Origin: an uncultured Actinomycetes bacterium
Lineage (GTDB): Bacteria > Actinomycetota > Acidimicrobiia > Acidimicrobiales > CAVRDY01
Assembly: GCA_963719935.1 (NCBI GenBank)
Contig: CAVRDY010000007.1
Location: 93,810-157,809 of the forward strand
Reading direction: 5' to 3'
DNA: 64,000 nt
The notes below the pieces were generated by a model that did not search any database, was not told the DNA's origin, and worked only from the letters and a program-made list of their open reading frames with translations. Positions 1 to 64,000 of this stretch are shown here, in pieces. The number at the start of each line of letters is the position of its first letter. The stretch's first letter is position 1. A program made the position numbers and the translations under genes.

Positions 1-1061
1 CGGCCGGCGGCGGGGGCGGCAGCTCGGGGTCGGGGAGCCGCGGGGTGGCCGCCGACGCCGATGGCCCCACCTCGGCCTGTCCCACGCGGGCCGGCCGGGG
101 ATCCCGAGGGCTGCGGCTGGGCGGCTCGCCGTCGCGGAACAGCTCGGCGACTCCGGCCAGGGAGCCCATCACACCGGACATCTCGGCGGGGAGGAAGATC
201 TTGGTGGCCTGCCCGTCGGCGATCTGGGTGAGCGTCTCCAGGTACTTGATGGCGATCAGGTCGTCGGTGGGGTCGCCGTCGTGGATGGCCTGGTAGACGC
301 TGCGGATGGCGTCGGCCTCACCGTCGGCGACGGTCTTCTGGCGGAACTGCTCGGCCTCGGCCACGCGTCGGATGGCCTCGGCCTGGCCCTCGGCTTCGAG
401 AATGTTGGCTTCGCGCTCGCCTTCGGCGGTGAGGATGGCGCTGCGCTTCTCGCCCTCGGCCCGTGCGATGGCCGCTTCGCGGGCGCCGTCGGCCTCGAGC
501 ACCACGGCCCGCCGGGTGCGCTCGGCCTTCATCTGCTCGTGCATGGCGGCCATGACGTCGGGCGGCGGATCGATGCGCTGGATCTCGACGCGGACCACCC
601 GCACGCCCCACTTGTCGGTGGCGTCGTCGAGGATCGGACGCAGGTTCAGGTTGATCTGGTCGCGTGAGGTCAGCGCGTCGTCTAGGTCCATGTCGCCGAC
701 CACGTTCCGCAGGTTGGTCTGGGCCAGCTTGGTGACGGCCAGGATGAAGTTGGCCACGTTGTAGACGAGGCGTTGGGGGTCGGTGGGCTCGTAGTAGACG
801 ACTGCGTCGACCGACACCACCACGTTGTCGCGCGGTGATGACCTCCTGGGGAGGTACGTCGACCACCTGCTCGCGCATGTCGACGAGTCGCAGGACCTGG
901 AAGAAGGGGAAGATGACCCGCAGGCCCGGGTCGACGGTCTCCTTGTACTTGCCGAGCTGTTCGATGATGCCCCGCTGGTAGGGGCGGACGATGCGGACGC
1001 CGGCTGCGAAGTAGACGAAGATGACGAAGAAGACGGCGGCGGCCACCAGTACGGCGGTCAT
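1..1061 (-). CDS. SPFH/band-7 (stomatin/slipin, QmcA-like) protein; runs off window start; 1-nt frameshift near 831
   Basis: N-terminal TM, then VRIVRPYQRGIIEQLGKY..VDMREQVVDVPPQEVIT. After the extra base it continues DNVVVSVDAVVYY..TNLRNVVGDMDLD..WGVRVVRVEIQRIDPP..QMKAERTRRA. Start overlaps the nfeD stop (ATGA). Confidence 0.92.
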
Positions 1062-1528
1062 GAGGAGCTCCTCTCGCTCTCGGGAAGGGGTCGGACGACC
1101 ACACGGGTGCCTCGTACGTCGTCGATGCACACCGGAGACCCGGCGTGGATGGGATGGCCATCAGCAGATTCGGCCCGCCACTCTTCGCGGTCGACGCGGA
1201 TCACGCCGGTCGCACCCGGTCCGCCGGGGATGGCCTCGAGGACCGTGGCGCTCGAGCCGATGAGGCGTCGCGAGCCGATGCCTTCGGAAGGGTGTGCCTC
1301 GTCGAGCCGGCGGGCCAGGGGTCGCAGGGCGCTGAAGGCAACGGCCGACACAGCCACGAAGCTGACCCACTGCACCGCCACGCTGACACCGACGAAGGCC
1401 AGGATGGTGGCCACCAGCGCACCCCCGGCGAAAGGTAGAAGGAAGAACCCGGTGGTGATGATCTCTCCGGTGGCGAAGGCTGCGGTGGCCGCGAGCCAGA
1501 CCCAGCGCCACGTCTCTGGCGAATCCAT
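1058..1528 (-). CDS. NfeD family membrane protein (short form, C-terminal OB fold)
   Basis: Hydrophobic N-terminus (GEIITTGFFLLPFAGGA); C-terminal GVIRVDREEWRAES..G..V..VRGTRVVVRP; canonical partner immediately upstream of the SPFH gene. Confidence 0.92.
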   Translation of the reverse strand: MDSPETWRWVWLAATAAFATGEIITTGFFLLPFAGGALVATILAFVGVSVAVQWVSFVAVSAVAFSALRPLARRLDEAHPSEGIGSRRLIGSSATVLEAIPGGPGATGVIRVDREEWRAESADGHPIHAGSPVCIDDVRGTRVVVRPLPESERSSS

Positions 1529-1597
1529 GGATGCCCTCCATGACGGGTGGCCCGCACTCTGCGGGTCTCCGTCTTTGTGGAGCCACCCTATCAGTTG

Positions 1598-1611
1598 GGA
1601 ACACGTGTTCG
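1598..1611. promoter_or_regulatory. LexA (SOS) box GGAAC-ACGT-GTTCG
   Basis: One mismatch to CGAAC-N4-GTTCG; lies 7 nt upstream of a minus-strand TAGGGT -10 (1585-1590) for nfeD. Confidence 0.6.
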
Positions 1612-1694
1612 CCTGGGTCTAGCGACCCAGTGCGCGTTCCGGTTTCGTGACGACGCTAGCAGGCGGGTCGTTGGCTGGGGCCCGGTAGCCTCCG

Positions 1695-2558
1695 GTGCCG
1701 ATGACATCGACTGACCTGGCGCTGCTGACGGTGCACGCCCATCCCGACGACGAGGCATCCAAGGGCGCGCCCACTGTTGCCCGTTACCGGGCCGAAGGCA
1801 TCCCCGCCACCCTGGTCTGCTGCACCGGTGGTGAGGCCGGCGACATCTTGAACCCGGCCATGGACCGCCCCGAGGTGCGCGCCGACCTGGCCAAAGTACG
1901 CCGGGCCGAGCTGGAGGCCTCGGCGGCAGTCATCGGCTACCGGGAGGTGGTCCTGCTCGGCTACCGCGATTCGGGGATGCCCGGCAGCGAGGCCAACACC
2001 CGGCCCGGCGCCTTCGCCAACGTCGACCACGACGAGGCGGTGGGCCGACTGGTTGCGGTGATCCGCCGCGCCCGCCCCCAGGTGGTCGTCACCTACGGCG
2101 ACGACCAGCAGGGCTATCCCCATCCCGATCACCTGCGGGTCCACGACGTCTCCGTGGCTGCGTTCGATCGCTCTGGTGACCCGGCCTGGTACCCCGAGTC
2201 GGGGGCGCCGTGGGCGCCGTCCAAGCTGTATTACACGGTCTGGTCCCGTCGCCGATTCGAGCTGATGCACCGGGCGTTCCTCGACCTCGACCTCGAGTCG
2301 CCCTTCACGGACGAGTGGTTCGCCCGCCCTTCCCAGGACGCCCGCATCACCACGACGCTGGATGTGACGGACCACCACGACGTGCGCTGGGAGGCGCTGT
2401 TGGCACATGCCACCCAGGTGGACCCGTCCTCTCCGTTCTGGTTCGGCTTGCCCCGCGAGGTTGCCCGCACCATCCACCCTTACGACGACTACATCCTGGC
2501 CCGGTCCACCGTCGGCACCGACCTGCCCGAAGACGACCTTTTCGCCGGGTTGCGCTGA
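1695..2558 (+). CDS. mca: Mycothiol S-conjugate amidase (PIG-L/LmbE deacetylase family)
   Basis: LLTVHAHPDDEASKG, CTGGEAGDILNPAM, LGYRDSGM, GYPHPDHLRVH and EDDLFAGLR motifs. Confidence 0.88.
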   Translation: MPMTSTDLALLTVHAHPDDEASKGAPTVARYRAEGIPATLVCCTGGEAGDILNPAMDRPEVRADLAKVRRAELEASAAVIGYREVVLLGYRDSGMPGSEANTRPGAFANVDHDEAVGRLVAVIRRARPQVVVTYGDDQQGYPHPDHLRVHDVSVAAFDRSGDPAWYPESGAPWAPSKLYYTVWSRRRFELMHRAFLDLDLESPFTDEWFARPSQDARITTTLDVTDHHDVRWEALLAHATQVDPSSPFWFGLPREVARTIHPYDDYILARSTVGTDLPEDDLFAGLR

Positions 2559-2569
2559 CGGTCAGCGGT

Positions 2570-3001
2570 TCAGCTCTCGTCGGGGTCCGGAGCCACCAGC
2601 ACCACCAACGGGTCGCTCTCGGCGCCGGCTGGTTCCACCAGAGAGAAGGTGACGCGGGCCTCCTCGGGAAAGGCCAGCACGGTGCGCTCGCCGGGGGGTA
2701 GCGCACCCGTGTCGTAGTTGCGCGCCGGATCCTCGTCTTCGGAGTCGGTGGCCAGGACGACGTCGCCCGCCACGCGCACGGAGTCCTCGCCGCCGTTGAC
2801 CATCTCGACGGCTTCACCAGCGGTCACCTGGACCTCGGTGGGCGAGAAACCCGTGGGGTCAACTGACACCTCGGCCACCACCGGGGTGCCGTAGTCGTCG
2901 AGGGTGCGGGGCCCGGGGGTGCGGTCGGGTCCGGCCTCGCTGCACGCGGGGGCCAGCAGCAGAGCCGAGGCCATCAGTACTAGCAGAGAGCGCCTGCGCA
3001 T
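2570..3001 (-). CDS. Lipoprotein with cupredoxin-like fold lacking copper ligands
   Basis: Signal peptide and lipobox (LLLAPAC); FSPTEVQVTAGEAVEMVN..YDTGALPPGE pattern; leaderless start 6 nt after CAGACT. Confidence 0.65.
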   Translation of the reverse strand: MRRRSLLVLMASALLLAPACSEAGPDRTPGPRTLDDYGTPVVAEVSVDPTGFSPTEVQVTAGEAVEMVNGGEDSVRVAGDVVLATDSEDEDPARNYDTGALPPGERTVLAFPEEARVTFSLVEPAGAESDPLVVLVAPDPDES

Positions 3002-3041
3002 CCGGGCAGTCTGGCATGCGTCGGCATGCCAGGCTTGCGGG

Positions 3042-3923
3042 GTGCAAGACGAGTGGGACCGGTCCCGGGCCGACGAGTTGGCCGAGTTGGTGGCCGCAAC
3101 GTTGCCCGGCGAGCGTCTCGACCGCGATGAGCTCGTTGCCTGCTGCTGGGACGACCCGGGGGTGGTGTTGGGCGGCGACACGGCTGTTGCCGCTGCGGTC
3201 ACCCGGACCGTCGGCGATACGGTCCTGGGTTGGGTGCGCCTTCTGGTCGTGCACCCCGGGTCGCGCCGCGCCGGTGTGAGTCGAGCCCTGTTGGCGGCGG
3301 CAGAGGAGTGGTGCCGGTCCCGGGGGGCGGCCCAGATCCGCTTCGGGGGTTCGGCTCCCTTCTACCTGTGGCCCGGGATCGACGTGGCCTGGACCGCCGG
3401 GCTGTGCCTGGCGGAGTCCGCCGGTTACCGCGCCGAGGGAGCGGAGATGAACATGGCCTGTGCCACCACCTACCGTGCCCCTGTTCCCGCCGGCCTGGAG
3501 GTGGCCCGAGTGGTGAGCGATGAAGAGGAGGCCGCGGTGCGGGCCTGGTGTCGCACGCACTGGCCCCGGTGGGAACCCGAACTGGCGCTGGCCACCGAGC
3601 ATGCCTCGGCCTTCGCCGCCTGGCGGCTCTCCGGCCCGACTGAAGGCTCGCGGGAGGTGGCCGGCTTCGCCTGCCACTCGGTGAACCGGGCCGGCTGGAT
3701 CGGACCCATGGCCACCCGGGGTGGGCCGGGGCCTCATGTCGCCGGGACCGGTTCCGCCCTTCTGGGCCAGTTGTGTTCCGACCTGAGGGTTGCCGGCTAC
3801 CCCGAGGCCGAGATCGCCTGGGTGGGTCCGGTTTCCTTCTACGCCAGGACGGCCGGCGCCGCCGTGTCCCGGGTGTTCCGGACCGTGGTCAAGGACCTCG
3901 ACGCCCGCGCCCGTTCGGCCTAG
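3042..3923 (+). CDS. GNAT family N-acetyltransferase (tandem GNAT)
   Basis: VRLLVVHPGSRRAGVSRALL acetyl-CoA motif A; GSAPFYLWPGID; second half GWIGPMAT..G.GSALL..EIAWVGPVSFY. Confidence 0.82.
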   Translation: MQDEWDRSRADELAELVAATLPGERLDRDELVACCWDDPGVVLGGDTAVAAAVTRTVGDTVLGWVRLLVVHPGSRRAGVSRALLAAAEEWCRSRGAAQIRFGGSAPFYLWPGIDVAWTAGLCLAESAGYRAEGAEMNMACATTYRAPVPAGLEVARVVSDEEEAAVRAWCRTHWPRWEPELALATEHASAFAAWRLSGPTEGSREVAGFACHSVNRAGWIGPMATRGGPGPHVAGTGSALLGQLCSDLRVAGYPEAEIAWVGPVSFYARTAGAAVSRVFRTVVKDLDARARSA

Positions 3924-3930
3924 CCCTGGT

Positions 3931-6391
3931 CTAGCCCTCCACCAACTCGACCACACCGGCGCCGGCGGTCCCGTTGTATCCCGCGACCGACACGACGTAG
4001 ACCGCACCGGCCTCGGCCTCGAAGCCGACCTCGGCCTGCAGCAAGGAGGGATCCCCCGAGCTCTGCACCACCAGGTCGAAGTTCTCGTCGAAGACCACGA
4101 TGACCGGATCGAAGGCGTCGTTGGTGGCAGATGCCGTCACGGTCAGGGATCCACCGGTGCCGGCCACCACGAGGTCGGCGATCTCGTCCTCGCCGACCTC
4201 GACGTCTGCGGGCGTTCCCGCCACCAGCTCCGGAAGACCCTCGAGCGACTCGGGTGGGTCGAGCAGCAGCGGGTCCTCCGGTGGGTCGTCGCCGAGGGGA
4301 TCGTCGGTGCCCGGAGTTGACTCCATGACGAACCGGACCGAACCCTGTGAGGTCCCTTCGATGAGGACCACGTAGGTGCCCTCCGAGTAGAGGTCGGCCT
4401 GGGTGCCGAGCTCGACCCAGGGATCCCAGCCGCAGAGACAGGTGAACGCGACCCGCGGCGTCACCTTCGAGCTCGGGGACGAAGCTGAGGTCACCGTCGC
4501 TCTCGAAGGTGTAGGCGACGAGCTGACCCTCGTCGAGATCGATCTCGACCGTCTCGTCGAGCGCCAACTCGCCTTCCGACTCGAGGGGGCGCACCTCGAC
4601 GGTGAAGGGCACGGCGTCGCCCCGGTCGTCCTCGTCCAGATCCCAGGTATCGGCCTCCACCACGGCCATGTACTCCTCAGCCTCGGCCTGCACGACCGTG
4701 AAGGGCAGGTCCCGGTCTGAGGGCACCCAGGCTGCACCCGCCCCGTAGGAGGACCCTCCTCGCGGGTGGACACTCAGGTCTCCCGCGTGGTCGGTGGCCT
4801 CGATGCCGAGGAGGTACACCTCGCCGTCTTCGAGCTCGAAGTCGTAGGCGGCCCGGCGGAACGGGGTGGCCAGCTCGTCCTCGGTCACCTCGCCCACCTC
4901 GAGGGCTCGCGGCTCCACCAGGCCCATGGCGTCGAGATGGTCGCGGTCCATGCGCTCCACGGCCTCGCGCAGGTAGGCGGCGAGGGTCTCCATGGGGCTC
5001 ACGTACCAGCCGCCGCCGTCCTCCACCGTCACCACGTAGGGCTGTTCGGGCAGCAGGGCGGCCAGGATGGGGTCGTAGCCGCCGTCGGCCAACCAGTCCT
5101 CGAGGCAGCCCTGGCCCGATGCCTCGTCGCTGTCGTCCTCGGTCGTCACCTCGGCGCACCGGCCCTCGACGCTCACGCGGGTCTCGCCGTCGTACTCGTC
5201 GCTCCACTCGAGCTCCAGGGAGCGGATCTCGACGGAGCGGCGGCCGCCGCCCAGGTCTTCGCCCTCGACCAACTCCATGTCGTCCAACGCCAGGTCGAGG
5301 TCGCGGCGCGTGTCTTCCAGCTCGTCCTGGTCGACTTCCTCCATCAGAGCGTCCAGGTAATCGTGGGCGAAGCCCCACTCGCCGGGTGGGAGAGCCAGGA
5401 CGCCGGTCTCGGGGTCGAGGTCGGCGAGGGCGGAGGCGAAGGCCTCGACAGCGGCCACCGGGGAGTCGGCCCCCCCGTTCTCGCCCCGGGAGGCATCGAA
5501 GTCGGGCTCGTCGAGGTCGGTGCTCTGACGGATGACCTCGGCTGCGGTGTAGAGGGGGCTCACGTACCACCCACCGTCGCGGCGAACGGCCATCACGAAG
5601 GTCTCCCTCGGCCCGTCCTCGATGTCGTGGTAAGCGTCGTCGAGGTCGACGCGGCCCGACAGTTCCTCGGTGTCGTAGGTGACGACCTCGCCGTCTGTGG
5701 CCAGGACCAGGTCGGGGGCGGGTGAGGTGAAGTCGGCGCTGAGCTCGCCCCGCTCGATGGTGACGCGAGCCACGTCGGGATGCAGCTCTTCCACTGACAG
5801 CTCCAACCCCTCGACGTCGAGGCTGAGATCAGCCAGGCCCCGATCGGTGACCGTCACGAGTTCCAGCTCGCCGGCCCGGCGGAGGATGAGGTCGGCCAAC
5901 TCCGCCAGAGGACCCACCTCGTCGGGGTCGAGAGCCTCCATCACCCCGACCATGTCGTCCTCGGCCAGGGCGGCGGCCAGAGCCTCGACGGCTTCGTCGG
6001 GACTGGCCGCGCCGGTGCCAGACGATGAGCGGCCGGCCACCACGGCCCAGGCCACCCCTCCGAGCACCACGAGGGTGACCAGGGCGATGCCGACCTTTAC
6101 CAAGGTGGGCATTCCCGGGTGCGCCGACCCGGAGCCATCACCGGGCGCGGCCGGTGGCGCGGTGGGGGGTGAGGCAGGTGGTGCGGGTGGTGCGGTGGGC
6201 GGGCTGCCTGGTGGCGCGGTGGGCGGTGGGCCTGGAGATGGGGTGGCCGAGGCGGCCGGGGCCGGGATGGTGGTCGTGGGCGTGTCCAGGATCGAGGGCC
6301 GTGCCGGTTGCTCGTCGGGGCGCGCCGTGCCGCACTCCGGGCAGAACTGACCCACCTCGGGCAGGAGGGCACCACAGGTCGCACAGGTCAT
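3931..6391 (-). CDS. Large membrane-anchored protein: zinc ribbon, Pro-rich linker, one TM, acidic extracellular repeats, C-terminal PPC-like domains; frameshift near 4450
   Basis: CATC..FCPECG; PPTAPP repeats; TM KVGIALVTLVVLGGVAWAVV; duplicated GA.SP.(E/A)AVEA..GGWYVSP block; C-terminal DPVIVVFD..GAVYVVSVAGY in ORF 3931..4773; RBS AAGGAG and ATGA coupling. Confidence 0.75.
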
Positions 6392-6879
6392 GGGCACTCC
6401 TTCCTGGGTGGGGGCATGCTATTGGATGCGCTCGCGGGGGCCCGACCCTCCCGTCGGTTCGGGAGGCGGATGCACGCTGCTCCCACGGCGGCCGCCCCCA
6501 GCGAGGCCAGCACCGGGCCCGGCTGGGGGAAACCCACCCCCCGCACGGCCAGCCAGGCCACCGAGGCGGCCACGGTGACTCCGAGCAGCAACGCGGCCGC
6601 CGCGGTGAGGCGGTCGAAGCGAGGTGGCCAGGAGCGGAACTGGGTGAGCCAGGTTGCCAGGGCCAGCAGGGGGATGGCATACCACCCGACCGCCACCAGG
6701 CGCAGGTGTTCGCCAACCAACGAGACGCGGGGGAGATCGAGGAGCAGGTCGGCGAAGGCCGGCCCGGTGCGCCTTCGGCCCGCCACTTCGGCCCAGGGGA
6801 GCAGCAGTGCGCACCACACCAGGATCAGCCCGGCGTTGCCGGCGGCGAGGCGGACCCGGTCGTTGGACGCCGGGTTCAA
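6388..6879 (-). CDS. Hypothetical membrane protein (about 4 TM)
   Basis: Hydrophobic segments GLILVWCALLLPW, VGWYAIPLLALATWL, AAAALLLGVTVAASVAWL; TTG start overlaps the upstream stop and its stop overlaps the downstream ATG. Confidence 0.65.
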   Translation of the reverse strand: MNPASNDRVRLAAGNAGLILVWCALLLPWAEVAGRRRTGPAFADLLLDLPRVSLVGEHLRLVAVGWYAIPLLALATWLTQFRSWPPRFDRLTAAAALLLGVTVAASVAWLAVRGVGFPQPGPVLASLGAAAVGAACIRLPNRREGRAPASASNSMPPPRKECP

Positions 6880-7709
6880 CCGTCGCGCTGGAGCTGGCGC
6901 AGGCCCCGCCACCCGATCCGGCGGGTCCCCGACCGATCCAACATCGCCCGGATCTCGGAGTCGTGGCACATGAGGTGGTGGTCGTCGACCCGGTTGGCCC
7001 AGTCGGGGGCGAACGCACGTAGCTCGGGGGTGTCCGCCGCGGGGTGCACGTACACCTCGGTTACGCCGGGCCGCAGGTCGAAGAGGACCCGCTCCAGGGT
7101 GCGGCGGCTGCCGACTCCGTTCACGTACACGAAGTGGTCGGGGAACACCACGCCGGCTTCGGCGGCCAGCGAGCGGAACGGGAATCCGACGTGGCGCTCG
7201 GTTCCGGCTCCTGACAGGCGCAGGGGTAGGCCGTACTCGACTGCCAGGTCGAGGTAGACGTCGAAGAACTCGGGGCGGAGCTGGAGGGTGCCCATGTGAG
7301 AGTCGAGGTGGGTCACGTCGAAGCCCCACAGGATGGCCCGCTCGATCTGGGCACTGCACTCGCGTCGCACCTCGTCCAGGTCGGCGTGATCCCACACGTC
7401 AGCGACGGTGCGGGGGAACCCGCCGTCGCCGTCGAGAAGAGAAGGGGACGAGGTGATGGGACCCCACCGGTAGAGGTCGTACTCGGCGTTGAGGGTGAGG
7501 TGTACGCCGACGTCCTCGCCGCGATGGTGAGCGGCGGCCTCCCGGGCCCACGGGCAGGGAACCATCAAGGTGGCCGAGGTGGCCACTCCGGCCCGCAGCG
7601 ACTCGTACACGCCCTGGTTGGCGGCGTGGCTGGACCCCAGGTCGTCGCAGTTGACGATCAGGAGGCGGTCTTCGGGGCCGTACCCGAGGCGTTGGGCCAG
7701 CGTGCTCAC
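6876..7709 (-). CDS. YdjC/ChbG-like carbohydrate deacetylase
   Basis: LIVNCDDLG, TSATLMVPCPW, DVGVHLTL, THLDSHMG, TEVYVHP. Confidence 0.9.
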   Translation of the reverse strand: MSTLAQRLGYGPEDRLLIVNCDDLGSSHAANQGVYESLRAGVATSATLMVPCPWAREAAAHHRGEDVGVHLTLNAEYDLYRWGPITSSPSLLDGDGGFPRTVADVWDHADLDEVRRECSAQIERAILWGFDVTHLDSHMGTLQLRPEFFDVYLDLAVEYGLPLRLSGAGTERHVGFPFRSLAAEAGVVFPDHFVYVNGVGSRRTLERVLFDLRPGVTEVYVHPAADTPELRAFAPDWANRVDDHHLMCHDSEIRAMLDRSGTRRIGWRGLRQLQRDG

Positions 7710-8284
7710 CGCACAGACGGTACCGGCTGGCTGACCCCCGCAGGCGTGTCGGGCCCGCCGCACGCTCCCCACAGGCCCCGCCCGGCCTCGCGGGCCTCGG
7801 CCGCAGCGGCGCGCAGATCGGTGGCGTAGGCCTGGTTGGGGGAGATGATCAGCACGTCCGCGGCCCCCTCTCGCACCAGCGCGAGGTTGACGAAGGTTCC
7901 CTCCGCGGTCGTGTGCACGTAGGCCAGCAGCCGCCCGAACATGTCGCGTGCCTCGACGTCGCGCTCGAGGCGCACTTCGGTGCCGGGCGCCAGGAGGGCG
8001 GCGGTGCGGGCGCTGGCCTCGGCCCCGAAGCACTCGGGCGGCGTGGTGGGGTGCTTGGTCTCGGGCGTGTCGATCCCCAGCAGCCGGACCGTCTCGTCGC
8101 GCCCGGACAGGCCCACAACCACGGTGTCACCGTCGATCACTTCGATGATGGTGGCGGTTCCCGCGGGCCGTGCCGGGTTGGCGGTGCATGCCCCCACCGC
8201 AGCGACACAGACCGCCAGCGACAGGACCGTCAGCCACATCCGGAGCGGTCTTTGGGGGCGAGCCGCCACTGTGGTGCAAGCCAA
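7706..8284 (-). CDS. Thermonuclease (SNase) family secreted/lipoprotein nuclease
   Basis: VIDGDT, VRLLGIDTPE, RDMFGRLLAYV, VNLALVREG, GRGLW; TTG start after GAGGAGG (alternative ATG at 8239). Confidence 0.92.
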   Translation of the reverse strand: MACTTVAARPQRPLRMWLTVLSLAVCVAAVGACTANPARPAGTATIIEVIDGDTVVVGLSGRDETVRLLGIDTPETKHPTTPPECFGAEASARTAALLAPGTEVRLERDVEARDMFGRLLAYVHTTAEGTFVNLALVREGAADVLIISPNQAYATDLRAAAAEAREAGRGLWGACGGPDTPAGVSQPVPSVR

Positions 8285-8345
8285 GGCACCTCCTCGGCTC
8301 GGGGGTTGGGGCAGCCGCAGCTGCGAGGGCCCGGGGGGCGAGGAT

Positions 8346-9563
8346 TCAGACGCGCTGGATGAGGGTGCCGGTACCCAGGCCACCACCACAGCACATGGTG
8401 ACCAGGCCGATCTCGGTGTCGCTGCGCTCGAGCTCGTGCAGGGCCTTGGTCAACAAGATGGCCCCCGTGCCACCCAGCGGGTGACCCAGGGCGATGGCCC
8501 CCCCGTTGGGGTTGACCGTGTCCATGTCGGGTTCCAGCTCGCGGGCCCAGGCCAGCACGACGGAGGCGAAGGCCTCGTTGATCTCGACGACGTCGACGTC
8601 GGCCATCGTCAGGCCCTGGCGGTCGAGGAGCCGGCGGGTGGCGGGTATGGGGCCCTCCAGCATCAGCACGGGATCGCACCCCACCAGGCACGTGTCGAGG
8701 ACTCGTGCCCGGGCGCGCAGTCCCAGCTCTTCGGCACGGGCGGCCGTCGTTACCAGCACAGCGGCGGCTCCGTCTGAGATCTGCGAGGAGGTGCCCGCGG
8801 TGTGGACCCCGTCGGGACGCGCGACCGGCTTGAGGTTGCCCAGTGCCTCGAGGGTGGTGTCTCTGAGCCCCTCGTCGCGCGCCACGACGTGAGTGCCTGC
8901 CGCGGGCTCGCCCTCGTCGTCGAGGTCGGGTGCGGTGACGGGAACGACCTGGGTGGCGAAGCGGTCTTCGGCCCAGGCCTGGGCCGCCCGTTGCTGGGAC
9001 AGCAGGCCGAACTGGTCGGTGTCGGTTCGGGTGATGCCGTACTTGGTGGCGATGCGCTCGGCGCCCTCGAACTGGGATGTGAACTCGTAGCGGTCGAAGT
9101 AAGAAGGGGGGATGGCCTTGCCGACCCCGAGGCCCCGGCCGAGGGACGATCCCATGGGGACGCCGCTCATCACCTCGACCCCGCAGGCCATGGCCACGTC
9201 GACGACCCCTGAAGCCACCAGGCTGGCGGCCAGGTTCGTGGCCTGTTGGGACGAGCCGCACTGGCTGTCGACGGTGGTGGCGGGCGTGGTGTCGGGCAGC
9301 CCGGCGGTGAGCCAGGCGGTGCGGGCCACGTTGAAGGCCTGCATGCCTACCTGGCTGACACAGCCCCCGACGACCTGTTCGACGTGGGCAGGGTCGATGC
9401 CCGAGCGGTCGATCGCCTCTCGCTGGACAGTGGCCAGCAGGTCGGCGGCCTGCATCCCCGCCAGGCCACCCCCTCGCCGACCGATCGGCGTGCGGACAGC
9501 TTCGACGATTACGACGTCACGGGCTGGGTCGCGATCGGCGTTGTCGCGATTGGCGTTGCTCAT
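8346..9563 (-). CDS. Acetyl-CoA C-acyltransferase (thiolase, FadA5/FadA6-like)
   Basis: VEAVRTPIGRR, TVDSQCGSSQQA, EINEAFA, GGAIALGHPLGGTG, TMCCGGGLG. Confidence 0.95.
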   Translation of the reverse strand: MSNANRDNADRDPARDVVIVEAVRTPIGRRGGGLAGMQAADLLATVQREAIDRSGIDPAHVEQVVGGCVSQVGMQAFNVARTAWLTAGLPDTTPATTVDSQCGSSQQATNLAASLVASGVVDVAMACGVEVMSGVPMGSSLGRGLGVGKAIPPSYFDRYEFTSQFEGAERIATKYGITRTDTDQFGLLSQQRAAQAWAEDRFATQVVPVTAPDLDDEGEPAAGTHVVARDEGLRDTTLEALGNLKPVARPDGVHTAGTSSQISDGAAAVLVTTAARAEELGLRARARVLDTCLVGCDPVLMLEGPIPATRRLLDRQGLTMADVDVVEINEAFASVVLAWARELEPDMDTVNPNGGAIALGHPLGGTGAILLTKALHELERSDTEIGLVTMCCGGGLGTGTLIQRV

Positions 9564-9653
9564 GGGGTCTCCCTCGGTGACGGTGACGGTGACGGTGGCC
9601 GCCGACACTGGCAGAGCGGTTCTGGCAGACGCGGTGGTGCGGGCAATCTAGCT

Positions 9654-9830
9654 TCAGGCTGCGCGGTGCTGGTCGTGCCCGTCGCCGTGCTCACCGACGT
9701 GATCGCCGGAACCGGGAGGCCTGACCAGCTCTGCCCGGGCGGCCTGGATGCCCCGACGGCCCACCTCACGGGTGTGCTCGTCGAGCCGCCAGTCCTTTGG
9801 GGTGTCGAGGAGTCGTAGCTGGTGTTCCAT
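9654..9830 (-). CDS. Small hypothetical protein (58 aa, MEHQLRLLDTPKDWRLDEHTREVGRRGIQAARAEL...)
   Basis: ATG 6 nt downstream of a TGTCAC-N10-CATACT promoter; plausible amphipathic helix; fills the intergenic gap. Confidence 0.7.
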   Translation of the reverse strand: MEHQLRLLDTPKDWRLDEHTREVGRRGIQAARAELVRPPGSGDHVGEHGDGHDQHRAA

Positions 9831-9836
9831 GAACCC

Positions 9837-9862
9837 AGTATGCGGACCCCCTGTGACACTTA
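9837..9862 (-). promoter_or_regulatory. PafBC/RecA-NDp-type DNA-damage promoter TGTCAC-N10-CATACT
   Basis: Shares the identical 16-mer TAAGTGTCACAGGGGG with 27997-28012; same geometry as mycobacterial TGTCGG-N10-TANNNT. Confidence 0.7.
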
Positions 9863-9948
9863 CTCCCGGGCGTCGGTCCGCGGCCCTGTGTCGGCATGGG
9901 CAAACCCTCGGCAGGGAGCAGTCCTCGGCGGGGCACTCCCGGGGTTCT

Positions 9949-9970
9949 TGTCCCACCCTTGTGGGAGGAT
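9949..9970 (+). promoter_or_regulatory. PafBC/RecA-NDp-type promoter TGTCCC-N10-GAGGAT for the DUF222-HNH gene
   Basis: Same spacing as the other two copies; ATG 9977 follows 6 nt after the -10. Confidence 0.55.
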
Positions 9971-9976
9971 GGGCAC

Positions 9977-11275
9977 ATGGACGAACACATGTTCGCTGAG
10001 CCGCAGGAGGCCGGCGCCTCACCCGCCCCGGACGCTGACCGGTGTGACGCTGACCGGGGCGACGACTACGGGTCCGGGGGCAGCGGGTCTCGTGCGGTCA
10101 GCGCAGCGGTGGCCTGGGACGACCCGGCCCACGGCGACGACGAGCTGGCCGAGGCGTTGATCCAGGTCAGCTGCGTCGAAGCTGCGGTTCGCCTCGAGTT
10201 GGTCCGCCTCGTGGCTCGCCTGGCCGTCCGATGCGTGTGGCGCCACGACGGGCAGACGACCATGGCCAACTGGGTGGCCCTGCACACGGGCGTCAGTCGG
10301 CGCACGGCGCGTCAGATCACCCAGGTCGCCCAGGTGATCTACGACCTTCCCGCCCTGGCCGCTGCCTTCGGTCGAGGCCAGCTGTGCTGGGATCAACTCG
10401 TCGCGCTCTGTCAGCTGGCCACTCCCGAGACCGACGCCGCCTGGGCCATCGACGGGCCCGGCACCAGCGCCGAAGACCTCACCGCCATGGTCCGCGCCCG
10501 CCAGATCCGCGACCGTCACGCCCGCGACGCCATCGAGCGCCGCGGCCTGGTCTTCCGCCCCGACGGGCCCGGTGCCACCGCCATCCGCGGATGTCTACCC
10601 ACCGACGACGCCGAACGTGTCCGTGCCGCGTTGGATCGCATCCGCGAACAGGAAGCCCAGCCAGACCCCGATACCGGTCGGCGGCCCACCCGGTCCCAAC
10701 AGCGCGCCGACGCCTTGGCGTCCCTGGCTGGCCGCAGCCTCGGGGCCGACACCGACCCCGACCGGGCCACCGTGGTGCTCCACGCCGACGTCGCCCTGCT
10801 CACCGGCGAGAACCCCCGGGCCCACGCCGCCACCCCGGATGGCACTCCCCTGGCCGCCGAGACCGTCCGCCGGCACTGCTGCGACGGGCGCATCGAATGG
10901 GCCATCGAGGGTCCCAACGGCATCGACCTGGGCATCGGTCGGGCTTCGCGGATCTGGCCGTCGTGGCTGAGCCGGATCATCCGCTGCCGCGATGGCGACC
11001 GCTGCCGGTTCCCCGGCTGCGGGGCGCCCATCCATCAGATCCACCACTGGATTGCCACCGGTGAGACCACCACCCGCAACGGTGTCGGCCTCTGCTACCA
11101 CCACCATCGTCTCGTCCACGAAGGCGGCTGGACAGCCCACGGCAACGGCGATCACGACGTCGAGTTCACCAGCCCGGCCGGCACCCGGCTCACCTCGAGA
11201 CCCCGCCGTCTCCACCCCACCACCCGTAAGAGACTCCAGGGCATCCTGCCCCGCCTCCACGAGGACGACCCGTGA
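9977..11275 (+). CDS. DUF222-domain HNH endonuclease (REP13E12-like)
   Basis: WRHDGQTTMANWVA, QQRADAL, TVRRHCCDG, LGIGRASRIWP, RDGDRCRFPGC..HH..NGVGLCYHHHRLVHEGGW. Confidence 0.9.
   Translation: MDEHMFAEPQEAGASPAPDADRCDADRGDDYGSGGSGSRAVSAAVAWDDPAHGDDELAEALIQVSCVEAAVRLELVRLVARLAVRCVWRHDGQTTMANWVALHTGVSRRTARQITQVAQVIYDLPALAAAFGRGQLCWDQLVALCQLATPETDAAWAIDGPGTSAEDLTAMVRARQIRDRHARDAIERRGLVFRPDGPGATAIRGCLPTDDAERVRAALDRIREQEAQPDPDTGRRPTRSQQRADALASLAGRSLGADTDPDRATVVLHADVALLTGENPRAHAATPDGTPLAAETVRRHCCDGRIEWAIEGPNGIDLGIGRASRIWPSWLSRIIRCRDGDRCRFPGCGAPIHQIHHWIATGETTTRNGVGLCYHHHRLVHEGGWTAHGNGDHDVEFTSPAGTRLTSRPRRLHPTTRKRLQGILPRLHEDDP
9982..9995. promoter_or_regulatory. LexA (SOS) box CGAAC-ACAT-GTTCG
   Basis: Exact match to the actinobacterial CGAAC-N4-GTTCG consensus, located just inside the DUF222 start. 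Confidence 0.85.
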
Positions 11276-11299
11276 ACCCGCTCAGATCTGCGCCCCTAC

Positions 11300-11396
11300 C
11301 GCGCCCGGTCAGCGGCGCGCCCCGGTCAGCACGGCGCGCCCCGGTCAGCGGCGCGCCCCGGTCAGCGGCGCGCCAAGGTCAGCACGGCGCGCCGGG
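11300..11396. repeat. About 5 imperfect 17-19-nt tandem copies of GGTCAGC(AC)GGCGCGCCCC, the 3' end of the amidase gene
   Basis: Visible repeats between the convergent HNH and amidase stops; the last copy contains the amidase TGA. Confidence 0.9.
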
Positions 11397-12768
11397 GGCG
11401 GTGAGGGGCCAGGGTCGGCAGCGCTCCAGGGTCAGGCCCAGGTCCAGCAGCGACGCCTCGTCGTGGTGGTGGCCGATTATCTGCATCCCCACCGGTAGTT
11501 CCTCGACGGTGCCCGCGGGCAGCGAGATGCCCGGGTTGCCGCTGATGTTGGCCGGGGCGGTCAGGGCGGCGTTGTTCTCCGGTCCCACGCGCTGGTCGCC
11601 CACCCGGGTGTTCACGGTGACCTCGGCCGGGCAGGCGATGTCGGGGTTGGTGGCGGTGATCAGGAAGTCGACCTGGTCGAACACGTCAGCGGTCGCCTCG
11701 TTGAGTTGGGTGCGGGCCTCCTCCACCCTGGCGGCCACCTCCAGGTTCATGACCTGCTCGGCCATGGTGAGCCCGAAGGCGATCTCGGCTGTGAGGTCGT
11801 CCTTGCACCCCGGCCAGCGGTCACCCAGCTCACGGGAGAGTTGGGCCAGGTTCGACACTGCCCACTCCCAGGCGATTCCGGGGATGGCAACCTCGACGTC
11901 CACCAGTACCAGTCCCGCTTCGCGGGCCAGCTGCTCGGCCGCCTCGGTGACCAGTGCCCGAACCTCGTCACGCACGATCGCCCCGCCCACGTCGAAGGAG
12001 ACAGCCGCACGCCGGCCGGCCAGCTCGCTGGTTCCCAGCCCGGCCTCCCAGCCTTGGATGCGGGGCAGCGAGGTCGGGTCGCGCCGGTCGTAGCCCGAGG
12101 TCACGTCGTACCAGCGTGCCACGTCGCGGACCGAGCGGGCCAGGCAGCCCAGCACCACCGTTCCCGGCGCGATGTCGGTCCGGGGCCCGCGGGGGATGCG
12201 CCCGGCGGTGCCCTTCAGGCCCACCAGCCCGCAGAACCCCGCGGGGATACGGATGGAGCCGCCCCCGTCACCGCCGGTGGCGATGGGCACGAGCCCGCCG
12301 GCCACCGCGGTGGCGCTGCCTCCCGAGGACCCGCCCGCCGTCCTGGTGGGATCCCAGGCGTTGCCGGTGACACCGTTGATCCGCGAGTTCGAGATGTTGA
12401 GGCCGCCGAACTCGCTGGCGATGGTCTGGCCCACGGGTACGAGCCCGGCGGCCAGCTCCGCGTTCGACGTGGGTCTGGGTGTAGGTGGCCACCCGGTCGG
12501 CGAACACCAGCGAGGCTTCGGTCGCCGGCCAGCCGGCAACCGAGTCGAGTTGCTTGATGGCGAAGGGCACGCCTCCGAATGGCAGGGACACGTCCGCGGA
12601 GGCAGCGTGCTGGCGAGCCCGGTCGAGATCGAGGTGGCAGAAGGCGTTGAGCCCGCTGGCCCCGATGGCTGCGACGCAGGCGTCGAGCTCTTCTGTGGGA
12701 GAGCGTTGGCCGGAACGGAAGGCGTCCACCAGCGAGCAGGCGTCGCCCAACCAGGGGGTGTCGGTCAT
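11379..12768 (-). CDS. Amidase-signature family amidase; frameshift near 12460
   Basis: PFGGVPFAIKQL (ORF 12268..12909) joined to AGGSSGGSA..GGDGGGSIRIPAGFCG (ORF 11379..12539). Confidence 0.9.
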
Positions 12769-12824
12769 GGCAGGAGTCTGGCACGTGACGGTGCGCCGAG
12801 TCCGTGGCCGTAGTCTGGCCACCG

Positions 12825-13631
12825 ATGCACGCTCACCAGTTCCTGGGCCTTGAACCCACCGAGGACCCCAACCGGTTCCGGCTCCCGGTGGTGCAGTCGC
12901 TGTGTACATGGGGCGGGTTCCTGTTCGGCGGGGTGGGTCTGGGCGCGGCCATGACAGCCATGGCGCTGGCCACCGATCGCCCCCCGGTGTGGGCCACCGC
13001 CCAGTACCTGTCCTTCGCCCGCCCTCCCTCCGTGCTCGACATCGAGGTGACCGTCCCCTCCGCCGGCCACCGTCTCAGTCAGGCCCGGGCCATCGCGCAC
13101 GACGGAGACACAGAGATCCTCACCGTGCTCGGCGCCTTCGGTGATCGCCCCCACGAGGCGGAGGGCACCTGGGCGAGCTATCCCGAGGGCATACCCCATC
13201 CACAGGACTGCGAGCCCCGTGTCCATCGCAGCCACCACTTCCGGGGCGAGTCGGTGATGTCCCGCTTCGACCAGCGTCTGGCCAAGGGGCGTCACCCCCA
13301 GGATCTGGACGGCGTGCAGGGCGACGGCGGCTGTGCGCTCTGGGTCCGCATCCCCGACGACCTCGATGTGTCGGCAGCCAGCCTGGCCATCCTGGGGGAC
13401 TACGTGCCCTTCGGAATCAGCCAGGCGCTGGGCATCGGTGCGGGCGGCACCAGCCTGGACAACACCCTGCGCATCTGCCGCCTCGTGCCCACCGAGTGGA
13501 TCCTGGTCGACGTCTACCTGCATGGCGTGGCCGGTGGCTTCGCCCACGGACGGGTTCACCTGTGGTCAGAGGACCGCACGCTGCTGGCGGTGGCCAGCCA
13601 GTCCACAATCGTGCGAGCCTGGCGTGACTGA
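12825..13631 (+). CDS. TesB-like acyl-CoA thioesterase (double hotdog)
   Basis: FLFGGVGLGAA, WATAQYLSFA, LAILGDY, SLDNTLR, GFAHGRVHLWSEDRTLLAVASQS. Confidence 0.88.
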   Translation: MHAHQFLGLEPTEDPNRFRLPVVQSLCTWGGFLFGGVGLGAAMTAMALATDRPPVWATAQYLSFARPPSVLDIEVTVPSAGHRLSQARAIAHDGDTEILTVLGAFGDRPHEAEGTWASYPEGIPHPQDCEPRVHRSHHFRGESVMSRFDQRLAKGRHPQDLDGVQGDGGCALWVRIPDDLDVSAASLAILGDYVPFGISQALGIGAGGTSLDNTLRICRLVPTEWILVDVYLHGVAGGFAHGRVHLWSEDRTLLAVASQSTIVRAWRD

Positions 13632-13679
13632 GGCGACGACCGGCTGACAGGCGACCGGCTGACACAGAAGGGGAGTGCC

Positions 13680-14658
13680 GTGGCGAGATGGGGGATGACG
13701 GTGCCGTTCGCAGGGGTTCCCCTGCACGAGCATCGCGAGTGGTATCGCGAACTCGTAGACCTGGGCTACACCGACATCTGGTCGGCCGAGACCGACGGGC
13801 CCGACGGGTTCACACCCCTGGCCCTGGCCGCGGCCTGGGCGCCCGAACTGCGCCTGGGCACGGCGATCATCCCCTCCTTCACCCGGGGGCCCGCGTGCCT
13901 GGCCCAGAGCGTGGCCGCCCTGGCCGACGCCGCCCCGGGCCGATTCGTGCTGGGGATCGGCTCTTCCTCGAACGTGATCGTGGAACGCTGGAACGACATC
14001 GCCTTCGACCGGCCCTACCAGCGCACCCGCGACATGGTGCGCTTCGTCAGGTCGGCGCTGACGGGTGAGAAGGTGAAGGAGTCCTACGAGACCTTCTCGG
14101 TGTCGGGGTTCAAGCTCTCCCAGCCACCGGCCCAGTCGCCACCCATCCTGATCGCCGCCCTGCGACCGGGCATGCTGCGCCTGGCCGGGCGTGAGGGTGA
14201 CGGCGCCATCATCAACTGGCTCGCCCCCCACGACGTCTCCACCGTGGTGCCCATCGTGGTCGAGGCGGCGGCGGCCGCAGGCCGGCCGACACCCGAGATC
14301 GCGGCGCGCATCTTCGTGGCCCCCATCGACGACGCCGAGGCGGTCAGGGGCTTCGGCCGCTTCGCGCTCGGCTGCGTACATGAACGTGCCCGTCTACGCC
14401 GAGTTCCACCGCTGGCTGGGACGCCAGGAGCAGTTCGGTCCCATGTGGGACGCCTGGTCGGCCGGCGACCGGCAGGGGGCCCTGGCGGCCATTCCCGACG
14501 GTGTGGTCGACGAGCTCATCGTGCACGGCTCCCCCGAAGCGTGCCGGGAGCGGATCGGTGAGTACGTGGCCAACGGTGTGGACACGCCCGCCATAGCGGT
14601 TCTGCCCTTCCCGGGCGTGGACCAGCGCCAGGCTCTCCGCGACCTGGCACCTCGCTGA
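13680..14658 (+). CDS. LLM-class F420-dependent oxidoreductase; frameshift near 14370
   Basis: LGYTDIWSAETDGPDGFTPLA, LRLGTAII, GRFVLGIGSSS, AALRPGMLRLAG; C-terminus in ORF 14191..14658. Confidence 0.9.
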
Positions 14659-14700
14659 GGGCGGACACAGCCGCCCTGGTTTGTCAGCCGAGCTCGGTTG

Positions 14701-16119
14701 TCAGTCGGTCGTGGGCATCCAGCTGGCGTGGAAGCCCAGAGGCACCCGCCGTGGCATCCGCACCCGGGCCACGGGTCCCGCATCGATGTCGCGGGCGTCG
14801 AGCACCACCAGGTACGAGCACTCGGTGCTGCGGTCGGTGACGTAGGTGAGCAGCCAGCCGTCGTCCTCGGCCCGGCCGCCGGGATCGGGGGCGAATACGT
14901 GCTCGCCGCTGACCCCGGTCTCGCCGTGGAGGTAGGTGGTTGCGGTGTCTGCTTCGAGGTCGTACTTGACCACGCCGCCGAAGTCGAAGTCGTCCAGCCC
15001 TCCGGGTCGGGGAAGGCAGTTGTAGGCGTAGCGGTGGCGCCGGGTGGCTCTCCGGTCGTCGATGCGCGGGAACTCTCCGGCCCGGTCGTCCAGCTGGTCC
15101 TCCAGGACGGTGCCCTTTGCCAGGTCGACGGTCCAGCGGCGTGGGAAGGGAGCGAGGCTCGTGTGGGGGTCGTCGAACTGGAAGCCGCCGGGCATGCGGT
15201 CGAAGGCGGGAGCGTGCAGGACGAGGGTGTCTCCGTCGTCCCAGGAGTTGAAGAAGTGGACGACGTAGCGGGTCTCGATGTCGAACCAACGCACCGCTCC
15301 ACCGGTGCGCGCCATGACTCCCAGCCGGGTGCCCTCCTCGGGTGCCCACCGCATTGCCGGCTCACCGTTGACCAGGGCGATGGGGTCGAAGATCGAGGGC
15401 GAGTCGATGAAGGCCACGTGGTTCTCGGTCACCGCGAAGTCGTGGACCATCACCGGGTTGGGCAGGTCGATCTCCACGGTCTGCACCAGGGCTCCGGAGG
15501 CGTCGGCCCGGTGGTAGCGCAGGTGGGGTGGGAAGGGGCTGTAGCCGAAGAAGAGCAGCTCACCGGATACCGGATCGATCTTGGGGTGGGCGGTGCAGCC
15601 CCCCACCAGCCTTCCGTCGAAGGTGTACTCGCCCACGGTCTCCAGCTCCGGGGTGATCTGGGTCGGTGGCGCAGCTTCCATGAGGGCGAACCAGCGCCCG
15701 GCGTGGCGAAGGGTGTGAGTGTTGGCGGTGTTCTTGACCATCCCGGCCTCGGCCACCAGTTCCGGATCGGGTAGGACGAACTCGCTCAGCCCTCCATAGA
15801 GGGAACGCCCGGCCCGCCCTTCGGCCTCGAAGCCCCGGGAGCGGATCCAGCGGTTGCGGTAGTGCGCCCCGCCCTCACCCAGCACCACGGCGTGGATCAT
15901 GCCGTCCCCGTCGAAGGGGTGGTAACGGCCCGGCGGGGTGAATTGGGGGTTGGGCCCGTTGCGCATGAAGGTGCCTCGCAGGCCGGCGGGTAGCTGGCCC
16001 TCCACCTCGAGGCCCGCGACGTCCAACTCGTCGTGAACCGGGGCCAGCAGCCCGCCCAGGAAGCGGGTGTGGCTGGGGTCCTGGCCCGTGCTCGTGGGGG
16101 CAGGCGGTGCGGTGCTCAT
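14701..16119 (-). CDS. Carotenoid oxygenase / lignostilbene dioxygenase family (RPE65)
   Basis: MRNGPNP..HPFDGDGMIH, TAHPKIDP, MVHDFAVT, HFFN, EFPRID, RVPLGFHASW (four Fe-binding His). Confidence 0.95.
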   Translation of the reverse strand: MSTAPPAPTSTGQDPSHTRFLGGLLAPVHDELDVAGLEVEGQLPAGLRGTFMRNGPNPQFTPPGRYHPFDGDGMIHAVVLGEGGAHYRNRWIRSRGFEAEGRAGRSLYGGLSEFVLPDPELVAEAGMVKNTANTHTLRHAGRWFALMEAAPPTQITPELETVGEYTFDGRLVGGCTAHPKIDPVSGELLFFGYSPFPPHLRYHRADASGALVQTVEIDLPNPVMVHDFAVTENHVAFIDSPSIFDPIALVNGEPAMRWAPEEGTRLGVMARTGGAVRWFDIETRYVVHFFNSWDDGDTLVLHAPAFDRMPGGFQFDDPHTSLAPFPRRWTVDLAKGTVLEDQLDDRAGEFPRIDDRRATRRHRYAYNCLPRPGGLDDFDFGGVVKYDLEADTATTYLHGETGVSGEHVFAPDPGGRAEDDGWLLTYVTDRSTECSYLVVLDARDIDAGPVARVRMPRRVPLGFHASWMPTTD

Positions 16120-16138
16120 GGCGTCTCCATGGCTCTGC

Positions 16139-16810
16139 TCAGGAGCCGTCGGGGGTATCGAGGATAGCGTCGAAGACGGCCAGGACCCCCAGGGTGATCT
16201 CCTGGGAAGGGCCTGCTTCGGGTCGCTCGGGGTCTTCGGTGATGACCAGCGAGACGAGCAGGCCCAGCAGCACGGCCTGGAGGCCGGTCGCCACCGCCAT
16301 TGGGTCGATGTCGGTCCTCACCTCACCGCTGGCCTGGCCCTCGGCCAGGCGCTCGGCCAGGCGGCGCCGCACCTCGATCAGGGCCGGGAGGTCGCGGAGC
16401 TGACCCGCTCCCTCGGGTTCCAGACCTGCCAGGACCCGGCGGGCCAGGGGGTGCTCATCGACCGCGGCGATCAGCAGGACCATGGCCGTGGGCAGCAGCT
16501 GACGGACCGGGGTCTCCTCGAGCCGGGTCACCACCCCGTCGAGGAGGGTGACGACGTCACGGTCCACAGCCTGGCGGAAGAGGTCCAGCTTGGACTCGAA
16601 GTAGGCGTAGCTGGCCGCCTGGGTGAGCCCGGCCTCGCGTGTGATCTCACTGACCGAGGTGGCTCGGAAGCCCCTGCGTCCGAAGTGGTCGACGGCCAGT
16701 TCCAGGAGCCGTCGCCGGGTGCGCTCTCCCTTGGTCTCGGAGCTGTCGTCTGTGTCGGCGTCATCGGCGGAGAGCTGGGTGTCCGGGTCCGGCTCGTCGC
16801 TTCCGCTCAC
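16139..16810 (-). CDS. TetR/AcrR family regulator (second paralogue)
   Basis: TKGERTRRRLLELAVDHFGRRGFRATSVSEITREAGLTQAASYAYFESK; GTGA coupling to the upstream TetR. Confidence 0.92.
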   Translation of the reverse strand: MSGSDEPDPDTQLSADDADTDDSSETKGERTRRRLLELAVDHFGRRGFRATSVSEITREAGLTQAASYAYFESKLDLFRQAVDRDVVTLLDGVVTRLEETPVRQLLPTAMVLLIAAVDEHPLARRVLAGLEPEGAGQLRDLPALIEVRRRLAERLAEGQASGEVRTDIDPMAVATGLQAVLLGLLVSLVITEDPERPEAGPSQEITLGVLAVFDAILDTPDGS

Positions 16811-17436
16811 CGGTTCTCCGGGAGCCGCAGCATCTTGTCCCACACCGTGAGCACGCCGAGCTGTCGGCGCTGTTCGGTGCTGCCTCCCACCTGTATCACC
16901 GACATCAGCAGGCCCAGCAGCATCGTCTCGGCGCCGTCGGCGAACACCCGGGCGTCGATGTCGGTACGAGCCTTCCCTTCCCGCTGGGCGGCCCCGACCT
17001 CTGCCGCGATCCAGGTTGCCAGCTCGCCCAGGGCGGGGAGGTTGACCAGGCGGGCGAGTTGGTCGCGTTCCTGGCCCGCCAGTACGCGGTTGGCCAGGGG
17101 GTGTTCGGGCAGGTGGCCGAGCAGTGTCAGTAGCAGGGTCGGTACCAGCAGGTGGACGTCGGTGCCCTCGCAGTCGGTGCGGGTGCGGCGCACCAGGGAA
17201 GCGGCGTCGGCATCCACTGCGGCCTGGAACAGCGCCTCCTTGTTGGGGAAGTAGGCGTAGACGGCGGCCTGGGTCAATCCTGCGGAGCGGGCGATCTCGC
17301 TGACCGAGGTGCCCCGGTAGCCGTTGTGGCCGAAGCGGTCCACGGCCAGATCCAGCAGACGCTGGCGGGTGCGCTCACCCTTCGTCCTGGTGTCCTCTGT
17401 CGCGGGCTGTGATGCCAACACAGGGCCGGACGCCAT
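16807..17436 (-). CDS. TetR/AcrR family regulator (first paralogue)
   Basis: TKGERTRQRLLDLAVDRFGHNGYRGTSVSEIARSAGLTQAAVYAYFPNKEALF; leaderless start 6 nt after TAAGCT. Confidence 0.93.
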   Translation of the reverse strand: MASGPVLASQPATEDTRTKGERTRQRLLDLAVDRFGHNGYRGTSVSEIARSAGLTQAAVYAYFPNKEALFQAAVDADAASLVRRTRTDCEGTDVHLLVPTLLLTLLGHLPEHPLANRVLAGQERDQLARLVNLPALGELATWIAAEVGAAQREGKARTDIDARVFADGAETMLLGLLMSVIQVGGSTEQRRQLGVLTVWDKMLRLPENR

Positions 17437-17459
17437 CTGCCGAGCTTACCACCGTTCAC

Positions 17460-17555
17460 CAGGATTATCGATAGATCAATAGTAAATATAGACCAGTAAA
17501 TTGATATTTCGTCCCTATATATTGACGAGTAGGCGCCCAGAGGTAAACCTTGGGG
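17460..17555. promoter_or_regulatory. AT-rich divergent control region between tetR-tetR-oxygenase and lysR
   Basis: Locally AT-dominated; ATCAAT..ATTGAT inverted repeat, AGTAAAT direct repeat, AGGTAAACCT near-palindrome. Confidence 0.7.
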
Positions 17556-17655
17556 TGCGGCGGTAACGCCGACCGTTACGCCCCCGGCCCCGCTCCGCAT
17601 TCTGCGACCGCCTCGAATCCCGGAGAGGGGGCCCGGAGGCGGCGGTTGGCCTACC

Positions 17656-18596
17656 GTGGGGTCGGTGAGCACCGACGCCGACCTGGACCTTCTGGCGCTC
17701 TCGCTCCTGCGCCAGGTGGCCCGGTCCGGCTCGGTCGCCCGGGCCGCCGACGAATCTGGGATGACCGCCGCCGTTGCCAACGCACGGCTCCGCAGCCTCG
17801 AGCACCAACTCGGTGCCTCCCTGCTGCACCGGACTCCGGGTGGTTCCACTCCCACCGAAGTAGGGGTCCTTGTCATCGAGTGGTCCACCGACATCCTCGA
17901 GGCCGCCGAGCGCCTCTCGGCCGCTGTGCTGGCCATCACCGCCGACAGCGCGCCGGCTGCGCATCGCGGCCAGCCACACAGTGGCCGAGCACCTCCTGCC
18001 GTCCTGGCTGGCCGGCTTCCGGCGTCGCTACCCCGACGTCACTCCCGAGTTGACCGTCACGAACTCGGCGTCGGTCATCGACCGGGTCAAGGACGAGGAG
18101 GCTGTGGTGGGCTTCATCGAGAGCCGGGCCGCCCCCCGTGAGTTGGCTTCGTTGGTGGTGGCCGACGACGAGCTGGTGGTCGTGGTCGATCCCGAGCATC
18201 CCTGGGCGCGCTCCAGCCGTGCCCGTACCGCCGCCGAGCTGGTCTCGGGTCCCCTGGTCGGTACGCGAGCGCGACTCGGCGACCCGTGAAGCGCTCGACG
18301 GGGCCCTCCAGCGGGCCGGGGTCCGCCTCGAGCAGCCGGTGGTCGAGCTGGGTTCCAGTGCCGAGGTTCGGGCCGCCGTACTCGGGGGCCAGGCCCCGGC
18401 GGTGCTGAGTCGCCTGGCCGTGGCGGGCGAGCTGGCACGCGACCGGATGTGCGAGGTGGAGGTGGTGGACCTCGACCTGGCCCGCCAGTTGCGGGCGGTG
18501 TGGCTCCGTCGCCGGCCCCAGCCCGAGATAGTCACCGACCTGCTCGACCAGATCGTCCGCGAGCGCCGATCCCGGGCGGCGACGCCAGGAGCGTGA
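17656..18596 (+). CDS. LysR family regulator (CysL/YeiE-like); frameshifts near 17950 and 18260
   Basis: GSVARAADESGMTAAVANARLRSLEHQLGASLLHRTPGGSTPT; LRIAASHTVAEHLLP; RERDSATRE, split over three frames. Confidence 0.88.
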
Positions 18597-18635
18597 TCCT
18601 GGCGCTCGACGCCGCCGGGTGATTCGGGGCGCGGG

Positions 18636-19640
18636 CTACTCGGCCAGCCCGACGGGCACCCCGTCCTCGATCTGGTCGAGGTACTCCGACAGGCCGAAGC
18701 CGACACGGCCGTCCTCGAGCGTCCACTCCGTCAGGCCCTCGCTGATGCGCGTCACCTTGCCGTCACGGCGGTTGCGCAGCGGGATGAGTGACAGGACCCG
18801 GCCGCTGAACTGCCACTGGCGATCCTCACCGCCGGTCAGGTAGCCGCCGGCGGAGAGCGTCGCGGTGATGGCCCGGTGGTAGCGGTCCTCGCCCTCCCAC
18901 TCGGTGCTGATGGTGCAGTTGTCGCAGTGGATGACCTTGCCGTCCTCCCAGACGAATCCCCCGCGGATGCCCGGGCCCTCGCGGCGGGCGACCCGGGAGG
19001 TCATGAAGCCGAAGTCGGCGCCCATGTTGGCTGTCAGCCAGCGGTAGTAGAACGGAGCCTGCCAGGACCGGGGCCCCCAGGAGTGGTCCCGCAGCCCGAA
19101 GGCGTTCACGTCCCAGGCCTGGTCGCCCACCTCGACCGTGCCCGCGGTGGCCACGAGCTGCTCGTAGTGGCCCTTGGCGAACTCGAGGCCGGGCTGTTCG
19201 GCCACCGGCATCTCACCGCCGACCATGTCCGACACCCGGGTGTAGGTGAGCGACGCCCGGCACGGGACCGACGGATTCTCGGTGAAGGCGGTGCGGGGGT
19301 CGGCCATGGCCAGTGGATCGTCCAGGATCACCACCTGACCCTCGTAGGCGACGGTCAGTTCCTCGAAGGGTGTCACCACCTCGAAGCGGGCGCCGCCCGC
19401 GTCGAAGGCGTCGTTGTGTTCGATGGCGGGACGCTGGAACATGAACGCCACCCGGCCGTCGGGCAGGTAGAGGCACACGGTCATCTCCGCGTACCTCTCG
19501 TTGGCCCGGTTTCCCAGCCGGAAGAACCCGCCCAGGCGGCAGGACGGGTCGAAGAAGTTGAAGTACATGCTCTCGTTGAAGGACTTCTCGTCACCGAGGG
19601 TGTGCATGTACTCGTCGGTTGGTTCGAGGCGAAGGCCCAT
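18636..19640 (-). CDS. Conserved actinobacterial hypothetical protein (probable AttH/tocopherol-cyclase-like beta fold)
   Basis: FNESMYFNFFD..RLGNR, GHYEQ, GLRDHSWGPR, GFGLSEYLD; strong coding bias. Confidence 0.75.
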   Translation of the reverse strand: MGLRLEPTDEYMHTLGDEKSFNESMYFNFFDPSCRLGGFFRLGNRANERYAEMTVCLYLPDGRVAFMFQRPAIEHNDAFDAGGARFEVVTPFEELTVAYEGQVVILDDPLAMADPRTAFTENPSVPCRASLTYTRVSDMVGGEMPVAEQPGLEFAKGHYEQLVATAGTVEVGDQAWDVNAFGLRDHSWGPRSWQAPFYYRWLTANMGADFGFMTSRVARREGPGIRGGFVWEDGKVIHCDNCTISTEWEGEDRYHRAITATLSAGGYLTGGEDRQWQFSGRVLSLIPLRNRRDGKVTRISEGLTEWTLEDGRVGFGLSEYLDQIEDGVPVGLAE

Positions 19641-19666
19641 GTGCTGACGCTACCGCCTCACCCAGC

Positions 19667-19978
19667 TCAGAGCAGGCCCAGCTGCTCGGTGCGCGCCGCC
19701 ACCTCGGTCAGCGGCTCCCACACGACTCCGCCTCGCGGACCCCGTCGGCGCACCTGCAGTTGGCTCGCGGGTAGCGCCCGGGCGGCGCCTCGGGCGTCGC
19801 GCACCCCCACCGAACCGTCCTTCTCACGTCCGCTCACGGTTCCCTCGCGCCAGCGTTCCTCGGGTCGGCGGCGGAAGCGGACGGTGTCGCCCACGCGCAG
19901 CCCCAGGGCCACCAGGTCACTGGGCGTCGCCGCGTCTGAGGCAGGCGCGCGACGGGTGCCCGGCCGAGGCGTGCTCAC
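19667..19978 (-). CDS. Small hypothetical protein (SH3-like)
   Basis: GLRVGDTVRFRR..WREGTV..EKDGSVGVRD..GPRGGVVWEPL..EQLGLL; GTGA-coupled to the SDR stop. Confidence 0.7.
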   Translation of the reverse strand: MSTPRPGTRRAPASDAATPSDLVALGLRVGDTVRFRRRPEERWREGTVSGREKDGSVGVRDARGAARALPASQLQVRRRGPRGGVVWEPLTEVAARTEQLGLL

Positions 19979-20757
19979 GGCGCCAGGCCCAGCCGGGCCT
20001 GGAGCTTGCGCATCCCCGACAGCCAGCGTTCCTCGTCGGATCCCTTGCGGGCCAGGTACTCACCGACTTCGGGATGGGGCAGCACCAGGAAGCGTTCTGT
20101 GGCCAGTGCATCCACGACCACCTCGGCCACCTCGGCCGGCTCCAGCATGCCGTCCATGCCCACCACGCCGCCGTCTGAGCCCAGCCCGGCGGTCATGTTG
20201 GTGCGCACTCCCTGGGGGCACAGGACCGACACGCGGATCCCCTGGTGGTGGTGGGTGATCGACAGCCACTCGGCGAAGGCCACCGCGCCGTGCTTGGTGA
20301 CCGAGTACGGCGCCGAACCGAGCTGGGTCAGCAGCCCCGCCGCGCTGGCGGTGGCCAGCAGGTAGCCCCGGCCCCGGGCGATCATGCCGGGCAGAACCGC
20401 CCTGGCCGCGTACACGTGGGCCATGACGTGGATCTCCCAGCTTGCCTGCCACGCCTCGTCGGGCGCGTCGGCGCCACCCCACGTGGCGATCCCGGCGTTC
20501 GAGCAGTAGAGGTCGACGGGGCCGAAGTGTTCCTCGGCGGTGGCCACGGTGGCAGCCACCGCGTCGGGCTGGCGCACGTCGCAGTGCACGGCCAGTGCCC
20601 GGGGGCCCAGGTCTGTGGCCACCGAGGTGGCGGCGTCACCGTCGATGTCGGCCACCACCACACCCCGGGCACCGTCGTCCACGAATCGCCGGACCAGGGC
20701 GGCGCCGATCCCGTGGCCGGCGCCGGTGACCACCACCACTGCATCTGCGAGCTCCAT
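19975..20757 (-). CDS. SDR family oxidoreductase
   Basis: VTGAGHGIG, NAG, YSVTK catalytic motif; leaderless start after TATGCT. Confidence 0.93.
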   Translation of the reverse strand: MELADAVVVVTGAGHGIGAALVRRFVDDGARGVVVADIDGDAATSVATDLGPRALAVHCDVRQPDAVAATVATAEEHFGPVDLYCSNAGIATWGGADAPDEAWQASWEIHVMAHVYAARAVLPGMIARGRGYLLATASAAGLLTQLGSAPYSVTKHGAVAFAEWLSITHHHQGIRVSVLCPQGVRTNMTAGLGSDGGVVGMDGMLEPAEVAEVVVDALATERFLVLPHPEVGEYLARKGSDEERWLSGMRKLQARLGLAP

Positions 20758-20800
20758 GGGGGGAGCATAGGACGACCTCGCCGGTAGCCTTCTCGGGGTC

Positions 20801-21959
20801 ATGGGAGCACTCCGCCTCGCCTTCCGGGAGATGACCCGTCGCGCCGGCCGCTTCGCGGTGCTGGCCGGTGCGGTGACGGTGCTCGTGTTCTTCCTGCTGT
20901 TCCAGCAGGGTCTGCTCTCGGGCCTGGTCACCGAGTTCGTGGGCGCCATCCGCAACCAGGACGCGGACGTTCTGGTCTACAGCGACCAGGCCCGCCAGAA
21001 CCTCCAGGCTTCGGTTGTGCCCCCTGCATTCGTGCAGGACGCAGCCGCAGTCGAGGGGGTGGCGGCCGACGGGTCCCCTGGGAGTTGGCACCTTCACGGT
21101 CGACCTCAACTCCACCGGGCCTGACGCCGGCGCACCGGTGTCTCCAGAGCGTACCGACGCCGCGCTCTTCGGCTACGAGCCCGGGCGTCCCGGTGGCCCT
21201 TCCCGCCTGGCGGCGGGACGCCTGCCGTCGGCCCCGGGCGAAGCGGTGGTGTCGGCCGACGCCGGTGCCGGATTCGCCCTGGGCGATCTGGTCGCCGTGG
21301 TGTCCGGCGGTCCCGAGATCACCATCGTCGGAACAGCCACCGAGATCAGCTTCAGCGTTCTGCCCACCCTGTTCGTGCCCTTCGACACCTACGTGGCCGC
21401 CCGTAGGGCCCAGAATCCCGACGCCCGGGAGGTTCCTCCCTCGGCGGTGGCGGTGGCCGTGGTGCCCGGCGCCGACACCGCGGCGGTGACCGCCGCCCTG
21501 GAGGACGCTCTGGTCGGATCGGATCCACTGACCCGGGCCGAGGCCGAAGCCCAGGCTCCGGGAGTCTCCGCTGTCCAGCAGTCCTTCTCGGTGATCCTCC
21601 TGCTGGGCTACGTGGTTGTGGCGGTGGTGGTCGGGTTCTTCTTCCTGATCCTGACCACCCAGAAGGCCGACCAGCTCACCTTGCTGCGCGCCCTGGGTGT
21701 TTCGGGTGGTCGACTCGTGGCCGTCGTGCTGACCCAGGTGGCGGCCGTGGTGGCCGTCGCGCTGGTCCTGGGAGGCGCCCTGGCCCTGGCAGCGCTGGGT
21801 AGTGGCAGCTCGGGCATCGACGCCAGCCTGGCCCCGGCCGAGCTGGCTGGTGCGGGCGGGCTGGTTGCGCTCTTGGCCCTCCTGGCGGCCACGGGCGCGG
21901 TACGCCGGATTCGTCGCCTCGATCCCGCCCGTGCGGTCGACCTGGATGCTTCCCTGTGA
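20801..21959 (+). CDS. ABC transporter permease (FtsX/MacB-like); frameshift near 21075
   Basis: LAFREMTRRAGRF + TM; periplasmic GRLPSAPGEAVV; FFLILTTQK..LLRALG. Confidence 0.88.
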
Positions 21960-21969
21960 AGGTGTCACG

Positions 21970-23112
21970 GTGAAGGTCCCGGTGCGCGAGCTGTTGCGCC
22001 GTCCCGGACGGTTCGCCGTGGCGGGCGTGTCCCTGGCTCTGTTGACCGTGCTGTTGCTCCTGCTGGGAGGTCTGCTGGACGGTCTGTTCCTGGGTTCCAC
22101 AGGGGCCATCCGGATCCAGGACGCCGACGTCTTCGTCTACTCCGACGACGCCCAGAAGTCGTTCCTGCGTTCGCGTGTGACCCCCGAACTGCGGGCCCAG
22201 GTGGAAGCCGTCGAGGGTGTCGAGGCCACCGGCGGTCTGGGCGTCACCCTGGTGGCAGGCCACCCGGGAGACGCGGTGGCAGGCCACCCGGGAGACGCGG
22301 TGGCAGGCCACCCGGGAGATGGCGAGGAGCTGCTCGACGTGGCCGTGCTCGGCTACGAGAAGCCCGCCGGTCCTCTCGGCGAACCACCGGCACCCGGCAC
22401 AGCGGTGGCCGACGGGGCACTGCGCGCCCAGGGCGTGGAGGTGGGCGACGTGGTGGCGGTGGGACCCACCGAGATCCCCCTCGAGGTTGTGGGCTTCGTC
22501 GACGACGCCAGCTACCTGCTCCAGCAGAGCCTCTGGGTCGAGCCCCAGACCTGGCGCCAGGTCCAGGCCGATAGCCGGCCCGACGGAGCGGTGGGCGACG
22601 AGGTGTTCCAGGTGCTGCTGGTAGAAGCCGCCGACGGTTCCGATGCCGCCGATCTGGCCGCACGCATCGACGCCGCCACGGGAGCGACCACCTCCCTGAC
22701 CCGCGACGAGGCGGTGCTCTCGCTTCCGGGCACCGCTCAGCAGAACGCCACGTTCACCGCACTGCTGGGCACGGCCTTCTTCGTCGTGGGCCTCATCACG
22801 GCTCTCTTCTTCGTGCTGCTCACCGTGGAGCGCACCCGGCTCTTCGCGGCGATCAAGGCTCTGGGCGTGCCCAGCTCCCGGCTGGTGGGCTGGTCGGTGC
22901 TCCAGGCGGTGGTGGTCGCTGCGGGGGCCTTCGTTCTGGGTCTGGCTGTGACCATGCCCCTGGCCGCCGGAATCCCCGAAGAGGTGCCACTGCGTCTGGA
23001 AGCCAGCCGGGCGGTGGTCACCGGGATCATCCTCGTCATCACCGCCGCCGTGGGCTCCCTGTTGACCCTGCGCCGCATCCTGCGAATCGACCCGGCCAGC
23101 GCCATCTCCTAG
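21970..23112 (+). CDS. ABC transporter permease (FtsX/MacB-like)
   Basis: VRELLRRPGRF + TM; LFFVLLTVERTRLFAAIKALG; RRILRIDPASAI. Confidence 0.9.
   Translation: MKVPVRELLRRPGRFAVAGVSLALLTVLLLLLGGLLDGLFLGSTGAIRIQDADVFVYSDDAQKSFLRSRVTPELRAQVEAVEGVEATGGLGVTLVAGHPGDAVAGHPGDAVAGHPGDGEELLDVAVLGYEKPAGPLGEPPAPGTAVADGALRAQGVEVGDVVAVGPTEIPLEVVGFVDDASYLLQQSLWVEPQTWRQVQADSRPDGAVGDEVFQVLLVEAADGSDAADLAARIDAATGATTSLTRDEAVLSLPGTAQQNATFTALLGTAFFVVGLITALFFVLLTVERTRLFAAIKALGVPSSRLVGWSVLQAVVVAAGAFVLGLAVTMPLAAGIPEEVPLRLEASRAVVTGIILVITAAVGSLLTLRRILRIDPASAIS
22251..22319 (+). repeat. 3x 24-nt in-frame tandem repeat (VAGHPGDA)
   Basis: GGTGGCAGGCCACCCGGGAGACGC twice plus a partial copy. Confidence 0.95.
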
Positions 23113-23120
23113 GAGGAACT

Positions 23121-23795
23121 GTGCCTGCCCTGAAGCTCAGCGACGTCCGCAAGGTGTACCCATCGGGTGACACCGAGATCGTGGCTCTCGACCACGCCGA
23201 GCTGTGCGTGGACAGGGGGGAGCTCGTGGCGTTGGTCGGCCCTTCGGGATCGGGGAAGTCCACCCTGTTGTCGATCGCCGGAGGGCTGCTTCGGCCGAGT
23301 GCCGGCCGAGTGGAGGTGGCGGGTAGCGACATCTCCGAGTTGGATAGCCGGGCCCTGACCGAGTTCCGCCGCCGCAACATCGGCTTCGTCTTCCAGGCCG
23401 TTAACCTCGTGCCCTTCCTGAGCGCCCTGGAGAACGTCCTGCTGGTACCCGACCTGACCGGTCGGGCGGGCGCGGCGACCCGCGCCCGCGGCGAAGCCCT
23501 GCTGGACGAACTGGGCCTGGCCGACCGGCGCGGGTCGCGCGCCGAGAAGCTGTCGGGTGGTGAGCGCCAGCGGGTGGCCATAGGCAGGGCCCTGGTGTTC
23601 CAGCCCGAGGTGGTGCTCTTCGACGAGCCAACCTCGGCGCTCGACACGCACCTCGGCGAGCAGGTGATGGAGCTCATCGGCCGTGAGGTCCGTGAGCGTC
23701 AGGTGGCGGGGGTGGTGGTCACGCACGACCGGCGCATGACCCACTACTGCGACCGCACCGTGGAGATCATCGACGGGGTCCTCCGCGCCGCTTGA
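23121..23795 (+). CDS. ABC transporter ATP-binding protein (LolD/HrtA-like)
   Basis: GPSGSGKST, LSGGERQRVAIGRAL, FDEPTSALD, VTHD. Confidence 0.95.
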   Translation: MPALKLSDVRKVYPSGDTEIVALDHAELCVDRGELVALVGPSGSGKSTLLSIAGGLLRPSAGRVEVAGSDISELDSRALTEFRRRNIGFVFQAVNLVPFLSALENVLLVPDLTGRAGAATRARGEALLDELGLADRRGSRAEKLSGGERQRVAIGRALVFQPEVVLFDEPTSALDTHLGEQVMELIGREVRERQVAGVVVTHDRRMTHYCDRTVEIIDGVLRAA

Positions 23796-23807
23796 GCGGT
23801 GCGCAGC

Positions 23808-24791
23808 TCAGGCCTCGGCCGCGGCCCGCATGGTGGCATCGATGACCGCCCAGCGGTCGGGACCCCAGGGCATGGGCATCACGACGGGCACGTCGACGCC
23901 GGCGTCGGAATAGGCCCGGACGGTGTCGCGCACCGTGGCGGCGTCGCCCATCACGTCGATGGCGTCGACCATGCGATCGGAGACCGCGGCCAGAGCCGCC
24001 TCGCGGTCGCCGGCTCCATGGGCGGCGCGTACCGCTTCGACCTCGTCGCCGAACCCGGCCCGGGTGAAGTTGGCCGCATAGGCGTCGACCACCACGTAGG
24101 AGAACAGATCGCGTCGGGCCGCCTCTATCCCGTCCTCCCGTTCGCACACGCCCGCGTGGACATAGGCGTAGATGGTGGCGTCGCCCCCTGCGCGAACCTG
24201 TTCCACCGACCAGGGCACGTGGGAGGCCGGCAGGTAGTTGAGCAGCACACCGTCGGCGACTTCGCCGGCCAGGCGCAACATGGCAGGGTTGAGGGCCCCG
24301 ATCACGATCTTGGGTCGGCGTTCGCCCAGCCGGACGCCCAGGCGGAACCTGCTGGCCCGGTAGAAGTCACCGTCGAAGGACACGCTCTCGCCGCTCAGGC
24401 ATTCGCGCAGCAGGGCGACGTACTCCCGGACCCGGGCCAGTGGACGTTCGCCGTAGGCGACACCGTGCCAGCGCTCGGTGACCACCGGCGAGGAGATGCC
24501 GATCCCCACGAGGATCTCGCGTTCGGGGTGGAGCGCCTGGAGGGTGGCGGCCCCCATGGCCACCACCTGGGGCGTTCGCAGCTGGAGAGCCAGGACACCC
24601 GTTCCCAGGTCCAGGCTTGGGCCGGTGGCACCTGCTGCGGCCAGGGTGGCGAACGCCTCGACCCCCACCGTCTCGGCGGTCCACCACGAGCGGTAGCCGA
24701 GCTGCTCGGCCAGGCGAACCGAGGCCAGGCCGGGGTCGAGTCCGAGGGCCTGGAAGCTGGCGAAGGTGACACCCAATGGCACGGAAGGCAT
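23808..24791 (-). CDS. LLM-class flavin/F420-dependent oxidoreductase
   Basis: AEQLGYRSWWTAE, LDLGTGV, GALNPAMLRLAGEVADG. Confidence 0.9.
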   Translation of the reverse strand: MPSVPLGVTFASFQALGLDPGLASVRLAEQLGYRSWWTAETVGVEAFATLAAAGATGPSLDLGTGVLALQLRTPQVVAMGAATLQALHPEREILVGIGISSPVVTERWHGVAYGERPLARVREYVALLRECLSGESVSFDGDFYRASRFRLGVRLGERRPKIVIGALNPAMLRLAGEVADGVLLNYLPASHVPWSVEQVRAGGDATIYAYVHAGVCEREDGIEAARRDLFSYVVVDAYAANFTRAGFGDEVEAVRAAHGAGDREAALAAVSDRMVDAIDVMGDAATVRDTVRAYSDAGVDVPVVMPMPWGPDRWAVIDATMRAAAEA

Positions 24792-24929
24792 CGACCCAAA
24801 CTAGCCCTGACCCATAAACGACACGGAAGTGCCTACTCCTCGGCGTCCGGGGTGGGTATGGTGAACGCACCCCGCAGAACTGTGGCGCCGTCACGGAATC
24901 ATGTGGGCGAGAGGAGTGTTGGAGCGAAC

Positions 24930-25136
24930 ATGGTTGCAGAGGCAGTCGCAGAAGCCCCGCTCCTGGCCGTCGGCCGTGCCGTAGCCCTCATCGACGAGGG
25001 GTTGTCGACGCTCAACCATCGCGAGTTGGTGAGCTCCGACGAGATGGCCGACCTGCTCCTCGACATCCGTATGCTGCTCGCTCCGCTGGACGCTCCGGTC
25101 GATCCCACCGTCGACCCTCCGCTGGCGATGCTCTGA
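24930..25136 (+). CDS. Small hypothetical helical protein (68 aa)
   Basis: MVAEAVAEAPLLAVGRAVALIDEGLSTLNHRELVSSDEMADLLLDIRMLL; GGAG RBS; fills the gap between genes. Confidence 0.65.
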   Translation: MVAEAVAEAPLLAVGRAVALIDEGLSTLNHRELVSSDEMADLLLDIRMLLAPLDAPVDPTVDPPLAML

Positions 25137-25157
25137 GCCTGTCGAAGGGGCCCCCGG

Positions 25158-26537
25158 TCAGGGGGCTGAGTCGACGAGCTCGGCGTAGGAGTCCACGAGG
25201 TCTTCCCTCAGCCTCTCGGGATCGGTGACCGCGCCCGTGTCCACGTGCAGTCCCATGTTCAGCATCCCCCGGTAGCTCATCATGGTCAGGTTGCAGGCGG
25301 TTCCCGACAGGGGTCCCAGCGGGTAGTTGGCCTCGAGCAGGCCTCCCGCGATGTACAGGTCGAAGGGGGCGGCCCGCACGTTCGAGGTCGTGAAGTCGAT
25401 GGCCCCGGTCTGCTGGCGCACGAAACGCACCAGGACCGACGTCGGCAACACGTTGACCAACCCGGCCACTGCCCCGATGAGCCCGATGGCCCGCTCCGAC
25501 TTGGTGGTGGTGAGCCGCTCTCGCACCGCAGCGAAGTGCTGGGCACGGTCGGCGCCGCCGGTGGGTATCACCACCCTCATGGGGGCGAAGGCGTTGCCTC
25601 CCGCGGAGCGGTCGGTGCGGAAGCTGACCGGCATGGCCATGCGCAGGTCGGCTACCTCAACACCCGCCTGGCGGTGGTAAGCGCCGGCAGCCCAGGCTGC
25701 ACCGGCCACGAAGAAGTCGTTGAGGCTCCCCCCGAGGGCCTCGGCTGCCGCCTTGGCATCGGCGAAGGGCACGTCGAGCACCTCGAAACGGCGCCGCAAG
25801 GTCCTGGTGGCCCACAACGGCGAATGGGGCCCATCGGCCACCAGCAGTTGGCGGGAGGCCGAGCGCAGCAGCTGGGTGGCGTCGTTGCCTTCCTGCCACC
25901 ACCGTTCGGGGTGCACAGCGGTGTCGGTCGCCCATCCGAGGGTGCGGGTGGCGATCCCACCGACCCTGCGGGCGCCGTGCCCCACGGTGGCCAGGGACAG
26001 CTCGATCAGATCCCGGTCCTGGGGTTCGTCCGGGGGGACGGCTACGGGTGGTGGGTCCTCGGCGTCGCGGGTCAGGTCGACCATGCGCTCGGACATGCGC
26101 ACCCCGCCCTCGCCGTCGGTGATCGTGTGGTGCATCTTCTGGACGAGTGCTCCCCGACCGTCGGGCAGCCCCTCGATCACCGCGAACTCCCAGAGGGGCC
26201 GGGTCCGATCGAAGGGGGCCTGGACGAAGAGCGCGGCCAGGTCCCTTAGGTCGGCCAGGGTTGATCCCTCGGGCAGCGCCACCCGGCGTACGTGGTAGTC
26301 GAGGTCGAGGTCGGGGTCGTCGCGCCACTCCGGTGGGGCCAGGCGACCCAGGGAGGGCACAACCCGTTGGCGCAAACGGGGGACCACCGACACCACGTGG
26401 GCCATGCGGGCCCGCAGGCGGTCCAGGTCCGGCGGGCGGTCCATGATCGTGAGGGTGGCGAAGGCCGAGCTGAGCACCGGGTCCTTCTCCAGGTTCCACA
26501 TCAGCGCTTCCACGTCGGACATGCGACCCACGGCCAC
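25158..26537 (-). CDS. Wax ester synthase/diacylglycerol acyltransferase (WS/DGAT)
   Basis: FDRTRPLWE, KMHHTITDG (HHxxxDG), TSNV, SYRG. Confidence 0.93.
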   Translation of the reverse strand: MAVGRMSDVEALMWNLEKDPVLSSAFATLTIMDRPPDLDRLRARMAHVVSVVPRLRQRVVPSLGRLAPPEWRDDPDLDLDYHVRRVALPEGSTLADLRDLAALFVQAPFDRTRPLWEFAVIEGLPDGRGALVQKMHHTITDGEGGVRMSERMVDLTRDAEDPPPVAVPPDEPQDRDLIELSLATVGHGARRVGGIATRTLGWATDTAVHPERWWQEGNDATQLLRSASRQLLVADGPHSPLWATRTLRRRFEVLDVPFADAKAAAEALGGSLNDFFVAGAAWAAGAYHRQAGVEVADLRMAMPVSFRTDRSAGGNAFAPMRVVIPTGGADRAQHFAAVRERLTTTKSERAIGLIGAVAGLVNVLPTSVLVRFVRQQTGAIDFTTSNVRAAPFDLYIAGGLLEANYPLGPLSGTACNLTMMSYRGMLNMGLHVDTGAVTDPERLREDLVDSYAELVDSAP

Positions 26538-26582
26538 GAAGGGTAGGTCAGAGAACCGGCAAGCGGGACCCCGTTGTCAGGG

Positions 26583-27116
26583 TCAGGGCGTCAGGGCGTC
26601 TGGGCGGGGCCAGGCCCGGCGCGCCGTGGCGCCCATGGCCGCACCCAGGGCCATGCCTGCCACCACGTCGGAACCGTGGTGGATCTTGACGTGGATGCGG
26701 CTGGTGGCCACCACCACCGCCAAGGCGTAGTAGGCCGGGCCCAGACGCGTTCCCTCGGAGAGGATCGAGGCGGCCAGGAAGGCCGAGGATGCGTGGCCGC
26801 TCGGGAAGCTGCTCGTGCGGGGCTGCCGCATCCGGTGGGGCCGTTCGCCCTCGTGGAGCGGACGGTTTCGCCGGAAGACCGACTTGATGGCGCCGTTGAC
26901 GACCGCCGACTCGAGGCCCATCAGTACCGCCACCCGGGCGAACGACCGGAGCGGGTCGGGTCGGCGTAGCGCGCTGACCGAGCCCAGGAGCAGCCAGATG
27001 AGGCCGAAGTCTCCCAGCTCTGTGGCGGCGTAGTAGGCACGGTCGAGCTGGGGTCGGCCCCGCAGACGATCGAAGCCGCGGTCCACCCATGTGTCGAAGC
27101 GGTCGACGGCAAGCAC
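26583..27116 (-). CDS. PAP2 family phosphatase
   Basis: KSVFRRNRP, SFPSGHA, SRIHVKIHHGSDV (the three PAP2 motifs); start approximate. Confidence 0.9.
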   Translation of the reverse strand: MLAVDRFDTWVDRGFDRLRGRPQLDRAYYAATELGDFGLIWLLLGSVSALRRPDPLRSFARVAVLMGLESAVVNGAIKSVFRRNRPLHEGERPHRMRQPRTSSFPSGHASSAFLAASILSEGTRLGPAYYALAVVVATSRIHVKIHHGSDVVAGMALGAAMGATARRAWPRPDALTP

Positions 27117-27139
27117 GGGCGGCGATGCTACTCGGGGTC

Positions 27140-27979
27140 TCAGCCGGCTTCGGCCTGCCGGGCGGCTTCGGCCTGTCGGGTGGCTTCGGCCAGTTCGGCG
27201 GCAGCCTGGGGATCGCCGCCCCATGCCGGGCAGAACTCGCGGTAGGCGCACCAGTCGCAGAGCTTGGATGTGCGGGGTCTGAAGTCGTCACGCTCGCAGG
27301 CCCGGGTGACCGCCGACCACACGGCCCGCACACGGTTCTCCAGGCCCCGGGTGCCCTGCTCTGTCGGGCGGTGCACGATCGCCACCGGATCGGAGAGGTA
27401 GAGCAGCTGCACCGCCGCCGGACGCTCGCCGAAGGCCTTCTCGCACAGGTAGCTGTACACCTGGACGCCTCCCAGGCGCTTCTGCTCGTACTGGGCGTTG
27501 GGGGCCCGGCCGGTCTTGTAGTCGGTGACCACGAGGCGGCCCTGGTCGTCGCGCTCGAGTCGGTCGATGATGCCCCGCAGCCGCACCCCTCCGACCTCGG
27601 CCTCGAGCAGGAGTTCGAGGCCCTCGGGCCGGATGGTGGTCGGATCCTCGAGCTGGAAGTAGCGCCGAACCAGCGCCTCGGCCTCGTCGAGGAAGGTGGC
27701 CTCCGCTTCGATGTCGAGGTGCAGATCGGTGTACTCGGGATCGCCGGCCATCTCGTCGGCAGCCTGGGCCAGGCATGTGAGTGCGGTGGCCAAGGTGCGC
27801 TCGGCGGGTTCGGAGGCGAAGAGGAGCTCGAGGGCGCGGTGGACCAACGTGCCCCGGGTGGCGTGGATGGAGGGCATCTCGGGAAGGCGGTCGATGACCG
27901 AGAAGCGGAAGGCCAGGGCGCAGTCGGTGAAGGCGCCGATCTTGGAGGGCGAGAGGGTGGAGGGAGGTTCCAGAGCCAT
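27140..27979 (-). CDS. RecB-family PD-(D/E)XK exonuclease with Fe-S staple cysteines (Cas4/AddB-like)
   Basis: LSPSK..DC, GTLVH, LRGIIDRL, VTDYKTG, QVY, LCDWCAYREFCP. Confidence 0.92.
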   Translation of the reverse strand: MALEPPSTLSPSKIGAFTDCALAFRFSVIDRLPEMPSIHATRGTLVHRALELLFASEPAERTLATALTCLAQAADEMAGDPEYTDLHLDIEAEATFLDEAEALVRRYFQLEDPTTIRPEGLELLLEAEVGGVRLRGIIDRLERDDQGRLVVTDYKTGRAPNAQYEQKRLGGVQVYSYLCEKAFGERPAAVQLLYLSDPVAIVHRPTEQGTRGLENRVRAVWSAVTRACERDDFRPRTSKLCDWCAYREFCPAWGGDPQAAAELAEATRQAEAARQAEAG

Positions 27980-27986
27980 CGTGGTC

Positions 27987-28012
27987 ACCATACGCGCCCC
28001 CTGTGACACTTA
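27987..28012 (-). promoter_or_regulatory. PafBC/RecA-NDp-type DNA-damage promoter TGTCAC-N10-TATGGT
   Basis: Exact TGTC-N12-TANNNT geometry, 7 nt before ATG 27979; 16-mer identical to 9847-9862. Confidence 0.75.
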
Positions 28013-28039
28013 TGGTGGAATGAGCGTGCGGGGCCGATC

Positions 28040-28741
28040 TCAGCTCGGCTCTGCCCGACCCTCGAGCTCGCAGCGCAGGCCCGCCAGCACCACGTCGAGG
28101 GCCCGGGTGAAGACCTGCGGGGGCTCGCCACCGTCGAGGTGGCTCACATATCCCTGTACTCCGGGCACCTGGTCGTCCAGCTCGCTCAGCAGGCTGTGCC
28201 AGCCGGCACGGATGCGGTCGAGGGTGGACTCCTCGCGGCCACGCAGAGCGAGCCGGCGGTTGGCCTCGAAGTGGGTGCGGGTGACCACCACCGAGGCCAG
28301 CACATCGAAGGCCTCTGAGGCCTCGTCCAGGTCGAAACCGGCCTCTACCAGGGTGCGGACCCCGTAGTCGACCAGGGGCACGGCGCTGGGCGGGAAGCGT
28401 TGGTGGGTGTAGATCTGGTCGGCCACGCCGGGGAACTCGACCAGCACGTCGTGCACCGACCAGCCGAGGGTCCGGAGCCGCTGTTCCCAACCTGTGACGG
28501 TGTCGGAGGGCAGCTTGATCTGAGCGAACACCGCGTCGGTGATGGCGTCGACCAGCTCGTCCTTGTTGGAGACGTGGTAGTAGAGCGCCATGGTGGTGAC
28601 GCCCAACTCGGGGGCCAGCTTGCGCATGCTCAAGCCCTGAAGGCCGTCACGGCGGGTGAGCGCGAGCGCAGCGTCGACGATGCGCTCACGGTCGAGACCC
28701 GGACTGTCGAGAGGTCGCCGGGCGCGGGGCGGTGGGGTCAT
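28040..28741 (-). CDS. TetR family regulator with TetR_C domain
   Basis: LDRERIVDAAL..GLSMRKLAPELGVTTMALYYHVSNKDEL. Confidence 0.93.
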   Translation of the reverse strand: MTPPPRARRPLDSPGLDRERIVDAALALTRRDGLQGLSMRKLAPELGVTTMALYYHVSNKDELVDAITDAVFAQIKLPSDTVTGWEQRLRTLGWSVHDVLVEFPGVADQIYTHQRFPPSAVPLVDYGVRTLVEAGFDLDEASEAFDVLASVVVTRTHFEANRRLALRGREESTLDRIRAGWHSLLSELDDQVPGVQGYVSHLDGGEPPQVFTRALDVVLAGLRCELEGRAEPS

Positions 28742-28875
28742 CTGTACCCTCCCTGGGTCAGCGCCCCAAGGCTAGATGGCCGGCGGGGGCGGGGAAAAGG
28801 CGCGGCGCCTTCTGATCGCGCCCGTTGGGCCCCGAGCCGACCACTACCGCAGCGCTCACGGGGCCCGACGCCCTC

Positions 28876-29721
28876 TCAGGTGGACAGAGCGGCCTGCACG
28901 GCCGCAGCCATCTCGGCGGGGGCTTCGAGGGGGCCGAAGTGACCGAGGTGGCTGTGGGCCTCGAGGCGACCGTGGGGGAGGGCGGCAACGATGGCGTCGG
29001 CCACCATCGAAGGCCCGGGGGCCAGGGCCCCGCGGGCCACCGTCACCGGGCAGCCCACCTCACCGAGGCGGCCGAAGGCGCCATGACGACCACCCATCTC
29101 GTAGACCCGGGCTTCGTGCTCGGGGGGGCACTTGAGGTGAAGGCTCCCGTCGGCTTCCTCTCGGAAGGCGCCGTCGAGGTAGGCATCGAGGGCTTCGATG
29201 CTGATCGCGCTGAGTGGAGGTTTGGACGAGAAGTTCACGAAGGCCTCGGCGCGGTCGGTGAAGCGGGCCCGGCGGCGGCGTGCGCCCGCCGCCAGCGGGT
29301 TCTCGCTCAGCACCTCGGCCAGGGCCTCGATCTCGTTCTCTTCGGGAGTGGGGAACACAACGGGTTCATAGACCCACAGGGCCTCGAAGGTGCCGGGCCG
29401 AAGCTGTTCGGCCAAGAGCAGGGCCGCTCCACCCTTGGAGTGGCCGGCCGCCACGCAGCCCGTGATGCCCAGCTCGTCCACCACGGCCAGCACGTCGTCG
29501 GCGAACCCCTCCCAGTCGAAGCGGTGGTCGTCGGGAGCGGGGGAGTCGCCGTGGCCCCGCAGGTCGGGGGCCCAGCAGTGGAACCCTTCCAGTTGCTGGG
29601 CCAGGGGCCGCCACACCAGCCCGCAGAAACCCGTGGCGTGGCACAAGAGGAGGGGCTTGCCCGTTCCGCCCAGGTCGTGGACGGCCAGGCTGATCTCGTG
29701 GGTGCTGGTCGCTCGGCGCAC
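28876..29721 (-). CDS. Alpha/beta hydrolase
   Basis: LLCHATGF, DLRGHG, GHSKGG, GHFGPLE; it is the C-terminal part of the spurious 977-aa ORF. Confidence 0.88.
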   Translation of the reverse strand: MRRATSTHEISLAVHDLGGTGKPLLLCHATGFCGLVWRPLAQQLEGFHCWAPDLRGHGDSPAPDDHRFDWEGFADDVLAVVDELGITGCVAAGHSKGGAALLLAEQLRPGTFEALWVYEPVVFPTPEENEIEALAEVLSENPLAAGARRRRARFTDRAEAFVNFSSKPPLSAISIEALDAYLDGAFREEADGSLHLKCPPEHEARVYEMGGRHGAFGRLGEVGCPVTVARGALAPGPSMVADAIVAALPHGRLEAHSHLGHFGPLEAPAEMAAAVQAALST

Positions 29722-29767
29722 GCCGCATCCTGTCAGCCGCCCGCCCACCCGGTCTAGCTTGGATGGG

Positions 29768-30676
29768 GTGAGCCTCCCCCTCCGGCCCACCGCCACCCTG
29801 GGCCGCCTGGTCCCCTGGGTGAGCGAGCTGGCCCGCACCGCGCCCGGGCTGGTACGCGCCTTCGGACCGGTGCGCAACGAGCTGGATCCCCGTACCCACG
29901 AGCAGTTGGCGGTGGTGGTGGCGGCGGCCAGCGACTCCACCCTGACGGTCTGGATCCACGAGTCCTGGCGCGACTTCCTGGGCGGCGAGCCCGAGCATCC
30001 CGAGGCCGCGGTGGTGCTGGCCTGGGCACGGCGCTCGGCTTTGGAGGGCACACCGGGAGACTCCGGCGAGCTGTCCTGGCACCTGGCGCCGGGTGCGGTT
30101 CGGGCGGTGAGGGCGGTGGTGGCCGCGTCGGCGGTTTCCTCATTGGTCACCAACAGCTCCCAGGACTGGTGGGAGCGCCTGACCAACCCGTCCTGGCCCC
30201 GGCTGGAGGCGCGACTCGACCTTGCCGAGGTGGGAGCAGGAGTGGGCCGCAGCGCCACCGAGGCGGCCCTCGTTCTGGGCGCTCTGCCCGTCCTGGTGCC
30301 CCTCACGGCATCGGCAGGGTTGATGAGGGTGGCCACGCGGCTGGCCCCGGCAATCCCGGCTGTGCGCACACCACCCGAAGGTGATGACAACCTGGCCGTC
30401 CACCTGCTGCGCGAGCTGGTACCCCAGGCTCTGGGCCATGCTCTCGTGCGCACGCTGGTGCTGGCCTGGCCCCGGCCGCTGGTCGTGGGCGTACGGGCAG
30501 GCCTGGCCGAGGCCACCGTGCGGGTGTCGCGCCGGCAGGTGGAGATCGCCGAGGGCATCGGCGACGATGCGGGCGTGGTCCTGGAAGGGCTCGTCGACGT
30601 GCTGAGCGCCATCGGGGCCCGCCGCCTGGGCCGCGACCTCTCCGAGCTGGATCCCGCCGGCCCCGCTGAGACCTGA
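29768..30676 (+). CDS. Hypothetical protein: degenerate AhpD/CMD-like N-terminus plus SCP2-like C-terminus
   Basis: LDPRTHEQLAVVVAAASDSTLTVWIH resembles the AhpD core without CxxC; C-terminal ATVRVSRRQVEIAEG..VVLEG; leaderless start after TAGCTT. Confidence 0.6.
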   Translation: MSLPLRPTATLGRLVPWVSELARTAPGLVRAFGPVRNELDPRTHEQLAVVVAAASDSTLTVWIHESWRDFLGGEPEHPEAAVVLAWARRSALEGTPGDSGELSWHLAPGAVRAVRAVVAASAVSSLVTNSSQDWWERLTNPSWPRLEARLDLAEVGAGVGRSATEAALVLGALPVLVPLTASAGLMRVATRLAPAIPAVRTPPEGDDNLAVHLLRELVPQALGHALVRTLVLAWPRPLVVGVRAGLAEATVRVSRRQVEIAEGIGDDAGVVLEGLVDVLSAIGARRLGRDLSELDPAGPAET

Positions 30677-30686
30677 CCTGGCTGGC

Positions 30687-31809
30687 TCAGGGTGCTGGCA
30701 GAGTGAAGCGCTGGAAGAACTCCCAGCCCAGGGCGCTGGCGTCCAGGTCGAAGGTGGTGTAGCCGACGATGTCGGCGATGCTCTGGCTGAACTCGCTGCC
30801 CGGCCAGGAGTGGCCACCGGCGGGAACCACGTACAGCTCCACGTCGGCTCCGGGCGGGCAGTCCCACACCCGGTGGATCACCTCGTCGGTGGTGCCTTCC
30901 AGTGTCGTGTCGGTGAAGCTGTCGCAGCCGTTGCGCTCGGCCCAGGTCGCTGGCGCGCTGCGGGTAGCCGGGGCCGTCGAGGTCAGGTGCCGGGAGGGTG
31001 GTGGGTGCAGCGTCGGGATCGACGTTGCCCAGCAGGCCCGGGACGACCCCGACGCCACCGTTGAACACCAGGATGGGGTCGGCACCGCCGTGCTCGGTGA
31101 GCATCGGCACCGGTCGGCCCGGCGTGCAGGGCTGGGGGTCCTCCAACCCGGCGATGGGGGCGACGGCGGCGAAGCGGTCGGCCATAGTGCAGCCCACGAG
31201 GCTGCTCATCATGGCGCCATTGGACAGCCCGGTTGCGTACACGCGGGATGTGTCCAGGCAGAGGTCGGCCTCGAGGGTGTCGAGCAGGGCGGTGACGAAG
31301 GCCAGGTCGCCGTTGGGCTGGTCTCCTTCCTGGCTGATGTTCCAGCGCACCGGTTCGCCGGTGCCGTGGGGGAAGGCGGCCACGAAGCCCTCGGCTTCGG
31401 CCAGTTCGGCGTAGCCGGTCATCCCGGCGTGGATCTCGGCTCCTTCGGCCAGCCCGTGGAAGTCGACCACGAGAGGCAGGGGCGCGGTGCCGTCATGTGC
31501 CTCCGGGGTGGTGAGCAGGAACCACCGTTCGGTACCGGCCACGTCCAGGGTGCGGCGTTCCTCGTGCAACGCGCCCGTGGTGGTGGTGCCGCAACCGGCG
31601 GAAGGCACCGGACCTGCGGCGACAGCCACCGGGTCACCGGCCGTCGTCGCGGTCGTGCCTTCAGAGGTGGCGGTGTCGGCGGCGGTGTCGTCGGTGGCGA
31701 CTTCGCCCTCGCCGGTGGTCGACTCCTCGCTGCTGTCGCTGCACGCGGCGAGGCCGAGCGCTGCGATCAGCACCAGCGCGAGCATGCGACGGTGGTTGGC
31801 GGTGGTCAT
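30687..31809 (-). CDS. Lipoprotein esterase, PHB depolymerase/LpqC-LpqP family; frameshift near 30950
   Basis: Lipobox LAAC; PLVVDFHG; RVYATGLSNGAMM; HGGADP; GGHSWPG in ORF 30687..31085. Confidence 0.88.
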
Positions 31810-31831
31810 CGTTCCCCTCCAGGTATTGCGA

Positions 31832-33060
31832 TCACGCGAAGGCGTTGAGGCCGGTGATGGCCTGGCCGAGCACGAGCTGGTGGATCTCGTTGGTGCCCTC
31901 GTAGGTGTAGACGGATTCGAGGTTGTTCATGTGGCGGATGACGGGGTACTCGAGGGTGATCCCGTTGGCGCCGAGCACCGAGCGGGCCTCGCGGGCCACC
32001 CACAGCGCCTCGCGGACGTTGTCCATCTTGCCGAAGCTGACCTGGGCCGAGGACAGCCGTCCCTGGTCCTTCAGCCGGCCCAGGTGCAGGGCCACGCAGC
32101 GTGCCCTTCTGCACCCGCACCATCATCTCGACGAGCTTGCGCTGCGTGAGCTGGAACCGGACGATGGGCTTGCCGAACTGCTGGCGTGTCTCCGGCGTAG
32201 TCGAGTGCGGTCTCATAGCAGGCCCGTGCCGGCGCCGACGGCCCCCCACAGGATCCCGTAGCGGGCTTCGTTGAGGCACGACAGCGGTCCCGCGCATCGA
32301 GCGACACCTCGGGGAGCCGGAGCCGAGTCGGGCAGGCGGACGTCGTCGAGGATCAGCTCGCGAGGTGACCGAGGCTCGCAGCGAGAGCTTGCGCGTGGAT
32401 GTCTGGGTGCGATGAAGCCGGGCGTGTCGGTGGGGACGATGAAGCCCGCGTATGCCGACGTCCGCTCCGTCCTCGATGCCACGGGCCCACACGACGGCCA
32501 CGTCGGCGATGCCGCCGTTGGTGATCCACATCTTGGTGCCGTTGAGCACCCAGTCGTCGCCGTCGCGCTCGGCGGGCGGTGGTGCGCATCGAGGACGGGT
32601 CGCTGCCCGAGTCGGGTTCGGTGAGGCCGAAGCAGCCGATGGCCTCGCCCGCCGCCATGCGGGGAAGCCACTCCTGCTTCTGGTCCTCGGAGCCGAACCT
32701 CCAGATGGGGAACATGGCCAGCGATCCCTGGACCGACACGAACGACCGGGCCCCGCTGTCGCCCGCTTCGAGTTCGAGGCAGGCCAGGCCGTACTGGGTG
32801 GCGCTGGTGCCCGGCGCAGCCGTAGCCCTCGAGGTGCATGCCCGAGCAGCCCGAGGGCCCCCATCTCTTTGGCCAGCTCCTTGGGGAAGGTGCCCGTTTC
32901 GAACCAGTCGGCCACGTTCGGGGACGATCCGGTCGTTGACGAAGCTGGCGGACCGTGTCGCGCAGCATCCGCTCCTCGTCGGACGAGCAGGGTGTCAGGT
33001 CTGCAGGAAGTCGTGGGGATCGCCGGTGCCGAAGGTGGACGCTGGTCGGGTACCGCTCAT
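31832..33060 (-). CDS. Acyl-CoA dehydrogenase (glutaryl-CoA dehydrogenase-like); multiple frameshifts
   Basis: Fragments [68 protein letters not shown]. Confidence 0.88.
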
Positions 33061-33159
33061 GTTCGCCAGTGTGGTCGGTGTCCGGCGCCGTGATGCCACC
33101 GGAGCCCCGAACGCCCACTCGCTGGGCACGGGCGGTCACGTTGCTCCTATCCTCGGGGC

Positions 33160-34708
33160 ATGGCGATCACCGAGCCGTCCCCCGTCGGGTCCGACGAGCA
33201 CCGAGCCCAGGTGCGCCGGCGGAGGCGGCGCTGCTCGATCCGGCGTGGGCGCACATCGTCGAGATGGTCCTGTCGCCGGGACGGCGACACCTACGAGGCG
33301 GCCGCGGTCGACGGGCGGGTGCGGTTCCGGTCGATCGCCCGAGGATTCGGGTGGGCGTTTCGAGGTGGTGTCGGTGCGAGGGGCGCGACCCGCTCGCCGA
33401 ACAGGCCACCGACCGCTTCGCTCCGCTGGCCGACGAGACGGCCAACCGCTCCCCGACCGCACCGTCAACTCCTACCCGTACGCGTACCTCCAGTTGTCGC
33501 AGCTCTTCGACGCGTCCGGCGGCGCCCTGACCTGTGCGCCATCCACACCGCGGGTCACAACTGGGCCGACCAGGGCGGCCACCTCGGCGAGCATGGCTCG
33601 ATCGACGTGGTGCAGGCCCAGGGCCCCGTTCATCATGGCCGGAGCGGGCGTGCGCGACGACGGACTTGGTCGCCCGGTCGTGTCGGCTGGTCGACGTGGC
33701 ACCCACCGTCGCTGCGCTGATGGGCGTTGCGCCTGACCGCGGGGGTCGGGGAGAACGGCGCGCGACCCGGGAGGGTCCCTCTCGCTCGCCAGGACGGCGA
33801 GGTCGTCGACGAGGTCATCGATCGCCGCGGCCGACGCCCCGATCACGTGATCGGGTTCCTCTTCGACGGAGCCAACGCCAACGTGCTCTACGACCTGGCG
33901 GCGCGGGGTGAGGCCCCGAACGTGGCACGGCTGATCGAGATGGGTACCGCGTTCGCCTACGGTGCGATGTCGTCACTGCCCGACGGTCACGCTGGCCAAC
34001 CACACGTCGATCCTCACCGGTGTGCTAGCCCGGGCCACCACGGCATCCTGCACAACGCGTGGTGGGATCGGGCGACCCGCAGCAGATCATCACCAACTCG
34101 CCCGGCCACTGGATCACCGCGATGGACGCACGCTGGGCGACGACGTCGAGACCCTCTTCGAGGCGGTGACCCGGACCTGGCCCGAGCGCGGTGACGGCGT
34201 CGCATCAACGAGCCGGCCGACGCGGGGCGCGGCGTACTCGACTTCGACGAGCTGCGGGCCGGGCGTGATCTGGGCCGACCGCCGAGCGAGCTGCCCCACA
34301 CCACCGAACGGTTCGTGCGACCGGTGAAGGAGTACGAGTGGTCGTCCAAGGTCGACCACGCCGGGGTCGAGCAGTTCGTCGGTCTGGGCGGACTACCGAG
34401 GCAGCGAAGGCCGCCGCAGTTCACGTGGTGCAACTTCACCCTCACCGACGCCGCCTTCCACGAGGGTGGCCCGTACTCGGAGATCGCCGCGGCGAGCGTG
34501 CACGACACCGACGCCCGCCTCGGCGACATCCTCGACCGCCGTGGAGCAGTCGGGCGTCTTCGACCGCACGGCCTTCTTCCTCGTCGCCGACCACGGCATG
34601 GAGGAGTCCAACCCCGAGTGCACCGGCAACTGGGCCGATGCTCTCGACTGCCACCGGGCTGCGCCTACCGCGACGAGGGCTACGGCGTTCATCTACGTGA
34701 ACCCTTGA
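33160..34708 (+). CDS. Alkaline phosphatase superfamily (nucleotide pyrophosphatase-like) protein; multiple frameshifts
   Basis: Fragments GHLGEHGSIDVVQA, LVDVAPT, FLFDGAN, PTVTLANHTSILTG, TDAAFHEGGP, VADHGMEE. Confidence 0.8.
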
Positions 34709-34926
34709 GCTGAGGGGAGTCCTGCGCGTTCAGGAGCTGGCGGGCTGCTGCGGGCTGCGGTCGTCGTACCAGGGCCAGCGCTGGGCGCTCGTCACGACCA
34801 GTCCCTGGTGGCGGGGCCGGGGGCGGGGGGGGCGGGATCTGCCGGTGCCGGGGAATCGGCGGCCGGGGCTTCGGGTGCGCTGAGCGGTGGCATCGTTGCC
34901 TCCTGGTATGCAATCGGGACGCCGTT

Positions 34927-34948
34927 GTCACGATTCCGTAACACTATA
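34927..34948 (-). promoter_or_regulatory. TATAGT -10 followed by GTTAC-N6-GTGAC (GlnR/MtrA-type box)
   Basis: Minus strand reads CTATAGTGTTACGGAATCGTGACAAC; downstream AGGAGG-N5-ATG at 34892. Confidence 0.45.
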
Positions 34949-35028
34949 GGGCTGAGCCCGCCGTGCTACACGGCTTTCCACGGACAATCCGCTCAAGAAA
35001 CTGACGAACCGCGAGCGAATCGGTTGTC

Positions 35029-35048
35029 TGTGGACAACCTGTGGACAG
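35029..35048 (-). promoter_or_regulatory. Tandem DnaA boxes (TTGTCCACA and CTGTCCACA)
   Basis: Plus strand TGTGGACAA-CC-TGTGGACAG; the first is an exact actinobacterial DnaA box. Confidence 0.65.
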
Positions 35049-35094
35049 GTTAGCGGGCGGGTTGCCCGGATCGGGTGATCCCGCCAAGTGGCGG

Positions 35095-36005
35095 TCAGGC
35101 CTGGCGTTGGCCGAACACGCCGAGCAGCTTGGTGAGCTCGTCCTGGATGGTGCGGGCACGATGTAGCCGCTCTCGTCGCGGATCGGTGTCCCAGTGGTCG
35201 CGGACGTCCTCGGCGGTGAGGTTCGGCGTTGTCAGTAGCCGGGGGTGAGGCCGACGAAGAAGCGGCTGATGCAGCCACCGGCCGCCGAGTAGATCTCGCC
35301 GGTGACGGGGCAGTCCTCGTGCACCAGCCACGCCACGAGCGGTGATACCAGCGTCGGGTGCGAGGGCTGTCGCCGAGCGGGCCGAGCAGCTCCTCGGTCA
35401 TGCGGGTCTTGGCGACCGGGGCGATGGCGTTGACCTTGATGTTGTTGCGGTCGCCCTCGATGGCGAGCACGTTGGTCAGCCCGACCAGGCCCATCTTCGC
35501 GGCGCCGTAGTTGGCCTGGCCGAAGTTGCCGAGCACGCCGGCGTTGGAGGCCGTGTTGACGACCCGGCCGTAGTTCTTCTCGCGCATGATCTTCCAGGCC
35601 GGGATGGTGACGTAGAAGGCGCCGTTGAGGTGCACGTCGATCACCGGGTCGAGCAGCTCGGGCGTCATGTTGTGGAACGACTTGTCGCGCAGGATGCCGG
35701 CGTTGTTGATGACGATGTCGACGGTGCCGTAGGCGTCGACCGCGGTCTGCACGATCGCCTGGCCGCCCTCGGGGGTGGCGACGCTGTCGGTGTTGGGCAC
35801 GGCCTCGCCGCCGAGATCGCGGATCTCCTTGGCGGTCTTCTCGGCGGGACCTTCGTCGCCGCCCTCGCCCGAGATCGAGCCACCGAGGTCGTTGATCACG
35901 ATGCGCGCACCACGCTGAGGCGAGCAGCAGCGCGTGCTCGCGGCCGAGACCGCCACCAGCGCCGGTGATGATCGCGACCTTGCCGTCGTATCCGAGATCA
36001 GCCAT
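35095..36005 (-). CDS. SDR oxidoreductase (MFE-2/HSD17B4 dehydrogenase-like); frameshifts
   Basis: KVAIITGAGGGLG, VINDLGGS, NNAGILRD, GNFGQANYGAAK. Confidence 0.9.
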
Positions 36006-36131
36006 GTCGTCGTCCCTTCAAGGATCTAGCGCGTGTCCGTTCGTGGTCCGGGCATCGCGCCGGAGCGTGCCGGCAGGTTCAGCGAGGGTCGGAGAGCCGA
36101 CCGAAGCCGCGAAGAGCCATCAGTACAGCCA

Positions 36132-37755
36132 TCAGCTCAACTGCTCGGCGGCGTATGTGGTGAGGCGCTTGTAGTCGACCTTGCCGTTCGGGGCGCGGCC
36201 GATGGTGTCGATGGTGACGACGCGCTTCGGCGCCTTGAAGGCCGCCAGCTTGCCCTTGACGTGGCGCGACGAGCGTCGTCCTCGTCGAGCGTCCGAGTCG
36301 CCGGGCCAGAGCTCGACCACGGCGGTGATCGACTCGCCGAACTTGTCGTCGGGAGAGCCCGACCACGACGGCGTCGTGCACCGTCGCGGTGGCGTTTGAG
36401 CACCTCCTCGACCTCCTCGGGGAACACCTTCTCGCCGCCGGTGTTGATGCACTGCGAGCCGCGTCCGAGCAGCGTGAGGGTGCCGTCGGCCTCGACCATC
36501 GGCGTAGTCACCGGGGATCGAGTAGGTCTCGCCGTCGATGTCGACGAAGGTGGCCGCCGTCTTCTCCTCGTCCTTGTAGTAGCCGATGGGCGTGAAGCCC
36601 CGCACGGCCACCTGGCCGATCTCGCCGGACCCGGGCTCGACGTCGCGACCGTCGTCGGTGATCACCCTGGCGTTCTCGCCGAGCGAGAACTTGGCCGTGC
36701 TCGAGGTGCCGCCGGCCGTCGACACCGACTGGCCGAGGCCGACCGCCTCCGAGGACGAGAAGGCGTCGATCAGCATCATGCCGGGGTGGTGGCGCAGGAG
36801 GCCCTGCTTCACCTCCTCGCTCCACATCACGCCCGAGCGAAGTGACCGCGAACAGGCTCGAGATGTCCCAGCGGTCGGGTTCGGCGTCGAGGGCGTCGAG
36901 CATGGGCTTGGCGAAGGCGTCGCCGACGATGGCGATGCTGTTCACCTTCTCGCGCTCGATGGTGTCGAGCAGCTCGTCGACGTCGAACGTGCGGCCCTCC
37001 AGCGGTGACCACCGACCCGCCGCCGGACAGGACGATGAGCGAGGTGAACTGGCCGGTGCCGTGCATCAGCGGGCAGGCCGGGGTCTGCGACATGCCCGGG
37101 CCCGTTGACCGCACGGTCGACGATGGCGAGGTCGGCCTCGTCGTCGCGGATGCTCGGGTTGGTGGCTCCGACGGTGGCCCGGATCAGGTCGTCCTGGCGC
37201 CACATCACGCCCTTGGGCATGCCGGTGGTGCCGCCTGTGTAGAGGAAGTCAGGTCGTCGCCGTCGCGGCCCCAGGGCGGCGACGACCCGCTCGGCGGCGG
37301 CCGCGGCCGCCGTCCTCGAACGGCGTGGCCCACGTCGGGGCACGGGCCCGCTGCCGTCGTCGACCCAGAGCCACGTGCTGCACCCCGACACTCGTCGCGG
37401 ATCGTCGTCGATCCTGTCGGCGAAGGTGCCGTGGAACACGACGGCGACCGCGTCGGCGTTGTCCCAGAGGTAGATGAGCTCGTCGTCGACGTAGCGGTAG
37501 TTGGTGTTGACGGGCACCAGGCCGGCCTTGAAGGCCGCGAACATCGACTCGAGGTACTCGGGGCAGTTGTAGAGGTACTGCGCGACCTTGTCCTGGTGGT
37601 CCACCCCGGCGTCGAGGAGGGTACGGGCGATGCCGTCGGCCCGCCGGTCGAACTCGGCCCAGCTGCGGCGCACGGTCGCCCTGCACCAGCGCCGGCGCGT
37701 CGGGGATCCGTTCGGCGACCCGCTCCCAGATGTCGGCGTAGTTCCATCCCGGCAT
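36132..37755 (-). CDS. Acyl-CoA synthetase (FadD19-like); multiple frameshifts
   Basis: VPVNTNYRY, YTGGTTGMPKGVMWRQDD, CPLMHG, GYYKDEEKTA, GRGSQCINTGGEKVFPEEVEE. Confidence 0.9.
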
Positions 37756-37918
37756 TGGTGCTCCCCTCGTGCGGTGCGTGCTACGTCGGTGCGGCGCCGA
37801 TCAAGCACCACCGTTGGCCGGGCGCCACTCGCGGTGGTACTGCCGGCCAGGGACGGCGCTTCGGATGCGGGACCACGACAGGGATCTCGACAGGGATTTC
37901 GACAGAGGGTAGACCACG

Positions 37919-39179
37919 ATGGACTTCGAGCTGCCGCCGGACGACGACCCCGACGCCGCCGGCGGTGCGGGCGTGGCTGGCCGCGCACCCCGACGCCCTC
38001 GGGCCGCGAGCTGGCCGAGGCCGGCTACGTGGCGCCGCACTGGCCCCGCCCGTGGGGCCTCGACGCCGACCCGATCCACCAGCTCGTCATCGACGAGGAG
38101 CTGCGCCGGCCAGGTGTCCGGCGGCCCAGCAACATGATCGGCATCGGCTGGGCCGGCCCGACGATCCTGCACGCCGGCACCGAGGCGCAGAAGGAGCGCT
38201 ACCTCTTCCCGCTGCTGGCCGGCGAGGAGATCTGGTGCCAGCTGTTCAGCGAGCCCGAGGCGGGCAGCGACCTGGCGAACCTCGGCACCCGGGCGGTGCG
38301 CGACGGCGACGAGTACGTCGTCAACGGCCAGAAGATCTGGACGTCGCTGGCCCAGTTCTCGCAGTTCGGGATCCTCATCGCCCGCACCGACCCCGACGCC
38401 CCCAAGCACAAGGGCATCTCGTACTTCATCTGCCCGATGGACGCCGCCGGGCATCGAGATCCGCCCCATCATCGAGATGACCGGGGGCCACACCTTCAAC
38501 GAGGTGTTCTTCACCGACGTGCGCCTGCCCGCCGAGAACCTGGTGGGCGAGGAGAACGACGGCTGGCGCCTGGCCAAGGTGACGCTCGGCAACGAGCGGG
38601 TGTCGCTGTCTCGGGCGGCGGTGCGCTGTGGGGCATCGGCCCGACCGCCGATGACCTGCTCGACCTGGTCCGGCCCGGAGGGTGGTGTCAGCGACCCGCA
38701 CCTGCGCCAGCGGCGCGCGTCCGCTCCACATCGAGGCCGAGATCCTGCGCCTCATCCGGCTGCGCACGGTCACCGCCGCCATCCAGGGCGAGCCTCCGGG
38801 CCCGAGGCATCGATCCGCAAGGTCCTCGCCGACGAGCACGGCCAGACGGTCATGGCCCTGGCCAAGGACCTCGAGGGCGCGGCATGCTCGGGGCGCCGAC
38901 GCTCGACGGCCTGAGGGCGTCGGCCGCGGCTGCACGGCCTCGGAGCGACCGGCGAGCGTGGCACTACGGCTACCTGTTCTCGCCCGGCGCTCACCATCGG
39001 CGGCGGCACCGGCGACGTGCAGCGCAACATCGTCGCCGAGCGGGTGCTCGGCCTGCCCCACGACATCGACGTCGAAGCAGGGCCTCACCTGGGCCGAGGC
39101 CCGGCGCCCGGCGACCGGCCACGCGTCGGCATCGACCAGACTCGCCGATCCGCCCGACGCCGCGGAGTGCTGTAGATGA
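37919..39179 (+). CDS. Acyl-CoA dehydrogenase (FadE-like); multiple frameshifts
   Basis: APHWPRPWG, IWCQLFSEPEAGSDLA, NGQKIWTS, FNEVFF, TIGGGTGDVQRNIVAERVLGLP. Confidence 0.9.
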
Positions 39180-39185
39180 TCGGCC

Positions 39186-39412
39186 ATGGCCGACGGACGA
39201 CGACCGACGTCCTCGACCGCCACGACGAAGGTCGTCGCCGCGATCGACCTGCCGGGGGTGCCCGCGGGCACGCCGGGCAAGGTGCATCCTGGCCAACGGG
39301 CGTCACCTGGAACCGCTACCGGGTGCTGTTCGAGAACGGCCGCGACCTGGGCAGCCTCGACCGCTCCGATCTGGCCCGCCGCTCCGAGTGGCCGGAGCCG
39401 GCACCGGCCTGA
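39186..39412 (+). CDS. Small hypothetical protein; frameshifted
   Basis: Reconstructed KVVAAIDLPGVPAGTPGKV..GVTWNRYRVLFENGRDLGSLDR from two frames. Confidence 0.6.
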
Positions 39413-39472
39413 ACCACATCGACCAACCATGACCGCGCCGGTGATGTGCCTGCGTGGCAAGAGGAGGGCACA

Positions 39473-40514
39473 GTGAAGATCAGCATGCAGCTCATCGTAC
39501 GCCGGCGGATACAAGCGACTCGGCGGCGGTGGTGCGCTCAGTACGAGAAGGCCGGCCTCGACATGGTCTGGGTGGCCGAGGCCTACGGCTTCGACGCCGT
39601 CAGCCTCATGGGCTACCTGGCGGCCACCACCTCGACCGATCACCATCGCCTCGGGCATCCTGCCCATCTACACCCGCACACCGACGCTCCTGGCGCCATG
39701 ACCGCGGCGGGCATCGACGCGCTGTCGCGACGGCCGCTGCATCCTGGGTCTCGGGGCCTCGCGGGCCGCAGGTCATCGAGGGCTTGCACGGCGTCCCCTA
39801 CGACACGCCCATCGGACGCACCCGCGAGATCATCGAGATCTGCCGCAAGGTCTGGAAGCGCGAGGACCGGCTGGTCCACGACGGGCCGCTCTACCACCTC
39901 CCGCTCCCCGAGGGGCAGGGCACCGGCCTCGGCAAGCCGCTCAAGATCATCAACCACCCCGTTCGCGGCCGACATCCCGATCTACGTGGCGTCGCTCGGC
40001 CCGAAGAACGTCGCGATGACCGCCGAGGTGGCCGACGGCTGGCTGCCGATCTTCTACATGCCCGAGAAGGCCGAGGACGTGTGGGGCGACGATCTCGCGC
40101 CGGGTCGGCCAAGCGGTCCGCCGATCTCGCCCCGCTCGACGTGGTCGGCCGGCGGCATGGTCGCCATCGGCCGACGACCAAGAAGCATGCTCGACTTCGG
40201 CCGCCCGATGATGGCGCTCTACGTCGGTGGCATGGGCGCCAAGGGCAAGAACTTCTACAACGACCTCGTCTGCCGCTACGGCTACGAGGAGGAGGCCGAA
40301 GAAGATCCAGGACCTCTACCTCGACGGCAAGAAGGACGAGGCGGCCGCGCTCATCCCCGACGAGCTGCTCGACCTCACCAACCTGTGCGGCGACGAGGGC
40401 TGGGTGCAGGAGCGCCTCCAGGCCTACAAGGAGGCCGGTGTCACCAACCTGCTGGTCACCCCCATCGGTGACCCCGCCGAGGTCATCTCCAAGGTGCGGG
40501 AGTGGCTCGCCTGA
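39473..40514 (+). CDS. LLM-class F420-dependent oxidoreductase; multiple frameshifts
   Basis: AGLDMVWVAEAYGFDA, GTGLGKPLK, ASLGPKNVAMTAEVADGW, LYVGGMGAKGKNFYN; RBS GAGGAGG. Confidence 0.9.
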
Positions 40515-40530
40515 GGGCCAGGGGCCTGCG

Positions 40531-41501
40531 TCAGACCAGAGCGGTGCTGCGGTCCAGGACCGCTTCGGCCTCGGCCACGAAGCGGCGTCACCAGTTCGCC
40601 GGCCGGCACCAGCTCGTTCGATGGCACCGACGCCCTGGCCGGCCGGGTAGAACTCGCGCTCGGGGTCGATGTCGGGTGCCTCGGGTGGCGCCCCCAGGTG
40701 GTTGGCACCGTCGTTCATCGACCGCAGGAACTGGACCGGGAAGGGCTGCGAGCTCGTCGGGGTGCTCTTCCCACCACCGGGTGTAGCCGTTGGAGACGAC
40801 CCGGCAGGTCTTGCCGGTGTAGGCGCGGGTGATGACCGTGCCGTCCTCGCCGGTGGCCAGCAGCGTGTCCTTGTAGCCCGCCGACCGTGCGGGCCTCGGG
40901 GGTGGCGATGAAGCGCGTGCCCACCCAGACACCGTCGGCGCCGAGGGTCAGCGCGGCGGCCAGGCCGCGGCCGTCGACGATGCCACCGGCGGCCACGACC
41001 GGTACCCGGTCACCCACGGCGTCGACGACCTGGGGGACCAGGGCCATGGTGGCGACCTGACCGGTGTGGCCCCCGGCCTCGGTGCCCTGGGCCACCACGA
41101 TGTCGCAGCCGGCCTCGACGGCGGACGACGGCGTGGCGGACCTTGCCGCACATGTTGATCACGAGCACGTTGTGGTCGTGGCACAGGTCGATGGCGTCAC
41201 GGGGCACGCCGAGCCCGGCCACGAACACGGTGGCACCGTCGTCGATGATGGTGCGCACCTGGGCCACCATGTCGCCGGGCGCGGCGGTGAGCAGGTCGAC
41301 CCCGAAGGGCTTGGCGGTGCGGGCCCTCACGCCGCGCATCTCCTCGACCAGCGCATCGGGTCCCATGGTCGAAGCTCCCAGGCAGCCGAAACCGCCCGCT
41401 TCGGACACGGCCGCGGTCAGCTCGTGGTAGGACACCCCACCCATGCCGGCGAGCATGACGGGGTGCTCGATCTCGAGGATGTCGGTCAGTCGGGTACGCA
41501 T
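40531..41501 (-). CDS. Nitronate monooxygenase / FabK-like flavoprotein; frameshifts in the 3' half
   Basis: IEHPVMLAGMGGVS, VAQGTEAGGHTG, PVVAAGGIVDGRGLAAAL.LGADGVWVGTRF, YPAGQGVG. Confidence 0.9.
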
Positions 41502-42001
41502 CAGCTTCCTCCCAATCGGTAGGTCTGGACGGCATGGGCCACGACGCGGCCCTCGTCGTCGGTTGCGGTTATCTCGGTGAAGACCAGCTCCCGGCCCCGC
41601 TTGACGGTGCGGGCGTGGCAGGTCAGGTCGGAGCGCTTGGCGGCGCCCACGTACTGGATGGCAAGGCTGACCGTGGAAGCCCGGGCTCCCCGGTCGAAGT
41701 CGTGGTGTGACCAGGCTGCGGCCGCGCCCGCGGTGTCGAGCACCGATGCCAGCACCCCACCGTGGTAGTAGGTCCCGTCGTTGGTCAGCTCTTCGCGGAA
41801 GGGCAGGCGCACGGTGACGTCGTCGTGCTCGTAGCGCTCGAACACCAGACCCAGCCAGCCCATGAAGGGGGTGGTCGGCATGAGCTCGGCCACGGCCCGG
41901 CGCCGACGCTCCTGTTCGGTGTCACTGAGCGTGTCGCTCGGCGTGTCACTGAGCGTGTCGCTCGGCGTGTCACTGAGCGTGTCGCTCGGCTCGCCGTTCA
42001 C
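41501..42001 (-). CDS. PaaI family thioesterase with N-terminal (SDTLSDTP)3 repeat
   Basis: PFMGWLG, YHGGVLASVLD, STVSLAIQY, KRGREL; RBS GGAGGAG. Confidence 0.9.
   Translation of the reverse strand: MNGEPSDTLSDTPSDTLSDTPSDTLSDTEQERRRRAVAELMPTTPFMGWLGLVFERYEHDDVTVRLPFREELTNDGTYYHGGVLASVLDTAGAAAAWSHHDFDRGARASTVSLAIQYVGAAKRSDLTCHARTVKRGRELVFTEITATDDEGRVVAHAVQTYRLGGS
41919..41990. repeat. 3x 24-nt tandem repeat in the PaaI N-terminus
   Basis: GTGTCACTGAGCGTGTCGCTCGGC x3. Confidence 0.95.
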
Positions 42002-42045
42002 TCGGCCTCTCCTCCGACTGTCACTGGTCCCGGACCCACCGGTAG

Positions 42046-42071
42046 GGTACTTGACCAAGCGGTCAAGTACC
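42046..42071. promoter_or_regulatory. Perfect 11-bp inverted repeat operator GGTACTTGACC-AAGC-GGTCAAGTACC
   Basis: Centred in the divergent intergenic region between paaI-nmo and an acyl-CoA dehydrogenase; TetR-type TTGACC-N4-GGTCAA core. Confidence 0.75.
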
Positions 42072-42117
42072 GGATCCGGGGGGATCCGGACCGCACCCGA
42101 GAGGACGAGGAGGAGCC

Positions 42118-43380
42118 GTGCGCTGGACGATCGAGGACACCGCCGAACAGGCCGAGTTCCGGGCCCGGATGCGGGCCTGGCTGGCCGAGGTGCTGCCAGC
42201 GGACTGGGTGGCGGCCGTCGACGCCGACGACGACGAGGCCCACGCCACGGCCCGCCGCGCCGCTGAGGGAGCGGGCTGGAACCCCTTCGTGTGGACCCGC
42301 CAGATAGGCGAGAGCGGCTACGCCGCCCCGCTCTGGCCCAGCGAGTACGGAGGGATGTCGGCTCCGTCCTGGGCGGTCCGGGTGGTGCGCGAAGAACTCG
42401 AGCGTCACCGCCTGCCCACCGTGAGCATCAACGTTCTCGGACTGGGCCTGGCCGGGCCCACCCTGATCGAGCACGGCAGCGACGCCCACAAGGAGCGCTA
42501 CCTGCGCAAGATCCTCACCGGTGAGGAGATCTGGTGCCAGCTGTTCTCCGAACCCGGGTCGGGTTCGGACCTGGCCTCGCTCAGCACCCGGGCGGTGCGC
42601 GACGGAGACGAGTGGGTGATCAACGGCCAGAAGGTGTGGACCTCGGTGGCCCAGTTCTCCCACTACGGGATGCTGGTGGCCCGCACCGACCCCGAGGTGC
42701 CCAAGCACGAAGGACTCACCTACTTCGTGCTTGATATGCACGCGCCCGGGGTGGACATTCGACCCCTCCGCCAGCTCACCGGCTCATCGGAGTTCAACGA
42801 GGTCTACCTGACCGACGTGCGCATCCCCGACGACCAGCGGGTGGGTGACGTCGGCGACGGATGGAGGGTTGCGCGCACCACCCTGATGAACGAGCGCGTG
42901 GCCCTTTCGGGCATCTCGCTCGACGCCGTGGCCTTCACCGGCGGCGTGCGCCGCGACCCCTGGGCGTCTTTCCTCGATTCGGTGCCCGACCGCTCCGACC
43001 CCCAGGTGCGCCAGGCCATCGCCCAGTTCTGGATAGAACAGCAGGTCAAGGAGGTCACTGCATTCCGGGCGGCCTCGGCCCGCCAGTCCGGCGCCCAACC
43101 CGGCCCGGAGGGATCCATCGGCAAGGTGTTCAACGCCGAGTACAACCAACGTCGCAGCTCGTGGCTGGTCACCCAACGGGGACCGGCGGGAGTGGCCTGG
43201 GAGCCAGGAGACAGCGAGGCCGAGGCCAAGGCCCACGCCTTCCTGCGGGCCCGGGCCAACACCATCGAGGGGGGCACCTCGGAGATCCTGCGCAACATGA
43301 TCGGCGAGCGCGTGCTGGGACTGCCCCGCGAGCCTGAACCGGACAAGGACCTGGCCTGGCGCGAGCTCCTGCGCAGCTGA
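42118..43380 (+). CDS. Acyl-CoA dehydrogenase (FadE-like)
   Basis: IWCQLFSEPGSGSDLA, NGQKVWTS, FNEVYL, ANTIEGGTSEILRNMIGERVLGLPREP. Confidence 0.95.
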   Translation: MRWTIEDTAEQAEFRARMRAWLAEVLPADWVAAVDADDDEAHATARRAAEGAGWNPFVWTRQIGESGYAAPLWPSEYGGMSAPSWAVRVVREELERHRLPTVSINVLGLGLAGPTLIEHGSDAHKERYLRKILTGEEIWCQLFSEPGSGSDLASLSTRAVRDGDEWVINGQKVWTSVAQFSHYGMLVARTDPEVPKHEGLTYFVLDMHAPGVDIRPLRQLTGSSEFNEVYLTDVRIPDDQRVGDVGDGWRVARTTLMNERVALSGISLDAVAFTGGVRRDPWASFLDSVPDRSDPQVRQAIAQFWIEQQVKEVTAFRAASARQSGAQPGPEGSIGKVFNAEYNQRRSSWLVTQRGPAGVAWEPGDSEAEAKAHAFLRARANTIEGGTSEILRNMIGERVLGLPREPEPDKDLAWRELLRS

Positions 43381-43431
43381 ACAGCTGCGCAGCTGTGCCG
43401 CGGCTCGCAGCGCCGCCGCTAACGTCCCGAC

Positions 43432-43761
43432 GTGCCCGAACCCCTGATCCCCCCTGCCGGCGGACCCGCCGGCGGACCCGGCAGCGGTGAGCCCGCGGTC
43501 GACCACCTGGGGCAACGGGTGCTCACGGGCACCGAGACCTGGTGGTGGTACCTCGTCGCCGGGGTCAGCTACGTCATCGCGGGCGTGTACCAGAAGTGGT
43601 TGCTGAACTGGATAATCGGCCCGGTCTGGCTCGTCGCCGTGGTGTGGGTCGGACCGCCCCTGTGGGATCGGCTTCGGGGGCGCCGGGATACCCGGGGCGC
43701 CGGAGGCGCCAGACGCGCGCCAGGTGCCGGAGGGGCGACGGGGGGTGACCCCTCGCCGTGA
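43432..43761 (+). CDS. Small membrane protein
   Basis: WWWYLVAGVSYVIAGVYQKWLLNWIIGPVWLVAVVW; leaderless start after TAACGT; GTGA-coupled to the next gene. Confidence 0.75.
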   Translation: MPEPLIPPAGGPAGGPGSGEPAVDHLGQRVLTGTETWWWYLVAGVSYVIAGVYQKWLLNWIIGPVWLVAVVWVGPPLWDRLRGRRDTRGAGGARRAPGAGGATGGDPSP

Positions 43762-44669
43762 GCTGGGCTGCCCACCAGTTCGAGGTCTACGCCATCGAGG
43801 CGCACCTCCCCCGCAAGATGCAGGGGCAGGTGAGCTTCTTCGGCATCTTCCTGGGCGACGCCACGCCCGATCTGCTCTCCAAGTTCTGGGTGTACGGCGT
43901 CACGATCGGCGACACGCACTACGGGGCCTCGGTGCCCCACCAGTGGCACCGGGGCTGGCCCGGCATGGGTATCACCCACACAGTGTTCATGGGAGCGCTG
44001 CTGACAGCGCTGCTGTGGGCATGGAAGCGCAACCGGGCCCTGACCATCGGCTACCTCCTGGGCTACGCGGCCCACGCCCTCACCGACGTGAACGACAGCG
44101 TGGGGACCGTGCTCCTGTTCCCGTTCTCGGACCTCAACTGGACGGTGGAGACCTGGGCCTACGCGGCCACCGTGGAAGGCGGGAAGTACCTCGACGCGGC
44201 GGCCTACTACTCGAGCCTGGGGCTGGTCATGGACCTGGTGTGGTTCGCGGTCGTGCTGGCCTCGTGGCGGGTGCTCACACGCGAGTTCTGGCGGACCCAG
44301 GTGGTGCCTGCCAGCCCCCACTCATGGGCGCGCCTCTCCCGTTTCATGCCCGAACGGGTGCTGCTGGCCGTGTACCGGGGTGTCTTCTTCTACGGCGTGT
44401 GCCGCCTGGTGGCCTGGAGCGGTTGGGCGCACCTGGTGGCGCGCCCGGTGATCGACGGGGTGAAGCGCGTCGGCTATCCCTACGACCTGACCTGGACCGG
44501 GCCGTGGTGGATCACAGCCCGGTCATTGCCCCACGTCTCGCCCTGGATCGTGCTGCCGGCGGTGGCCGTGCTGCTGGTGGCCGTCTACGGGACGGCGATC
44601 CTGCTGTGGGAACCGATGGGCAGGGCCCAGGCCCGGCGGGAAGCGACCGAGCGGGCTCGGCGGCCCTGA
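43758..44669 (+). CDS. Membrane-bound metal-dependent hydrolase (YdjM-like)
   Basis: PDL, WHRGWPGMGITHT, HALTD, LLFPF motifs with several TM segments. Confidence 0.8.
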   Translation: MSWAAHQFEVYAIEAHLPRKMQGQVSFFGIFLGDATPDLLSKFWVYGVTIGDTHYGASVPHQWHRGWPGMGITHTVFMGALLTALLWAWKRNRALTIGYLLGYAAHALTDVNDSVGTVLLFPFSDLNWTVETWAYAATVEGGKYLDAAAYYSSLGLVMDLVWFAVVLASWRVLTREFWRTQVVPASPHSWARLSRFMPERVLLAVYRGVFFYGVCRLVAWSGWAHLVARPVIDGVKRVGYPYDLTWTGPWWITARSLPHVSPWIVLPAVAVLLVAVYGTAILLWEPMGRAQARREATERARRP

Positions 44670-44908
44670 CCACCCTCGGCCACCCAACGGTCCGCGGCCC
44701 GCACCGGTTCGGCCCCCAGGACGGGTACGGGGTCGAGGTCGAGGTGCCGAAGGAACGCAACGGTGTTGGCGTCTCGGGCGATCGTGCTCGGCGGGGCCAC
44801 CAGGCCCACGTCGGCCAGCGCCTGGTGCAGGGGATCCTTGGCCATCGTCACGACCAGTGCGGCCGCGGCCGCCACCGTCTCGCCGTTGGAGACGCAGTTC
44901 ATGCACAT
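44585..44908 (-). CDS. Hypothetical protein with N-terminal CxxC
   Basis: MCMNC..DANTVAFLRHLDLDP; TAGGGT -10 6 nt upstream; overlaps the 3' end of the hydrolase. Confidence 0.6.
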   Translation of the reverse strand: MCMNCVSNGETVAAAAALVVTMAKDPLHQALADVGLVAPPSTIARDANTVAFLRHLDLDPVPVLGAEPVRAADRWVAEGGQGRRARSVASRRAWALPIGSHSRIAVP

Positions 44909-44951
44909 GGTGGCCACCCTAGCCGAGGCCCGCTCTGCCGCTCCGGCCCTC

Positions 44952-45788
44952 TCAGCCGTTTCCGCCGGCGCCTCGGGCTGGCGGCCAGGCGTAGGTGACG
45001 GTCACCGGCAGGTGGTCCGAGATCACCATGAGAGCCTCGACCACAGCCGGGTCGCGGGGAATCGAAGCGGCCAGCACCTCCACCTCGGAGGTGGCCAGCA
45101 CGGCATCGAGGCGTCGCACCGGTGACCCCGAGCGCGGCCCCGGAGGCCAGCAGGTGGCCCCCGAGCCCAGGCCCGCCGCCGGCCAGGCGTCCACCAGGCC
45201 CGCCCGTCGGAGCGGATCCAGCCAGACCGTCGCCGGGTCGTCGTTGAAGTCGCCGGCCACGACCACGGGCACCGGGCCAGCGGGGGGCACCGGGCCAGCG
45301 GGGGGCACCGGGCCAGCGGGGGGCACCGGGCCAGCGGGGGGCACCGGGTCGGCCAGGGCCGGAAGGCCGGCCAGCTGGGCCACCTCGGCCTGACGGTTTG
45401 ACTCTGCGCCGTGAGGGCTCAGGTGGACGTCGACCACCACGAGGTCCGCGCCTCCGGGCCCGGCCAGCTCGGCCACGATGGCGACCCTCCGGCTGAAGTG
45501 CCACCAGCGCCGCGGGTGGGTCAGAGCGATCGTGCGCGCCCGGAGCAGCGGAAGGGTGCTCAGCACGGCCAGCCCCTCGGCGGGGGACACCAACGGCCAG
45601 TGCTTGAAGGCCCAGTGGTGTGCCACGGCCCCGAGCCGCCCGGCCAGCCGGGTGGCCTGGGAGCGCTGGATCTCCTGCAGGAACACCACGTCGGCGTCCT
45701 GAGCCTCCAGGTGGTCGGCCACCGCGTGCAGGTCGGGACGTTCACGGCCGAGAAGGTTCCAGGTCACCACCCGTAGAGCGCCCTCCAC
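44952..45788 (-). CDS. Endonuclease/exonuclease/phosphatase (EEP) family protein
   Basis: VVTWNL, DVVFLQE, VHLS, VAGDFN, RLDAVL, SDHLPV. Confidence 0.9.
   Translation of the reverse strand: MEGALRVVTWNLLGRERPDLHAVADHLEAQDADVVFLQEIQRSQATRLAGRLGAVAHHWAFKHWPLVSPAEGLAVLSTLPLLRARTIALTHPRRWWHFSRRVAIVAELAGPGGADLVVVDVHLSPHGAESNRQAEVAQLAGLPALADPVPPAGPVPPAGPVPPAGPVPPAGPVPVVVAGDFNDDPATVWLDPLRRAGLVDAWPAAGLGSGATCWPPGPRSGSPVRRLDAVLATSEVEVLAASIPRDPAVVEALMVISDHLPVTVTYAWPPARGAGGNG
45267..45348. repeat. 4.5x 18-nt in-frame repeat (PVPPAG) just before the GDFN motif
   Basis: GGGCACCGGGCCAGCGGG x4 plus a partial copy. Confidence 0.95.
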
Positions 45789-45799
45789 GGATGCCGACG

Positions 45800-47059
45800 C
45801 TATCCCTGCCCGGAGGCAGTCGTGGAGGCGAAGGCGCCCGGGCCCGTGAACGCCCGTCGGTGCCAACGGCGGGGGGTGGTGATGAGGGCGCGGGGGTAGT
45901 CCTCCCAGAGCCACCGGGCGTAGTTGCGGCGGGTCCACTCGTTGCGGTCGATCAGCCAGAGGGGGATCCGGGTGCCCTTTCTGTGCTGGAGGGCCCGGGC
46001 CAGCCAGAGCGCCATGCGGTGGTCGGGCAGCAGGTCGCGGGTCACCCGGCGTAGGTAGGCGTCGGTGGCCACATCAGCGTCGGTGGGCCCGGCGGCCAGG
46101 ATGGCCTCGGCCGCCCAGCGCCCGGTCAGAAGGGCCGACCCGATCCCTTCGCCGGTCATCGGGTCACATGCCGCAGCCGCGTCACCCACCCAGAGCGCAC
46201 GACCCGTCGCCACGACAACCCGGTCGACCCGGGTGGGGATCGGCCACGCCCGGGGTGGGTCCTCGAAGGTCACGTCCTCGCCCAGCACACGGCGGATGTG
46301 GGGGCGGTCCAACAGCTCGGGCCACCGGTTCTTCATGGCCGCCGCCGACCGGGGCTTGATCGGGGTGTCGGGCGCCGTCCAGATCCCCAGGCCGACGTTG
46401 GTGACCCCGTCTCCCAGGGGGAAGGACCAGGCGTAGCCGGGCAACAGGTCGGCGTCGAACCACACCACCAGCTCTCCGGCTCTCTGGCCCGACACGTTGT
46501 GGGCGTACTGGCGAAACGCGTACCAGTCGCCCCGGTAGTGGGGATCGCCCGCCCCGAGCGCCTTGCGGGTCGGGGACCACATCCCGTCCGCTCCCACCAG
46601 GTAGCGGGCCTGGATCTGCTCGTCCCCCGTCTCGCGGCCCTCCACCTCGAGGGTCACGCGGTCGGGCCCCTGGGAGGCGCCGACCACCTTCCGACCTTCC
46701 AGCACCCGGGCACCGCCGGCGCGGGCCAGGTCCAGAACGGTGGCATCCAACTCGGCCCGTCGCGCCACCGCTCCGTACCAGCCTGGACCGGGGGGCAGCG
46801 ACACGTGCACCCAGCGCCCGGCCGGTCCCCGGATGGCGAAGCGGTCCACGGGGGTGAAGGAAGGCACGGTCGAGGGGTCGAGTCCGAGGACCTCCAGTTC
46901 ACGCAGGGCCAGGGTGGTCAGCCCGTCGCCGCACGTCTTGTCGCGAGGGAACACGGCCCGGTCGACCACCACCACCTCCAGCCCGCCCCGGGCCAGGGTG
47001 ACCGCTGCGGAGGCACCGGCCGGCCCCCCGCCGACCACGACGACGTCGGCGACGGCCAC
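45800..47059 (-). CDS. Geranylgeranyl reductase family FAD oxidoreductase (MenJ-like)
   Basis: VVGGGPAG, FPRDKTCGDGL, GADG, GYAWSFP, GDAA..DPMTGEGI. Confidence 0.9.
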   Translation of the reverse strand: MAVADVVVVGGGPAGASAAVTLARGGLEVVVVDRAVFPRDKTCGDGLTTLALRELEVLGLDPSTVPSFTPVDRFAIRGPAGRWVHVSLPPGPGWYGAVARRAELDATVLDLARAGGARVLEGRKVVGASQGPDRVTLEVEGRETGDEQIQARYLVGADGMWSPTRKALGAGDPHYRGDWYAFRQYAHNVSGQRAGELVVWFDADLLPGYAWSFPLGDGVTNVGLGIWTAPDTPIKPRSAAAMKNRWPELLDRPHIRRVLGEDVTFEDPPRAWPIPTRVDRVVVATGRALWVGDAAAACDPMTGEGIGSALLTGRWAAEAILAAGPTDADVATDAYLRRVTRDLLPDHRMALWLARALQHRKGTRIPLWLIDRNEWTRRNYARWLWEDYPRALITTPRRWHRRAFTGPGAFASTTASGQG

Positions 47060-47060
47060 C

Positions 47061-48463
47061 TCAGGCGAGCTTGGCGATCTCGTCGAAGCTGTCGCGCAGG
47101 CAGCCCACGTACACCTCGGCATCGGGGATGGCCGCCGGGTCCATGTTGACCCCTATGTGAACGCGATCGAGGTATGAGAGCAGGACCACGCTGGTGGCGG
47201 CACCGGTCATGGGCCCGAAGGGGTACTGGGCCTCGGCCCGGGCTCCTGCGATGTAGACGGGGAAGGGCGCCCCGGGCACGTTGGAGGTGATGAAGTCGGT
47301 GCCCTTCAGCATCGCACCGAACACGGCGGTGCTGGCCGACGTGGGCAGGCGGTTCAGGATGCCGGCGATGGGTTCGGTGAGGGCGAGGGCCGGTTCGCCC
47401 CGCTCGTGCTCGACCAGCTCGCGCACGGCGGTCATGCGCGCGATCGGATCCAGGATGTCGGCGGGGACGCAGAAGCGGGCGGGCACGAAGTAGTTGCCGG
47501 CGGTCTGCTCGGTGTCGCTGGCCCGGATGTTGATGGGCATGGTCATCCGCAGGTGCGGTGCCACGGTCTGGTGGTGGCGGTGGTAGCGATCCAGGCCTCC
47601 CAGCACCGCAGCCACGAAGGCGTCGTTGAGCTTGCCGCCCACGATCTTGGAGGCAGCCTTGAGCTGGTCGAGGTCGAAGGTGAGAACCGCGAAGTGCACG
47701 CTCAGGGACCGGTCGGCCATGAGAGGGCTGAGCGGCGAGGTGGCGGGAGCCACCAGCCGGGCGGTGGAGCCGGCCAGGCGCAGGCTGCGGGTCACCATCC
47801 CCACCGGGTCGCCGACGGCGTCGAGGGCCGTGTCCACGAGGCCGCCTGCGGCGGCCCGGCCGTTCCCCACTGGCGGCGTCCCTCGTAGGCGAAGGCATCG
47901 ACCAGGCGGCGCAGCTCGTCCGGTGTGCCGGCGGGCGGAGCGTCGGGAAGGTCATCCTCGTCCCCGCTAGCGGGGTCGCGTTCCAGGTCGACCAACTCGA
48001 GCTGGAGCTTGATGCCGCCGACGCCGTCGGTGATGGCGTGGTGGATCTTCTGGATGATGGCGGCCCGGTCGTCCTCCAGGCCCTCGACGACGGTGAACTC
48101 CCACAGGGGCCGGGCCCGGTCGAAGCCCTGCATGGCGATGGGCTCCGCGAGGTCGAGCACCTCGCGGAGGGTGCCCGCGCCCGCAACGCGCACCCAGCGC
48201 AGGTGGTAGTGGAGGTCGAAGTTGGGGTCGACCTCCCAGCGGGGAGGTGCAACCGAGTAGGCGTGGCCCAGCACCCGTTGGCGTAGCCGGGGGACCACCC
48301 GAGTGGCACGGTCGAGGCGCCGGATGAATCGGTCGCGGTCGGGGGGCCGGTCCAGGACCACGACACTGGTGATGGTGGAGCGCAGCAGCGGGTCCTTCTC
48401 GATGCGCCACATGAGCGCGTCGGCGTCGCTCATGCGGGGTTCGAAGTCGAACTCATCTGTCAT
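47061..48463 (-). CDS. WS/DGAT wax ester/TAG synthase; frameshift near 47870
   Basis: FDRARPLWE, KIHHAITDG; C-terminus ITSNVPG in ORF 47061..47870. Confidence 0.92.
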
Positions 48464-48522
48464 GTGTGCAGTGTGGCCCATGGGGCGCGTCGGTGCATGC
48501 CCGTGCTCTCAGCACAGCACGC

Positions 48523-50451
48523 TCAGCACAGCACGCCCTCGGCAGGCTGGTAGATGGCGAACACCGTGTCCTTGACGGCCACCGGGTCCTCGTCGGCACC
48601 GGCCGGGCCGCCCCGGATGCGCTCGGCCTCCTCGGGGGAGTCGAACCAGCGGGTCCGCTCGGTGGTGACGCGGGTGCATCCCCCACCCAGGCCTCGCTCG
48701 CTCTGGCCGGTCTGGTCGGCTCTGACCCAGGGTGTCGACCACAGAGTCACCGTGATCGACGACTCGGTGTAGGTGGGCCAGACCAGCACCCCGTAGGGGC
48801 TCGGGTTGTGGATCTTCAGGTCGGGGCTGGGCCACGAGATCGTGGCCTCCCGCCCGTGCGGGTAGCGCGAGATGTAGATGGTGTGAGCCTGGTACTCGTC
48901 GAACTCGAGGCCGGCGAAGAATGCAGCGTTGAAGGCGGTGGTGGCGAACTGGGAGACACCGCCACCCACGTCCTCCACGAACACGCCGGCGTAGATGGCA
49001 CCCGCCTCCACGAAGCCCTTCTCACGGGTGCGCTGACCGACGTGCTCGTTGACCGACAGGCTCCCGCCCGGGGGGATGACCGCGCCGGTCATGAGGTCGG
49101 CCATGCGGTGGATGTTGGACACCCGACCTTCGCAGCATCTGTGGTTGGTGGTGAACGATGCCACCGGCTCGCGTATCCCCCAGCTCTCGGCTTCTTCGGT
49201 GGTCAGCTGGGGTTCGAGCACCTCCACGGCGAGCTCGACGCTTCCTGCCTCGGTGTCGAGCGCGGTGGCCAGCTGGGTGGGAGCCTCGGCGGTGCAGCAG
49301 GTCTGACCGGGTGCGCTGGGCTTCACGAAGACCCCGAAGCCGAGCTCGAAGCCGGCTTCGGTGGGCTCGACCCGCAGGCCGGCGAAGGTCTGGGAGAGCC
49401 ACGCCGCCACACGTTCGGGCTCGAGGCGCAGGGAAAGGGCATCGTCGCCCACGACGGGTGTGTAGAAGGTGCGCAGCACGTCTGCGGTGGCCTCCGCTGC
49501 GGTGCCCTGGACCGTCACGGTGAGCGGGGTTGCGGTGAGCCTGTCGGCTTCGGTGGCCAGCGTCTGGGCATCGGCGTCGGTGAAGCGCGGGTCCACCGGG
49601 ATCGGGTCCAAGGCCACCTCGAGCACCTCGTCCCCGGCGAGCACCGCGGTCTCAAGGATGGCGAGGACGTCGGTGGTCTCGAGCACCTCGCCCGCGACGC
49701 CGGGAACGACCTGCCAGCCCTCAGCGGTGGGCTCGATGCCGGGTTCGGTGGGGGCGACGACGCTGGCGGTGACCAGCGGGTCGAGCCGGTGGGTGACCAG
49801 TGTCTGGTTGATCTCGTAGACCACGGGGGAGGGGCGCTCGCCCACCAGGCCACCCGCCCAGTCGAGGGGTCGGTGCCAGAGCGGTTCGTGACCGCCGATC
49901 GCCAGCGCTTCGGCCACGGTGGCGTCGATGTCGATGCGTACGCCCACCTCCTCGGCGGTGAGGTCCAGGTTGCCAGCGGGGCTGGTCACTGCCACCGGTG
50001 TCTGGCCGAACGACGACGCCATGCCCGCGACCGCGGCCCGAAGGTCGGACTCGCTCAACCCGCTCACGTCACGCCCCCCGACGGTGACACCCCGGGTGAC
50101 CCGCTCGCCGTTGACCATCTCGTCGCCGGCCCAGGCCACCACCAGCACCAGGACCAGGGCGAGAGGAACGCCGGCGGCCGCCAGCCACCACCGCCAGCGG
50201 CGTCGCCCCTGGGACGGGGAGCTCGTGGTGGGAGCCGGAGGCGCAGGGGAGACCGTGGGGAGGGTTGCGGTGGGCGTGCCGGTGGGGTCGTCGGCTGGGG
50301 TTCCGGGAGATGTGGCGGTGGGCGTGCCGGTGGGCGTGGCGGTGGGCGTGGCGGTGGGCGTGGCGGTGGGCGTTCCGCCGGGTGTTCCGCCGGGTGTTCC
50401 GCCGGGCGTGTCTGGGCCGCTGCCCTCGCCGGGCGGGGACGCGTCGGTCAC
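48523..50451 (-). CDS. VanW family protein with TM anchor and PG-binding repeats
   Basis: Thr/Pro repeats, TM, GVTVGGRDVSGLS, GGGVSQFATTAFNAAFFAGL..H..YISRYP.GREATI. Confidence 0.9.
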   Translation of the reverse strand: MTDASPPGEGSGPDTPGGTPGGTPGGTPTATPTATPTATPTGTPTATSPGTPADDPTGTPTATLPTVSPAPPAPTTSSPSQGRRRWRWWLAAAGVPLALVLVLVVAWAGDEMVNGERVTRGVTVGGRDVSGLSESDLRAAVAGMASSFGQTPVAVTSPAGNLDLTAEEVGVRIDIDATVAEALAIGGHEPLWHRPLDWAGGLVGERPSPVVYEINQTLVTHRLDPLVTASVVAPTEPGIEPTAEGWQVVPGVAGEVLETTDVLAILETAVLAGDEVLEVALDPIPVDPRFTDADAQTLATEADRLTATPLTVTVQGTAAEATADVLRTFYTPVVGDDALSLRLEPERVAAWLSQTFAGLRVEPTEAGFELGFGVFVKPSAPGQTCCTAEAPTQLATALDTEAGSVELAVEVLEPQLTTEEAESWGIREPVASFTTNHRCCEGRVSNIHRMADLMTGAVIPPGGSLSVNEHVGQRTREKGFVEAGAIYAGVFVEDVGGGVSQFATTAFNAAFFAGLEFDEYQAHTIYISRYPHGREATISWPSPDLKIHNPSPYGVLVWPTYTESSITVTLWSTPWVRADQTGQSERGLGGGCTRVTTERTRWFDSPEEAERIRGGPAGADEDPVAVKDTVFAIYQPAEGVLC

Positions 50452-50603
50452 CGGACAAGGCTGGCACGGTCGCGGGCCGGTTTGAAATCACCCCGGGCCA
50501 TGGGCAACGCTCCGTCCGAGGTCCGCCAGGTGAGCGGGTCAGGACAGCGCCTCGTGGCGCAGGACGAGACAGCGCCTCCGGGCGCAGGACTAAGGGGGCA
50601 GAT

Positions 50604-51506
50604 GTGCCAGGTCTGTGTGAGGGGCGGGTGTGCGTCATCACCGGGGCCGGTCGTGGGATCGGCCGTGAGCATGCGCTGATGCTCGCCCAGCAGGGAGCCA
50701 AGGTCGTCGTGAACGACCTGGGTGGCGAGATCGACGGGTCGGGCAACTCCACCGGCCCGGCGGGTGAGGTCGTGGACGAGATCCGTGCCATGGGCGGCGA
50801 GGCGGTGGCCAACGGCGACGACATCTCGGACTTCGCAGGGGCCAAGGCCCTGATCGACCAGGCCGTCGACACCTTCGGAGGTCTCGACGTGCTGATCAAC
50901 AACGCCGGGATCCTGCGAGACCGCATGCTGGTCAACATGGACGAGGCCGAGTGGGATGCGGTCATCGGGGTGCACCTGAAGGGCACCTTCGCTCCCTCGC
51001 ACCACGCTGCGGCCTATTGGCGCGACCGGTCCAAGGCGGGCGAAGAGGTGGCGGCCCGCATCATCAACACCTCGTCGCCGTCGGGGATCTACGGCAACGT
51101 CGGCCAGACCAACTACGGAGCGGCCAAGGCCGGCATCGCCGCCTTCACGATCATCGCGTCCATGGAACTGGCCCGCTACGGGGTCACGGTCAACGCCATC
51201 GCGCCCGCCGCGCTGACCCGCATGACCGAGAACCTGGGCATGGGCCAGGCGCCCGACGAGGTCAAGGAACGCATGCAGCCCAGGTGGATCTCGCCGATCG
51301 TGACCTGGTTGGCCAGTGAGGAGTCGTCGGGAGTGACGGGCCGGGTGTTCGACGTGACCGGGTTGCGCCTGTCGGTGGCCGAGGGCTGGTCGCGTGGGCC
51401 CACCGTGGAACCGGTGGACGACCCCACCCTCATGGGGCCGCTGGTCGAGCAACTCCTGGCCGACGCCGCCCCCAACGCCGCCATGAACGGCGAGCGCCCG
51501 TCCTGA
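50604..51506 (+). CDS. SDR oxidoreductase (MFE-2-like)
   Basis: ITGAGRGIG, VNDLGG, NNAGILRD, GNVGQTNYGAAK. Confidence 0.93.
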   Translation: MPGLCEGRVCVITGAGRGIGREHALMLAQQGAKVVVNDLGGEIDGSGNSTGPAGEVVDEIRAMGGEAVANGDDISDFAGAKALIDQAVDTFGGLDVLINNAGILRDRMLVNMDEAEWDAVIGVHLKGTFAPSHHAAAYWRDRSKAGEEVAARIINTSSPSGIYGNVGQTNYGAAKAGIAAFTIIASMELARYGVTVNAIAPAALTRMTENLGMGQAPDEVKERMQPRWISPIVTWLASEESSGVTGRVFDVTGLRLSVAEGWSRGPTVEPVDDPTLMGPLVEQLLADAAPNAAMNGERPS

Positions 51507-51560
51507 TCGACCCGACCAGCCTCGACCAGATCAGCCTCGACCCGATCCCGGAGGACCACG

Positions 51561-52416
51561 ATGCCCATCGACCCCGACGCCGTCGGCGCCCGCAGTGAGC
51601 CCTACCAGCACAGCTGGAACCACAAGGACGCCATCCTCTACGCCCTCGGTGTGGGTGCTGGCACCGACGAGCTGGCCTTCACCACCGAGAACACCATGAA
51701 CGTCGACCAGCAGGTGCTGCCCACGATGGCGGTGGTGCTGGGATCTGGCGGCTTCGGGGCGATGGGACAGGCGGGCTCGTTCAACATGGCGATGCTCGTG
51801 CACGGTGAGCAGGGCATCGAGCTGACCGGGCCCGATCCCCGCCGAGGGGACGGTGACCACCACAGGCGAGATCACCGCCATCTACGACAAGGGCAAGGGG
51901 GCGGTCATCGAGGTGACCTCCGAGTCGGTGCTGGAGGCCAGCGGGGATCCTCTCTTCCGCAACCGGATCCAGGTCTACATCCGCGGCGAGGGTGGCTTCG
52001 GGGGAGAGCGGGGGCCGTCGGGCGCCAAGAACCCGGCCCCCGAACGCGAGCCCGACCACGTGGTGACCTACCAGACCGGCCCCGACCAGGCCCTGCTGTA
52101 CCGGCTCTCGGGTGACCGCAACCCTCTGCACTCCGATCCGGCCTTCGCTCAGATGGCCGGCTTCGACGCGCCCATCCTCCACGGGCTCTGCACCTACGGC
52201 TTCACCGGCCGGGCGCTGTTGCACACGCTCTGCGACGGCGATCCTGGCCGGTTCACCAGCATGGACGGCCGGTTCTCATCGCCGGTGTGGCCCGGCGAGG
52301 CGCTCACGGTGCGTATGTGGGTCGACGGCGGCGAGTGCCTGTTCCAGACCACGGCCTCGGGCAAGGGTGAGGACGGCCGGGTGGTGCTGGAAGGCGGGCG
52401 GGCCACCTTCACCTGA
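51561..52416 (+). CDS. MaoC-type (R)-enoyl-CoA hydratase 2; frameshift near 51830
   Basis: ILYALGVG, LVHGEQ, YRLSGDRNPLHSDP, ILHGLCTYG. Confidence 0.92.
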
Positions 52417-52417
52417 C

Positions 52418-52495
52418 CCGAACCAAGCCGACCAAGCCCCAACCAAGCCCCAACCAAGCCCCAACCAAGCCGCACCAAGCCGAACCAAGCCGAAC
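52418..52495. repeat. About 7.5 copies of a 9-11-nt CC(G/C)AACCAAG minisatellite
   Basis: CCGAACCAAG CCGACCAAG CCCCAACCAAG x3 CCGCACCAAG CCGAACCAAG CCGAAC. Confidence 0.92.
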
Positions 52496-52539
52496 TGGGG
52501 CCTGTTGCGTTGCGGAATCCGCAACGCAACAGGCCCCAG
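52495..52539. repeat. 45-nt perfect palindrome (22-bp arms); REP-like element or bidirectional terminator
   Basis: CTGGGGCCTGTTGCGTTGCGGA-A-TCCGCAACGCAACAGGCCCCAG between convergent genes. Confidence 0.9.
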
Positions 52540-52576
52540 AATGGCTCAGTGGCAGTGGCTGGTTGCGCAGTGGCTG

Positions 52577-53041
52577 TCAGCGACGGTGCTCGCGGATGAA
52601 GTTGATCACGGTCGCGTAGTCGCCGTTGGCGGCCAGGTTCGTGCCCTGGGTGAGCAGCTCGGCCAGCCGGGCTCCCTTCTCGGGGGTGATGCGCCCGTTG
52701 GTGACGGCCGTGTTGATCCGGTCGATCCCCGGAGCGATCACCGCATCCACGACGGTGCTCACCTCGACGCCGTGGGCCTCGGCCACCTGGGCCACGGTCT
52801 GGCCAGAGCGCAGGGCTTCGGCCAGTTCGGGGGCGGGGATGCCGATGGTCGCGGCTGAGGTCCTCACCGCGTAGCGGACCACGGCCCGCACGCGGGGGTT
52901 GTCCTTCGATGAACCTGCTTCGGTCGCCTCCGCAGTGGCCGGCTCGGCCTCTTGGGCTGCCGCCGGCACGATCAGGGCCGCCGAGCCGCCCAGCAGGACC
53001 GCCGAGGCGGTGGCCGAAGCGATGAGCTTGCGCATGTGCAT
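52577..53041 (-). CDS. Secreted helical hypothetical protein
   Basis: Signal peptide MRKLIASATASAVLLGG..PAAA; AATIGIPAPELAEALRSGQTVAQVAEAHGV..AVTNGRIT; RBS GAAGGAG. Confidence 0.8.
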   Translation of the reverse strand: MHMRKLIASATASAVLLGGSAALIVPAAAQEAEPATAEATEAGSSKDNPRVRAVVRYAVRTSAATIGIPAPELAEALRSGQTVAQVAEAHGVEVSTVVDAVIAPGIDRINTAVTNGRITPEKGARLAELLTQGTNLAANGDYATVINFIREHRR

Positions 53042-53131
53042 CGCACTCTCCTTCCCCGTTGGGGGGTTGTTGTTGGGATGCGGAGAGTGTCGGATCCCCA
53101 TGTGAGGGAAGTGTGTGCTCGGCGCGGATGC

Positions 53132-54634
53132 TCAGCCCAGGGCCAGGGCGGCGGCCTCCAGCACGTCGGCCACACAGCTCACCAGGTGCCTGGCGTAGTC
53201 GAGGTGCAGGAACTCGTTGGGTCCGTGGGCGTTGGCCTGGGGACCCAGCACGCCGGTCACCAGGAACTGGGCCTGCGGGAAGCGCTCTCCCAGCATGGCC
53301 ATGAAGGGGATGGTGCCGCCCTCGCCCATGAAGCACGCCTGGCGGTCGAAGTGGGCCTGCGCGCAGGCTTCCAGCGCGGTCGCTAGCCACGGGGCCAAGG
53401 TGGGCGCGTCCCAACCCGGGCCCACCGCCTCGGCCTCGAAGCGCACGACCGCACCCGACGGTGGGTCTGTGGTCAGGGCCTCGGCCAGCTGAGCGGCCAC
53501 CTCATCGGCGTCGGCGCCCGGGGGTGTGCGCACCGAGAGCCGCAGGTCGGTGCCGGGTCGCAGCACGTTGCCGGCCTGGGCGACCGGGGGCAGGCCGTCT
53601 GCCCCGTGCACGGCCAGTGAAGCCCGCCAGGTCCGCGAGAGGACGGCCTCTGTCAGATGCTGTGGGTCGGGAACGGCCGGATCCGCGTCCCCCTCGGCGC
53701 CGGGTGTCGGGCCTGGCGTGGTGCTCTCGGGCCCGTGCACCCAGGGGAAGCGGTCCAGGACCAACCTGCCCAGAACGGCGGCGGCCACGGCCGCCTCGTG
53801 GTGACGGTGCGGGGGCACCTCCACCCGGGCCGCAGGCACTAGCACCTCACCGGTGGCGGCATTCTCCACGCGGTCCAGCAGCAGCCGGGCCAGACGGAAG
53901 GAGTCGGGAACGACTCCGCCGCCGTCACCGGAATGGACGCCTTCCTCGAGCACGTCGACGTGGAGGATCCCCGAGGTAAGGCCACGCAGCGACGTGGTGA
54001 CCCACAGGTGGTCGTAGTCGCCACATCCGGAGTCGAGGCACACCACCAGGTCTGGGGTGCCGATGCGCTCGGACAGGTGGTCGAGGTAGGCGACGAGGTC
54101 GGGGCTGCCGCTCTCCTCGCTGGCCTCGATGAGAACGACGCAGCGCGGATGGGCGGCCCCGCCATCCCGCAGCGCCCGCAGCGCGGTCACTGTCGCGTAG
54201 GCCGCGTAGCCGTCGTCGGCCCCACCCCGGCCGAAGAGGCGACCGTCCCGTACCACCGGCGTGTAGGGACCGAGGCCCTCGTCCCAGCCGTCCATGGGCG
54301 GCTGCTTGTCGAGGTGCCCGTAGCACAGCACCGTGGGTGTGTCCGCTCCGGCGCCCGGCCCGGTAGGCGTCACACCGTTGCCGGGGTGCGCGTCGATCTC
54401 CATGAGCAGAAGGGGGGTGCGCCCGTCCAACTCCACGATCTCGACGGTCAGGCCCTCGGGTCCGTGAAGGCGGCACCAGTCGGCCACGTGCCGGCAGGCC
54501 TCGTGGATGAGCCCGCCCGCCGCCCAGTCGGGGTCGAAGGCGGGGGACTGGTTGGGGATGCGGATGTAGGCCTCGAGGCTGGGTACGGCGTCTGCCGCCC
54601 ACAGTCGTGCCACGTGGACGGGATCGGTGGGCAT
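53132..54634 (-). CDS. M20/M25/M40 family metallopeptidase
   Basis: YGHLDKQP, GRGGADDG, EASEESGS, SLRG, HSG, NAHGPNE. Confidence 0.93.
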   Translation of the reverse strand: MPTDPVHVARLWAADAVPSLEAYIRIPNQSPAFDPDWAAGGLIHEACRHVADWCRLHGPEGLTVEIVELDGRTPLLLMEIDAHPGNGVTPTGPGAGADTPTVLCYGHLDKQPPMDGWDEGLGPYTPVVRDGRLFGRGGADDGYAAYATVTALRALRDGGAAHPRCVVLIEASEESGSPDLVAYLDHLSERIGTPDLVVCLDSGCGDYDHLWVTTSLRGLTSGILHVDVLEEGVHSGDGGGVVPDSFRLARLLLDRVENAATGEVLVPAARVEVPPHRHHEAAVAAAVLGRLVLDRFPWVHGPESTTPGPTPGAEGDADPAVPDPQHLTEAVLSRTWRASLAVHGADGLPPVAQAGNVLRPGTDLRLSVRTPPGADADEVAAQLAEALTTDPPSGAVVRFEAEAVGPGWDAPTLAPWLATALEACAQAHFDRQACFMGEGGTIPFMAMLGERFPQAQFLVTGVLGPQANAHGPNEFLHLDYARHLVSCVADVLEAAALALG

Positions 54635-54667
54635 GGTTACTCCTGTATGCGCGGCGTGTTCGGTCGG

Positions 54668-55327
54668 TCAGAAGAGCCGCAGCTCGTCGGGCGCCAGCCC
54701 CCGCAGGGCGTCGTAGTCGACCTCCACCACTGCGATGCCACGGTCGTCGGCCAGGACCTTGGCCTGGGGGCGCACCTCCTGGGCCACGAAGACGCCTTGC
54801 ACGGGGCAGAGGCGAGGGTCGCGGTCGAGGCGTTCCAGGTAGCGGACCAGTTGCTCGACCCCGGCGATCTCGCCCCGCCGCTTGATCTCCACGGCTACGG
54901 CCCGGCCCTGGTCGTCGCGGCACAACAGGTCGACGGGGCCGATGTCGGTGGGGTACTCGCGCCGCACCAGGCGCAGGCCCAGGGCGATGGCTTCGGGTCG
55001 GGCCGCCAGCAGTTCCTGCAGGTGTGCCTCGACGCCGTCCTTCTCCAACCCGGGATCGATCCCGAGGTCGTGGTGGTGGTCGGCGAGGATCTCGTGCAGG
55101 TGGATGGTCAGCTGCTCACCTTTGGGATTGGTCACCGTCCAGAAGCCGTCCCCCTCCACGAGGGTGTTGGGGGCGTTCATCCAGTTGAGCGGCTTGTAGG
55201 CCAGGGTGTCGGCGTGGATGGCCACGCACCCGTCGGCCTTGACCATGACCAGGCGCACCGCCTCGGGCAGGCGGGCCGCCAGGCGTCCCTTGTAGTCCAC
55301 CGAACAGCGGGCGATCACCAGGCGCAC
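54668..55327 (-). CDS. nucS: Mismatch-specific endonuclease NucS/EndoMS
   Basis: [69 protein letters not shown]. Confidence 0.95.
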
Positions 55328-55337
55328 GTCCGATCCT

Positions 55338-57026
55338 TCAGCGCCGCCGCCGGTCACGTTGCCGGTCACGTCGCCGGGGTCCACGCCGCTGGTCGCGACG
55401 GTGGTCCTGCATGCGTTCACGGATTACCGCTCTGCGTTCCAGGAGGTCTTCGTAGGTCAAGGACTCGGTGGCGTCGGGGTCGACGCCGAAGCTCGCCTTG
55501 ACCCCGGTGAAGTCGAACTCGAAGGCCTCCTGGTCGAGCCCCATGTCCTCGGCGATGCGCTCGCCGTGCCGCTCGGCGAAGTACATCGAGATCGTGGCGA
55601 TCTCGGCGAACAGGTCGAGTTGGGGAGCCAGGGCGGCGATGGCGCCGTCGAGGAACACCAGGTTCTTCACGTAGAGCATGAGCTCTTTGGGGAAGCGCGC
55701 CCCGATGCCCAGGAGGGCCTTGACGAAGCGCTGGATCTCTTCGGTGATCTCGTCCGCGGTGAGCTGGGTGGGGTCGATCGGGGCCTGGTCCAGATCGAGG
55801 TCGCGGATCATGGCGTCGAGGTCGGTGTCGGGAGGGACGGCCCCCAGATCGCGGAAGGCCTCGAGTTGGGCCCGCAGGTCGTTGGTGGAGGCCCCGATCA
55901 GCAGTCGCAGGAAGGCGAGGCGCTTGGTCTCGTCCAGGCGTCCGGTGATGCCGTAGTCGAGCAGGCCGATGCGGCCGTCGGCCAGCACGAGCAGGTTCCC
56001 GCCGTGCAGGTCTCCGTGGAAGATGCCGTGCAGCATGGCTCCTTCCATGAACCCGATCATGCCGGTGCGCACCACCTCCTCACCGCTGATGCCCGCCGCT
56101 TCGATGCTTTCGACATCGTCGAAGGCGAAGCCCTCCAGCTTCTCCATGACCAGCACCCGGGGGGTGACCAGTTCGGGGTGGGGGCGGGGCACGACATAGC
56201 CCCGCTGGCCCAGGAGCGCGAAGGCCCGGGCCACGTCGAGCATGTTCTCGGCCTCCATGCGGAAGTCGAGCTCCTCGGCGATGGTCTGGCCGAACAGCTC
56301 GACCAGCGCGGGGGGGTTGGCCAGCGCGGTGATCGGGATGCGGCCCACCAGGAAGGGAGCCATCCACGCCAGGATCTTGATGTCCTGGTGTACCAGGGCC
56401 CGCACCGAGGGCCGCTGCACCTTGACCACCACCTGCTCACCGGTGACCAGGGTGGCGTCGTGCACCTGGGCGATGGACGCGGCGGCGATGGGTCGGCGCT
56501 CGAAGCGGGAGAACACCGCCTCGAGGGGTTGGCCGAGATCCTCCTCGACCACGCGGCGCACCGCGGCGAAGGGCTCGGCTGGGACCCGGTCACGGCACAG
56601 GCGGAACTCGTCCACCAGCTCTTCGGGGAAGATGCCCTCGCCCGAGGAGATGATCTGGCCCAACTTGATGTAGGTGGGCCCCAGGTCCTCGGCGGCCTGG
56701 CGGAGCCGTCGCGATATCCCCGCCCGCGACACCGTTCCCCCCTGGGGGCGCTCACGCACGAACCATGTGCCCACCGCACGACCCAGGCGGCCCACCACCC
56801 GCACCACGCGCAGCCCCGGAGGCACCCGTCGTGGCCGGATCAGCTCGGGCACCTGGTGGTGCACGGTCCAGGCCACGGCGGGGACCGCCCGCCGCCACGG
56901 GAGGTGGTGGGGGTCGATGATCCAGGGCCCGTGCTCGGTGAACGAGCCCAGCTCCCAGTCGGGGGGCTTGTCCCCCGCGGCAGGGTCGCCGGATGGCGTG
57001 GCGGCTTCGGGTGTCGTCGTGGTCAT
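55338..57026 (-). CDS. AarF/ABC1/UbiB family atypical kinase
   Basis: [48 protein letters not shown]. Confidence 0.93.
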
Positions 57027-57188
57027 GGTGGCGGGCGGGTACCTGATGGCCCTGGGGCTGCACGGTAGCCAGACCGGTGACCGGACGCGCACTGCGGCCA
57101 GGGACCGGACCAGCGCCGCTCCGCGGCCAAGGCCGGACGCGTACCGCCCGGCGGTCGGTCGGGTGCTCGCCGGGATAGCGTCGGGGCC

Positions 57189-58373
57189 GTGCTCGACGGC
57201 ATCCGGGTGATCGAGTTGGGTGTGTGGGTGGCCGGGCCGTCCGCGGGCGGGTTGCTGGCCGAGTGGGGGGCCGACGTCATCAAGGTGGAGTCCCCCGAGG
57301 GCGATCCCATGCGCCGGATGCTCCAGGTGATCATCGGCCACGGCGAGGCCCAGTCGCCGCCCTTCGACCTGGACAACCGGGGCAAGCGAAGCGTGGTGCT
57401 GGACCTGACCGACCCCCAAGCCCGAGACCAGCTCGACGCGCTAGTCGCCACCGCTGACGTGTTCCTCACGAACCTGCGTCCCGCCGCGGTCGAGCGCCTG
57501 GGCCTGTCCCCCGACGCGTTGCTCGCCCGACAGCCCGACCTCGTCTACGCCACGGTCACCGGGTGGGGTCGGGTGGGTCCCGACGCGGGTCGTCCCGGCT
57601 ATGACGTCGGCGCCTTCTGGGCCCGTTCGGGGATCGCGTCGGCCACCGTGCCGCCCGGCGAGTCGCCACCGGCACTGCGGGGAGGTCTGGGTGACCACGT
57701 CACCGGCATCACCACCGTGGCCGGGATCCTGGCCGCCCTGTGGCACCGCGAGCGCACCGGCGAGGGTCAGGTGGTGGACGTGTCGCTGCTGCGCACCGGC
57801 ATGTACTGCCTGGGGTGGGATCTGGGGCTGGCGCTGCGGTTCGGGAAGGTGGCCCCGACCCTGGCGCGCACCGAGACGGTCAACCCGATGGTGAACCCCT
57901 ACCAGGCTGGCGACGGGCGCTGGTTCTGGTTGCTCGGCGTCGAATCCCAGCGCCACTTCCCCACCTTGTGCACCGCGCTGGGGCGTCCCCAGCTGGCTAC
58001 CGACGAGCGGTTCTCCACCGCCCGGAACCGCCGTCACAACGCCACTGCGCTCATCGCCGAACTGGATGCAGTGTTCGCCACGCGCCCTCGCTCCGAGTGG
58101 GAGGCGTGCTTCGACGAGCACGGGGTGTGGTGGGCACCGGTCAACACGATGGTGGACGCAGTGGCCGACCCCCAGGCGCTGGCCGCGGGGGCGGTGGTCG
58201 AGGTACCCGGCGGTCCCGGTGCGCCCGCTCACCGGGCCGTGGCCTCACCCGTGCGCTTCTCGGCCCACGAGCCGGCACTTGGTCCGGTTCCCGCCCTCGG
58301 CGAGCACACCGCCGAGGTCATCGGAGCCTTGGGCGACGGCGAACCCGACGGGCCCGGCTCGTCGTCGGGGTAG
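57189..58373 (+). CDS. Family III CoA transferase (CaiB/BaiF)
   Basis: VAGP..LAEWGADVIKVE.P.GD, NRGKRS, GYD, P.LGEHT. Confidence 0.95.
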   Translation: MLDGIRVIELGVWVAGPSAGGLLAEWGADVIKVESPEGDPMRRMLQVIIGHGEAQSPPFDLDNRGKRSVVLDLTDPQARDQLDALVATADVFLTNLRPAAVERLGLSPDALLARQPDLVYATVTGWGRVGPDAGRPGYDVGAFWARSGIASATVPPGESPPALRGGLGDHVTGITTVAGILAALWHRERTGEGQVVDVSLLRTGMYCLGWDLGLALRFGKVAPTLARTETVNPMVNPYQAGDGRWFWLLGVESQRHFPTLCTALGRPQLATDERFSTARNRRHNATALIAELDAVFATRPRSEWEACFDEHGVWWAPVNTMVDAVADPQALAAGAVVEVPGGPGAPAHRAVASPVRFSAHEPALGPVPALGEHTAEVIGALGDGEPDGPGSSSG

Positions 58374-58384
58374 CTCGTCGCTGG

Positions 58385-59215
58385 TCAGGTCGCCGGCCCG
58401 TCGCCCCAGCGGGGCGGGCGCTTGTCCATGTAGGCCCGCACCCCTTCGGCGAAGTCCGGGCCGGTCATCATCTCGGCCAGGAGGGACTCCGCCTCGGCCA
58501 CCGAGGACCCCACGTCACGGTGCAGGTCTGTGTAGACCTGGCGCCGGGTGGTGGCCAGGGACGCCGGTGACACGGTTTCGGCGAGGGTCGTGGCGTAGTC
58601 CTGGGCCCGGGCCAGCACCTCGCCGGCGGGCAGCACCTCGTTGACCAGGCCCATGGCGGCGGCTTCCTCGGCCAGCACCACTCGGCTGGACAGGAGCAGG
58701 TCCATGGCTCGGCCCACACCGATCAGGCGGGGCAGCAGCCACGACAACCCGTACTCGGCGGGAAGCCCGAGGCGCCCATGGGAGGTGGTGAGCTTGGCGC
58801 CCGCGGCGGCGAAGCGCAGGTCGGCGAAGCAGGCCAACACCAGACCCACTCCGGCGGCGGGTCCGTTGACCGCGGCGATGACGGGGGTGGTGAGTCCGAA
58901 GTGGTAGGCGAAGGCGTGGTCGAACTCGGGCCGCACGCCATAGCCGGGGTTCGCCGGCGCGGTCCGGAGCCCGTCGTCGTATCCGCCGCGCGCCACGTGG
59001 CCCTCCAGCGCCTGGGTGTCGGCTCCTGCACAGAAGGCCCGGCCCTCACCGGTCACCACCACCACACGCACGGCGTCGTCGTCCTGGGCCCGGGCCAGGA
59101 GAGCGCGGTACTCCTCGTGCATTCGGCCCGTCCAGGCGTTGAGGCGGTGGGGCCGGTTCAGGGTGATGGTGGCCACCGCCCCGTCCACCTCGTAGCGGGT
59201 CACCTTCAGCTCCAC
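58385..59215 (-). CDS. Enoyl-CoA hydratase/isomerase family protein
   Basis: ITLNRPHRLNA, AFCAGAD, AAVNGPAAGVG, DFAEGV.A..KRPP. Confidence 0.93.
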   Translation of the reverse strand: MELKVTRYEVDGAVATITLNRPHRLNAWTGRMHEEYRALLARAQDDDAVRVVVVTGEGRAFCAGADTQALEGHVARGGYDDGLRTAPANPGYGVRPEFDHAFAYHFGLTTPVIAAVNGPAAGVGLVLACFADLRFAAAGAKLTTSHGRLGLPAEYGLSWLLPRLIGVGRAMDLLLSSRVVLAEEAAAMGLVNEVLPAGEVLARAQDYATTLAETVSPASLATTRRQVYTDLHRDVGSSVAEAESLLAEMMTGPDFAEGVRAYMDKRPPRWGDGPAT

Positions 59216-59291
59216 TCCGGTACCTCCGGTCGGGTTGGCGCCCGCACCCCGGACCGGGCCGGCGAAGGGACCTCCGCTGGGATCGGAAGCC

Positions 59292-60059
59292 TCATTCGAC
59301 CCCCAGGTCGGCGATGAGCTCGAGCACCCGGGCGGACCACTCGGGACGGCACACCAACAGGTCGGGCAGGTAGGGGTCCTCCTGGTTGTAGACCAGCGGC
59401 TCGCCTCCGAGCCGGGATGTGTGGCAGCCCGCAGCCGCAGCCACGGCAACCGGAGCGGCCGAGTCCCACTCGTACTGGCCGCCGCCGTGGGCGTAGATGT
59501 CGGCGTGCCCCTGAACGACGGCCATCGCCTTGGCACCCGCCGAACCCATGGGTACCAGTTCGCCACCCAGGGCTTCGGCGAGGGCCGTGGCCACCTTCGG
59601 GGGTCGTGAGCGGCTCACGATCAGGCGGGGTGGACCGTCGTGGGGTGCGGGCAGGGTGGGTGGGTCCATCGTCGAGTGGACGACCCCCTGGGCGGGCAGG
59701 GCCACCGCCCCCACCTCGGCCCGGCCTTCGACCACCAGCGCGACGTGGACCGCCCAGTCGTCGCGGGGCACCTCGGAGAACTCGCGGGTGCCGTCGAGGG
59801 GATCCACGATCCACACGCGTTCGGCGAGGAGGCGGGCCCGGTCGTCGCGCCCCTCTTCGGAGAGCACCGCGTCGCCGGGCGCATCGTGGGCCAGCCGATC
59901 CATCAGCAGCTCGTGGCTGGCCCGGTCACCCGCGGCCTTCAGTTCTTCTGGGGGCGCCCCCCGGGAGGACAGCTCGGCACGGAGGACGACCAGCTTCGCT
60001 CCGGCCTGTGCGGCCAGACGGTGGGCCAGTTCGTGGTCGTGGGGGGTGATGACGGACAC
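59292..60059 (-). CDS. cysQ: 3'(2'),5'-bisphosphate nucleotidase
   Basis: LSEE, WIVDPLDGTREF, GSAGAK, EWDSAAP. Confidence 0.9.
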   Translation of the reverse strand: MSVITPHDHELAHRLAAQAGAKLVVLRAELSSRGAPPEELKAAGDRASHELLMDRLAHDAPGDAVLSEEGRDDRARLLAERVWIVDPLDGTREFSEVPRDDWAVHVALVVEGRAEVGAVALPAQGVVHSTMDPPTLPAPHDGPPRLIVSRSRPPKVATALAEALGGELVPMGSAGAKAMAVVQGHADIYAHGGGQYEWDSAAPVAVAAAAGCHTSRLGGEPLVYNQEDPYLPDLLVCRPEWSARVLELIADLGVE

Positions 60060-60071
60060 CGGGGGGACTCC

Positions 60072-60425
60072 TCAGCTCGGTTGTCGTGGACGGAAGGCGC
60101 CGTGCTCGGCGCGGCGCCCGAGGTGCACCGCGGCCCGCACCAGGTCGCGCACCATTGACTCGTCGGCCCCGGCTTCCACGAGGTCGCGCACCCGCGCCTC
60201 GAGGGCCTGCGCCGCGGCTTCGTCGGTGACGGGCGCTTCGCTGTTAGCGGTCCCCGGTGGAGGGGCAACCGCGGTGACCAGGATCAAGCCGAGCGCGGCC
60301 ACCGCGGTGACGAGGCCGAAGGTCAGGGCCGTGCCGTTGTTGTCGGCGATCGACCCGGCGATCATCCCGGCGATTCCCGCCACGAACACCACGATCACGG
60401 CGCGGCGCACGTTGCGGGGTGACAC
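60072..60425 (-). CDS. Hypothetical membrane protein
   Basis: Two TM helices, then LEARVRDLVEAGADE..VRDLVRAAV; starts 1 nt after the ettA stop. Confidence 0.75.
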   Translation of the reverse strand: MSPRNVRRAVIVVFVAGIAGMIAGSIADNNGTALTFGLVTAVAALGLILVTAVAPPPGTANSEAPVTDEAAAQALEARVRDLVEAGADESMVRDLVRAAVHLGRRAEHGAFRPRQPS

Positions 60426-60426
60426 T

Positions 60427-62109
60427 TCAGCTCCGCACCAGGGGCTTGTAGTGGATCCGGTGCGGCTGGTCGGCCGCCGCGCCCAGCTCCTTGCGGCGGG
60501 CGGCCTCGTAGTCGCTGAAGTTCCCCTCGAACCAGCGCACCTGTGATTCTCCCTCGAAGGCGAGGATGTGGGTGGCGACTCGGTCGAGGAACCAGCGGTC
60601 GTGGCTGATGACCACCGCACATCCGGCGAAGGCGTCCAGAGCTTCTTCCAGGGCCCGCAGGGTGTCCACGTCGAGGTCGTTGGTGGGCTCGTCGAGGAGC
60701 AGGACATTGCCTCCCCGCGCCAGCACCTTGGCCAGGTGCACACGGTTGCGTTCGCCTCCCGACAGCACACCCACGGGCTTCTGCTGGTCGCTGCCCTTGA
60801 AGTTGAAGGAGGCGACGTAGGCCCGGCTGTTCACCTCGCGCCCTCCCAGATCGAGCTGTTCACGACCGTCGCTGATCTCCTCCCACACCGTCCTGGTGGC
60901 GTCGAGGGTGTCACGGCTCTGGTCGACGTAGGCGAGCTCCACGGTCGGTCCCACTCGCAGCGTCCCGCCGTCGGGCTGTTCGGCTCCGGTGATCATCCTG
61001 AACAGCGTCGTCTTGCCTGCCCCGTTTGGTCCGATGACGCCGACGATGCCAGCGGGCGGCAACAGGAAGTCGAGGTCCTCGATGAGCAGGCGGTCACCGT
61101 AGCCCTTGGTGAGGTGCTCGGCCTCGATCACCAGGTCACCCAGGCGGGGACCGGAAGGGATGAAGATCTGGAGCCGCTCCTGGGCGCCGTCGCGGTCCTG
61201 GGATTCGGCCAGCAGGCGCTCATAGGCACCCAGCCGGGCCTTGCCCTTGGCCTGGCGGGCCTTGGGCGCCATGCGCACCCACTCGAGCTCACGGTCGAGC
61301 GTTCGGCGTCGGGCGCTCTCTGCCTTCTCGTCACGCTCGAGGCGGGCACGCTTCTGCTCGAGCCAGCCGGTGTAGTTGCCCTCGAAGGGGATGCCCCTGC
61401 CCGCGTCGAGCTCGAGGATCCACTGGGCGACGTTGTCCAGGAAGTAACGGTCGTGGGTGATGGCCACCACTGTTCCGGGGTAGTCCTGGAGGTGGCGCTC
61501 GAGCCAGGCAACCGACTCGGCGTCGAGGTGGTTGGTTGGCTCGTCGAGCAGCAACAGGTCGGGGTGGGAAAGCAGCAGCCGGCACAGCGCCACCCGCCGA
61601 CGCTCGCCACCCGAGAGCGTCGACACGTCGGCGTCGCCAGGGGGGAGCCGTAGCGCGTCCATGGCGATGTCGATGGTGCGCTTCAGATCCCACGCCCCGG
61701 CCGCCTCGATGCGCGTCTCGAGGTCGGCCTGCTCCTCGCCCAGCTTGTCGAGGTCGGCGTCGGGATCACCCCACGCGGCCAGCACCTGGTCGTAGCGTTC
61801 CAGCAGGGCGGCCGACTCGCCGGCCCCGTCCATGACGTTGCCCAGCACGTCCTTGGTGGCGTCGAGGTCGGGTTCCTGCTCCAGGTAGCCGACGCTGAAG
61901 CCGGGGGTCAGCCGTGCCTCGCCGGTGTGGTCGGTGTCGACCCCCGCCATGATGCGCAGCAGCGACGACTTGCCGGACCCGTTGGCACCGATAACGCCGA
62001 TCTTGGCGCCCGGGTAGAAGGACAGCGATATGTCTCGCAGGACCTGACGATCGGGCGGATGGAATCGACCCACCCGCTGCATGGTGAAGATGAACTGCGC
62101 GGCCATCAT
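60427..62109 (-). CDS. ettA: Energy-dependent translational throttle ABC-F ATPase
   Basis: AQFIFTM, DISLSFYPGAKIGVIGANGSGKS, ELEWVR..KARQAKGKARL, second ABC cassette, HRIHYKPL. Confidence 0.95.
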   Translation of the reverse strand: MMAAQFIFTMQRVGRFHPPDRQVLRDISLSFYPGAKIGVIGANGSGKSSLLRIMAGVDTDHTGEARLTPGFSVGYLEQEPDLDATKDVLGNVMDGAGESAALLERYDQVLAAWGDPDADLDKLGEEQADLETRIEAAGAWDLKRTIDIAMDALRLPPGDADVSTLSGGERRRVALCRLLLSHPDLLLLDEPTNHLDAESVAWLERHLQDYPGTVVAITHDRYFLDNVAQWILELDAGRGIPFEGNYTGWLEQKRARLERDEKAESARRRTLDRELEWVRMAPKARQAKGKARLGAYERLLAESQDRDGAQERLQIFIPSGPRLGDLVIEAEHLTKGYGDRLLIEDLDFLLPPAGIVGVIGPNGAGKTTLFRMITGAEQPDGGTLRVGPTVELAYVDQSRDTLDATRTVWEEISDGREQLDLGGREVNSRAYVASFNFKGSDQQKPVGVLSGGERNRVHLAKVLARGGNVLLLDEPTNDLDVDTLRALEEALDAFAGCAVVISHDRWFLDRVATHILAFEGESQVRWFEGNFSDYEAARRKELGAAADQPHRIHYKPLVRS

Positions 62110-62157
62110 CCCGGGAGCCTAGAGGCCGGGTGCGCGGCGACCCCCAGCCCGGACGCG

Positions 62158-62188
62158 GCGGTGCCCCCGCCCAGGGCGGGGGCACCGC
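62158..62188 (-). terminator. GC-rich 15-bp perfect hairpin downstream of the NYN/histone-like gene
   Basis: GCGGTGCCCCCGCCC-A-GGGCGGGGGCACCGC, 14 nt after the stop; no U-tract. Confidence 0.7.
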
Positions 62189-62202
62189 AGGTGATCGGTG
62201 GT

Positions 62203-62571
62203 TCAGCGCCGCTTGGCTGGAGCCTTCTTCTTGGCGGCAGCCTTGCGCTTGGCCGGTGCCTTGCGGGCCGGAGCCTTCTTCTTGGCTGGAGCCTTCTTCT
62301 TGGCTGGAGCCTTGCGCTTGGCTGGAGCCTTCTTCTTGGCGGCAGCCTTGCGCTTGGCCGGTGCCTTGCGGGCCGGAGCCTTCTTCTTGGCTGGAGCCTT
62401 CTTCTTGGCCGGTGCCTTGCGGGCCGGAGCCTTGCGCTTGGCCGGAGCCTTGCGGGCTGGAGCCTTCTTCTTGGCGGCAGCCTTCTTCTTGGCTGGGGCC
62501 TTCCGCTTGGCCGGTGCCTTGCGGGCGGCAGCCTTCTTCTTGGCTGGGGCCTTCTTCTTGGTCGGTGTCAC
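62203..62571 (-). CDS. Possible independently translated histone-H1-like (KKAPAK/RKAPAK) protein, in frame within the NYN-S1 gene
   Basis: GAGGAGG (62577-62583), 5 nt, then GTG (62571) exactly at the start of the basic repeat tract. Confidence 0.5.
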   Translation of the reverse strand: MTPTKKKAPAKKKAAARKAPAKRKAPAKKKAAAKKKAPARKAPAKRKAPARKAPAKKKAPAKKKAPARKAPAKRKAAAKKKAPAKRKAPAKKKAPAKKKAPARKAPAKRKAAAKKKAPAKRR

Positions 62572-63669
62572 CAGCGCCTCCTCGGCGATGTCGAGTTCAC
62601 CTTGCTCGTCGGCGGCAGCACCTGGAGTGTCACCACCGTGGTCTTCGTCGGAGCCGGTGTCGCGTCGAGAGACATCTTCTGGTGCCCCCTCCGAGCCACC
62701 GACCACCGACAACGCTAGATCAATACCGCGCCGAGGTGTGTCAATTCGTTCAACGCGGAAGGTCACGGTGTCGCCGAGTGTCAGTACCTCGCGCGCGCTG
62801 CGGGGCGCGGGATCGCCCATCGCCTTGAGCGGGACGTAGCACTGCACGCCCTCGACGGCGACGTACGCGCCGTGCGAAGAGAAGCGATCGACGACGGCGT
62901 CGACGTTCGAACCCAACGGATGCGCGCCCACGAACTCGATGAAGGGGAGCGCGTCGTTGAGGTAGCCACCCTTGGGCGGCTGTGAGGCGCGTGACCTTCC
63001 GGTCTTGGTGGAGCCACCGGCCGCGCTCTCTTGTTTGTTGCCTGCTGCGGACTTGCCGCCTGCGGACCTGCTGGTGGTGCGGTCCGTGTCTGCCCCGCCC
63101 TTGCCTGCTCCGCCCTTGCCTGAGCGGTCCTTGCTCGGAGCCTTCTTGGCCGCCGACTTCTTGGCTGGGTCCTTCTTCTTGGCTGTGCTCGATCCGCGCT
63201 TGGAGGCGTCCTTGCGCCGCTTCTCCTGGATGGCAAGGCGGCTGGTCCGCCCCCGCACCGGCGAGCGCTCGAGGAACACCCATCCCACGTGGGGTACGGG
63301 CTTGCCTCCGATCAGGCGCCCTTCGTCGAACAGCCAGCTGAACTCGCCGTGGAACTCCTGGAAGGAGTCGTTGCTCAACACGACCGCCTCGGTGCGGTCC
63401 GCGATCTCGAGCACGAAGGCGTCGCCCCGGCCGATGACCCCTGCCGGCGGGGTGATCACCTCCCCGGAGTTCACCGCGGCTTCGAAGTCGGCCACCTCCT
63501 CGGTGGGGATGCGGTGGCCGAAGGTCGCGTCCACCACCACCGTGAAGGTGTCGAAGGGTTGCTCGGCCAGGAAGGCGGTCACCGCCTCGTCGAGTTGGCG
63601 GAGGCTGGGTCGGTCCCGTCCTTCGGTGGCGATGTTGGAACCATCGACGACGAGATGAGTCTGGGTCAT
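62203..63669 (-). CDS. NYN/PIN (Zc3h12a-like) ribonuclease + Lys-rich linker + S1 domain + histone-H1-like tail
   Basis: VVDGSNIA, VVVDA, GD.FVL, VLSNDSFQEF; S1 V..FSSHGAYV....QCYVPL..LGDTV.FRV..ID..RRGIDL; KKAPAK repeats. Confidence 0.88.
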   Translation of the reverse strand: MTQTHLVVDGSNIATEGRDRPSLRQLDEAVTAFLAEQPFDTFTVVVDATFGHRIPTEEVADFEAAVNSGEVITPPAGVIGRGDAFVLEIADRTEAVVLSNDSFQEFHGEFSWLFDEGRLIGGKPVPHVGWVFLERSPVRGRTSRLAIQEKRRKDASKRGSSTAKKKDPAKKSAAKKAPSKDRSGKGGAGKGGADTDRTTSRSAGGKSAAGNKQESAAGGSTKTGRSRASQPPKGGYLNDALPFIEFVGAHPLGSNVDAVVDRFSSHGAYVAVEGVQCYVPLKAMGDPAPRSAREVLTLGDTVTFRVERIDTPRRGIDLALSVVGGSEGAPEDVSRRDTGSDEDHGGDTPGAAADEQGELDIAEEALVTPTKKKAPAKKKAAARKAPAKRKAPAKKKAAAKKKAPARKAPAKRKAPARKAPAKKKAPAKKKAPARKAPAKRKAAAKKKAPAKRKAPAKKKAPAKKKAPARKAPAKRKAAAKKKAPAKRR

Positions 63670-63871
63670 GTGTTCTGCTCCCCCTGCCGCGGCAGGGCCG
63701 CGGTCAGGTCGCCTGCCGAGCCCGGTCTCGCGCAGGGTTTCTCGGGGGTGGACATCCGGGTCCCCAGGGCCCGTCCCGCCTGTGCCGAGGCACCATGACC
63801 GGGACGGCGCACCAACCAGTCAAGCACCTGGCGGGGTCGGGGCAATGCATCGGGTGTGCCAGGATCGTCAG

Positions 63872-64000
63872 ATGGCCTTCGCGGCGGTGCTCTTCGACTT
63901 CGGTGGAGTGCTCACCACCAGCCCCTTCGAAGCCTTCGCGCGCTTCGAGCGTGAGCGGGGCCTGCCCCCCGGGTTCCTGCGCTCGGTGAACGCGACCTCT
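63872..64000 (+). CDS. HAD-IA family phosphatase (partial, runs off window end)
   Basis: My translation MAFAAVLFDFGGVLTTSPFEAFARFERERGLP; not in the supplied ORF track. Confidence 0.85.
   Translation, partial: MAFAAVLFDFGGVLTTSPFEAFARFERERGLPPGFLRSVNATS

Follow-up and report, generated by a model that had tools for sequence, protein, structure and literature searches.

Promoters of the PafBC type with extended elements very probably mark a DNA-damage regulon in an uncultured member of the Acidimicrobiia

Why does an identical 16-mer, TAAGTGTCACAGGGGG, stand in front of unrelated genes in an uncultured member of the Acidimicrobiia? The window analysed here, a stretch of 64,000 nucleotides, contains exactly two copies (9847-9862 and 27997-28012), which lie on the minus strand as the initial annotation had reported, and no additional match was found in the window even at up to 3 mismatches. 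Both copies carry the layout claimed for them, TGTCAC followed by 10 nt, a -10 hexamer, 6 or 7 nt and an ATG. In promoter 1 (9837-9862, minus strand; 16-mer 9862-9847) the -26 element TGTCAC at 9858-9853 is separated by 10 nt from the -10 hexamer CATACT at 9842-9837, and 6 nt later follows the ATG at 9830-9828. The corresponding parts of promoter 2 (27987-28012, minus strand; 16-mer 28012-27997) are TGTCAC at 28008-28003 and, again after 10 nt, TATGGT at 27992-27987, with the ATG at 27979-27977 after a further 7 nt. Promoter 3 (9949-9970, plus strand) belongs to a second group: TGTCCC (9949-9954) is continued by ACCCT (9955-9959) and stands 10 nt from the -10 hexamer GAGGAT (9965-9970), from which 6 nt lead to the ATG at 9977-9979. 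Each of the three promoters carries a GTC-containing hexamer at a distance of 10 nt before the -10, and every one of the -10 hexamers fits nAnnnT, the first base not being T in two of them. No sigma-70-type -35/-10 pair was found in a consensus scan of positions 9400-10100. A further candidate site (TGTCAC-N10-CACTAT, with neither a G- nor a C-tract) lies in an intergenic region at 34926-34947 on the plus strand; an Rfam search of 34000-36000 around it returned no family match.

The repeat by itself says little, as this window of 70% GC has 285 distinct 16-mers that occur more than once. It could therefore be put down to chance or to what is left of a mobile element, and the near-identical promoters of the DUF222-HNH paralogs described below probably did spread with their genes. 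However, TAAGTGTCACAGGGGG occurs in 3 exact copies genome-wide compared to 0.0013 expected from base composition (7 copies at up to 1 mismatch and 9 at up to 2). The two window copies cease to be identical beyond the 16-mer and so do not derive from a single longer repeat; their flanks are unrelated, yet both are equally far from a start codon, and the core is common to the unrelated single-copy genes recA, radA and uvrD. With the copy number and the spacer and hexamer-rank results given below already contradicting it, an origin by chance or from a mobile element is scarcely credible.

We consider it very likely that the window sites are promoters of the PafBC (RecA-NDp) type, which in Actinomycetota serve a LexA-independent DNA-damage regulon, here in the Acidimicrobiia. 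The geometry given in the consulted part of PMC8635444 is tGTCgg(N10)tA(N3)T, with a -26 element and no -35, and published authors expected the pathway across the phylum. The genome (4.44 Mb, in an assembly estimated to be 74% complete and with probable frameshift errors in uvrD, rmuC and lexA) was scanned using gene calls from a home-made codon-usage caller. TGTCAC-N10-nAnnnT with the start of a coding ORF 5-9 nt further on was found at 15 sites, compared to 0, 1, 0 and 3 for spacers of 8, 9, 11 and 12 nt. TGTCAC was also the top-ranked hexamer at that offset (15 vs a control mean of 1.38 among 7202 leaderless-type configurations). A position weight matrix was built as well on hand-picked seeds; freedom from bias can be claimed for the spacer and hexamer-rank tests only. 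The 11-mer TGTCACAGGGG has 10 copies in the genome vs 1.3-3.0 expected, and TGTCCCACCCT has 15 vs 2.8-3.0 expected, about 10 of them promoter-like. The mycobacterial form TGTCGG was not enriched in this genome (11 at the 10-nt spacer vs 5, 0, 5 and 4 at the other spacers) and its matches were mostly intragenic. Speaking against a PafBC-type promoter, many -10 hexamers begin with G or C (GAGGAT, CATACT) instead of T. A reading of GTGTCAC as a palindromic repressor operator was dropped, since many sites read cTGTCAC.

The initial annotation had also asked for pafB and pafC (WYL) to be confirmed; both are present and adjoin pafA. The gene order on contig C13 is dop (C13:412047), pup, prcB, prcA, pafA (C13:416948), PafB and PafC (the two WYL genes, C13:419400-421282), where pup, prcB and prcA were named by position and ORF size. 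Pfam models identified PafB as WYL plus WCX and PafC by HTH_PafC (100 bits). PafB matched PafB of M. smegmatis (7p5x chain AY) with an E-value of 5e-27, AFHRAFERDK corresponding to AFSRMFERDK. According to the consulted part of PMC8635444, arginines of PafB read the GTC triplet, and both of these (R46 and R50 in M. smegmatis) are kept in PafB here.

By analogy with M. smegmatis, DNA damage would activate the PafB/PafC heterodimer through single-stranded DNA, and the heterodimer would insert between the DNA and region 4 of the housekeeping sigma factor. The GTC within TGTCAC or TGTCCC, an element with its centre near -26, would be recognized by PafB and the -10 hexamer by sigma. With transcription then starting 6-7 nt past the -10, on the first base of the ATG, most targets would be leaderless mRNAs. 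Within the window, three genes would be switched on, which code for a Cas4-like Fe-S nuclease, a probable DUF222-HNH endonuclease and a small protein (58 aa) from a new conserved family.

The genes behind the sites elsewhere in the genome fit this reading in part. Enrichment had been proposed at recA, uvrD, ruv, adnAB and radA, and three of these five carry a site: recA (Pfam RecA, 1.6e-141), radA (TIGR00416, 468 bits vs a cut-off of 403) and uvrD, which was recognized by the N-terminal helicase domain in its leaderless ORF. At adnA there is only a weak site (TGTCGT-N10-GACCAT) and at ruvC none was visible. Other targets include DUF2786, AbiEi/DUF559 and LAGLIDADG genes, and high-scoring sites also precede genes with no obvious link to repair (an aminotransferase of class V and a ComF-like PRTase). 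The TGTCCCACCCT group precedes the HNH gene of the window, rpsF-ssb, dnaB, rmuC (PF02646) and a gene divergent from lexA; rpsF-ssb and dnaB were identified by eye at the protein starts. No start codon at 6-9 nt past the -10 of the dnaB promoter is usable (ORF score -24.6), and the gene lies about 250-385 nt downstream. LexA itself is present, and both recA and lexA are preceded by SOS-box-like sites, as they are in mycobacteria. As a genome-wide scan with the SOS-box consensus at 2 mismatches was too permissive, only the boxes adjacent to recA and lexA were used.

A different factor, either an alternative sigma or an unrelated activator, might read the TGTC element, its likeness to PafBC sites being coincidental. 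PafBC binding is indeed inferred here by analogy, and the conserved stretch, at least 11 nt with ATAAG or CGTT upstream, exceeds the 6-nt mycobacterial element. We nevertheless regard another factor as quite improbable. The element stands at exactly the PafBC distance from a housekeeping-type -10, which is too short for a -35, the gene set agrees with the mycobacterial PafBC regulon, and at orthologous positions the same genes bear TGTCGG/TGTCAG-N10-TAnnnT in Actinomycetes and TGTCAC in Acidimicrobiia. Among recA loci, those of Actinomycetes have TGTCGG or TGTCAG, and a site precedes the gene in 9 of the 14 flagged as Acidimicrobiia (TGTCAC in 6 of them); recA loci of Firmicutes are mostly without a site and none has a TAnnnT -10 save for one site 274 nt upstream (L104). 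A site was also found at 20 of the 29 rpsF loci.

The initial annotation had linked a RecB/Cas4-like nuclease, an HNH nuclease and an unannotated microprotein, and all three are real genes behind PafBC-type promoters. Promoter 1 precedes a leaderless ORF of 58 codons (9654-9830, minus strand; ATG 6 nt past the -10) whose codon-usage score is low (5.5 over 58 codons). Its product has no Pfam or NCBIfam match and a word-based protein search with it returned nothing, its relatives surfacing only in a full HMMER scan; the protein is one of a conserved family whose members measure about 50-80 aa. The scan gave 94 representatives at E<=0.001, 90 of which are at most 144 aa long. The best-scoring match (666 aa) and three other long ones were dropped as spurious, being repeat proteins (fn3, ricin and similar). 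The family alignment has 13 invariant columns, including the final two Ala, and Ala-Ala ends every retrieved member, which suggests rapid proteolysis of the 58-aa protein through a putative degron. At loci of relatives retrieved with this single protein as query, the same promoter type is present in 8 of 11, all leaderless. In a Microthrixaceae MAG (L209) the orthologous gene has the promoter TGTCAT ACCCCC TCCG CATACT GGATCC ATG; five consecutive C of it are G here and the remainder is largely kept. Downstream of the small ORF, a gap of 45 nt leads to a thiolase gene (8346-9608, minus strand; Pfam Thiolase_N and Thiolase_C), likewise with no obvious link to DNA repair. The two genes may share a transcript, and a search of the minus strand between them returned nothing resembling a terminator.

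Promoter 2 precedes a leaderless gene (27140-27979, minus strand) for a PD-(D/E)XK nuclease (Pfam PDDEXK_1, PF12705, 9.7e-37; Cas_Cas4 weakly) with the motifs FTDC, DYK and CDWCAYREFC and the four cysteines of the Cas4/AddB type, C20 near the N-terminus and C-X2-C-X5-C near the C-terminus. The Cas4 equivalog model was not reached (27 bits vs a cut-off of 65) and the protein is therefore not a CRISPR Cas4. Its nearest Actinomycetes relatives seen (Nocardia, Kineococcus and Streptomyces loci) are 41-43% identical. TGTC-N12-nAnnnT was found upstream of the nuclease in 21 of 51 loci of relatives, in 13 of those 28-30 nt before the ATG. The leaderless gene behind promoter 3 (9977-11275, plus strand) encodes a 432-aa protein that had no match to any Pfam model at E<=0.001; it was provisionally assigned to the DUF222-HNH family via its paralog at C9:214514 (Pfam DUF222, 1.2e-12; HNH weakly), to which it is 61% identical over the full length (E-value 4e-167), with the Cys/His motif region conserved. 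About five DUF222-HNH-related copies each have a TGTC promoter, three being close in sequence and two grouped by promoter or start only. C9:214486 carries a Pfam DUF222 match, C4:74526 and C13:536860 start like it by eye and have no Pfam match, and C9:293120 was grouped by its promoter only. The copy in the window uses TGTCCCACCCT and the paralogs use TGTCACAGGGG, the promoter scaffold being otherwise alignable.

Promoter 3 had been described as a third copy of the element in the other two promoters (TGTCCC-N10-GAGGAT-N6-ATG). The site does exist at 9949, but instead of being a degenerate form of that element it sits in a separate and sharply conserved group, cgTTnnTGTCCCACCCT, of about 10 sites. 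A lineage variant TGTCAC(AGGGGG) had likewise been proposed; the AGGGG tail is particular to this genome, while TGTCAC is what Acidimicrobiales generally use, as a rule with ACCCC after it. The reading as a PafBC-type regulon thus stood as regards the geometry, pafBC adjoining pafA and the sites at recA, radA and uvrD, and fell as regards a lineage-special TGTCAC and a shared element at the HNH gene. The Acidimicrobiales norm is TGTCAC within the 11-mer TGTCACACCCC, which reaches 44 copies per genome, and sequence comparison suggests that TGTCACACCCC has been replaced here by TGTCACAGGGG and TGTCCCACCCT. AGGG-type promoters other than that of the microprotein also have G where relatives have a C-tract. 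In a comparison set of 81 genomes, which holds no other member of the family or genus of this genome, both derived 11-mers are enriched only here (TGTCACAGGGG with 10 copies vs at most 3 elsewhere, TGTCCCACCCT with 15 vs at most 6). The TGTCCCACCCT matches in G007, G031 and G017 are without a -10 and look like chance, and that in G004 lies within the dnaB coding sequence.

A second PafB/PafC-like pair is encoded at C9:194872-196897. Its B-like protein has WYL and WCX domains, with M. smegmatis PafB as its best solved relative, its C-like protein matches HTH_PafC above the cut-off, and both GTC-reading arginines are kept. The regulon might hence be served by two sigma adaptors, canonical PafBC and the second pair each reading one form, TGTCAC-AGGG or TGTCCC-ACCCT, so that an ancestral TGTCACACCCC regulon would have been split into insulated halves. 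We judge this unlikely. Equally doubtful is the fuller version, by which the order-wide TGTCACACCCC signal was rewritten in the entire regulon into two mutually exclusive forms, one per PafBC-type adaptor, with outputs that include a short-lived microprotein. The forms do separate by gene, TGTCAC-AGGGG standing at recA, radA, uvrD, the nuclease and the microprotein and TGTCCC-ACCCT at rpsF-ssb, dnaB, rmuC and the lexA-divergent gene. A at position 5 goes with a G-tract at 13 sites and with a C-tract at 6, and C goes with a C-tract at 10 sites and with a G-tract at none (Fisher p = 4e-4, the sites not being independent). Besides its full architecture and the enrichment of both 11-mers only here, the second pair has a recognition helix (GRRAFRRDR) that differs from that of canonical PafB (FHRAFERDK; RRAFERDK in six relatives of the canonical clade). 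Clear TGTCCCACCC promoters occur in just one further genome, G032 (10 vs 1), which also has two full pairs, and in genomes with one full-length PafC above the cut-off and a large regulon TGTCCCACCCY is at background (G010, 5 vs 3; G015, 4 vs 2). Against two adaptors, G079 has two full pairs with no enrichment (3 vs 0), and G008, in which one PafB-like locus was detected, has TGTCCC-ACCCCC upstream of dnaB. The split in G032 also differs, with TGTCCC at recA and TGTCAC at the nuclease (rmuC was not found there with the query used). Moreover, a search of the 80 other genomes returned no close ortholog of the second pair (best match 40% identity), which in the tree stands apart from both G032 copies. 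Upstream of it there is an inverted repeat, as in an ordinary autoregulated repressor, and no TGTC site; the second pair could not be linked to the TGTCCCACCCT group. If true, two adaptors would mean that the activator has been duplicated and the DNA-damage response divided into halves insulated from each other.

Under the preferred PafBC-type reading, this is a known system that has, in a little-studied class, a longer signal version of its own and a new small protein among its targets. The regulon could be read straight from sequence in a deep and mostly uncultured class, and the -26 element can evidently be far longer than the mycobacterial 6-mer and lineage-specific. A PafBC-type signal can apparently be rewritten over a whole regulon. 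The extended motif offers a simple way to annotate damage regulons in MAGs of Acidimicrobiia, its natural variants are material for testing which bases PafBC and RNA polymerase read, and the leaderless Ala-Ala microprotein family (about 50-80 aa) is a candidate new damage-response effector.

To our knowledge, work on PafBC and sigma adaptation has been confined to mycobacteria and a few further Actinomycetes. Our literature search found no paper naming both Acidimicrobiia and PafBC, and one naming TGTCAC together with PafBC. DUF222-HNH proteins, which in M. tuberculosis form the damage-induced REP13E12 family, are there likewise multi-copy HNH endonucleases behind damage-type promoters. DriD-type WYL activators bind upstream sites. 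DriD of Caulobacter crescentus, SiwR and BrxR are also WYL-domain factors of SOS-independent damage or defence responses, DriD being a homodimer according to the abstracts; they are not heterodimers at a -26 element, whereas both pairs here have the PafB-/PafC-type architecture. The closest known system is the PafBC/RecA-NDp regulon of M. smegmatis and M. tuberculosis (sigma adaptation; PMC8635444, PMC6789036). It has the same 10-nt layout from GTC element to -10, pafBC adjoining pafA and the proteasome genes with the GTC-reading arginines kept, recA, radA, uvrD, ssb, dnaB and a recB-like nuclease as targets, and coexistence with LexA/SOS boxes, recA bearing both signals. The consulted part of PMC8151990 lists ssb and the recB-like rv2119 of M. 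tuberculosis as induced without RecA and dnaB as partly PafBC-dependent; Rv2119, a 'recB-like exonuclease' induced by mitomycin C without RecA, is by this description a small PD-(D/E)XK nuclease like the one in the window. Unlike the mycobacterial system, the genome studied here uses TGTCAC or TGTCCC instead of TGTCGG, adds to the 6-nt element a conserved tract (ACCCC order-wide, AGGGG or ACCCT in this genome), has mostly leaderless targets with the ATG 6-7 nt past the -10, and encodes a second PafB/PafC-like pair.

Two of the three promoters in the window share the 16-mer TAAGTGTCACAGGGGG, which occurs on the minus strand as exact matches at 9847-9862 and at 27997-28012, as the initial annotation had described, and the sequences flanking the two copies show no likeness to each other. 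Recurring 16-mers are common in the window, which has 70% GC (285 distinct ones); in the 4.44-Mb genome TAAGTGTCACAGGGGG was observed three times versus 0.0013 expected, and seven copies were found when at most one mismatch was allowed. The promoter of the 58-aa microprotein reads TGTCAC-AGGGGGTCCG-CATACT-GGGTTC-ATG (minus strand, ATG at 9830-9828), the promoter of the PD-(D/E)XK nuclease gene (27140-27979) reads TGTCAC-AGGGGGCGCG-TATGGT-GACCACG-ATG (minus strand, ATG at 27979-27977), and the promoter of the DUF222-HNH gene (9977-11275) reads TGTCCC(9949-9954)-ACCCTTGTGG-GAGGAT-GGGCAC-ATG(9977) on the plus strand. According to the excerpted text of PMC8635444, promoters of the activator PafBC follow the consensus tGTCgg(N10)tA(N3)T; they carry a -26 element peculiar to PafBC and lack a -35 element. 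Based on spacing, hexamer rank and target genes, the window sites are predicted to be PafBC-type damage promoters, and their earlier reading as such was correct in substance. A TGTCAC-N10-CACTAT sequence was also observed at 34926-34947, in an AT-richer intergenic stretch; it carries neither a G- nor a C-tract and has no start codon close by, and the Rfam search of 34000-36000 returned no family match.

Gene calls for the whole genome (16 contigs) were made using a simple codon-usage caller written for this analysis. The layout TGTCAC-N10-nAnnnT, followed after 5-9 nt by the ATG or GTG of a coding-like ORF, was found 15 times, and the same layout with spacers of 8, 9, 11 and 12 nt was found 0, 1, 0 and 3 times, respectively. 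When all hexamers were ranked at the TGTCAC offset across 7202 leaderless-type configurations, which is an unbiased comparison, TGTCAC came first (15 versus a control mean of 1.38). A weight matrix constructed from 22 hand-picked seeds gave 38 sites of at least 12 bits; with respect to its own seeds the matrix is circular, and it was used solely for listing candidates. The start codon was located 6-7 nt past the -10 element in 22 of the 28 sites followed, including two with a poor coding score.

The genes pafB and pafC, which the initial reading presupposes, are present near pafA on contig C13, where an Mpa-size ORF is followed by dop, a 63-aa ORF, two ORFs of proteasome size, pafA, a further ORF and a pair of WYL genes. 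Except for dop, pafA and the WYL genes, these assignments were made by position and size, the 63-aa ORF being pup by position. The first WYL gene encodes a 312-aa protein with WYL and WCX domains that matches M. smegmatis PafB from the cryo-EM structure 7p5x (E 5e-27), and both GTC-triplet arginines are kept in the alignment to 7p5x. The second matches HTH_PafC with 100 bits. Reading of the GTC triplet by two PafB arginines is described in the excerpted text of PMC8635444.

The expectation that the motif would be found at repair genes held for recA, radA and uvrD and failed for ruvC, upstream of which no TGTC promoter was seen, while adnAB has a weak variant, TGTCGT-N10-GACCAT-N5-GTG, as the sole such site at the first gene of its region. 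The recA gene (Pfam RecA, 1.6e-141) has a TGTCAC promoter with an 85-nt leader, and radA (TIGR00416, 468 bits versus a cut-off of 403) likewise has a TGTCAC promoter. The uvrD promoter precedes a leaderless 166-aa ORF spanning positions 1-113 of the UvrD helicase profile, the remainder of which lies in a second frame, so that uvrD is frameshifted in the assembly. Three genes, uvrD (C1:74361-76800), rmuC (C9:257202-258201) and lexA (C7:305366-306123), each extend over two reading frames, probably through homopolymer or assembly frameshifts.

Further TGTCAC promoters precede the window nuclease (PF12705, 9.7e-37, with Cas4/AddB-type cysteines) and three DUF222-type paralogs with similar starts, one with a Pfam DUF222 match (C9:214486) and two with no Pfam match (C4:74526 and C13:536860); a near-identical promoter precedes an unrelated 128-aa ORF (C9:293120). 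The same promoter type was found at DUF2786, AbiEi_4/DUF559 and DUF6308 genes, a HicB-like gene, two HTH_17 genes, a free-standing LAGLIDADG endonuclease gene (C13:194909-195500; TGTCAC-N10-CACCCT-N6-ATG), and genes for a class V aminotransferase and a ComF-like PRTase, for which a repair role is not obvious. The near-identical HTH_17 (excisionase-like) genes at C1:161397 and C13:39904 have the order-typical TGTCACACCCCCC promoter and may be located within integrated elements in which the ancestral signal has been retained.

Relatives of the nuclease (55-64% identity) and of RecA (up to 81%) were found in Acidimicrobiales, Iamiaceae, Microthrixaceae and Ilumatobacteraceae MAGs. TGTC-N12-nAnnnT was present upstream of the nuclease in 21 of 51 loci, in 13 of which the site lies 28-30 nt 5' of the ATG and is thus leaderless; five further loci have an 11-nt spacer (by eye). 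The Acidimicrobiia nuclease sites read TGTCAC, TGTCAT or TGTCGC followed by ACC, and TGTCGG is the form in Nocardia, Frankiales and two other loci. For recA, 9 of the 14 loci flagged as Acidimicrobiia have the site (six TGTCAC, mostly followed by ACCCC) and Actinomycetes loci read TGTCGG or TGTCAG; in most Firmicutes loci the site is absent, and no Firmicutes locus has a TAnnnT -10 element except for one site 274 nt upstream (locus L104). The site was found 130-220 nt upstream of rpsF in 20 of 29 loci (13 TGTCAC); the nine loci lacking it include L167, whose genome is flagged unpublished. According to its legend in the excerpted text, the cross-species alignment of recA in PMC8635444 covers Actinomycetes species only. 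The promoter class, its mechanism and the PD-(D/E)XK nuclease target are already known or expected; rv2119 of M. tuberculosis is reported, in the excerpted text of PMC8151990, to be induced without RecA. In the literature text search 'Acidimicrobiia' and 'PafBC' never occurred together, and 'TGTCAC' and 'PafBC' did so in one paper.

What is new is an 11-mer found across the Acidimicrobiales, the two forms that have taken its place in this genome, the microprotein family and a second PafBC-like pair. Exact patterns were counted in a set of 81 genomes, each representing one Acidimicrobiales family, using the pattern read backwards as control; the set includes G041 and G064, flagged unpublished, on which no particular conclusion depends. 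The order-typical TGTCACACCCC was present in 65 of the 81, including this genome (4 versus 1), and was strongly enriched in many (G010, 44 versus 0; G015, 37 versus 0; G040, 21 versus 1; G079, 18 versus 0). The AGGGG-type TGTCACAGGGG was counted 10 times here versus 0 in the control and at most three times in any other genome, and the TGTCCC form TGTCCCACCCT 15 times here versus 3 and at most six times elsewhere (G032, 6 versus 1); 9 of the 10 and 10 of the 15 sites, respectively, are promoter-like. The proposed lineage-specific variant TGTCAC(AGGGGG) is retained for its AGGGG form, whereas TGTCAC itself is order-wide as TGTCACACCCC. The clearest single case of a putatively rewritten tract is the microprotein promoter, TGTCAC AGGGGG TCCG CATACT GGGTTC ATG here and TGTCAT ACCCCC TCCG CATACT GGATCC ATG in a Microthrixaceae MAG, with five consecutive C to G changes, three other single-base differences and the remainder largely conserved.

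The microprotein ORF has a weak codon-usage score, had no match in Pfam and NCBIfam, and gave nothing in a word-based protein search. A full HMMER scan retrieved 94 representatives at E<=0.001, of which 90 are at most 144 aa long; the four long matches are repeat proteins and were dropped as members. The pattern M-x-x-Q-L-x-L-[LI]-[DE]...W-R-L-D-E-x-T-R-E-[VI]-G-R-x-G...A-R-x-x-L is common to all sixteen members retrieved and is followed by a tail of variable sequence that always ends in Ala-Ala; they are named hypothetical proteins in their sources, and an Acidimicrobiales MAG is the origin of one. In the Atlas the query lay near unnamed Actinomycetota clusters. TGTC(A/T/C)(C)ACCC-(-10)-N6/7-ATG is positioned right at the microprotein start in 8 of 11 relatives' loci (one other has cGTCAC and two were not scorable); the unannotated microprotein noticed initially belongs to a conserved family with a leaderless promoter. 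The terminal Ala-Ala of the microprotein is similar to C-terminal degrons of the ClpX type and would be a putative degron. The microprotein, thiolase, staphylococcal-nuclease homolog and YdjC genes are co-directional (6876-9830, minus strand); the thiolase gene begins 45 nt downstream of the microprotein, with no terminator-like site in the gap, and the staphylococcal-nuclease homolog (7706-8239, minus strand, PF00565), next after thiolase, may be under the same predicted damage promoter.

The second pair (C9:194872-196897) consists of a 362-aa PafB-like protein (WYL and WCX; best solved relative PafB) and a PafC-like protein (HTH_PafC above cut-off). The recognition helix is RRAFERDK in six canonical-clade relatives, HRAFERDK in the canonical PafB of this genome and RRAFRRDR in the second pair. 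We consider it unlikely that the two pairs are separate readers of the two promoter forms. Two observations speak for this idea: the G-tract is never combined with C at position 5 among the sites of this genome, and G032, the sole other genome with clear TGTCCCACCC promoters, likewise has two full pairs. Against it, recA of G032 belongs to the TGTCCC group and the G032 nuclease to the TGTCAC group, G079 has two pairs and no enrichment, TGTCCC-ACCCCC lies 5' of dnaB in G008, where one PafB-like locus was detected, and the second pair does not cluster with the G032 copies and lacks a close ortholog in the 80 other genomes searched. The second pair is divergent from an ABC1 kinase-like gene, and an intergenic inverted repeat upstream of it (ACTTACC-N12-GGTAAGT, C9:196978-197003) is a possible operator.

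The HNH promoter, initially regarded as a third copy of the element, is a predicted damage-type promoter belonging to a separate cgTTnnTGTCCCACCCT-N5-nAnnAT group. A paralog under a TGTCACAGGGG promoter shares 61% identity with the window HNH gene, and the two promoters can be aligned, the main differences being position 5 and the tract. Other sites of this second group precede the rpsF-ssb-rpsR-rplI operon (147 nt upstream; named by position and protein start), dnaB and an AbiEi/DUF559-like gene (both identified by eye from the protein start), rmuC (PF02646), a helix-turn-helix gene, small ORFs and a membrane-protein gene divergent from lexA, an orientation that Rv2719c also has in M. tuberculosis. 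The genome contains lexA, and SOS-box-like sequences, judged against the SOS-box consensus, were found between lexA and this neighbour and, as CGAACGTCCGTTCGA, immediately 5' of the TGTCAC promoter of recA (C7:293650-293850), a two-signal arrangement resembling mycobacterial recA P1/P2. In its gene content the second group, too, is similar to the PafBC regulon of mycobacteria; according to the excerpted text of PMC8151990, M. tuberculosis induces ssb without RecA, and its dnaB depends in part on PafBC.
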